In this document: piece after piece, positions 1 to 64,000 of the stretch
How positions within the stretch are numbered: position 1 is the stretch's first letter
Layout of the letters: every line of letters starts with the position of its first letter
NCBI RefSeq assembly: GCF_036971445.1
Contig: NC_091470.1
Span: 196,292,001-196,356,000, forward strand
Direction of reading: 5' to 3'
Length of the DNA stretch: 64,000 nt
DNA from: Narcine bancroftii
Taxonomy: Eukaryota
The notes under the pieces: generated by a model
Databases searched by the model: none
What the model saw: only the letters and a program-made list of their open reading frames with translations
Told to the model about the DNA's origin: nothing
Translations under genes and position numbers: made by a program

Positions 1-1005
1 TTTACACGCCCAAGACCCCATCACCTTTTACATTCCCGGGACTCTATCTCTCTTTACACTCACTCCCCGGACCCCATCTCCCTTTACACTCCCGGGATCC
101 TGTCTCTCGTTACACACCCCCCGAGAACTCGTCTCCCTTTACACCACCCGGAGCCCGTTTCCCTTTACACTGCCGGAACCCCATCTCCCTTTACAATCCC
201 GCGACCCCATCTCCCTTTATCCTCCCCAGGACCTGGTCTCCCTTTACACGCCCAAGACCCCATCACCTTTTACATTCCCGGGACTCTATCTCTCTTTACA
301 CTCACTCCCCGGACCCCATCTCCCTTTACACTCCCGGGATCCTGTCTCTCGTTACACTCCCCCCGAGAACTCGTCTCCCTTTACACCACCCGGAGCCCGT
401 TTCCCTTTACACTGCCGGAACCCCATCTCCCTTTACACTCCTGGGAGCCCGATACACTTTACTTTACGGAACCCGTCTCCCTTTACACTCCCCGGGACCC
501 CATCTAACTTTACACTCCCGGAACGCCATCTGCCTTTTCACCGCCTGGGACCCCCGCCTCACCTTACACTCCCACGTTCCCCTCTCCCTTTACTCTCCAA
601 TGGACCCCGTCTCCCTTTAGACTCCCGATACTCTGTCACCTTTTACAATCCCGGGACCCCACCTCCCTTTACATCCCTGAGACCCCATCTCCCTTTACAC
701 ACCTCAGGACCCTGTCTCCCTTTACACTCCCGGGACCCCATCTCCCTTTGTACTCCCCAGGATCTTGTCTCCCTTTACACTCCCGAGACTCCGTCACCCT
801 GTACACTCCTGGGTCCCCATCTCCTTTTACACTCCCAAGACTACTCTCCCTTTTCAACACCCTGGACATCGTTTCCCTTTACACTCCCGGGACCCCGTCT
901 TCCTTGACACTCCCAGGACCCCGTCTCCCTTTACAATCGCGGGACCCCGTCTCCCTTTAACACTCCCCGGGATCCCTTCTCCCTTTACACTCCCCAGGAC
1001 TTCAA
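1..1005. repeat. Minisatellite, ~28-30 bp unit (CCCCATCTCCCTTTACACTCCCGGGAC-like), with a ~242-bp higher-order duplication
   Basis: CCTTTACACTCC recurs throughout; TTTACACGCCCAAGACCCC occurs at both 1 and 243 with near-identical following sequence. Confidence 0.95.
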
Positions 1006-2629
1006 TCTTGTCTCTGAACTGGGAAACATGATCAGAGCATCTGATTGCAAAATATAAACAATAATTAAAGGCTCATGGTGTATGATTCAATAGGGACCAT
1101 TAAATCTGTGAGACCAACACTTCTGTCCATATTGGGGTCACAGTTTCATCCACCCTCTGTCGTTTACTCCTATTTGTGTCAACAGAGATAGACAACTCCA
1201 AAACCTTTCCGTTAGCAACATCAAAACCAAGAATATATTGAATGTTCAATGTGAGTTTATTGTGATATATGTAAGTACAACGTACAGGTGCACTGGAATT
1301 CCGATGTGCTGCGGCCACGGGTACATAGGATACAGTCAAAGTTTAAATTACCACACGATGCAAGACAGAACAAAGGAGATTCAAATGTTCGGCGAGAGGT
1401 ATATTCTGCAGGTGGACAGCAGGACACGGGGAAATGGGAACATGTCGATAAAGGCCTTTTTCTCAAATTACGTGCACGTTCAGTCTGGGACCAAGGATCA
1501 CGGATGGATGGGTGAAAAGGGTCAAGGAGGGACGCACACAGTGGACCCACGGAGTCCCTCCACTCTCCCATTGTAAACTCCGGACCATGCATCCCGTGGG
1601 CTCATCTCTCCCTTCCCCTCTCTCTCTTACCATCTACTCTCGCGCTCTCTCTCTCTCATCCCCTCTCCCCATCTTGCTTTCTAACTATTTATTCTCTCCC
1701 CTCCCTCTCTGTCCCCTGACTCTCTCACTGTCCCCTCTCCCCCGTTCTGTCACCCTCTCACCATTTACCCTCTCGTCTCCTCTCTCCCTGCTCTCTCTCT
1801 GTCCCCTCTCCCCCATTCTGTCACCCTTCTCCCCACTCTCCCCTCCTCGCTCTCTCACCTCTCACCTACTCTCTCCATCTCTTTCTTTCCCTCTGTCTCC
1901 TCTCCCCTTTCTCTCCCTCTTCCTTCTCTTTCCCTCCCGCTACTGGTTTACTTCCAACAACACTGTCGAAGGCCCTTCCAGCCGGTAAAACCTGCCCTGC
2001 CCAATTTACGGCCAAATTAACCCTAACCACCGTACATTTTTGAAAGGTGGGAGGAAACTGGAGCCCCCGGAGGAAACCCACGCAGACACGGGCTGACAGA
2101 CAGTGGCCGGATTCGAACCCCCGCTGCTGTCTCGGTAGTTGCGCCGCTCACCGTGCCAATCTTTGAAACTCGCGATTGAAGAGCTCGCTGCGCGCAGGGG
2201 CTGAGATCACTTGACGGCGAGTGGGTTCCCGGACGAAGAGGGCCAGGGGGCACTGCTGACCTCCGCGCCAAGGGAGAGGGGGAACACGTGGACATCAACG
2301 CCTAGGTCTGAACGAAAGAGTGAGCAGAGGGGCTAACGCAAGGCAGGGATATCAGTTGGAATTAGCCCAAGGGAAAGGGTTTCGGAGGCGCCAAACCCTG
2401 TGGTTCAAGAAAGAATGTCTCTTGTTGTCCAACAGGAGCAGGCTGACCTCTGTTGCAGTCCGAATACACCATGGGATTTATAAAAAATTGGGGGCAAAGC
2501 CAAGAATGTTTGGGAAAGGGCTGTTGTATTCTCGGCTAGTCTAGGTCATTGTTCCCAGAGCTCCAAAGTTTTGCTTGGACAGCATCCTGCATGGGAACAG
2601 GCCCTTCAGCCCGCCATGCCCACGTCGAC

Positions 2630-2965
2630 CAAAACGTCCCACCCATACTGGTCCCACCTGCTTGCATTTGGCCCTGCATCCTTCTAAACCTGTCCTGTCC
2701 ATGGATCCATCCAAATGACCTCCCACACTGGTCCCACCTGCCTGCATTTGGCCCTACATCCTTCTAAACCTGTCCTGTCCATGGATCCATCCAAACGACC
2801 CACCCACACTGGTCCCACCTGCTTGCATTTGGCTTCTAAACCTGTCCTGTCCATGGATCCATCCAAATGACCCTCCCACACTGGTCCCACCTGCCTGCAT
2901 TTGGCCCCACATCCTTCTAAACATGTCCTGTCCATGGATCCATCCAAACGACCCACCCACACTGC
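2630..2965. repeat. Tandem array (~4.5 copies of ~70-80 bp) derived from a CR1-like 3' UTR
   Basis: GGTCCCACCTGC..CATTTGG..CTTCTAAACCTGTCCTGTCCATGGATCCATCCAAA is repeated; its reverse complement resembles the CR1 tail-type sequence at 43740-43810. Confidence 0.8.
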
Positions 2966-2990
2966 CTGCGTTTGTCCCCCACTTCCCTCC

Positions 2991-3121
2991 CAGTAGTTCT
3001 CAACCTTTTTCTTTCCACTCATGTCCCACTTTAAGTAATCCCTAGGCCACTGGTGCTCTGTGATTAGTAAGGGGTTGCTCAAGGTGGGATGTGCGTGGGA
3101 AGGGAAGATTGAGAACCACTG
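2991..3121. mobile_element. hAT/Charlie-like MITE
   Basis: Terminal inverted repeats CAGTAGTTCTCAACCTT ... AAGATTGAGAACCACTG. Confidence 0.7.
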
Positions 3122-5515
3122 CACTAGACCCAATTATTACTGAAATATTTTGCTTGAGAAAAATTGTACATGGTTGGGACGGGTGTGGAGAGATACGGTC
3201 TGGGTGCAGGTGAGCAGAACTAGGCAGAGTAATAGCTTGGCATAGGCCAATGGGTGTTGGGGTTCTAAGGCAAGAGAGAAGGACTACAACTCCATGTGAC
3301 TGAGCCACTTGAGTTCTTGACTGGCTGCTTTTGGGCCAGGAAATGTGCAAATAGCTTTTGATTCACGTTATGACCCTCCAATGAAACCAAGCCATAGGAT
3401 AGAGGATCAGGGGTAGGCCATTCAGCCCATCCATTCCATCATGAGCTGATTCATTCTCCCACTCACCCCCGCCCCATAAACCATCAGTACCCTGACTATT
3501 CAGATACCCGTCAATCTCTGTCTTAAATCCACCCAACAATCTGGCCTCAGCAGCACAATCCAGAGGCTCACCACTATCTGGCAGAAGTTCCTCCACCTTT
3601 GGCACCATGCCTTTTCAGTGCCAGATGTCCAGCCGCTATCTGTAAGGGGTTTGCACGTTCTCCCCGTGTCTGTGTGTGTTTTCAGCCGGCTGGGGCTCCA
3701 GTTTCCTCCCACCGTTCAAAGAGTGCCGGGTGGGGAGGGGGAGAAGGTCAATGGGGTGTAAATTGGGCAGTGAGGACTCGAAGGCCAGAAGGGTCTAAAC
3801 CTAAATCTAAAAAAAATCTGTTTGAAATGGGCGCCCTTCAACCCTGAAGTTGCTCCTTCTCGTCCAGACACCAGGATAGACAGAGATTCACCCAGGATCG
3901 GATACTCAGTGTCCTTAACACAGAACTGAAATTAATGGATCCAATTTAGGGATCAGGAGTTTGGAATAAAGACTCAGTAGTATCTGTAGGATTAATTGAA
4001 ATTGAAGTTGTGGATGTGAACACTTCCCCTTGGTGGGCAAATCCAGGACAAGGGGGCACAGTCTTCGAATGAGATGGGGCCCATTCAAATCAGGGATGAA
4101 GAGAAATTTCTGTAGCCGGGGGTCACGGATTTATGGAATACGTTGCCACGTACAGCTGCGGAGGCCCGATCATTGGGGAGGAGCTTAAGGGGGAGATTGA
4201 TAGGTACCTAATGAGTCAGAATACCGAGGGATATGGGGGAATTTGGAACTAGGTGTGAGAATGGTTTAGCTCCGGGTGGATTTGAGGAGCATGCTCGATG
4301 GGCCTTGGTGATCTTGTGAAGTTATGAGTGGAGGTTAATGTTTAAGAGGTAGTAGATAAATGAACGAATATTGGCCTGGTTTAGGACAGTGTTTGATCAA
4401 ACCACGTTCCAACCTTTCATTTTTCCCGAGCCAAAGCTCCAGAACGCTGGAGGAATACGGTCGGTCTCGCAGCATCCGCAGAAAGTCAAGATATTTCACC
4501 CAGGCTTTGGGGCCTGAGGCCCTCCTCGAGGTACGGGTGAAAAAAAGCAGGTGGGCGGGGGGGGGTGGGCCTTGAATTAAATGAAAGGGCAGGGGAGAAC
4601 AGACCCACGGTCAAAATGGGTTAATTGGCAGGAGAGTGAGAATTGGTGGGGGGGGGAAGCGGGGACGTGGAGCTTACAGGGGTGGGTGGAGGAAGAGACC
4701 AAGGGGAAAAAGGGAAGAGAGAGAGAGAGACAAGATCTCAGGGGCTGTGATTGCAGCAAGAGCACAGGAACGCTGGAGGAATTCAGCTGGTGTTGCAGCG
4801 CCCGTAAAGATATTTTACCAGCGTTTTAGGCCTGAGCCCCTTGTCAAGGTATTGAGTGAAAAGCAGGCAGGCATCTCAATGAAAAGACTGGGGAGGGAAG
4901 AAAGAGAGGGCGCGGGGGGGTGGGGGTTAGTCCCTTCGTTCCCTGTTGCATTAGTGGCTTGGAATTAGTGATTAAAAGTTGGTGGGGTGGGGGGGTGGGA
5001 TTTCTTTTTTTGTGAGGTGTGATGGCGATTAGGCTAGTGGCGATATTTAAGGGGTTTCGTGATTTAATGCAGCCACTCGCAAACGCTCCACCCCGTTACA
5101 TTTAAGTAAAATATATTTTTAAATGATCTTCTTCCACCCCCCCCCCACCCCCCCCCGGTCGCTAGAAGCACAGATGGAACCAAGCCTTGGCTACTTCGCA
5201 GAGAAGGAGGGCCGTAAAACTTTGAGTGGCAGGCCACAGCCAACATTTTTTTAAGAATAGTGTCGAGGAAACTGACATCTGGCGGCTATCACTGAAGTTC
5301 CATGGTTAACGGCTGGGAGTTGGTGGTTAGTGTTATCCATTAGTGGTGAGGTCTTGGGGGCCAGTGATATTGTTTAGTGTGGGTTAGGGTGGGTGGTCTT
5401 AGCCTGGGAATAGTGCCAGGGATGGGTTTAGGGATTTTAGTTATGGTTAGGGGGTCATTGCCAATTGGTGCTTGTAGTTTCTTTGAAATGGGAAGACAAG
5501 AGCCAAAGATTTGTA

Positions 5516-6480
5516 CAGGTCGAGTACCCTTTATCTGAAAATCCAAAGCCTTTTGAGCACCGGTGTGAAAATTCCACCCCTGACGTCATTTGGCCCCAAT
5601 TTGCGACCGACCGCCATCACCACCACATGGAGACCTACATGCGCAACTCAAGTGTGATGACTCGGAAGCAAATACCTGAAAAGTCCGCCCAGCAGAATTT
5701 CTAGTATTTGGGGCCGGTCCGAGATTCTGCCTCCATCGCAAAGGTGGCCCGCCAGCGGCTGTACTTGGCAAGGTACCTGGGGAGGTTTGGGTTGTCACCA
5801 AAGACTCTCAGAAACTCCAACGGGTGGGCCGTGGGGGACCATTCTGGCTGGTTGCATCACTGCCTGGCATGGAGCCCCAGAGGGTGGTTAACTCGGCCTG
5901 GGCATCACGGGCACTGGACTCTACCCCGTCAAGGACATCGAAACAAGGCGGTGTCTTAAAAAATCTGCCTCTATCCTCAAAACCCCCCTCACCCCACACT
6001 CAGGCCGCGCCCTCTCCACTCTGCTATCATTGGGGAAAAGGTCTAGGAGCCTGAACACAAGCACAAGGATGGTTTCTTCCCCTCCGCCACCAGATTCTTG
6101 AATAATCAATGAACCACAGACGTGGCCTGACTTTTCGTGCACGATTATTTTTACAGTAATGTTGCAAGATGGTTATAATATGAATGTTTGTCCTGTGACA
6201 CTGCCACAAAACCCCAAATTTTGTGACTTGTTCATGACAATAAATTCTGATTCTGCAGAAATCAAGATTTTTTTTGGTAAGTACATGTGAAATCTGAAAT
6301 TCATCTCTGCCTAAAATGCCGTGTACTATAATCTTTCACTCAAAAGACACCTTTGTAGGTGGAGACTTGTGCTGTTGTTTAACAGGTATTCTGTCGATTT
6401 TACCGTGTTCCTTAGTTACCATTAACAAAATCTGAAACACTCCCAGTCCCCTGCATTTCAGATAAGGAGTACTTGACCTG
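5516..6480. mobile_element. Tigger/pogo-like non-autonomous DNA transposon containing a nested Rex/Babar-type LINE 3' fragment (~5705-6255)
   Basis: TA|CAGGTCGAGTACCCTTTATCTGAAA ... TTTCAGATAAGGAGTACTTGACCTG inverted ends; the internal piece encodes KVARQRLY and ends in AATAAATTCTGATTCTG. Confidence 0.7.
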
Positions 6481-9400
6481 CAGTCTTAACGATACAGCAC
6501 GGAAACAGGCTCTTCCGGCCCCCGATTACATCCGATTAACTTACAGACCCCGTTCATTTTTGGAGGGTGGGATGAGACCAGAGCCGCCGGGGGGGACCCA
6601 TGCAGACATGGGAAGAACGCACAAACTCTTGCAGACAGCATGGGATTCGAACCCCGGGTCACCGGCACAGGAATGGTGTTGTGCTGACCTGTCAAGCTTC
6701 TTGCAGGGATTCAGTCTTGAGGTATGCAGTTCGGGCCAAGAGATTAGGGGATAAGACTGAGGTTAATACATTAGAGATTGGTGGTTTGATTAGGGGTTAG
6801 TGGTCAGGGTGCTTGACATCCCTTCCATGGTTAAACAAGGACAAGGCCAATCTCTTGACTTGCCCTCAGCAAGGGGAATCTCCTCAGCTCCCTTTACCCA
6901 GAGAAGGGACATGCCTGGTGGGGAGTCAACTTTCATCTCCTTGCTGTGAGAAGCTCCTCTCCCCGTCAGTCTGGCAACCACCCCCCTGAGCCCTGATTCT
7001 CAACAAACCCGAGGGACCATGGATAATGAGCTGCTGTTCTTACACCTCTGTCTCCCCCTTTCACTCTCCTCTTTCTCCATCTCCTTTCTCTCTATCATCC
7101 TCCCTCCCTGTCTGTCCCTCACTTTCTCTCTCCCCTCACTCTTCTTTCTATCACCCTCCCTGTCTGTCCCTCTCTCTAACCCTCCCTCTTTCTTTGTCTC
7201 TCTCTCTCCCTCCCCTCTATCTCTCCTCTCTTTCTATCCCTTTCTCCTCTCCCCCCTCTCTTGTTCTCTGTCTCCCTCCCCTCTCCCTCTTTCTCTAATC
7301 TCTCTCCCCTTACTCTCTCTCCCATTCACTTTCCCTTCTTCCTTCTCTCTCTCTCCGTCTGGTTTATCTGTCTGTCACTCCCTCTTCTTTGTCTCTCTCT
7401 CTGCACGTCTCCATGTCGACCTGTCTCCCTTCTCTCTTCTATCTGGGTTTCTGCCTGAAGATCGGTCTCCATCCCTCTCTTTGCCCTCCCCCCCCCCCCC
7501 CCCCACTCTCTCTCTCTCTGTCTGTCGGTCTCTCGCCTACCCTCAATTCCCCGTCAGGGAACCCCGGATCAAGACGACAAAAACAAACAGCTTCATGATG
7601 AAAAAAGTCCAAGCAGCAAAAAGGGGGAGATTAAATGAGGTCACGGTTGGGGAACACAGAGGTGCGGGAAAATTCACATGCAAAGATTCACTTTAACTAG
7701 AGTTGGGGAGTTCCCAGCATCAGTTCCTAAACGAACAGGCACACAACATCTCGTCTTTTGAAGTTGCTTGCTTCAGGTTATATGTACAAGACCTGCAAAC
7801 AGAGAGAGAGAGAGAGAGAATCATAACCCATTCACCTGCGTTGGAGAACACGGTCTCCACAGACCTGGGGAGAGCAGGGAGTAGTGACACAGCACTGCCC
7901 CACAGGGTCCTAAGATGGAGGTATTTGATGGCAGTGGGAAAACTGCTGGGCAGGATGGAGATGACAGCGGAGTGAGAGTGAACGCGGGAATAGAGAGGAG
8001 GGAGGGGTTCAGAAGGGTGGGGAGATTGATAGAGTTCGTTTTCCCTATCCACCCCGCCTAAGAAGGAGAAGACCCACGGGACGGTGGTGGCGGCGGCGGG
8101 CCAGCGAGGGGATCTAAAGTAGAGGTAGACGCAGGCGGCGGGGCTGCTGGCCACCGCGCTTGAGGGAGTCGCGCCGGGTTGCAGACTGCTGGAGACTGGC
8201 TGAAGGGGGGGGGGGGGGGGGGGCAGGTGTCGGAACCGGGGTGCTGACCCCGCTGGAAGTGCGGGTCCAGAGCTCAGGTGATGTCTCTGGAGGTGCGGGT
8301 GGGTGGGTGGGGCGGGGGGACCTCTCTTTTGCTTCTCTGTCTCTGACTGCAAGAAGGCACGTCAGGGCAATTCCTGCCGACGGCGAATCTGTCTGCCTTA
8401 CGGCCAACGGAGACAAATTCCGTGTAATATTACATGACAATAAATGGAATCTTGACCTGCTCTCCGCGTTGTCAGCGGGATGCAGGCGATTGGGTTGTGG
8501 ATGCAGGGAAGGGAGCGCGACCAGGCCATTCGTCCCACTGTGCATATACTGCCCTCTGCAGTAGATCGGTTGCTTTCCCTGTCCAGGGAGCTTCTGAAGT
8601 CTCTTGGAGTTCTCTGCCTCCAGCACCTGCTCAATCCGTGCCAACCCTGAATCCAACCGGCTGGTGGCGGAGGGGGGGGGGGGGGGGGGTGGGGGTGGCG
8701 GGTGTGGAATCGGATCCTCCCGGATATCTTCACCATGGTGTTCCATTCGCCTCTTTGGAGGGGGGGGGGGGGGAGGTTTGCGGGAATCAGAGCCAAGCCT
8801 CTGCAGTCCTGCGGAACAGCCTGGCGAGTCTCCTCTGCACACTTTCCATTGCCGACAAATCCTTCCTACCGGAACAGCGTGCGGTGCTCTCGGAGGGAAT
8901 TCAGCAAAGGAATTTCTTCAGCCAGAGGGTGGTGGAATTTGTTGCCACAGGCGGTTATGGAGACCAGGTCATTGGGGGTGTTTAAGGCAGAGGTTCTTAA
9001 TTAGTCAGGGCATGAAAGGTTATGGGGCAGTGGGGCTGAGGAATGGATCAGCTCATTGTCAGAGCAGACTTGATGGGCTGAATGGCCTATTTCTACTCCT
9101 ATGTTATATGGGAGGATGTAAGAGGAGTGCATGGGGTGGGGGAGGGAGAGAAAGCAGAGGTTGGGAGGGGAGGCAGAGGGGTAAAGGATGGGGGGAACGA
9201 GGGGGAGGGGACAGGATGGAGATGACAGCCAGAGTGAGAGTGAACGGGGGAATAGAGAGGAGGGAGGGGTTCAGAAGGGTGGGGAAATTGATAAATGGGG
9301 AGGGGGAAGCAAATGGAGGAGGGTATTGTGAGGCAAAGAGGAGGTTGAGGGGTAGTTAGGGGGGAAGAGGGTGGGGAGAGGGATAGAGGGAAAGGATGGA

Positions 9401-10083
9401 GGAGGGACAGAGGTTGAGGTATAGAGTGGAGGGCAGAGGGTATGGAGGGGGGATGGAGGGATGAAGAGGCTGAGAAAGGGTAGGAGGGAGTGGTGGAGGG
9501 AGAGACATTGAGGAATAGGAACCCCTCCATCACCCTTCCCCCTCCCTCCCCTCAACAGCCCTCCCTCCCCTCAACATCCCTCCCCCTCATATCCCCTACC
9601 CAACCCCCACATACTCTTCACCTCCCTTTCCCCCTGCGCCCCATCCCCTTGCCACCTTCCCCTCAATTACCTCTCTCCCTCCGTCCCCCACTCCACCCCC
9701 ACGTACCCTTCCCCTCCTGCATCCACATCCCCCTCCACCTCCTCCCCCTCCGTCTCCCTCTACCCCACCCCTACGTCCCCTCCCACAACCCCATTGCCTC
9801 CCCACCTTCCCCTCCATCACCCCCTCCCCACCCCCACGTACCCTTCCCCACCCCCACGTACCCTTCCCCTCCCTCTTCCCCTCCTGGATCCACATTCCCC
9901 TCCACCTTCTCCTCCCCCTCCGTCTCTCCCTACCCGATCCCCTCTTCACCTCCTCCTCCCCTACTCCTCCCTCACTCCCCCTCCTCCTCCCCTACTCCTC
10001 CCTCTCCTCCTACTGCACCCACACCCTCCTCCACCACCCCTCCCCCCCCCCCATCGACTTTACCTGAGCTGCTCCCAGCCCCA

Positions 10084-10157
10084 TCAGCTGAACACAGGGG
10101 GAAGTGCCAGGCCAATCAGGAGGAGCACGGCGGATCCAATCATGGCTGTGGCGGCGT
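10084..10157 (-). CDS. Hydrophobic exon (D)AATAMIGSAVLLLIGLALPPVFS*, candidate GPI-signal/membrane exon of the B7-like IgV gene
   Basis: Acceptor TTGTTGTGCAG matches the phase-1 V exon; hydrophobic run then TGA; donor CAG|GTAAAG at 10064/10063. An alternative reading as a leader exon is given in findings. Confidence 0.6.
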
Positions 10158-10504
10158 CTGCACAACAAGAGGCAATCCTGTCTGATCTGCCTCATCACCC
10201 CCCCCCTCTGAATCCTCCCCAGCTGCCCGTTACTCTCCATCCTATCAGAGAGTAGCTTGCTCAGCCTCTTCCTCCTATCACCACTTTCCTTCTTGCTTCT
10301 TCTTCTCCACCCCCCACCCCAACCTGAAGCCCCCTCTCATCTCCCTAATTTCCACATGACCCCACATCCTCCCCTCTCTGCCGCTGACTCCCTCCCCACC
10401 GATCGCCCCCTTGACCCCTACCCCCCGTGACCGCAGGAGATGCCCCATGTGCCCGCACCTCCTCCCTCAGCACTGTTCTGGGCCCCTCCCCCACCACACC
10501 CCCC

Positions 10505-10750
10505 CCCAAACAGTCCTTCCAAGCAAAGCCATACTTCCCTTGTGTTTCCCGCGGGAGCCATCTCCTTCTCTTCATCGGGGAGACTGGGCGCAGACTGGGG
10601 AAATCACCTCACTGGGTGCCTTCGCTCCATCCACGGCTAGAAACCGGGACCTCCCAGCAGCTCACCACTTCACTCCCGCCCCCCAGGTTCCACCAAAGAC
10701 CAGCCACAAATCGGAGGAGCAGCTCCTGATTTTTGTTTTCCCCATCCAGC
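10505..10750 (+). mobile_element. Penelope-like element fragment (GIY-YIG region)
   Basis: Degenerate KQSFQ...LLFIGETGRRLG; related pieces near 13870-14500 and 19740-19900. Confidence 0.55.
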
Positions 10751-11154
10751 CTTAATGTCGACATCTCCTGGCCCGCTCCCCATCCTCCCTCCCTTCCCCC
10801 GTCCCTCTGTCTCCTCCAGCCCTCCCCCTCCTCTCCCTGTTTCCTGTTGTACTCCCCCTCCCTTGTCCCCCTGGTCCCCCGTGCCTTCTAAGCTGCGCGT
10901 GCAACACATTTCACACCCAGTGCGCAAAAGGTTAGTAAAACATAGTCATTACTAATTATTCTTATTGAAAATAAACTCTTGGCTAACATGGGTGCAATTG
11001 GGCAGCATGGGCTCTTGGGCCAAAAGCGTCCTGTTATCCTGCTGGACGTCTATATTTTTTCAAAGAGAGGGTTCTGGGGTGTGCGGTAGGGAAGGGTGAG
11101 GTTGTGGAGTCGGTCGGCCCTCTACTGGAATGTTCTATCAATCTGCCACTTCTT

Positions 11155-11695
11155 TCAATAAGATTGAAAGAGTGCAGAGAAGATTTACTAAGATGTGGCC
11201 GGGTCTTCAGGAACTGAGTTACAGGGAAAGGTCAACAGGTTCAGGAATTTATTCCCTAGAGTGTAGAAGAATGTGGGGAGATTTGATAGAGGATGTTGCC
11301 CGGATTTCAGGAACTGAGTTACAGGGAAAGGTTAAAACAAGTTCGGGACTTTATTCCCTGGAGTGTCGAAGAATGAGGGGAAATTTGATCAAGGTTTACA
11401 AGATTACGAGGGTTAAGGACATTTTGGATGCGAATGGGCCTTTTCCACTTAGATTGGGGGAGATAATACTGAGAGGTCAACTTTTAGTCTCTAAGGGGAA
11501 AGGTTTAGGGGGAAGTTCTTCGCTCAGAGAGCAGTGGGAGTGTGCAACGAGCTGATGTGGGGAACACGGTCTTGATCTTGTGTTTTAAGAATTGATACAT
11601 GGATGGGAGAGGTCTGGACGGTAAAGGAGTGGGAGCAGGTCAGTGGTTGGCACAGACTAGAGGGGCCAAATGGCCTGTTCTCGTGCTGTATGGTT
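11155..11695 (+). mobile_element. CR1 LINE 3' fragment
   Basis: KIERVQRRFTKMWPGLQELSYRER...YSLECRRMRG, typical CR1 ORF2 C-terminus. Confidence 0.85.
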
Positions 11696-11866
11696 TTCAG
11701 GGCCCTGAGCTGACAACTCTCAACACCAGGATGTTGCCCAGAGTTGCTGCTCTGATGGTTTCCCGCATTCCCATTCTGAGGGGCCTGGTACTGTACTGAA
11801 CTAGATTCAGCAGGTAATACTTCACCCTGGTCAAGGAGCTGGGGGGCAGTGGGAGAACCAACTGAC

Positions 11867-12229
11867 CTGTGACGGTTAAAGTGATGGAGGCACAGATGTC
11901 AACGGCATGTGGCCGCTGGGTCATCACGTTGCACTGGTACATGCCAGTGTCGTTGAGTGAGACGTTGGTGACGTTCAGGGATGCCTCCCTCCTCTCAAAC
12001 CAGTTGGCCACGATGAAGGTGCGTCCAGCAAACTGGTAGTCCTGGGTTTTCTGAGCCTGCCGGTCGGTTGTGTGAACCACCAGGTTGGCGGTGCCGTCGA
12101 GGACCTTTTGCCAGACAGCATGGCGAACTTCAGGCAGGGCTCCAGTCCAGTTGAATGAACAGGGCATCAGGACCCAGGAGCCAGCCACCACTTCGATGGT
12201 TTCCAGCTGCTTGCTGCACTGTAGGAGGG
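11867..12229 (-). CDS. IgV domain exon of a B7/butyrophilin-family protein
   Basis: 363-bp phase-1/1 exon (acceptor CTCCACCGCAG, donor ACAG|GTCAGT). Motifs: B-strand MPCSF, C-strand VWQK, LVVH, QDYQFAGRTF, ASLNVTNVSLNDTGMYQC, G-strand ITLTV; four N-glycosylation sequons. Confidence 0.9.
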
Positions 12230-12274
12230 CTGCGGTGGAGCACAGGGCTGGGTCAGTGGCGTTCACACTCATTG

Positions 12275-25480: not shown

Positions 25481-28400
25481 TTTAGGTAAATATCTTTCTA
25501 TGCCAAGGGAGTGGTATCTGCATGCGGAGTGATGCTCTCTCAGTGGAATGACCCAGAAATCTGATTGGCTGCTCCGCTCGACTTCACCAGGGATTGAACT
25601 TGGGTGAACTGGCTGAGCACATTGGACAGCACCGTTCGGCCGAGACTGCCCATGCCTGGTGCTCGGGGGCAGGCGCCACCGATTCCAATGGCGTTGCCTC
25701 TCCCCGGACCAGAGAACCAAGCCTCCGTGCCTCTCCCCAAATCAGTCTGCTCCCTCTCCCTCGCCCGGCACCCCTCTCCTGCCTTCTCATCCCCCTAACT
25801 TCATTCTCCCCCTGCTCTCCTTCCCTGACTCACTCCTTCCCCCATCCCACCCACCCCTCCCATCACCACACACTCCCCCTACGCCACTCTCCCGCACGAC
25901 CCTCACATCATTCCCCCTACTCTCTCCCCAGACCCCATCCCTCACTCCTCACTTTCTTTTCCTCCCATCCTTCCCTGCTCCTCCACTCTCTTTTTTCATC
26001 CACTCCCTCTTTTCCCCAACCCACCCCAATTCCTCCCCTCCTGTCCCCTCTATTGCACCTTCTGCTCTCTGCCCCTCACTCACCCCACCCCTCCCTTCTC
26101 TCCTCACCCCTCCTGCCTCCCCTCCCCCTCCCCACCACTCCCCTCTGCCATCCCTCCCTTTCTCTGTCCTCCACACCTTCTCCTCTTTCTCCCTCCCCTA
26201 CCCCTCCTGTCTCTCCTTCCACCCCACCTCTCTCTCCCTTCCCCATCTCTTTCTCCCTTCCCTCTCCCCACCTCTCCTCTCCACTCACCCTTTCTCTCTC
26301 CTCCACCCCTACTGCCTCCCCTACCCCTCCCGTCTCTCCCCCACCCCTCATCCCTCCCTTTCTCTCTCCCTTCTCCCTCCTCCCCTCCCTTCTCTTTCTC
26401 TCCCACACACCTGTCTCTCTTCCACACCCCTCTTTCTCTCCCCTCCCCTCTGTCTCCCCCAGTCTCATCCCTCCTTCGGCAGCAACCCATTGTAAGGGAG
26501 GGCGGTGGGTGTTCAGCGAAGGTGTGGGGGGGGGGGGGGGGTGTGGGTCGGGAATCCCTTGCCTGGCGTAACAGGATCTCGTAGTAAAATGAACCCCCTC
26601 CTGCCCTGAGCTGCTGGCGAGAGGGATTAGGCATCATCCTCTTCCGTTGGTCGCTGGGACAGGATAGAGGGTGTGTGCGTGTGTGGGGGGAACAGCCCCT
26701 TCACTGCGGCGGGTACCCCTCGAGGAGGGGGTTTTGCTGAGTCAGGGCCGCCCTGGCTGGGGCCTGAAACAAAATCCCAGCTCGGCCCGTGTGCGAGCTG
26801 CAGCCAGGGCGTCGCATGCTACAGCAAGGCTCTCCGCATCTCTCTCTCCCCCCCACCCCCAGCTGTTCACACAGCGCACTCTCTCTGGAGCCAGCATCAC
26901 CATTGTTCCGTCTGTCAGTCCCACACCCACAGTGAACACCTCACACAGCTGTCCCTCCATCCCCACGCCCAGCGTCTCCTCGCTGCTTTCTCCCTCCTCC
27001 TCTCGACCCCTTGCAGCCGGACCCCTCCTCTTTTAATCTGGTTCTGCTCTCCCACCCCCCCCCCCTTTCTCCCTTCTATTTCTATCTATCTCTCCCCTCC
27101 CGTCTATTCTCCTTCCCTTCTATTTCTCTCTCTCCCCTCTTTCTCTCTCTCAATCGCTGTCTCTCTCCCCTGTCTATTCTCTCTCACTTTCAATCTCTCT
27201 CCCTTCCCATCTTATCGATCTCTTCCCCAGCCCCACAAATTATTTTTCTATCCATTTCCCTTACCCATCACTCTTCCCTGCCCCACAGCCTTTCTCTCTC
27301 TTCTCCCGCTCCATCCTGCTTCAGGGCACCTCCATTCCATTCCTTCTTTGCCTCCAGACACTCCCCCTCTCTCCTCCCCATCCCCCTACCTCCCTCCATC
27401 TCCCTGTCTCCCCAATCCCCCCCCCATCCTCATCCCTCCTTCCCCGAGACCCGCGCTGCACTGCCGAAGTGGCTGGTTTTAACCCCCCCCCCCACCCATC
27501 CCATTTCACCGGGGATGGGCCTCGTTGGGCAGCCTGCAGTAATAAATGCGAGCCTCTGCTGGAGCCCCTGCCCCATCAGCTGGAGCCTTCAATGCTCACC
27601 GTCGAAAGGCCTCTGAGATGAGATGGTTTTTGCCAGCTGCTCTCCTCCTCGCCCCTTATCCAAGTGAAGCTGAGAACCCTCTCCAGTCCTTGTGTTATAT
27701 CAGGGAAACCTGACTTGCGCATTTGAATCCTGGCAGCTGATAATGCTGATGGGGGCAGGGAGGCAGATCCTGGCTTTCAATCAATCAATTTTGCTTTTCC
27801 ATTCATCAAGGGAGAAAGACTGGGAAAAAAATTGCAGGGATTACAAAATGTTGAAATTTCACCTTGTTTTTTCTCTCATCAGTTTTAAGCATCATTGTTT
27901 ATTGTTCTGCCCTCGAGTTGCACATTTACCCAGGCCAAATGGTGGAGCTTTCAGCCCCTTATATTCTTCCTGGATATTTTGTGGAAGGAGCATCGGCCTT
28001 GAGGTTACCCGTGGCATCCCAGCCTTGCCCCTGCTGCATTCATCAGCTGCTCCAATCTTTGCAGAGTCCGAGGAGAAGAGCACAAGCCCACCCCCGGTTG
28101 AGAAGGAGAAGCAGAGGAGACGGGGAAGGCAGTGGGGGCGCTCAGCAGCTGAGGGCCACAAGCTGCTCACGATCGGGGTGGTGGTGGGGGTCCTCTGGAA
28201 ACCGGCGCCGGGATTCTGAGAGGGCGCTAAAGGCTTCCCGATCACGTTGGAGGTTTGGGATCCAGGAGGCCGATGGATTGAACAGGAGTCTGTGCGGCTG
28301 TGGGAGGCGCTGGAGGCGGACACTCAGCGTCTCTGAAGGGACTCCCTTTTGCTTCTCTTTCTTCTACTGTTAGGGACGCCAGGCGACGCTCACGGTGAAT

Positions 28401-28592
28401 CTTACAGCAGACAAAAAAGAGGCATAATATAAAATGTATAATCATTTAAACTTCGGACACATGGCCCGGTCAGTAACAGGCCCACAAGCCCGTGCCACCC
28501 AATTACACCCAATTGACCCCGATACATTGCAAACAGCGGGAGGAAACCAGAAGACCCAGGGGAAAACCCACACAGACACAGGGAGAATGCAC

Positions 28593-29338
28593 TGTGACAG
28601 AGTATTTTGAGGTGGCTTGGGGGGAATTGCTAGAGCAACTTGCACGTGCGCATGCACGCACGCACGCACGCACATTTTAAAAAACAGAATTTTTGCAGGA
28701 CTTTTGCAGAATGCTTTTTGCAAAGAGAGCAACAAAGATGCAGCATACAGCTTGACTGGGAGATCATGTGATTTTTTTCAGGCTGGCAGAACAGTTTTGC
28801 TCTCAGAGAGAGAAAGAAATCAGTTCCAGAAGGACAAGCTGGCAAATTTTGTCTGGTCAAAGGAGAAGAGTGGCTGTCTGAAAGGTGACTTGAAAGAAAG
28901 CGGATCATCTGGAGAACCCTGAAGAGGGGCAAGTTTCGTCAGCAAGACTGATTGAGAAGGAATCAGTTGTGGATGTCCTGGAAAAGGAATTTCTCTCTGA
29001 AGACCAACAAGAACCCTCCTGAGTGGTAACCATTTACCTGTTAAACACCAAAGCCTGGTGAACTTTATTAATACTAACTTCTGTGCACAGTACAAGAATG
29101 GCCTGCAACCTGTGAGATTTGATTGTGATCCAAAGAACTTTTCTAATCTTAAATATACATTACACACACCTGCACTTAGTATTAGAGGGGGGATTAAGTA
29201 GGTTAGGTAGTAATAAGTTAAAGTTTAATTCTGTTTTCTTGTTCCATTATAATTAAAAACTACTTTTGTTTAAGTAACCCTGTGTTGTGGTGCATATCTA
29301 TAGCTGCTGGTTTTTGGGGTCCTCTGGACTCCGTAAGA
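28593..29338 (+). mobile_element. Solo LTR (~745 bp) inserted into a V-SINE
   Basis: TGTGACAGAG...CTCCGTAAGA quasi-inverted ends interrupt the SINE text GGGAGAATGCAC | AAACTCCCTCCAGACAGC. Confidence 0.65.
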
Positions 29339-30342
29339 GTGAAAACTCCCTCCAGACAGCACGGGATTCAAATCCCAGTCCCTGGTCGCTAGCGCTTTAA
29401 CAGCACTGCACTAACCGCTTCACCAACCATGCCGGCCCCTTTTATAATGTAGTATTTCGTGACAATTAATGGAACCTTAACTTTTGAGTCGGCAGGTCGC
29501 CAAATACTCTGTCGAACTTCTGTAGGGGGACTGAAACGGGTTGGTATAGTCAGTCATATAATAAAATTATGAGGGGTGTAGACAGAGTAAATGTAGGTCG
29601 GCTTTTTCCACTGAGGGTCGATGAGATACAAACCAGAGGACAGGGGTTAAGGATGAAAGGGGAAGGGTTAAACTGGTTCAGACTTTATTCCCTGGAGCTT
29701 CGAAGAATGAGAGGAGATTTGATGGAGGTATTTAAAATTATGAGGGGGACAGACAGAGTAATTGTAGGTTGGTTTTTCCCACTGAGGGTGGGTGAGATAA
29801 AACCAGTGCATGTGGGTTAAGGGCGAAAGGGGAAAAGTTTAGGGGGAACTTTTTCACACAGACAGCGGTGGGGAATGAGCTGAGGTGGTGAATGTGGCTC
29901 AGTTTTAAACATTTAAGAAGAATTTGGACAGGTCCATGGATGGGAGGGGGATGGAGGCGCAGGTCAGCGGGACGAGGCAGAAAAATGTCCTGGCACAGAC
30001 TAGAAGGCAAAGGGACTGCTTCTCTGCTGTCATGTTCCACGACTGCGTCACAGCCTGCTTTGGGGGTTCAGGATCGTAGGTCACAAACCCAGCCCAGACC
30101 CATCTCAGTCTCTGGCCTCCCCACCCCCTGCAGACATCTCCATTGACTCACTGCCTCCGGGAAGCCGCCAACATCATAAAGGCCACCACCTCTTCCCACT
30201 GCTCCCTTCAGGCAGAAGGTACGAAAGCCCGAAGACCAGCTGCTCTCAGTTCAAGGACATTTTCTATCCAATGAATCTCCCCATACATTCCTGAACCTAA
30301 ACCAATTCTGGGGCCACCAGAAAGTTTGTACAATTGACACGC

Positions 30343-30627
30343 TGTGGCGGCTCACCACAAGGCAGGCGAACCGGCCCTGCTTGTAAGCCACGTGGCAGGG
30401 CAGCCGGTCAAAAAGGGTTTCCCTTCCTTCCAGCTCAGGGCTCAGAAACCCACACTTGGGACCGCGTGACGCCCGGGTGACGTCAGCACCCTCCAGCGTG
30501 GTTCTCAGCCAGGCCCGGGCTGGGAGTATAAGTGCAGTACAGCAGCTTGCAATAAACTAGTCTGCTCACTGAGCTCAACCTATCTGGTTGTGTATGTTAT
30601 TGCAGGAGCAGTGTAGCCGCCGCTACA
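30343..30627 (+). mobile_element. Solo LTR (~285 bp)
   Basis: TGTGGCGGC...GCCGCTACA inverted ends, TATAA, AATAAA, 4-bp TSD ACGC/ATGC. Confidence 0.8.
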
Positions 30628-32363
30628 ATGCCACTTTTCTCTTTCATCAACAGTATCTGCGAACATTGATCTTATCCTTTATATTTATCAACTCTTTCTG
30701 CATTGGTGAAATTTAATGTTTTGAGTGAAACACTTAAGTCTGCAGATGCCCACTGGCATCACTAGAGAGGGGTGCTGACCGCACCGGGTGACTCCATCAT
30801 GGGGGTTGAGAGACCCCAAAATGACAGTCCATAAAATTTCTGTGCAGTGTTTCAGCAGAAATTTATTATTTTTTAATTAAAAAAAAAATCCCTGTCATTC
30901 GTTATAACAAAAACCTTCTTCGTCAGCCCAGTTTACAATGTACCTACAAAGCTTACATGAATCAATGTACAAGGCTAAAACTTANNNNNNNNNNNNNNNN
31001 NNNNNNNNNNNNNNNNNNNNNNNNNNNNNNNNNNNNNNNNNNNNNNNNNNNNNNNNNNNNNNNNNNNNNNNNNNNNNNNNNNNNNNNNNNNNNNNNNNNN
31101 NNNNNNNNNNNNNNNNNNNNNNNNNNNNNNNNNNNNNNNNNNNNNNNNNNNNNNNNNNNNNNNNNNNNNNNNNNNNNNNNNNNNTTCCCTCTCCCCCCCA
31201 ATCTCCCTCTCCCCCCCAATCCTCGGACCCCCCCCATCTCCCCTCTCCCCCCCAATCCTCGGACCCCCCCATCTCCCTCTCCCCCCCCCAACCCTCGGAC
31301 CCCCTATCTCCCTCTCCCCCCCCCAACCATCTCCCCCTCCCCCGGCTTCCCCTGCCACCCACCTCACCCCTTGGCTTCTCCAGGTACCCACTACCTGGTT
31401 CCCCCAAACATCTTCTCTCTCGTGTCCTCCCTCCCACATGGTGAACGACGGCAGCCTGTGGCCATGCGGAATGACTCGGGATTGAATTTAGGAGCAGGGA
31501 GGTTCTGTTGCGACTGTACAGGTGAGGCCGCATCTGGAGCACGGCGTGCAGCTTTGGTCTCCATACTGGAGGAAGGAGGCGGTCCAGAGGGGTTCACTGG
31601 GCGGATCCCAGGAATACAGGGCTAGTCTATGAGAGATTGAGTCGTCTGGGACTGTACTCACTGGAATTAGAAGAAGAAGAGGGGATTTTATAGAAAGGTA
31701 TAAAATTATGAAAGGCATCAATAAGGGAAAGGTAGACAAGTTGTTCCCTTGGGTGGGGGAGACCAGAACTAGGGGATATAGCCTCGAGATCCAGGACAGA
31801 GATGAGGAGGAACTGCTTTCCCCAATGGGTGGAATTCGCTGCCATTGAAGCAGTGGAGACGGCCTCAGTGAATATATTTAATGCAAGATTTTTTAACATT
31901 AAGGATGTTTGAAAGGGCAGGCCAGTGGACATCATCTGTCAACCACATGAATGGTGGAGAAGGGCCCAACGGGCCGAATGGCTGACTCCTGCTCCTGTTT
32001 CTTACATCCACCTCTGACCTCTTGGGCCTGTGCTCCTCCATTTATTCGGGCACCTTATTACATTGCCCACACCTTAGTGAATGGCTCAGGCCCGAAATGT
32101 TGGTGAGGTATCTTTATCTTTGCTTCATAAAGGACATTGTTTGGCCTGAGTTTCTCCAACCTTGCAATTTTACTTCAATCACGGTGTCTGATTCAGCTTC
32201 AAAAATAAAATAGACTTTAGTGCCAGCAACGTGGGTTTGAATCCGGCGCTCTCTGTCAGGAGATCGCTCATTCTCTCCACCGCCCCACTCCCTATGACCT
32301 GCGTGGGTTTCCTCCGGGTGCCCACGTCCCATTGGCAGATGGTGGTGGTGGGAGCCAGTGGGC

Positions 32364-32544
32364 TCATCGGGCTCCGTATGACGAAGGAGAAGCTGAAAAT
32401 GGCTCTGCCTTCTCCGAGGACTGGTGCAAGTAGTTCTTTAGCGTGCGAGGGGAGCAGCAGGGCATCCACCTCCTGCATCCGCTGCTTGCCAGGATCGTTC
32501 GGATCTGATGCCGGCAGAGGTCGGTGAGGGGGTACCGGCTGGCC
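32364..32544 (-). CDS. SPSB: SOCS-box exon of the SPSB-family gene (contains 1-bp indels)
   Basis: Acceptor TCTCTTGTCCGCAG. Reading across frames gives QPYPLTDLCRHQIRTILGKQRMQEVDALLLPRTLKNYLHQ, with BC box L..LCR..IR and Cul5 box L.LP..LK.YL. Confidence 0.8.
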
Positions 32545-32792
32545 CTGCGGACAAGAGACATTACCTGCTGGCGGCACCTTTGGGACTGCTCGCCTCCTCC
32601 CTCTCCCTCCCTCACTGTTGAACTCAGAGGGCAGTCAGCAGAACCCTGGGAGGGTGCCCCAGTGAGTCATGGAAGGGTAATAGCCAACATTTCAATTCTC
32701 TGCTCCATTCCACAATGACATGTTTGTCCATGGTCTCATTAAAGATGACCTCCTACATCAATCAACGTGCCTTCCCCTCTACCACCATAAAA

Positions 32793-34270
32793 ACATGAGA
32801 AAATAAGAGCAGGAGCCAGGCATTCGGCCCATCGAGCCCTGCCCTGCCATTCAATGTGATTGTGGCTGATCTGATGATCGGCTCATCTCCACAGACCTGC
32901 CTTTTCCCTATATCCCTTCATTCCTCGACTATGTAAAAATCTACCCAACCTTGTCTTAAATATATTTACTGAGGTTGCCTCCACTGCTTCAATGGGCAGC
33001 AAATTCCACAGATTCACCACCCTCTGGGAAAAGCAGTTCCTCCTCATCTCCGTCCTAAATATACTCCCCTGGATCTAGAGGCCATGTCCCCCTAGTTTTG
33101 GTCTCCCCCACCCATGCGAACAACTTACCCACCTCTATCTTATCTCTGCCTTTCATAATTTTATACGTTTCTACAAGATTCCCTTCTCATTCTTCTACAT
33201 TTCAGCGAGTACAGTCCCAGACGTCTCAATATCTCCTCATAGGCCAAGCCCCTCATCTCTGGAATCCACCTGGTGTCCCTCCTCTGCACCGCCTCCAAAG
33301 CCAGTCCGTCCTTCCTCAAGTAAGGAGGCCAGAACTGCCTGCTGTGCTCCAGGTGCGGCCTCACCAGGACTTTGTACAGTCGCAGCAGAACCTCCCTGCT
33401 CCCAAATCCAATCCCTCCAGCGATGAAGGCCAATGTTCCATTGGCCTTCTTGCTAACTTGCTGCACCTGCAAACTAACCTTTTGCGATTCATGCACAAGC
33501 CCTCCTTCCGCACGGCCGCAGGCTGCAATCACTTGCCATGTAAATAATATTCTGATCTTCCATTTTTCCTTCCAAAGTGGACAACCTCATATTGTCCTCT
33601 ATCTGCCAGACCAGAATATTATTTACATGGTCAGCGATTGTAGCACGCTGCTGTGCAGAAGGACTTGGGAGGTTCTACTGCAACTGTACAAGGTCCTGGT
33701 GAGGCCCGATCTGGAGTACAGCGGGTAGTTCTGGTCTCCTTATTTGAGGAAGGACTGACTGGCCTTGGAGGTGGTGCAGAGGAGGGTCACCAGGTTGATT
33801 CCAGGGATGAGGGGGTTTCCCCAATGAGATTGAGTCGTCTGGGACTGAACTCGTTGGAATTTAGAAGAATGAGAGGGGATCTTGAAGAAACACCTAAAAT
33901 TATGAAAGACTTCGATAAAATAGAGGTAGGTAAGTTGTTCCCATGGGTGGGATAGACCAGAACTAGGGGACATGGCCTCAAGATCCAGGGGAGTATATTT
34001 AGGACGGAGATAAGGAGGAACTGCTTTTCCCAGCGGGCGGTGAATCTGTGGCAATATCGGCGCCCATTGAAGCAATGGAGGCAACCTCAATTAATATATT
34101 GAGGACCAGGTTGGCTAGATTTCTACATAATTGGGGAATTAAGGGATGTGGGGGAAAAGGCAGGTCGGTGGAGATGAGCCGATCATCAGATCTGCTACGA
34201 TCACATTGAATGGTGGAGGAGGGCTCGACGGGCCGGATGGCCGACCCCTGCTCCTGTTTCATGTTCTTAT
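32793..34270. mobile_element. Two CR1 3' fragments in opposite orientation (minus ~32793-33590, plus ~33660-34270) within the SPSB intron
   Basis: Both encode REVLLxLYKVLVRPxLE-type CR1 ORF2 and share the 3' UTR. Confidence 0.85.
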
Positions 34271-35237
34271 ACCCGCCAATGACCTCTTGCATTCGGACTT
34301 GTGCCCCTCCCCAGCACCGACAGATAATACCCACTAAATTTCAGAAGGAGGTTCAAAGTTCCAATTTATTGGCGCCACATATGGCCCCGAGATTCTTTCT
34401 CCTGCAGGCCTGTCTTATTGGTAGTGCAAAAAAAGCACATGACTCAAAAAAAGGTGTGTGAACACAAGGGGAGAGAAACGTCAACAAGGATATGCAAACA
34501 AATGGAACAATACAGAAAATATGGTGAAACTCATTAGAATGCGATTCATTAATCCGCGGAATCGCTTCATGCGCAGGTGTCTGTGGACCCCAAACTGCTA
34601 AGGGGCGGACTGATGACAATCAGCCGGTGACCCAACTCCTGCACTGACTGCCCCTGCCCCGATGTCCCACGCCGGACGCCCCTGCTGTGGGAGTTGATGG
34701 GTTTGCAGAAGATGTCTGCGAGAGTTTGTCTCCTGAGATGGCGACAGAGAGGGAGAGAGAGAGCGGGTTGCTAGAGATGTACCAAGACAAGGTTGGGTAG
34801 ATTTCTACATAGTCGGGGAATTATGGGACCTGAGGACAGGGCAAGTCGGTGAAGATGAGCCCATCATCAGATCTGCCATGACTCAGTGAATGGTGGAGCA
34901 GGCTCGACAGGCCTAATGGCCAACTCCTGCTCCTGGTTCTTATGAATCTGAGAGTTAGCGAGAGGGATGGAGGGGATACTGGGATGGGGTAAAAACACAA
35001 TGCTGGATAAATTCAGCAGTTCAAACAGCGTACTATATACAGTACGTTATGAGTTTCAGCCCTTCATCAAAATGTTGGCAGGTGCCCAAACAAAATGGTG
35101 GGGGGAGGGGTCAGGGAACAAGCACGGTCCCACAGGCAGGAGGTCATGGATGGATAAGGGAGGGAGGGCACAGCAACAAACAAGGGGGGGGGGGGGGGGA
35201 ATTGAGACTGGGAAATGAGAAAGGAGTGAGAATCAGA

Positions 35238-35505
35238 GATGGGGAGGAATGGGGCCGTAGAGTAAGAGAGGGGGAGGAATGGGGGGAGAGTAAGAGAGGG
35301 GGAGGAATGGGGGGAGAGTAAGAGAGGGGGAGGAATGGGGGGAGAGTAAGAGAGGGGGAGGAATGGGGGGTAGAGTAAGAGAGGGGGAGGAATGGGGAGT
35401 AGAGTAAGAGAGGGGGAGGAATGGGGCGAGAGTAAGAGAGGGGGAGGAATGGGGGGAGAGTAAGAGAGGGGGAGGAATGGAGGGGGGAGAGTAAGAGAGG
35501 GGGTA
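35238..35505. repeat. ~25-bp minisatellite (AGAGTAAGAGAGGGGGAGGAATGGGG) next to the SPSB donor site
   Basis: About 10 tandem copies. Confidence 0.95.
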
Positions 35506-35526
35506 TTTGACTGGCTGGCCACTTAC

Positions 35527-36206
35527 CCTGCAGCTGGTTGATGTAGGTGAGGGTGATACAGGCGTTTCCCCACACACAGCTGATCATGGGGTACAAGGTC
35601 TTGTTCTCCAGACCCCCGAAGCCAACTCCCAGGTACTGCCCGTCCACCACGAAGCTCAGGGTCCCCTCGTCCGAATCCAGCACGACCAGGAAGGTGTCGG
35701 GCACGGGGAGGAGAGGTCCGGAAGGTGAGTCCGGGTAAAGGCGGCCGGCCCGGCCGGCGTGGTACAGTCGCCCGTCCACCAGCCCCCAGCCCCACGACTC
35801 GCCGTCCTCACCGCCCACCAACACCCGGTAGCCGGCAGCATGGAGGCCGGCGCTCGCCGTTCCCCACCCCCACCGCGGCGTGGCTGCCCCTCTGCGCTGC
35901 CGGCCAGGACACCCTCCAGACGTGCAGCCCCTGCCGGGAGCCCACGTTGACCCGCACGCCATCCGTGCTGTCCGGCACCCGGAGGCGGCGGGCCGTCAGC
36001 TCTAAGCAGGGCGGCGGAAGGACCCCGCTGCACCTCACGTTGGGAGAGTGGTCCCAATCGCTCCAGCCGTTCCGTGCCTGGACGTTCACCGGGGCAGGGG
36101 GCAGGTCCAACAAGAGCTTCAGGCGCCAAGGCATGGGATGACCCAGTCCCAAAACATGGCTCGTCCCCTCCTCCCCATGGGACTTTTTAACCCAGTTCAA
36201 GCCCAT
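35527..36206 (-). CDS. SPSB: SPRY/B30.2 domain exon of a SPRY-domain SOCS-box protein (SPSB1/2/4 family), one +1 indel near 35863
   Basis: MG start (AGGATGG); [82 protein letters not shown]; phase-1 donor G|GTAAGT just before the SOCS box. Confidence 0.92.
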
Positions 36207-36562
36207 CCTCAATGAACTTCATTAAACTTCTCTTCAAGAAAAAGTTTGCAGCCTGACTCCCCTGGAGATTCTCAGTTGTGCTGTGCAATTATACATATAC
36301 ATCTTTCATCCATCTTATCTGCCGCGGAGGCTGCAACGTGCGCTGGGAGGAGATAGCTGGGCCACCCACTGTCACCTCTACACCACGGGCAAGGTCGAAG
36401 CTTCTCGTCAGCCAGCCCACTCTCCCCGCCCTTCTGGCCTTCCGATTGTGCAAGGGGTGCGAGTGTCCTAGTCGCTCGCTGGCGATGTGGTTGGAGGAGA
36501 AGGGGAGGGGTGAGAGGGGATAGGGGGAATGGGGAGGGGGGTGAGGAGAAGGGGGGGAGGGA

Positions 36563-36766
36563 AGTAGAGCACATCGAAAGAACCAAAGACTTGTTGATCC
36601 AAACCAAGACTTTTATCAACTAAAAGACTGGAGCGTATCACAAGTAGGTCGACCAGTCCAGAATGACCTGGTCTGTCCAGGAGCAATCCTTAAAGACCTG
36701 CCAGTAGGTGTGGCTACACTCTCAGCCAATCTGTACATATATACCTTGGTGATATGTACTATCACA
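36563..36766 (-). mobile_element. Solo LTR (~204 bp) upstream of the SPSB coding exon
   Basis: Perfect 5-bp TSD AGGGA on both sides; the minus strand begins TGTGATAG and has TATATG and GATAAAA. Confidence 0.8.
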
Positions 36767-39700
36767 AGGGATGAGGAGAAGGGGAGGGGGGAGAAGAGGA
36801 GGAAGGGGAGGGGAGGAAGGGGAGAAGGGGAGGGGGAGAAGGGAGGTGGAGAAGAGGAGGAAGGGGAGAAGAGGAGGAAAGTGAGAAGAGGAGAAGGGGA
36901 GAAGGGGAGAAGAGGAGGGAGGGAGGGAGGGAGGGAGGGGAAGGGGAGGGCTGGGGTGAGGTGGGGAGGAGGGAGGGTGAGAAAGGGTAAGGAAGGAGGA
37001 GGTGAGGAAGAGAGAATGAGAGAGAGGGAGAAAAAGAGTGGGAGCGAGTGTAGGTGGGAAGGAGACAGAGAAAAGGGTGAGAGAAGGAAAGTCAGGAGTG
37101 AGAGATGGAAAGAAAGGATAGAGAGAGAAAGGGAGGAAGGAGGATTATGTAGATTCGGGGAAGTGAGGGGGTCGGACAGGGGGATGGAGGTGAGAGACTG
37201 AGAGGAGGGAGAGGTAGAGAAAGAGGCAGGCGGAGGGAGAGGGGAGAGGGGGAAGGGAGAGAGAAAAAGAGTGGGAGATAATGAGGGAGACGGGAGGGAG
37301 AGAAGGTGGGAAGGAACAGAGTGAGGGAGAGAAAGAGTGGGATGGGTAAGGAGTGGGTGAGGAATAGTTTGAAAGAGATGTGGAGAGAGAGTGGTGAATA
37401 AAGAGAGAGGGTGGGAAGTTGCCAGGGAAAGGGTGAGAGAGGAATAGAGAGAGAGAATGTTGGGAGTGTGAGAGAGACAGGGAGGGAGAGACACAGGGGA
37501 GGGACAGAGACAGGGAAGAAGAGAAGGAGAAAGTGAGAGGGGGAAGGGGGAAAAGAGAGGCATGAGGGGAGAGAGAAAGGAGAGGGAAGGGGAAAAGAGA
37601 GAGACAAGGAGGGAGAGAGAGAGAGAGAAAGGTAGGAAGTGGGAAGGGTGAGAGACATAGAGGGGGGAGAGGGATGGGGAGAGACAGCAAGGGAGGGAGA
37701 GAGAGGTTGGGAGGGAGGGTGAGGGTGACAGAGGCTTGTGATGTGATGCAAGGGGAGCTGCGGCCTCGCTGTGCAGGGAGGTGGTGATGTGACGACTGCA
37801 GGGGAGATAACGATGACGTCGCTGCCTCCGAGCATCCTTCTCCCAGTTCAGTGATCAAGGGCACAGAGAGTGAGGTGGGGGGGGGGGGGGGGCAGCTTAT
37901 CAGCGGGCAACACAGGAGCTGAGAGCACACAGCAGCAGGCCTCAGAAACAAAAGCAGGAGACCGTGGGGGTGGGCCTCAGCAGTCCAGAGGAAAGACAAA
38001 GAATTAATCTCCCTTGGGGTGGGTGATTGCTGTCCGTTCAGTGGTGGGAGGATAATGGTGGGGGATACCCCAAGATTCTTATGGCCTGACTCTTTAATTT
38101 CCCACCCCACCCCCCCCCCCCCCAACCACTCCTGATGTGTCCTCCCTGCACCTGTCACAACAAGGTCAGGAACAACACCCGTCAGCATCCAGAGCAACCA
38201 TTGCCGCCTCCTCCACATCAGGGAGACTAGACGCAGACTGGGAGCTCACTTCGCTGACCACCTTCACTCTGTGCACCGCAATAGCAGGCATCTCACAGAG
38301 GCCAACCGTTCCCCACGCCGACCTGCCCGTCTGTGGCCTCATGCTCTGTCACTGGAGGAACACAATGTTCTGTCTGGGACACTCTCCCACCAGGTTACAT
38401 TAACGCTCCCACCCTCTTCCCTCTCCATTCAGAGAGCTGCCCCCTCTCCCAGTCACTTCTCAGCTTCTTTGTCTTCTGCCCTCCCACCTGAGGCCTCTTA
38501 CCTGCTGGCCTGTGCTCGTTCCTGTCCTTCCCTCCTCTCCTCCTCCCCTGCTCCTTTCTACCCCTGCCCCTTCCTCCCTCCTCTCCTCTTCNNNNNNNNN
38601 NNNNNNNNNNNNNNNNNNNNNNNNNNNNNNNNNNNNNNNNNNNNNNNNNNNNNNNNNNNNNNNNNNNNNNNNNNNNNNNNNNNNNNNNNNNNNNNNNNNN
38701 NNNNNNNNNNNNNNNNNNNNNNNNNNNNNNNNNNNNNCTCTTCCTCCCCTGCCTCTTCCTCCCTCCTCCCCTGCCCCTTTGCTCTCTCCTCCTCCCCCCT
38801 ACCCCTTCCTCCCTCCTCCCCTGCCCCTTTGCTCTCTCCTCCTCCCCCTACCCCTTCCTCCCTCCTCCCGCTGCCCCTTCTTCCCTCTCTCCTCTCCAAG
38901 GCAACCTCTGATTTTTCTGTTAACAGGCATCTAACTTGGCCATGTGCGTTGCTAAGGAGTTCCTGTCAGTCGTGACCTGGATATAGTTCATCATCAAAGA
39001 CCCTCATAAACCTCTACAGGTGAAGAGCATTCTGGCCAGTTGGTATGGAGGCACCAACTCTCAGGGCAAGAATAAACTCCAGAGGGTTGTTAACTCAGCC
39101 TGCAACATCACAGGCACCAGACTCCACTCGTCAAGGACATGGACATGAGGCGCTGTCTTAAAAAAGACCCCCCCCCCCCCACCCAAATCACCACCCAGGC
39201 CAAGCCCTCCTCACTCTGCTACCCTCGGGAAGGAAGTCCAGGAGCCTGAAGACGAGCACAAGGGTGGTTTCTTTCCCTCCGCCATCAGGTTCCTGAACGG
39301 ACAATGAATCGCAGACACTGCCTCACTTTGACTTTTTGTGAACTATGTTTATTTATTGTTGTATGGTGGTTTATATAAATGTTTGCCCTGTGATACTGCC
39401 GCAAAACAATGAATTTCGTGACTTCTTCATGACAATAAATTCTGATTCTGGTTCGATCTTCTCAAATGTGGACGATCAGTTCACCTGCTGAGCATCTCCG
39501 TCAAACTCCTTGCCATTGGTGGCTGGGCTTGTCAGATAAGTTGAAGGGACCCTGGGAAGGGTTGCATTCAGGGGCAGGACAGAGGAAACTGGGGTTAAGT
39601 TGGGACATCAGAGTGGAATGTGGAAGTTCTTGTGGGATGTGAAAGTGCCCTCCAAGTGCCCGAGAGGCGCCGTGGGGAGAGACAGTGCCTCATGGCTCCG

Positions 39701-40371
39701 GAGTCCTGGGTTCCATCCTGACCTCGGACGTTGTCTCACATACATGCTTGTGTGTGTGTGATACAGAAGACAGAGACTATGTGTGAGAAAGGATGAGAGT
39801 GAGGGGTATGTAAGAGAGAAAGGGTGGGAGAGAAAAAGTGTATGTGTGCGTGGGCACGTGTGTGTAAAGTTAGAAATGAGCAGGCGCTGAAGATAGTAGA
39901 TGGGGTGGGAGTGAAGATGAACAGTACTTAACCTTTCAGATTGAAAATCTTTGCCAATTTCCAAACCTGGCCAGTTCTCCAGAACATTAACCCTGCCTTT
40001 CTCTCTCCATGGATGCTACCTGACTGGCTGGCTGGCTGCATCACGGTCTGGTATGGGGACACCAATACCCCACCCGAGCGTAAAGCCCTGGAAAAGGTGG
40101 TGGACACAGCCCAGGACATCACGGGCAAATTCGTCCCCCACAGGTGAGAACATCTAGTGAATGCCGCCGTCCGGGAGCAGCAGCGATCGTCAAGGACCCC
40201 ACACGCACCTCAGTCCACGCTCTGTTCTCGCTGCTGCCATCAGGAAAACAGTGTCGGGGCCCCAAGACTCGCACAGCCAGGTTCAAGAACAGCCGCTCCC
40301 CCTCCACCATCTGACCCCTCAACGACAAACTCAATCAGGCGCTCATTTAAAGGCTCCAACTTTGCACATTA

Positions 40372-40978
40372 CACTGGACAACGAAGATTTTGCATCCTGA
40401 ACAATATTGTGTGTATTTTATGGATTTTGGACTGCTGATCATTAAAACTTTTCAATCAGGTACCATTTTACTTTAGATATAACCTATTTTTGGGATTTTC
40501 TGTCATATTTTAAGCCGACTTCAAGCAGACAAAACCATGAAGGGCAACATATCGTTGAAAATTCATTTCCTGCATTCACCCTTGGACATCTTCCCGGCCG
40601 ATCTCGGTGCCGTCAGTGACGAACACGGTGAAAGGTTTCACTGGAACATGGCGACCGTGGAACAGGGTATTGGAGCAACTGGAATCAATTGATGCCGGCC
40701 GACTATTGTTGGCCGCTGACCTGAGAGCCGTCAGATGCCAAGTACAAACGAAAATTAGCGGCAGAACATTTTTAGGTCGGTTGAAGTGACGCAAAGTGTC
40801 AGCGTCATTATGCGATTAAACGCGGTAAATTCAATAAAAGTTAATTTAATGTTTCTCCGACTTCCAACGTGATACAGCAAATCTGAAATCATTTGTGTGC
40901 GTTCGGCTTGACAACTTCATCAATCCCCAATCTCTTTTCAGGAAGTGAAATTTTTGAAAAAAAAATTGGGGTCCAGTG
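40372..40978 (+). mobile_element. Internally deleted Chapaev3-type (CMC) DNA transposon
   Basis: CACTGGAC...GTCCAGTG termini flanked by TTA/ATA (TWA target); degenerate transposase C-terminus SLKIHFLHS.LDIFPADLGAVSDEHGERFH...ADYCW. Confidence 0.75.
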
Positions 40979-41247
40979 ATATTTATTTTGGAGGGGAACA
41001 GCGCTGGGCTCCTGGAGACATTGCGGGACCAGGAGACAATGCTGGAGGATTGGGATGCACGATTCAGGTCTCGCTTGGGAGAATGACAGACTCGAGATGG
41101 GATGCAGGGGCAGTGGGAGCAGCCAATGGGTTCAGGGGAAGCGACCTGGTGGCACAGACTAGAGGGCCTGAATAGCCTGTTCCCGTCCCGCAGTGTTCTG
41201 CATTCGACATTGTGAGGTAATTTTTAAAAAATTTGTTTTCATTATGG

Positions 41248-41650
41248 CCCACGGTGGGTGTAAACGGTTAGCCAGCCATACCGCCAGCGATCGGAACCGG
41301 GGTGTGGGGGGGGGGGGGGGGGGCAGTTCGAATCCGACACTGTCTGTAAGGAGTTTGTATGTTCTCCCCATGTCAGGGCAGGTTTTCCTCGGGGGCTCTG
41401 GTTTCCTCCCACCATTCAAAATGTATGGTTAATTGGGTGTAATTAGGCTTGTGGGCCGGAAGGGCCTGTTACCGTGCTGTATGTCCACATTTTAAAAAAA
41501 ATGTAATAAAGTCCCAATTAACCTACAAAGCTCATAGTTTCTGGAAGGTGGAGCACCCGGAGGAAACCTGGGGAGAGGATACAAACTCCTTCCAGACAGC
41601 GCGGGATTTGAACCCTGGACCCTATCGCTGGCGCTGTGATAGCGATGCAC
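41248..41650. mobile_element. Two tRNA-derived V-domain SINEs, tail to tail
   Basis: Box-B-like GTTCGAATCC, V-domain GGTTTCCTCCC and CR1-like tail. Other copies near 2040, 3640, 6490, 13560, 15250, 15900, 16090, 22200, 28450 and 32230. Confidence 0.8.
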
Positions 41651-42300
41651 AAGTGAGGGTATATCGACAGGCCGAATGTTCTGTGTCGTCCACAGCAGAC
41701 TCGTCTGTCTGCCTTCGAAGAACTGGAATCTTGGGACAACTACGGCGAGAGGCTCGGCGGGTCAAGGAGTGTCCATATGGTGGGCGAGTCCAAATGGTCA
41801 GTCAGCCCCCTGGGACGGTGGCCACAGCGGCGGGCCCAGCGAGGGGCTCAGCAGCTGCATGTGCCACTTGTGGACAGGGTGACCCGCACGGGCTGCTGGA
41901 GATGGGATCTGAGAGGGGGCTGAGGGCAAGGAGAGTACTGAAGGGGGCTTGGGGTGGGGGGGGCTTCCCAATCATATTGGAGGTTTGGGGTGGCCACAGG
42001 AGGCGCTGGGGGTGAATCCACGGACGTCCGGTGACTCTGAAGGGACTCTCTATTGCTTCTCTTTCTCCCGTACTGTAATGGGTGACCATAACGGTGTCTT
42101 ACAAAAAGAAGATGATTTTATGTAATATTACATGTTTGGTATCATTACATGACAATAAAGGAATATTTCCACACCTGTCCATCCATCCATCCTCTTTCTC
42201 TTTGTCTCTGATTCTCTGGAACGTGGGGTCTTGGGGGAGGTGAGTGGGTGAGCAGGCAATGAACAAGCAGGGGACAGGTTGTCTCCTGCTTGGCACTAAA

Positions 42301-42336
<36 letters not shown>

Positions 42337-42364
42337 CCCCACTCCTGCACAAAGGAGTTAGAGA

Positions 42365-42390
42365 AGGAAGTGAGTGTGTGTGAAACTTAA
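42365..42390 (+). promoter_or_regulatory. Candidate ETS site (AGGAAGTG) in the TATA-less promoter of the VJ-type gene
   Basis: About 200 bp upstream of ATG 42573 in non-repeat sequence; motif match only. Confidence 0.3.
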
Positions 42391-42572
42391 TCCTGGCATC
42401 GCCTCTGGTAGATGTTGACTCAGAAGGCAAATACATCACGAGCTAGGATGGACACTCTGCAGTCCGTGACCTGACACTGTATGAGCTGAGGTCTCCGAGT
42501 GGGTACTCCTGCTCCCTGAACCGAGGGTCTTCATGTGAGACATCAAACATCAGCTCATTGATACCTGGAGAC

Positions 42573-42633
42573 ATGGACATCGAAGTGATTCTCTCCAGTG
42601 TCCTGGTCGCCACCTGTCTCTTACTGATTAAAG
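42573..42633 (+). CDS. Signal-peptide exon MDIEVILSSVLVATCLLLIK(G) of the VJ-type Ig gene
   Basis: GACATGG Kozak context, hydrophobic core, phase-1 donor AAG|GTATGT matching the exon at 44064. Confidence 0.85.
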
Positions 42634-43159
42634 GTATGTCAATCAGTCCATCAGTTGGTCTTTCTCCCTTTCCCCAGCACACCTGCCCCCCCACCACTGT
42701 TCCGCTCTCTCCTTTTCACTCTTTCTGTCTCTCTTCCCTCTCTCCATTTCTCCTTCTTACCTTTTACTTTCTCTCCATCTCTCTATCCATTTCTCACCCT
42801 CTAGATCTCTCTCCTTCCCCTCCAACATGGGATGTTTCCAATGATGGGAAAATCCAGAACCCGGGGCCATGGTTTGAGGATAATAGGCAAACCATTTAGG
42901 ACCGAGATGAGGAGGAATTTCTTCACCCAGAGGATGGTGAATCTGTGGAATTCATTGCCACAGATGGCAGTCGAGACAGGTTCATTAAATATATTTAAGA
43001 GGGAATTAGATATATTTCTTCAGTATAAGGGTATTAAAGGTTACGGAGAGAAGGCGGGGACAGGGTACTGAACTTTAAGATCAGCCATGATCTCGTTGAA
43101 TGGCGGAGCAGGCTCGAAGGGTCGAATGACCTACTCCTGCTCCTATCTTCTATGTTTCT

Positions 43160-43560
43160 ATCACACACCCTCCCCTCCATCACACCCCCTCCCCTCCATC
43201 ACATACCCTCCTCTCCCACACCCCCTCTCCTCCAACAACCCCCTCCCCTCCATCACACACCCTCCCCTCCATCACACACACCCTCCCCTCCATCACACCT
43301 CCCTCCCCTCCATCACATATCCTCCTCTCCCACACCCCCTCTCCTCCAACAACCCCCTCCCCTCCATCACACCTCCCTCCCATCCATAACACCCCTCCCC
43401 TCCATCACACACCCTCCCCTCCATCACACACCCTCCCCTCCATCACACACACCCTCCCCTCCATCACACCTCCCTCCCCTCCATCACATACCCTCCTCTC
43501 CCACACCCCCTCTCCTCCAACAACCCCCTCACCTCCATCACACACCCTCTCCTTCATCAA
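43160..43560. repeat. ~19-bp C-rich minisatellite (CCCTCCCCTCCATCACACA)
   Basis: Tandem copies visible. Confidence 0.9.
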
Positions 43561-44063
43561 CCCTCTTGCCTCCATCACTCACCCACCTCCCCTCCATCAC
43601 AGTCCACCCCTCTATCAAACATCCCCTATCCTCCATCGACTCCATCACATACCCCCCTCCCCTCTATTGACTCCATCGGTAGGTGTACAGAATGGGCTGC
43701 CAGAGGGGGTGGATGAGGCAGGGACTATTGCAACGTTAAAGAAACATTGGGATGGATCCAGGGACGGGATGGGTTTAGAGGGGTGTGGGCAGGTGGGACC
43801 AGTGTGGGTGGGACATGTTGGTTGGCATGGGCAGATTGGGTAAAAGACCAGTCTCAACAGTAAATGACCCGATCAAAGGTACTTGGGTGGGTATGTGGAT
43901 AGGAAAGGTTTGGCTGACGTGGACCAAATGTGGGTCAGCATGGAGGGATGGGATGAATGGCCTGTTTAGGGTAGGGTATACCTGGTGAAATCGTGCTGGG
44001 GCTGAGGGATGCCGGTCAATGCAATGCTCCTTGACATGCCAACAACCTTTCTCTCACCTGCAG

Positions 44064-44420
44064 GGCTCGTGGCGGGAGGCGGCGTTCACCAATCGCCGCT
44101 CTCGCTCGAGGTCCCCGCTGGCTCCAGCGCTGAGCTTGTCTGCCGCTACAACCAGCCGGCCACCACGGTCCTTGAGGCGGCATTCCAGTGGGTCCTGCCG
44201 TCCGGCCGGCTGTACGCCCTAGTGCCTGGGGCCAGGACGGGGGGCCAGGCCAACAGGCGGGCGACTGTCCATGCCAACCTGCGGACCAGGAGCAGCCGGT
44301 TGCTGATTGACTCTGCCTCGCTGGCCGACAGCGGCCTCTACCTGTGCACCGTGCAATTCCTGGAGCCTCTGCCCATCGTCCAGATGGAAGGCCCCGGCAC
44401 CTGGCTTCATGTTATCCAAG
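44064..44420 (+). CDS. Germline-joined VJ-type IgV exon, CD28/CTLA4/TMIGD2/NKp30-like receptor
   Basis: 357-bp phase-1/1 exon (CTCACCTGCAG| ... CAAG|GTACGA); VHQSP, GSSAELVCRY, FQW, LADSGLYLC, FG loop TVQFLEPLP and J-like GPGTWLHV. Confidence 0.9.
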
Positions 44421-44719
44421 GTACGACCCCAATCCCGAAGCTCTCTCCGTCACCGAGCCTGCACAGCTCCCCAAAATCAACAGGTAATTATGCATTAAGG
44501 GGTGGTGATAGAGGCCGACAAGATTTTGAGAAGTAGAAACTCAGCTGGTCAAACAGTGTAGTTTAGACAGCAAAGTGGGGCATGGCTTAGGGGGAAGACA
44601 TGGAGAAACATCTCCCCGGCAGAACTTTTTAAAACTAGTATAGAACTTTTAAAATTAGTTTGAAAATTGTGGACTGTATTGTTGAAGAACTATTAACAAC
44701 AAGGGAAACTAAAACTCAA

Positions 44720-47700
44720 ACTGCTATTAAATCAACTGCTCTGTTCAAATTCGGGTCTCCAAGCCTTCCAAGCCCTCAAGGACTTTACTGAATACTTGGA
44801 ATCGATGGACACCTTAGAGGCCATGGACAAGGCCCCCAAGAATGAAGTCTACACCAGGTCCCAGGATGACGTCCCCACTACCGACGGCTAACGCGATGAC
44901 GTCGTCTCCTTCGACGGGCGACGTGATGATGTCACTTCCTCCCACACCAACAGTGCGACCAACGGGCAAGGACAGCCATGCCATCACCAATCACCCCCAC
45001 ACGGCGTTGCCATCTTGTGCTGGGTGGGCAACAGCGCCGCCGTCACCTGGGCCTACCTTACCCGCACCAATGACTACTCGCACTGACGATGTGGTAAACA
45101 CGGGCGCCAACCAGACCACCCTACCGACACAGCCCATGCCTGTACTCACCACGAGAGTCACTCCACATGGCCTCAGGGGCTCCATGATGGATGTCGTTGT
45201 CAATGGTCAGGTACCAAAATGCCTACTCAACAGCAGCAACAGCGAGAGCTTCATACACCCAAACCTGGCCCGAACTTTGTGACTTAAAATCTACCCCACC
45301 ATCTTGGCTATCGCTTTCGCTGCCCTGGTCCGCTCTATAAATAACCTCAGGCACTGCTTAGCCGATCTGAATGTGGGAGGGGAGAGACATACAACAGGTT
45401 CAGGCTAAGTCCTCCTGGGCTTAGATTTCAATGTCACCTGCAGAGTGTCACCCTTGCCTTCGGGGAGCCCCTACCCCAACTCATGCTCCACAGTGCACCA
45501 TACAACCAGTCCCGGCCAACCTACAGCCTCTCCACGCTGAGTATTGCCCCTCCCGCCCTCTTCTCACACGTCACGCTAGATTGCAAGCCAATAGCCGCCA
45601 GAAGTAGGTGCTATTGCGCCGCAGACAGAGACTTCTTCAGGGCCGAGGTGCAGCGGCTTCTGGCAAAAGGTGTCATGGAACCCAGCAACAGCTCATGAGG
45701 GACCCCAAGTTCTGGTGGTCAAAGAGGGAAGCAAGCCGAGGATGGCCATGGATTACAGCCAGACCATCAACCGGTACACCCTCTGGACGCCTACCCCTTA
45801 CTGAGGATAGCCAACATAGTCAACGAGATAGCCCACTAATGGGTCCTCCACAATTGACCTGAAGTTGGCTTTTCACCAACTCGCCATCTACCCACAGGAC
45901 AAGCCCTATACTGCCTTTGAGGTGGGTGGGTGTCTCTACCAGTTCCACCGAGTTCCATTTGGGGTCACGAATGGGGTCTTCCAGCGGGAGATGGATCGCA
46001 TGGTAGACCGGCGCAAATTAAAAGTGACCTTCCCGTACCTGGATAACATCACCATCTGCAGCTATGACCAGCAGGACCACAATGCAAACCTGGAGAAATT
46101 TCTCCGGACAGCCGAGGAGCTGAACCTCACTTACAATAAAGAGAAGTGCATGTTCAGCACCACCCGCCTCGCCATTCTGCAGTACATTGTGGCACATGGT
46201 GTCATTGGCCTGGATCCAGAATGGATGCGCCCATTAATGGAGCTGCCCTTCCCCCCCATGCTCAAGGCCCTCCGCAGGTGCCTTGGCTTGTTCTCTTATT
46301 ACTCTCAGTGGGTTCCCCACTTCTCAGACAAGGTCCGCCCACTGGCCCAGGTCACCACCTTTCCCCTCCCACTCGAGGTGCAGGCAGCCTTCAGGCGCAT
46401 CAGGCAGGTCATCGCAGACGCCACGATGAATGCCATGGACGAGGACTCCCCCTTCGAGGTGGAGTGCGATGCCTCTGATGTGGCCCTTGCCGCTATCCTT
46501 AAACAGGACGGGTGCCCTGTTGCCTTCTTCTCCAGAACCATCCACAGTTCCAAGCTAGGGAACTCCGCCATTGAAAAAGAGGCCTAGGCGATCGTGGAAG
46601 CGGTCTGCCACTGGTACTACTACCTGGCCATCAGGAGGTTCACCCTCCTCACCAACCAGCGTGCATGGCGTTCATGTTCAACACCACCCACAAAGGCAAG
46701 ATCAAAAGCAATAAGATCTTACGCTGGAGAGTTGAGCTGGCAATGTACAGGTACGACATTCAGTACCATCCAGGGAAGTTTAATTACACCCTCTCCCGGA
46801 CCTGCACATCACTCCACGACAACCAGCTGCAGGCACTGGCATAAGTCATTCTGCCACCTGGGCGTCACCCGCTTATACCACTTTATCAAGTCTCGAAACC
46901 TCCTGTACACCTTCAGGGATGTCAGGACTATGAATGAGGGGTGGCAGGTCTGCATGGAATGCAAGCCCTGCTTTTTCTGCCCACCCCAGGCTCACATCGT
47001 AAAGGCCTCTCGGCCCTTCGAGTGCCTCAGCATAGACTTCAAGGCCCCGCTGCCTTTGCGGTCATAGATGAGTACTCACGCTTCCCTTTTACAATCCCAT
47101 GCCCAGACACCTCCATGGCCACCATCATCAGGGCACTGACGCAGATATTCACCATATTTGGCTATCCCGCGTTCATCCACAGTGATCAGGGGTCCAGCTT
47201 CATGAGTGAGCAACTGCTCCAGTACCTGACAGCAAGGGGCACTGCGGTTAGTTACAACCCGAATGTGAATGCACAGGTGGAGTGCGAAAATGGGGTAATC
47301 TGGAAAACAGTCCTCCTGGCCCTTAAGTCTAAGGGGTGGTCCATAGAGTACTAGCAGGACGCCCTCCCCAAGGCGCTCCATGCCATCAGGTCACTCCTGT
47401 GCGTGGCTATCAATGAGACCCCTCATGAACGCCTGTTTGGGTTCCCGAGGAAATCGGTGACGGGAACATCTCTCCCAGCATGGTTCACATCCCCGGGACC
47501 AGTGTTCCTGCACGTGCAGCCTAAAAGGCCGAAACCCTGCTCGAGCAGGAGTTCCTCTTACACTCAAACCATAACTATGCCTACGTTAGGTTCAGCAGTG
47601 GCAAGGAGGACACCATCTCAACCAGGGACCTGGCACCAGCAGGAGCATCCACCACAGCACAACAGCCTCCATTGTCCCAGGACCATGCCGGCCTGACACA

Positions 47701-48240
47701 CTGCCCCAATCCCGGACAGCTGTGGGACACCCAAGACCTCCATGGGCACCCGGAATCACTCGAACCGTGGGAGACAAACCCGTCTGCCTCCCCCCACCCA
47801 TCCAACGCCTCACACACACTTCAACTTTGGCTGCCCCTGCCACCCTACCACGCTGCACCATGCCAGCTGCTCTGGCCCCCACCCACCCCGACTAGCCCCT
47901 GCTTATCCTTGCCGATCTCTCACCAGGAGCCAACCCTGCAACAGTCGCAGAGACTCTGGACCAACTAAATGTAAACAATGTATATATGTTTGGGGCTTTT
48001 TTGTAGGACATGAAATGTAACCTCCCCACCCCTGGGACAATTTTAATGAAGGGGTAGAATGTGGTGATACACCACTAGCCGACTGCAGGGGGAGACCTGT
48101 GTACCTGCAGGAAGAGCCCCGGAGGACAAGGCAACACCTGGCCGGCTGTCAATCAGCTGACCTGAATGGACCAAGCCCCACCTGGTCAACTGCCAATCAC
48201 CCTCCGGGATATAAACCACATCCGGCCTATTGAGGTCAGT
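44720..48240 (+). mobile_element. Degenerate Gypsy/Ty3 LTR retrotransposon (PR-RT-RH-IN, PPT, partial 3' LTR from 48060)
   Basis: Protease CLLNSSNSESFI, RT YTAF..VPFGVTNG..YLDN, RH ECDAS..VAFFSR, IN H..C..C, HSDQG, QVECEN; PPT GAAGGGGTAGAA then TGTGGTG; many stops and frameshifts. Confidence 0.93.
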
Positions 48241-48284
48241 CGAGGGGAAAGGGGGAAAATAGCATTAATTAAAATGGATGTGAC

Positions 48285-50103
48285 TGTGGTGATGTGGGAT
48301 TACACCACTAAGTCACCAGGGGCCACCACCTGACGACCTGGTATATGAAGCCAACCGGAGCTAGGGTCCTCCGATGGTGGTGTCCTCCGTCCGGCAAGGC
48401 ACTCTGTTTCTGTCTACCTGAGGAGGAGGGAGAAGAGCTTTCCCGCTTCTCATTTGCACGAGAAAGGGTTTTCGCATAATGTCCTTTCCACATTTTGAAC
48501 GGTCCTTTTCTCTAGCCGGGTGTTGGGGACTATCATTTGCCCCAATAATCACCAGGACAAAGACTAAAGGGAACGAATGGCTTCATTGTACAGAAGACTT
48601 GAGCTGGCCCGGATCCAAGCTAGAGAAGGGAGAGGTGGCCCGAACTTTATGGCCTGGGTCCCAGGGGAGGAGTCCCAGTGAGAGTGTCATCGGGGGGTAG
48701 GCCAGCCCGAGCCTTTGCCGGCCAATTAGTACATACAATCCATACCATTACACCGGGCAGAGAGCTCTGGGCTCCCTGCAAAAAAGGCACTTGGAGCGCT
48801 CTAGTGGGGCTGCTGCTGCTACGTTGTGCCCTTGATCACTCGTATTTGTGAGGGGCTAATGAGTCCAGCAGTGTATACTCTTCCAGTTCTCTCCTTGAGT
48901 CCTCCAGAGCCTCCGCAATAGTGACTATCTCTTTTTCCAGCAGTCTTAATCTGATCTCGGTAGATCTGACGCCTGATACAATCCTGTCCCTTATGAGGTC
49001 ATCTGCATACTCTTGGGCTGATTCTAGGTCTTTCAGGGAAAGGATGAAATTTCTAACAGACTCCCCCGCTTGCTGTGACCTGGTCGTGAGCCTGTGTCTG
49101 GAGTGGAGCCTGCTGTGCCCTTTTTTATAGTGTCTCTATAAGGTGCTCATAGCCTCTTGGTAGGACTTAGCATCCTGTATAAGGGAGTACGGGCGATTCC
49201 CCCAGCTGGGCTAGTAGTAACATTAACATCTCTTTCCATGACGCCCCATCAACCCCCACATGATTTAAAAAAACACCTCTGCCATCGGCCAAAGTGTGTG
49301 CTTGCTCCGGGGGTTCTGGGGTCCACTCTAGTTGCTGCCTGTCTGGCCTCAGCACTTGGCTGAACCTAAGCCTCTGGTTCAGTGGCTGGGGGGGGGGTGG
49401 GGGGCACATACCAAGCCTGATCCCTTCCCCACATGGCCACTCAGTCCTGGGGAAGCGTGTGCCCTCTCTGGGGAATCGGGGTTAGCTAGTGGTGTCTTAG
49501 GATAGCAACACATCCACATGGTCCTGGGGTAGATCATGATCGGGAGGATGACTTGCCACACTCCTTCTGCCCGCGCTTGTCGCGATCCTTGATTATAAAT
49601 CAGGAATCCGGGGGGGGGGGGGGGTTTGCTTGGCTGGTCCCGATTCCAGTGAATTAACTAACAGGTAGGGCTCTTAGCTGCTCTTTACCTTCTCCGGGAT
49701 ACTTTTGTCCCTCTTGTAGTCCATGGTTGCTGGGTGAGTCCCTCTCTCCATTGCAATTTCGGTCCTGCAGCTCTCCATCTGGTCCGTACTTGGTTGCACA
49801 TGTGTGAGAGCCATCTCCACTTGCAGGTCCTTAGATCGGGTTATGGAGGAGTCGGGAGCGTGGGCTAGGGCAGAAGTAGCTTCCATCCTGGTTATATATT
49901 AGTCTATTAAATTGTGATTAACATCAACCACATGAGACAGAGAGCAAGTTAAATGCTAGTTTTAATAGACTAATATGTACAGCTAGATCTTGCCTCTGCA
50001 AGCCTAGATCAGAATGGAGGAGCCTAGCTCTGGTCGGCTTTATATACAAGGTCATCAGGTGGTGGCCCCTGGTTACCTAATGGTATAATCGCATATCACC
50101 ACA
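48285..50103 (-). mobile_element. gag-only LTR-retrotransposon derivative: full LTR 50103-49913, decayed gag, inverted partial LTR at 48285-48372
   Basis: RHRLTTRSQQAGESV...LIRDRIVSGVRS.EIRLRLLE gag and decayed zinc knuckle (KCGKGHYAK); both ends begin TGTGGTGAT; TSD GTGAC/GTGGC. Confidence 0.8.
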
Positions 50104-51140
50104 GTGGCAAAATGTTTGAAAAAGTTCAAGACAAGTTTAATAAAATTGAAGAAGAATTTATTAACTGTAAAGATTATGTTGATTTTTGTAAGGAGAAGAT
50201 GGGACAGATGGAAGGTTCATTCACTGGTTGGGAAATTCAGAAGACTGATTTGTTGAAGAAGATTTGGTGAATCAAAGTCGGTGGAATAATGTTAGGATAG
50301 TTGGCCTTCCAGAAGATTTTGAAGGTCCGGACCCAGTCCAGTTTTTTCAAAAGTGGATTCCCAAGGTTTTGGGAACAATGCATTTTTCGAATGGTCTGGA
50401 CTTGGACAAGGCTCACTGGGTGATATGAAGGAAGCCATTCCCCTGCCAAGCACCATGGTCCATTCTGATTTGCTGCCTGTTTTATTAGCTATAACCTTGG
50501 CTACTATCAGAATGGACCATGGTGTGGATAGTAGCCAAGGTTATAGCTAATAAGTTGGCTAAATGCTTACCTGATTTGGTTCATGTAGATGAGGCAGGTT
50601 TTATCAAGAACCGTGATTCAGCGGACAATGTGGTAAAGTTGATTTCTTTAATTAATATCAGCAATCTGACCAAATGATGGTCATCTCTTTGGATGCAGAA
50701 AAAGCCTTTGACGGAGTGGAATGGAGTTATTTTTGTTTTGTCTTGGAAAAGTTTAATTTTGGGCCTCTTTTTACTGGTTGGATTAAGGTTTTGTATAAAA
50801 ATCCCATGGTGAGAGTGATATCTTTACCTTTTACATGATCTAGATCGACCACACAGGGCTGCCCTTTGCCACCAGCTCTGTTTGCATTGGTTATTGAACC
50901 TTTGGGGCAGATGATTAGGCAGGTTAGTGCTATTAAAGGTATTATGGTGAATTCTGATGAAAATAAGATAAATTTGTTTTGATATATTTAGCACATCCTT
51001 TACAATTTTGGAGATTTTACATAAAAGTTTGGAACAGTATGGAGCATTAACTGGATATAAAGTAAATTGGGAAAGAGTGAAATCATGCCTTTAGCTGATA
51101 GGATTACTTGTCATGTAGAAAAGTTGTGAAGTTTAAATGG
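50104..51140 (+). mobile_element. Old, internally deleted L1-clade LINE (ORF1 and RT remnants; probably continues at 48241-48284)
   Basis: NNVRIVGLPEDFEG ORF1 remnant; ISLDAEKAFDGVEW and QGCPLPPALFALVIEPL RT remnants. Confidence 0.85.
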
Positions 51141-52133
51141 TGTTACAAGATCAAACCAGCAACCACAAAGAAGGCATATCACACAGGGGTAAAGATGAAC
51201 AATGACTTTATTAACAAAAATTCACCTTCAAACTTTAATTCAAATCCCCCCTTTTATAACAATGCCCACTGGTTACTATGCAAATTTCTATAACAGTGTA
51301 AAACTAATAAATTCCCCAGCCTAAATATAACATATGTAATTAAAGACTAAGTTATATTTCCAACCAGCCCACAGAAAAACTTAGACACAAAACACACACA
51401 ACTCACAAAAATTTGATCTCAACCGAAGCAAAGATCATAAACAAAATTCAGTTTGTTTGGTAAACTGAAGCCAAAAGTTCTTTGTGAGGGAGAGAGAGAG
51501 AGAGAGCACAATATTCGAAGTTGTCTTCTTGTGTTGCTTGCAGAGAGAGGAACCATTGGCTTGGTCCGGATCCTTCCGACTGGCTTCGAAAATTCCAACA
51601 TTCTAAACTGTCTTCCAGACCATGACTCATGCTCTGGGCCTTCTTCCACTCCACAGCACCACCCAGTGGTGGTTTATCATTTTCTGCACATGCTCAGTCT
51701 GTCTCCCACTCTCTCAGCAATCCACCTTCACCTTGGCTATCTAAGGCAAACTGTCACTTTTTAACATAAAACCACACAAAACATAGGCCAATACACAACA
51801 CAACACAGAACTCTGTAACACCTCCCCTGCTTAAAAAAAAATTTGGTCCACAAGAACAAATTTTTAACAATTAATGGAAGTATTACATAAATAAAAATAA
51901 ACACTCCATTTTTTTACAATAAGTATATGATTAGATTCATATCTACCCAGATTAACATCTTGACAAACAATCTGCTATTACATTATCCGTCCTCTTTATG
52001 TGTGCAATAATTAAATCATACTCTTGTAACATTAAGCTCCAGTTCACTAACCATCTGTTCTTATTTTTCATTTTAGACAGAAAAACTAATTAATTATGAT
52101 CAGTATATATTATTAACAGTTTTTGAGCAGTAC
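51141..52133 (-). mobile_element. 3' end of a Gypsy (Gmr1-like) element: RNase H end, PPT and 680-bp 3' LTR (51820-51141)
   Basis: IYTDHN..WSLMLQEYDLIIAHIK..NVIADCLSRC*; PPT AAGCAGGGGAGG; LTR bounded by TGTTACA...TGTAACA. Confidence 0.88.
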
Positions 52134-53105
52134 GGGGGGGGGGGGGGGCGTGGCAAGATGGCGTAGAGTCTAGACGTGCCATCTCGACCTCTCTGGCCAG
52201 ACTTTAAAATATTAATTTTTTAACCCTTTGTTTCCAAGTTTAAATTTTTAAATTTTAGTTTAAAGTATTAAGGAATTACTATGGCCACTAATGGTCAAAA
52301 AGACTATACCTCAAGTTCATAAGAAGTTACATTTTCGAAGTGCTGAAGATTTGAGGCCTATATGACTTGATACAGCCCCAGGCTCAATCTCTTCATTGTC
52401 TAATCCCCAAATATTGCCTGTCAGGGCTGAAAAAAAATCTATTGCTCACCAAATGAAGGATGCCGCTGGAATTATCCGTTCTCCGGAAGAAGGTGCGTGT
52501 TCCCAAGAAGTGGACCCCGATTTGGAAAGCCTTTCAATTTCAATAGAGGGAGCATGCAGGAAGATGACTCCATTGTTGGAAATGCATCAGGTAGCATTTC
52601 AATCTGAAAAAATAGTTTATCTTCGTGAATTGATGAAAAAAACAATAAGATGCGGGGGGGAGACCAGCGGTGACCCCCTGAGGAAGTCGGGGTGCTGTTG
52701 CTGTGAGTCCAGACTCGCAGTAAAACTTTTAAAATGCCTTCTGTTGAGTTGCAGCAGGAGCTTCAGTTACCTTGTTCTGCCACCATGTCAGAGAGAGCTG
52801 ATGACTGAATCACAGTGTATGCAATTGAATGCAATTGTTCAAGCTGTTATAAAACCTGGAATGGATTTGTTGACATCTCAAATGAATGAAATGTTTCAAA
52901 TGAATACTGGTATGAGTTCAGAATTAAATATGGTTAAGGCATGTGTGGATGCATCTTAAGAAAAATTTTTAAATATTCAGACTGCTTTTTTGGACTGTAA
53001 GCAACAAGTGATTTCTAACAGAAAAAGTATTGAAGGTGGAAAAATCAGTCATAGAATTAGGAGAACTAGAAAGAAAAATAGATTATTTGGAGAATCAAAG
53101 CAGAA

Positions 53106-56100
53106 ACTACTTGGATCGGCTGGGAGTCGGAGGAGGAGCTTGGAGAGAGTTGGGCTGTGAGTCAGAGGAGGAGGAGCTTGCTGAAAGTGACAGGGTTAAT
53201 TGGTCAAGGGGCCAATAAAAGGAGTGAAAGGGGAGGGAGCGGCCAGCGAGGAGTGGCTCAGTGAGTGAGTGGAGCAGTGAAGGAGTGAGACTTCCTGGGT
53301 TTGGCTTATCAGGCTTCGGCGAAAGCAGGCAAGGAGAAAAGGTAAGCTTTGTATTCAGAGTCATGCCAATAGGGTTAGTGCTCTGTACTGGGTGTCAGAT
53401 GCTGCACCAGGTGTACCGAGATGCAGTTACTAAGGGAGTGAATTAGGGATATGGAGTTGCAGATTGATGACCTGCGGCTTGTAAGGGAGAGTGAGGAGTT
53501 AATCGACTCAACTTTCAGGGTGATAAATACTCCAGAATCCGTGTCAGGTAAGTGGGAAACCGTCGGGTGGGGGGGGGGGGGAAAGAAAAAAAGCGAGAAA
53601 AATGGAGAGCACACCAATGACTATCCCACTCAGCAACAGTTATGTTGTGTTGGATTCTGTTGAGGAGGATGACCAGACAGAAGGTGGCCACGGGCACCAG
53701 GTCAATGGCAATGAGCCTGGCAGAGTGGTGCAAAAGAAAAGGAAAAGGAGAAATGCAGTAGTTATTGGGGACTCCATTGTCAGGGGTACAGACAGGAGGT
53801 TCTGTGAGCCAGATAAGTATACCTGCATGGTGTGCTGCCTCCCTGGTGCAAGTGTACGAGATATCACAAATTGGGTCCAAAATATTCTGAGAGGAGAGGG
53901 AGAGCAGCCTGATGTCTTGGTACATGTGGGTACAAACGACATTGACAAGAAAAGGGTGGAGGTAATGAAAAGGGATTACAGTGAGCTGGGACGAAAGCTG
54001 AAAGACAGGAATGCTAGGGTGGAGATCTTGGGATTACTACCTGTTCCAAATGCAAGTGATGAAAAGAACGTAAGGATAAGGAAAATGAACGTGTGACTGA
54101 GGTGCTTGTGTCCAAGGCAAGGATTTGGCTTCTTGGATCATTGGGATCTCTTTTGGGGAAGGCATGACCTTTACAAGAGGGACGGGTTGTACCTAATCCA
54201 AAAGGTGTCAACATTTTGGCAAGTATGTTTGGTACAGCAGTGGGGTAAGGTTTAAACTATTTGGCAAGGGTATGGGAACAAGAGTGACAGGGAAAAGGGT
54301 AGGGAAGATAAAGTAATGGCCAGGAAAAGTAAAATAGGAAAAGTAATGTTGGGAGGAGAAAGTAAAAAATCAGGTGGTGCAGTGAGTTTTCGGGTCAATG
54401 ATAGTCTTAAGAAAATTACAAAGAAAAATAGTGGGCATAAAAATCAAAAGAAAAGGTTACAGAAGTCACTAGATATTAAAAGGATAAAGAGCACAAGGGC
54501 ACTTTATTTGAATGCCCGCAGTATTAGAAATAAGGTTAGTGAACTTGAGGCGCAAATCGGTACCCATGCCTATGTTTTGGTAGCCATCACGGAAACATGG
54601 CTACAAGGTGACCCTAAATGGGAATTAAACTTTCAAGGGTATGAGGTGGTGCAAAGAGATAGACAGGATGGTAAGGGAGGTGGAGTTGCACTCTTATTCA
54701 AAGATGAGCTCCAGGCAGTATCTAAAGAGCATAATGTTGAGTCCATTTGGGTAGAGATAAAGAATAACAAAGGGAAAAAAATTATTGGTGGGTGTTATCT
54801 ATCACCCACCAAATAACAATAGTTTAGTGGCACAGGAAATAAATAGAGAGATAAGTGAGACATGTAATAATGATACGGCAGTAGTCATGGGGGACTTTAA
54901 CTTCCACGTAGATTGGGAAAATCAAGTTGGTCGTGGGAGTCTGGAAGAGGACTTCATAGAATGCATCCGCGATAGCTTTCTTGAGCAGCATGTTAAGGAA
55001 CCCACAAGAGAAAATGCTCTCTTGGATCTAGTGTTGTGCAATGAGATAGGTAGAGTAAATGATGTAATAGTCAGAGACCATCTGGGAAATAGCGATCATA
55101 GTATGATTGAATTTCTCATTCAGATGGAAGGGGAAATAGTTAGATCTAAAACTAATATATTATGCTTAAACAGGGGTGACTACCATAGGATGAGGGAGGA
55201 ATTGGGCAGAGTGGACTGGGAGCACAGGCTAATTGATGAAACAGTTGAGGAACAGTGGAAGATTTTCAAATAAATATTTTGTAATGCTCAACAAAAATAT
55301 ATTCCGGTCAGGAAAAAGGGCAGCAAGGGAGGGAAAAATCAACCGTGGTTAACAAAGGAAATAAAGGAGAGTATAAAATTGAAGGCGCAGGTGTACAAAG
55401 CTGCAAAGAGCAGTGGGAAACTGGAAGATTGGGAAAACTTTAAGAGACAACAAGGGGTTACAAAGCGGGTAATAAGAAATGGGAAAAAGGATTATGAAAG
55501 TAAATTGGCACAAAATATAAAAACAGAAAGCAAAAAATTTTATAAATATATAAAATGGAAGAGGGTGGCCAGAGTTAACATAGGATGAGAAAGGAAAACT
55601 GATAGCAAAAAATGAGGAAATGGCCGAGGCATTAAACAAATATTTTGTGTCAGTCTTCATGGTGGAAGACACGTCTAGCATGCCCAAGTGCGGAGTTAAG
55701 GATGCCAATGTTGGGGAGGGCCTTGATAATAGAGTTGTTACAAAGGAAGTAGTGATGGAGAAACTAATGGGACTAAACCCAGACAAATCACCTGGTCCTG
55801 ATGATATGCATCCAAGGGTTCTGAAGGAAATGGCAGAAGTTATAGTTGATGCATTGGTGGTCATATACCAAAATTCCTTGGATTCTGGGCAGGTCCCGGC
55901 AGACTGGAAGACAGCAAATGTCACGCCACTTTTTAAGAAGGGATGTAGGCAGAAGACTGGAAACTATCGGCCAATTAGCTTGACGTCTGTAGTTGGAAAA
56001 TGCTTGAAGCCGTCATTAAAGATGAAATAGTGAATCTTTTGGAACGTAAGGGTTCAATCAGGCAGACGCAGCATGTTTTTAGAAAGGAAAGATCTTGTTT

Positions 56101-57313
56101 GACAAACTTGTTAGGATTCTTTGAGGATATAATGGGTGCGGTGGATAGAGGGGAACAGGTTGATGTTGTGTATTTGGATTTCCAGAAAACGTTTGATAAG
56201 GTGTCACACAAGAGACTTATCAGTAAGTTACAGGAAAGTGGAGTCCGGGGAAGTCTATTGGCCTGGATTGAAAATTGGTTGTCTGACAGGAGGCAGAGAG
56301 TCAGGATAAATGGGAGTTTTTCAGGTTGGCAGAGAGTGGTAAGTGGGGTGCCGCAGGGGTCAGTGTTAGGCCCACAACTGTTCATCATTTACATTGAAGA
56401 CTTGGAGGAGGGGACAAAATGTGGTGTAGCCAAGTTTGCAGATGACACCAAATTGAGAGGAAGAGCAAATTGTAATGAGGATGTGGAGAGTCTGCAGAGG
56501 GATATAGTTAAGCTGGATGAGTGGGCAAAGGTCTGGCAGATGGAGTACAATGTTAGTAAGTGTGAGGTTATCCACTTTTGGCAAGAAAAATAAAAGAGCT
56601 GAATATTATTTAAAGGGTGAAAAACTACAGTATGCTGTTGTGCAGAGGGACTTGGGAGTGCTTGTGCATGAATCGCAAAAAATTAGGTTGTAGGTGCAGC
56701 AGGTTATTAAGAAGGAAAATGGAATGTTGGCCTTCATCGCAAGAGGAATTGAATTCAGGAGTAGGGAGGTAATGTTGCAACTGTATAAAGTACTGATGAG
56801 ACTGCACCTGGAGTACTGTGTCCAGTTCTGGTCTCCATCCCTTGGGATGAAGGGGTTGACTTATGATGAAAGATTAAATCATCTAGGATTGTATTCGCTC
56901 GAGTTCAGAAGAATGAGAGGAGATCTTATAGAAACATATATGATTATGAAGGGTATGGATAGGATAGATGTAGGAAGGTTTTTTGAGATGGCCGGGGAAA
57001 CTAAAATGAGAGGACACAGTCTCAAGATTCGGGGCAGTAGATTTAGGACAGAGATGAGGAAATATAGTTTTTCCCAGAATGTAGTGAATGTTTGGAATTC
57101 TCTAACCAGGGAAGTGGTTGAGGCTGCCTCATTAAACATATTTAAAATTCGGTTAGATAAATTTTTCATGATAGAGGAATTAGGGGATATGGGGAGAAGG
57201 CAGGTAGGTGGAGTTAGGTCATAAATTAGATCAGCCATGATTGTATTGAATGGCGGAGCAGGTTCAATGGGCCATTTTTGGCCTACTTCTGTTCCTACTT
57301 CCTATGTTCCTAT
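53106..57313 (+). mobile_element. Near full-length CR1 LINE (ORF1 with SGNH esterase; ORF2 APE-RT)
   Basis: VVIGDSIVRG and VHVGTND; NARSIRNK, ITETW, MGDFN, SDH; KSPGPD, NYRPISLTS, YLDFQK, GVPQGSVLGP, FADD; TTCCTATG tandem tail. Confidence 0.95.
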
Positions 57314-60300
57314 GAATAATGTGAAAATTGTTGGTTTGCCAGAAGGTAAAGAAGAACAAGATCCTCTTCGTTTTTTTAAAGACTGGATTCCGGAAATATT
57401 AGGGCAAGAATTTTTCTCAGCTGGTCAACCACCGAGACTGGTAATAATTCGATGTTTGAGTTATTTGGACAGAGAAGCAATACTTCAACTTGTAGTACAA
57501 AATGCGAGACAACGACAACCCCATTATTGATTCAGAATAGCAGAGTCTTTTTTTTATCCTGATTTGAGTCAAGAGGTCATTCAACGTCAACGTCGATTCA
57601 ATCCAGTTAAAGAAGTTTTGTAGCGTAAATGTTACAAGTCTACTTTTCGTTACCCTGCAGTGTTGAAGGTGTTTTATGGAGACTATCAATTTCGGTTTTT
57701 TGAAACTGATCATGAAGCAATGATTTTGGCTGATTCATTGCCAGATGCAAGAGGACAAAGACATAGTCCACCATTATCTCCTAAAGAAAATTCTGGTTGC
57801 TCTGGAAATGGAAGAAATGGCAGAAATGGGAAAAACAGGAATGGAAAGAGTCTACCTCCTTCTGAAATGGGATCTTCGAGATTTGAATCTGGATGAAAAG
57901 AAGAATTTTCTTATTCTATATTTTCTTTTGTTATTATGATATTTTGATGTTATTGACTGTTTGGTTAGGGAGAGAGAGATTTGCACTAAGTTCTTTACTA
58001 GTCATCAGCCACTGGTGGGTGACCCACACCCAATTTTTGTTTAGGGGATTACTACCTTTTGGTAGTTTTTTTTTAGGGGGGGAATTATCTTTTTCCCCCT
58101 TTATTATTTATTTATTTATTTTCCATTTTGAATTTGTGATTTTTTTTATTGGAGGGCCTATATACGTTGATTTGAGTTTTTATATAAAGATATTATTGAT
58201 ATTTAGTAATAATAGTAGATATGTCAAAGTTGAGGTTTGCTACTTTTAATGTTCGAAGATTAAATAGTGCGATTAAATGTAAGAGAGTCTTGGTGTATAT
58301 TAAGAAAATGAAAATTTTCTTAATACAAGAAACACATTTGAATGTGAAGGAAAGCGTGAAATTAAAAAGGGATTGGGTTGGGCATGTATATTCTTCTTAA
58401 TTTAATTCTGGAGCTAAAGGTGAGGCAATTTTGATACATAAAAATTTATCTTTTGAATTACAATCAATGGAGGAAAAGACAGGATGTATTCTTAAATTGA
58501 ATTGTAAGATTTTTAGTGAATTTTGGACTTTAATTAATATTTATGCTCCAAATGCAGATGAAGTATTTATTTTGGATGCACTTTTATGTTTGGGTCAGGC
58601 TAATGATAATATTTTAGTTGGTGGTGATTTTAATTGTGTTTTGGAACCTTTATTAGATAAATCTTCAAAGAAAGTTAAAAAATCCAAGATGGCAATTCAG
58701 GTTCAAGCATTGATGAAAGATCTTAATTTAGTAGATATTTGGAGATGTCTTAATCCAACAGAGAAAATTTTTTCGTTTTATTCATCTAGACATGAATCGT
58801 TTACAAGGATTGACTTCTTTTTAGTATCGGCACATTTACAAGGGAAAATCCAACAAGCAGAATATAAAAGTAGGGTGATTTCAGATCATTCTCTGTTATA
58901 TTTTACATATGAAACTTCTGAGAAAATTCAAATAACTTATCGTTGGAGATTTAATACAATGTTGTTAAAAATATGGAATTTATTGATTTTTTGAAAAACA
59001 AATTAATTTTTTTTGAAATAAAGTTCTAATTCTGTTCAAAGTAAGTTTGTATTATGGGATGCTATGAAAGCCTATTTGAGAGGACAAATAATTAGTTATA
59101 CTTCTAAAATAAAAAAGAATTGATTAAATCAGAGTCTTGAATTAGAGAAACAGATTAATGAGTTAGAAAAGGAATTTCAGAAAGATGCTATAGAAGATCA
59201 GAAAATAGAATTATCTAGGCTGAAATTGAAATATAATACTTTGCAATCTTATCAATTTGAATGTGTGATTAATAGGACTAAACAACAGTATTACAAATGG
59301 GGAGAGAAAGCACATAAGGTATTGGCATGGCAATTAAAGAAAGAACAGATATCGAGGACTATTAATGCTGTTAGATGGAATTCTCTTATTACTTATAAAT
59401 CTTGTGAGATTAATGATGAAATTTATTCATTTTACAAAACATTATATACATCTGAAGGAAAACAGGAAACTGGATTGATTGATCTTTTTTTATCACAGTT
59501 GAATGTACTGATATTAGAGGATGGAGATATTACAGGAGTTAGAAGAACCATTTACTGATTCAGAAATTAAAATGGCTATGCTGGAAATGCTGAACGGTAA
59601 ATCACCTGGCGATGATGGATTTTCGGTTGAATTTTATAAATTTTTTAATGATGATTTATCTACAGTGTTGGGGGATGTTTTACGTCAAGTTGGAGAACAT
59701 TATGAATTACCTGAGTCTTGTTCTAGTGCTTTAATTACAGTAATTTCTAAAAAAGATAGAGATCCTTTGAAAGTATCTTCATATAAACCAATATTATTGT
59801 TAAATGTAGATTATAAAATAATAGCTAAAATATTAGCAAAGAGATTGGCTAAATTTTTACCAAAGTTGATTCATATTGATCAAGCAGGTTTTATAAAGAC
59901 TAGATATGCTTCAGATAACATTTTGCATGTGATTAGTTTGATTAATAGATTTCGACAATCTTCAGATCATCTGATGGTCATATCCTTAGATGCAGAAAAA
60001 GCATTTGATAGAGTTGAATGGAATTTTTTGTTTACATTTTTGGAGAAATTTAAGTTTGGTCCTTCTTTTATTGGTTGGATTAGGGCTCTATATAGTCAAC
60101 CGGTAGCTAGAGTATTGATGAATGGTTTGATTTTGAAATCTTTTAAGTTAACTCGATCAACTCATCAAGGTTGTCCTTTATCACCAGCTTTGTTTGTGTT
60201 AGTGATTGAACGTTTAGCACAATTGATAAGACAAAATACACAGATACAAGATATGAAAGTTTTATATGAGGAGTATAAAATTAATTTATTTGCTGTATTT

Positions 60301-61649
60301 AACAAATACAGTATTGGTGTATTTAACAAATTCAGCTCAGTCATTTTTGCATTTGATGGAATGTTTAATACAATATGGATGTCTTTCTGGATATAGTTAA
60401 CTGGGAAAAAAGTGAAATATTACCGGTAAGTGAAGGAAATTATTCAGTTTATAAGAATATTATTAATTTGAAGTGGACTGACCAAATTATATATCTGTGT
60501 ATAATTTTGAATGTTAATTATCAATCTTTATATAAATTAAATTATGCTCCGTTAATGAAAAAAATCAAAACTGATTTGATTAAATGGAAAGATTTACCTA
60601 TTAATTTAATGGGAAGGATAAATACAATTAAGATGAATATCTTTCCGTGTATACAATATTTGTTTCAATCTATTCTGTATTTACTTGATGAAATTTTTTT
60701 TCAAGATTTAAATAAAATGGTTAGGGAGTTTCTATGAAGGGGTAAATTTTTGAGAGTAGCTTTGAATAAATTAACTTGGAAATATGAGTTAGGGGGATTA
60801 CATTTACCACATTTTCAAAATTATTATGAGGCAGCCCATCTTAAATTTATTAGCTCATTGATGGATTTGGTACGGCCTCCTTGTTGGGCTAAAATTGAGA
60901 TGGAAGTATTTCTGAATTTGAAATACATCAATTTTTGTTTAGATGGAATATGAATTTGTTACAACAATATAATGTGCCTATACTAAAACATTTAATGAAG
61001 TTATGGATAAAGAAAAATAAAATGATAGGTTCTTGGGTAAATTATTGGCTTTGACTCTGTAGTATAATCATCAACTTATCAACTTAAGTTTATTGCATTG
61101 GAGATTTAAAGGTGTGAAAAATTTGGGAGATTGTTTTAAAGAGCGTAAGTTTTTATCTTTTAATCAGATGAGGGAAGATTTTGGTATTGATAAGAATTCT
61201 TTATTTCTTTATTATCAAATTTGATCTTTGGTAAAATGTATGTTGGTAGAGATATGATTTTACCTGAAATGACTAAATTTGAGACTTTTCTTATGAAGGT
61301 ACCAGAGAAGGGATATATTTCATTTATGTATCAAATATTACAGGATGGTATGGATAAAAAGGGTTGGATAGATCTAAAATTAAATGGGAAGTGGATATTG
61401 GTTTTATATTTTCTGAAGAGGATTGGTTAGATATCTGTTATGATAGTGTAACTAGATTGATAAATGCACTATCTAATTAATTACAATTTTTTACATCAAT
61501 TATATATGATGTAATTATATATTATAATTAATTATTTGTATATATGACACCTGAAAAATTAAAAAAAATATGGTTTTCATGAATCAGATTTGTGTTTTAG
61601 ATGTGGTGATACATGCTGTTTGGTCATGTATACATGTATACATATACAA

Positions 61650-62550
61650 TCTTTTTGTGGACAGTGAGGAAGATTACCGTAGATTAAAAGGTGATTTAGG
61701 AAGGCTGGAGGTGTGGGCTGAGAAATGGCTGATGGAATTTAATACAGATAAGTGTGAGGTGTTACATTTTGGAAAGGCAAAATCTAAATAGGACATATGC
61801 ATTAAATGGTAGGCTATTGAGATGTGCAGAGCAACAAAGGGATTTAGGAGTGATGGTAAATAGTACCTTCAAGGCTGATACTCAGGTAGATGGTGTGGTG
61901 AAGAAGGCATTTGGAATGTTGGCCTTCATAAATCGGAGTATTGAATTCAAGAGTAGGGAGGTTATGATGAAATTGTACAAGGCATTGGTGAGGCCAAATT
62001 TGGAGTACTGTGTACAGTTTTGGTCACCAAATTATAGGAAAGATATAAACAAAATAGAGAGAGTGCAGAGAGGTTCACGAGAATGTTGACAGGATTTCAA
62101 GGTTTGAGTTACAGGGAAAGGTTGTGCAGACACGGGCTTTTTTCTCTGGAGCATAGAAGATTGAGGGGGGACTTGATAGAGGTGTTTAAGATTTTAAAAG
62201 GGACAGACAGAGTAAATGTGGATAGGCTTTTTCAATTAAGAGTGGGGGAGATTCAAATTAGAGGGCATGGTTTAAGATTGAAGGGGGAAAATTATAAAGG
62301 GAACATGAGGGGAAATTTTTTTACGCAAAGGGTGGTAGGGATGTGGAATGAGCTTCCGGAAGACGTAGTTGAGGTGGGATCATTGGTTACATTTAAGGAT
62401 AGACTGGATCGTTACATGGAGAGGAGAGGACTGGAGGGGTATGGACCAGGTGCTGGTCAGTGGGACTAGGAGGGTGGGGATTTGTTATGGCATGGACTAG
62501 TAGGGTCGAACTGGCCTGTTCTGTGCTGTAAGTGGTTATATGGTTATATG
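61650..62550 (+). mobile_element. 5'-truncated CR1 inserted in L1 ORF2
   Basis: WAEKWLMEFNTDKCEVLHFG, LYKALVRPNLEYCVQFWSP; tail TGGTTATATGGTTATATG. Confidence 0.92.
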
Positions 62551-63101
62551 GAAAGAAAATTGAATCATTTTTACAATATCTGTATTAGATTAAAATAGTT
62601 GTAGATCCAACAGAATTTTTATTGGGTAGTTTGCAACCTCTGAAAGGCTTAGGATTAGATAAGTTCCAGCTTGCTTTTGTATATTTAGCTTTATCTGTAG
62701 CGAAAAAATGTATTGCTAGTATGTGGAAAGATACAAATATGATTGATATTAATAGATGGCATAATGAGATGAAATATTGTTTAATAATGGAAAAAATTAC
62801 ATATGTTTTGCATGATAATTATATATTTTTTATTAATAAGTGGCTGTTATACTCAGAATATTTACATTTCAATTTATATTGATTAGATTTTAATATGTAT
62901 ATTTAACTTTTTTTAATATTCTTTTTTTTTTTCTTTTTTATGGCTCTCCTTAGGATAGTTGGCTGAAGGGGGGGTTCTTTTCTTTTCTTTTTTTTCTTTT
63001 TTTCTATAAATATATATATAAAAAATGTTCATGTTCATGTTTAATTGCTGTATATGTCATATTATTTGGTTTTTGAACGAATAAATAAAGTTTAAAAAAA
63101 A

Positions 63102-64000
63102 TGTTGCAACGCTAAAACAAGCGCTAATTATTCCTTCTCAATGGTTGAATAATTTTGTTGATGGTCATTAAACTTTTTCAAGAAGTACGAAATAGGATGT
63201 TCTATTCCATCACCATCCTTCTTCTGTAACAGTACAGCACCAACCGCTTCGTCACTGGCATCCACGGCTAAAAAGAATGGCTTTTAAAAGTTAGGGGACA
63301 AAAGTACAGGCTGATGGCATAAATGGCCTTTAACTTCAGAAACACTTCCTTACATGCTTCTGACCAGATAAATTTTTCTTTCTTTCCAAGTAGTTTTGTT
63401 AATGGGAGTGCAATTTCTGCAAAGTTTTTACAAAATCTATGATAGTAGCCAATCATGCCTAGAAATCTTTGAAGAGCTTTCTTATTACAAGGGATAGGGA
63501 ATACAGTGATAGCCAATACTTGCGCTCCAACTGGTGCCATCTGTCCCTGTCCTACCACATAACCCAGATAACTTACAGTGGCATGTCCAAACTCACTGTT
63601 GTGCAAATTCACTGTGAGGTGTGCTTCCACCAGTCTCTGAAATAACTGCTCTAATTCAGGCATGTGTTCTTCCCATGTATCCGTACTAATTACTAAATCA
63701 TCGATATAAGCTTCTGTGTGCTCTAAACCCTGAATTACTGCATTAATTATTCTCTGAAATGTGCCAAGACCATTTTTCATCCTGAAAGGCATAACATTAT
63801 ACTCATACAATCCTGAAGGTGTAACAAATGCAGAAATCTCCCTGTCTTTCTCTGTCAAAGGTACACACCAGTATCCTTTTAAGAGATCAATCTTTGTAAG
63901 AAACTTAGCCTTTCCCACCTTATCTATACAATCATCTACTCTGTCTTTGTCACCACGTTTACAATTTAATATCTGTACAAAAGCTTACAACATCTAGAGT
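63102..64000 (-). mobile_element. RT/RNase H of the same Gmr1-like Gypsy element (continues beyond the window)
   Basis: [44 protein letters not shown]; joins the 52133 segment across the L1. Confidence 0.92.

Follow-up and report, generated by a model that had tools for sequence, protein, structure and literature searches.

Several receptor–ligand pairs are genetically linked, including NKR-P1/Clr, CD2/CD58, and CD244/CD48. No linked pair of the B7/CD28 type is known in mammals. Among the B7 proteins, B7-H4 ends in a hydrophobic stretch and has essentially no cytoplasmic tail. Thy-1 is built from a signal peptide, a single V domain that holds two disulfides, and a GPI signal. On the receptor side, CTLA-4 and the chondrichthyan CD28/CTLA4 homologs have a single V domain, and three clustered genes are listed for the chondrichthyan homologs (Quiniou et al. 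2024, PMC11599192).

A 64-kb stretch of the genome of the lesser electric ray, Narcine bancroftii (here called the window), carries two IgSF genes head to head with ~25 kb between them. Gene 1 starts at 17273 on the minus strand and gene 2 at 42573 on the plus strand. The distance from start codon to start codon is 25,300 bases, counting 481 N of estimated length, in agreement with the ~25 kb given in an earlier note on this DNA. No further Ig exons were found in the whole window with a motif scan and tblastn. Gene 1 and gene 2 are real, separately conserved IgSF genes of cartilaginous fish, and both are unnamed. The whole account given here, i.e., the structure of both genes, a V-only GPI-type B7-like gene 1, a non-rearranging receptor gene 2, and the functions inferred for them, is assigned a probability of about 0.72.

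Gene 2 runs on the plus strand from 42.57 kb to past the window end. RefSeq lists it as "uncharacterized protein" XP_069776023; it is a VJ-type receptor joined in the germline. The leader exon (42573..42633, donor aaa g/gtatg) encodes MDIEVILSSVLVATCLLLIK and the first base of a Gly codon, and it is identical to the N terminus of P0002 and P0003. The VJ-type IgV exon (44064..44420), in phase 1 at both ends, is also identical to these RefSeq proteins, so the leader and the VJ-type exon with a proline-rich FG loop that had been read here from the letters alone are both in place. The loop reads C-TVQFLE-PLP-IVQME-GPG-TWLHV. In RefSeq isoform X1, a second donor (aca g/gtaat) extends the V exon through 44421..44483 and adds TTPIPKLSPSPSLHSSPKST in frame; the extension does not make a secreted read-through form. 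The long intron after the V exon contains a decayed gypsy-type LTR retrotransposon (RT, RNase H, and integrase; 45832..47351, plus strand). No stalk or TM exon was found in the 64-kb window, and these exons are placed beyond base 64000. The stalk, TM, and tail exons thus rest on the RefSeq model, which describes a type I membrane receptor with one V domain, a glycosylated repeat stalk, a TM helix, and a short tail. In this model the tail carries no signaling motif, and neither an E-I-P motif nor a charged transmembrane residue is present. In the alignment of orthologs, a tyrosine tail motif and a stalk cysteine are absent from every sequence, and YxxxxT is found in Narcine only.

Orthologs of gene 2 occur in eight chondrichthyans that include chimaera, sharks, and rays, and all of them are unnamed. 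They form a clade with support of 98/96, with an order like that of the species tree. From chimaera to rays, the FG loop (L-E-P-L-P-I ... G-x-G-T-x-L) does not vary, and it lies in the register of the CTLA-4 MYPPPY loop. With the whole V domain, TCR V-alpha comes first in sequence and fold searches, and CTLA-4 and CD28 are not in the top 50–60. With the F-G hairpin alone, the best 18 PDB matches are CTLA-4, at a marginal E value of 0.007 and without gaps over 31 aa. From the F strand through the FG loop to the G strand, P-L-P falls over P-P-P and the GxG is in place, and the register YxC-x6-PxP-x5-GxG is common to published CTLA4 and the chondrichthyan CD28/CTLA4 homologs. Over the rest of the V domain, however, gene 2 is closer to TCR V-alpha, and it lacks the tyrosine motif and the stalk cysteine. 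Sequence comparison places the gene 2 family in a clade of its own, on a tree with no resolution of the backbone, and indicates that gene 2 is not one of the nine published CD28-family members. It is not among the three clustered genes of PMC11599192, from which it differs in accession numbers and loop sequences.

NKp30 (NCR3) is, like gene 2, a non-rearranging VJ-type V receptor, its partner B7H6 is a B7-family protein, and frog NKp30 is a detectable relative (1.6e-8). However, NKp30 sits in a separate clade and reaches only about 29 bits with the gene 2 family profile, and gene 2 encodes a product that lacks a charged TM residue. In CD28H/TMIGD2 and CD28HL1-3, the FG loop is acidic and proline rich and is followed by GNG/GxG, as in gene 2, but the gene 2 loop has E-P-L-P-I where these have E-I-P, with a one-residue shift, and gene 2 has no YxNx or YESF motif. 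Of the earlier assignment to a CD28/TMIGD2/NKp30-like receptor, the likeness that holds is that of the F-G hairpin, which is closest to CTLA-4. Membership of CD28, TMIGD2, or NKp30 proper is unsupported because there is no tyrosine motif, no E-I-P, and no charged TM residue.

A broader placement is possible, although it is the less probable one. Gene 2 may be an undescribed CD28-family member in the wide sense, near the CD28H-like branch (CD28HL2 or CD28HL3), with its ITIM/ITSM multi-V relatives as the chondrichthyan counterpart of CD28HL3 and gene 2 as their tail-less paralog. The published CDR3 tables show the frame YxC-x5/6-PxP-x5-GxG in CTLA4, the chondrichthyan CD28/CTLA4 homologs, and CD28HL2/HL3, and one published example in that frame, WIPSPILRRSGNG, occurs together with an ITIM and an ITSM. 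Four relatives of gene 2 (P0010, P0012, P0034, and P0038) likewise have an ITIM plus an ITSM each, a likeness to CD28HL3. The closest Atlas clusters to gene 2 include CTLA4-like and ICOS, in the same direction as the hairpin match to CTLA-4. The missing tail tyrosine motif and stalk cysteine argue against this placement, as does the string PLPI, which is found in none of the tables of PMC11599192. A lungfish CD28-like V domain reaches only 27 bits against the gene 2 family profile, compared with 45–67 bits for amphibian relatives, and the tree does not unite it with the gene 2 family. None of the published CD28-family synteny markers was seen in the window, including the CD28H-like markers fsd1/stap2, man2b2, slbp/tacc3, and prkab1. 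The reading preferred here is that of a non-rearranging receptor family in its own clade.

Gene 1 occupies about 7.5–17.35 kb on the minus strand and has four exons that encode a protein of ~166 aa. The coding part of exon 1 (17210..17273, ATG at 17273, donor acg g/gtgagt) encodes the signal peptide MAMSRILLPLLLMAAAFSSAT and ends one base into the following codon, and the exon reaches upstream as 5'UTR to at least about 17350. The IgV exon (11867..12229) has 121 codons, is bounded by cag/cc and aca g/gtcagt with phase 1 at both ends, and gives a Pfam V-set match of 2e-9. The tail exon (10064..10157) encodes D-AATAMIGSAVLLLIGLALPPVFS-stop, with the stop codon at 10086-10084, followed by about 20 nt of 3'UTR before the last splice; it aligns with the shark orthologs. 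The last exon (7491..7791, acceptor gtttgcag/gt, 3' end approximate) is 3'UTR only. Transcription and splicing are seen in assembled RNA contigs from three runs of one study, which cover 10062-10157 and 11867-12230 with zero mismatches. All three runs show the joint between 10157 and 11867, which has GT..AG borders when read on the minus strand. The contigs of runs X2 and X3 continue into the leader exon, their loose ends being the reverse complement of its end; contig X2 has 141 nt upstream of the V exon. At the other side, the loose end at 10062 maps to 7761-7790, and the contigs hold 250–301 nt of the last exon. Run X1 alone splices an alternative upstream exon (16812..16902, donor gag/gtgaat) to the V exon; with stops in frame and neither an ATG nor a leader in this exon, the isoform looks nonproductive.

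Because the tail exon follows immediately on the V exon in the RNA, the gene 1 product has no IgC domain. It also has no cytoplasmic tail. In all three species with the gene, the last 15 residues are uncharged, have a mean hydropathy of 2.3–2.45, and are followed by nothing. The protein is probably GPI-anchored through a putative 24-residue C-terminal signal of the GPI type, an assignment made from tail composition and hydropathy. The orthologs share the V-plus-tail design and are found in the basking shark (Cetorhinus P0001, 168 aa) and the whale shark (Rhincodon P0056). They show 46–57% identity, four conserved Cys in the V domain, the invariant FG loop TQRPH, and a conserved ending VPLFS/PPVFS.

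The minus-strand leader and IgV gene was correctly located by the earlier note: the splice phases agree, and the B7 hallmarks AVWQK, LVVH, QDYQFAGRT, and ASLNVTNVSLNDTGMYQC are all found. With a profile of the three orthologs, the first three PDB matches are CD276 (3e-10), VTCN1 (6e-10), and PD-L1 (5e-9), a B7-first ranking that depends on the three-sequence profile. In the tree, the gene 1 V domain and a lungfish CD276-like V domain fall together. The AlphaFold model of the V domain is poor (pLDDT 58). The V-domain frame is held in common with VTCN1 (B7-H4/B7x) and CD276 (B7-H3), and the gene 1 protein also ends in a hydrophobic stretch essentially without a cytoplasmic tail, like VTCN1. It differs from both in having about 166 aa and no IgC domain, an extra cysteine pair from the A strand to the G strand, and the TQRPH loop. 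Gene 1 thus reads as a B7-type, V-only protein, so its B7 character holds for the V domain; since it lacks an IgC domain, it is not a canonical B7, and it is not B7H6-like because it has neither that domain nor a long tail.

It is unlikely that gene 1 is instead a Thy-1-like or CTX/JAM-like GPI-anchored adhesion molecule, with generic V-set similarity behind its resemblance to B7. This would fit the result with the single Narcine V exon, where CXADR (2.7e-6) ranks first and outscores the B7 proteins, and the close positions of MXRA8, JAML, and pIgR behind the B7 proteins in the profile search. The Thy-1 design is also that of gene 1, and Thy-1 clusters (0.92) are among its Atlas neighbors. However, these clusters have <170 features in common with gene 1, and the closest Atlas clusters are VTCN1, BTN1A1, and HHLA2. 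VTCN1 is named first by both the Atlas and NCBI, which labels a shark ortholog VTCN1-like. The top three profile matches are all B7 proteins over the whole domain, whereas CXADR covers the E-F region only, and the frame W-Q-K, L-V-x-H, Q-D-x-x-F-x-G-R-T, and A-S-L...D-x-G-x-Y-x-C aligns with CD276.

The spacer between the genes contains, as had been called, an SPSB gene on the minus strand. The first coding exon of this SPSB1/4-like gene (35527..36206) encodes the SPRY domain (E 5e-33 to SPSB4) and has an apparent 1-nt frameshift at about 35857-35873, with two overlapping frames that align to SPSB4 residues 24-116 and 100-223. A SOCS-box-like exon (PLTDLCRHQIR...LKNYL; minus strand, 32366..32560, approximate bounds from a pattern match and reading by eye) has lost the usual stop position, and its splice phase gives no clean join to exon 1. 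The gene is possibly decaying. The three N gaps are all located between the 5' ends of the two genes; the exons and introns of both V genes are free of them, and no real reading frame runs across any of the three. One (38592..38737) is within a CT-rich satellite array with the same unit on either side. The other two (25346..25480 and 30985..31184) have flanks unlike each other, so continuity there rests on the scaffold alone.

The orthologs of gene 1 and gene 2 are probably neighbors in sharks as well, as judged from shared scaffolds and near-consecutive accession or gene numbers rather than coordinates. The linkage appears to be kept in the basking shark, where Cetorhinus XP_078390002-4 and XP_078390009 have accession numbers five apart on one 13,014,033-bp scaffold. 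It is kept only loosely in the whale shark, where LOC125487828 and LOC125487821 share one 11,054,923-bp Rhincodon scaffold and the B7-like gene has a related ITIM receptor nearby. By itself, conserved linkage is just as compatible with an ordinary IgSF gene cluster.

Binding between the two products, the reading raised in the earlier note, is no more than a hypothesis, and quite an improbable one. By analogy with B7-1/B7-2 and the MYPPPY loop of CTLA-4/CD28, the neighbor's invariant LEPLPI loop would bind a GPI-anchored B7-like V domain, with coevolution keeping the linkage. The proximity of a B7-type V domain to a receptor whose F-G hairpin is CTLA-4-like, FG loops invariant over long divergences in both genes, and the arrangement in the two sharks are consistent with a cognate pair; against it are the many ITIM-bearing relatives of gene 2 with similar loops, which mean that the locus may be a plain receptor cluster, the SPSB gene between the two, and, as a weak point given a limited ligand search, a receptor family in eight species and a ligand in three.

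On the account preferred here, the gene 1 protein would sit on the outer membrane leaflet or be shed and may act as a signal-less ligand or decoy whose B7-like V domain displays its front face. The LEPLPI loop of gene 2 would bind a conserved, non-polymorphic partner, and the receptor would signal via a partner chain or be the tail-less counterpart of its ITIM/ITSM-bearing multi-V relatives. If gene 1 and gene 2 prove to be a pair, then NKR-P1/Clr, CD2/CD58, and CD244/CD48, which differ in being C-type lectin or CD2-family pairs, would be the precedent for receptor and ligand genes side by side.

Lymphocyte activation is controlled by B7 ligands and CD28-type receptors, and the origin of both families is an open question. 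The window, from the lesser electric ray Narcine bancroftii, holds two real, conserved, unnamed immune-type surface genes side by side. The minus-strand gene, to judge from its sequence, encodes a V domain of B7 type followed by a lipid-anchor-type tail. The plus-strand gene is predicted to be an antigen-receptor-like VJ domain with an invariant CTLA-4-type loop and no signaling tail. An earlier note had described a B7-like gene and a single-V receptor gene in divergent orientation with an SPSB gene between them, and each element of this description holds.

The coding sequence of the minus-strand gene comes in three parts that total 501 nt, or 166 codons and a stop. The leader exon runs from the ATG at 17273 to 17210 and ends in a g|gtgagt donor, the V exon (12229–11867) is in phase 1 at both ends, and the tail exon starts at 10157 after ttgtgcag, encodes D-AATAMIGSAVLLLIGLALPPVFS, and ends in a stop codon at 10086–10084. 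Words sampled from 10000–12400 are found in three public runs from one study (X1, X2, and X3) at a rate of 17–18%, which is approximately the exon share. The run type was only guessed as RNA, but splicing within a contig is evidence of RNA. Each run yields one contig of 802–902 nt when aligned to 9700–12500. The contigs of all three runs match 10062–10157 and 11867–12230 without mismatch and carry the joint 10157|11867, where the intron ends are CT..AC in plus-strand orientation and so GT..AG for the minus-strand gene. The end of the leader exon, as its reverse complement, continues the contig 5' in two runs. In run X1, an alternative upstream exon on the minus strand (16812–16902) is spliced to the V exon instead; it has in-frame stops and no leader or signal peptide, and this isoform is probably nonproductive. 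All contigs also include a 3'UTR exon on the minus strand that starts at 7791 and is spliced from ~10064. Because the stop codon lies only ~20 nt before this last junction, nonsense-mediated decay is not expected.

The RNA from all three runs joins the V exon end at 11867 straight to the tail exon start at 10157, leaving no IgC domain, and the 1.7-kb intron between these exons has no Ig-like frame or ORF. These spliced contigs indicate that the gene is transcribed and that its main product lacks an IgC domain. The same intron contains a short repeat at 11110–11391 with a summed contig depth of 16,000–56,000 in X1, compared with ~250 for the exons of the gene; a SINE-like element shared by a very large number of transcripts is the probable explanation. 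Intron 1 contains a long array of ~21-nt units (12534–13296) that is open on both strands, reading ITLTGTE... on plus and VSVISVP... on minus.

Relatives of the minus-strand gene were sought with the Narcine V exon and with database orthologues as queries. The V exon has an orthologue of 168 aa in the basking shark (57% identity), which NCBI names "V-set domain-containing T-cell activation inhibitor 1-like" (VTCN1-like), and the basking shark protein in turn retrieved a whale shark orthologue (58% identity). The three proteins have in common four cysteines, an invariant TQRPH FG loop, an N-W-F-E stretch, and a tail end of VPLFS or PPVFS, and both shark proteins likewise lack an IgC domain. A word-index search gave only one or two relatives for each of the two genes of the window because orthologues are only 40–58% identical. 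No Narcine protein for the minus-strand gene was retrieved from a collection of 5.8 billion proteins in the searched range of 106–338 aa. The gene seems to be unannotated or differently modeled in Narcine, and public annotation may lack it.

The single V exon matches CXADR in the PDB just above VTCN1, but over the E–F region only. A profile of the three orthologues covers the whole domain and has CD276 (3e-10), VTCN1 (6e-10), and PD-L1 (5e-9) as its first three matches, followed after the B7 proteins by MXRA8, JAML, pIgR, and CXADR. In the tree, the V domains of the gene join that of a lungfish CD276-like protein (support 85/77). The nearest clusters in the Atlas, a protein-cluster feature resource, are VTCN1, BTN1A1-like, and HHLA2, as well as Thy-1, which appears as an Atlas feature match alone (0.92, 166 shared features). 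The AlphaFold model of the V domain (pLDDT 58) is too poor for a fold search. The profile, the tree, and the NCBI and Atlas names thus all give the gene the N-terminal IgV with the B7-type sequence frame, whereas the membrane-proximal IgC that completes the V–C ectodomain of a B7 protein is missing.

B7 proteins are anchored in the membrane by a type I TM helix or, as proposed for B7-H4, by GPI. In all three species, the C-terminal 24–26 aa consist of small residues, a spacer, and 14–15 uncharged hydrophobic residues directly before the stop, with a mean hydropathy of 2.3–2.45. This is the shape of a GPI-attachment signal, and the tail presumably serves as one. No relevant account of a shark B7 with only a V domain or with a GPI anchor came up in literature searches.

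Two RefSeq "uncharacterized protein" isoforms of Narcine bancroftii (XP_069776023.1) match the V exon of the plus-strand gene at 100% identity. The leader exon (42573–42633) has the donor aaa g|gtatg and the VJ exon (44064–44420) is in phase 1-1; both are on the plus strand, as is the second donor at 44483 by which RefSeq isoform X1 gains 21 extra residues in frame. Reading on past the first donor thus reflects a normal alternative splice site and does not yield a secreted product. Beyond the V domain, the RefSeq protein has a stalk of N-glycosylated ~20-residue repeats, a TM segment, and a 32-residue tail. The stalk, TM, and tail exons were not found within the window, so the next exon must lie >19.5 kb away, and the window contains only one V exon, with no second found. 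The intron after it carries a decayed gypsy element. LINE-type reverse-transcriptase-like ORFs occur in this long intron at ~54.2–57.2 kb and 58.4–60.7 kb, and its G+C content at 58000–62000 is 0.29, compared with ~0.52 elsewhere.

An exhaustive HMMER search (E ≤ 0.001) with the plus-strand gene gives 41 proteins. The top matches are unnamed proteins from Hypanus, Amblyraja, Heterodontus, Stegostoma, Cetorhinus, Scyliorhinus, and Callorhinchus. The first V domains of these proteins group in one clade (98/96) whose branching mirrors the species tree, with the chimaera outermost and the three batoids together (99/95). The gene is thus a single, ancient orthologue within Chondrichthyes. Of the 34 invariant alignment columns, 9 fall within L120–L135, the FG loop and G strand, with the pattern L-[EK]-P-L-P-I ... 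G-x-G-T-x-L. The same alignment has no conserved tyrosine motif, stalk cysteine, or TM motif. The RefSeq models P0004 (Hypanus sabinus) and P0005 (Amblyraja radiata) contain one or two extra V domains that the tree assigns to an ITIM-type multi-V family. These represent either a real domain gain or read-through fusion of neighboring genes; in Narcine, an extra V exon of this type is absent within 19.5 kb.

A second tier of relatives scores 45–75 bits against the family profile and comprises chondrichthyan multi-V proteins with ITIM and ITSM tails, along with amphibian proteins that have similar P-L-P ... G-N-G loops. The amphibian proteins match the profile, so the wider family is not limited to cartilaginous fish. 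Five unnamed proteins from frogs, salamanders, and caecilians (P0022, P0034, P0038, P0042, and P0043) have P-L-P or P-P-P ... G-x-G loops and score 45–67 bits against the chondrichthyan profile, and some of them carry ITIM and ITSM tails. TCR V-alpha, frog NKp30, and a lungfish CD28-like protein score 20–40 bits.

The plus-strand gene would not count as CD28-like over its whole domain, but it would in the ligand-binding hairpin. For the whole V domain, antigen-receptor V domains come first by sequence, by Foldseek, and by VIA-align (Z 15–16 to TCR V domains). Fold comparison of the model does not discriminate between families: Foldseek and VIA-align gave TCR and antibody V domains and then CD8, MPZ, and NCAM. 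With a 36-residue query that begins at the F strand and stops at the exon end, CTLA-4 accounts for the best 18 of 26 PDB matches, above every TCR, and the alignment to CTLA-4 (plus-strand gene side ADSGLYLCTVQFLEPLPIVQMEGPGTWLHVI) runs for 31 residues without a gap (E 0.007). The frame found in the plus-strand gene, YxC-x6-PxP-x5-GxG, has been tabulated for CTLA4 and for chondrichthyan CD28/CTLA4 homologues (Quiniou et al. 2024, PMC11599192). The FG loop of the plus-strand gene, C-TVQFLE-PLP-IVQME-GPG, places P-[P/L]-P and then GxG in the CTLA4 register, and this is invariant in the orthologues.

Like the CD28/CTLA4 family (PMC11599192), the plus-strand gene has a single extracellular IgV, a stalk, a TM segment, and a tail. 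Unlike that family, it lacks the conserved tyrosine-based tail motif, having no tyrosine in the Narcine tail and none conserved in the orthologues, and with no stalk cysteine it lacks the dimerization features. A YxxxxT dimerization motif in the Narcine TM segment was considered and rejected because YSYWMT is replaced by FSIWMA, DSIRMR, and FTIWTG in the orthologues. The lungfish CD28-like protein, the sole named CD28 member compared, scores 27 bits and falls outside the clade of the gene in a tree whose backbone lacks resolution; TCR V-alpha scores higher over the whole domain. None of the published CD28-family synteny markers lies within this short window, which shows the SPSB1/4-like gene and transposons.

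The 2024 survey recognizes nine CD28-family members and makes no mention of linked ligands (PMC11599192). UrIg and UrIg2 are set aside as candidates because both carry C domains. CD28X requires YxCx6PPPx4/5GxG together with EYEDM (PMC11599192); the plus-strand gene has no EYEDM, and PLPI is absent from the tables of that paper. More generally, "PLPI" and "EPLPI" occur nowhere in its supplements and the accession numbers there differ from that of the plus-strand gene, which, with the defining tail motifs also missing, is thus none of the nine. In CD28H/TMIGD2, CDR3 carries E-I-P and the tail carries YxNx, whereas the loop found here, L-E-P-L-P-I, is one residue out of register and the tail has no tyrosine. 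The second-tier relatives of the gene are similar to CD28HL2 and CD28HL3 in the loop and to CD28HL3 in the ITIM/ITSM (PMC11599192), so that a CD28H-like affinity would be a reasonable idea. NKp30 (NCR3) shares the VJ type, but frog NKp30 branches as a clade of its own (~29 bits), and the charged TM residue used for adaptor pairing has no counterpart in the Narcine TM segment, which is without Arg or Lys.

The earlier interpretation of the locus as a B7-like ligand gene and a CD28/TMIGD2/NKp30-like receptor gene therefore survives in part. The B7-type V domain and a CTLA-4-type FG hairpin are present, but the ligand has no IgC and the receptor lacks the distinguishing features of CD28H/TMIGD2 and NKp30.

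The two genes are separated by ~25.3 kb between their 5' ends (17273 and 42573), a distance that is an estimate because of three assembly gaps. All three fall in this spacer and touch no exon or intron of either V gene, and the only ORFs that span them are low-complexity artifacts. The N runs at 25346–25480 and 30985–31184 each have flanks unlike each other, so continuity across these two depends on the scaffold. The third (38592–38737) lies inside one CT-rich satellite with the same 22–50-bp unit on both sides. The spacer also contains the SPSB1/4-like gene on the minus strand (ATG 36206; donor ~35527), whose SPRY domain matches SPSB4 (5e-33) and SPSB1 (7e-31). Covering this domain takes two overlapping frames, which indicates one extra base near 35857–35873, in the run ggggtggggaacgg. 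A SOCS-box-like ORF (PLTDLCRHQIR...LKNYL) lies ~3 kb downstream of the SPRY exon on the same strand, at 32366–32560 (noted to 32666); the stop that usually follows LKNYLxxx is missing, and the acceptor is out of phase with the donor at ~35527. The gene may be a decaying copy (pseudogene), or the sequence may contain small assembly errors. No further protein domains were found among the spacer ORFs tested.

Sharks offer indications that the neighborhood has lasted. The basking shark orthologues of the receptor (XP_078390002-4) and of the B7-like gene (XP_078390009) are each placed on one contig, 13,014,033 bp long, and four numbers lie between their accessions. In the whale shark, the B7-like LOC125487828 and an ITIM-bearing receptor relative, LOC125487821, are each on a contig of 11,054,923 bp. 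From NCBI model numbering and scaffold lengths, rather than coordinates, the near-consecutive numbers suggest neighboring genes.

How much should be read into this arrangement depends on whether the two products bind each other. The invariant FG loops in both genes, as seen in the alignments, would argue for conserved partners. That each is the partner of the other is suggested by family analogy and the apparent conserved linkage, and we put the probability at roughly 0.15–0.2. The safer default is that the locus is an ordinary IgSF cluster, in keeping with the many related ITIM receptors nearby. The fullest version of the partnership is a longer shot still. In it, the two genes would encode a cognate co-signaling pair, a GPI-anchored B7-type ligand with a V domain alone and a receptor whose loop is of the CTLA-4 type, and would for that reason have stayed adjacent since before the ray–shark split. 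The pair would be a surviving case of the linked receptor-ligand state proposed for the primordial immune gene complex, and the receptor would be a tenth CD28-type lineage, lost in bony vertebrates.

Whichever holds, the locus adds a single-V B7-type protein with a lipid-anchor-type tail that is conserved in one ray and two sharks and is transcribed, yet is apparently absent from the protein collection searched for Narcine. It also adds a receptor family, orthologous from chimaera to ray and nowhere named, in which an invariant CTLA-4-type loop sits on an antigen-receptor-like V framework, and it gives indications of a lasting neighborhood of both genes. If the products do not bind, each is still an immune surface orphan whose unknown partner is conserved. 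If they do, cartilaginous fish would have a simple, genetically linked co-signaling module that is directly testable with recombinant V domains.
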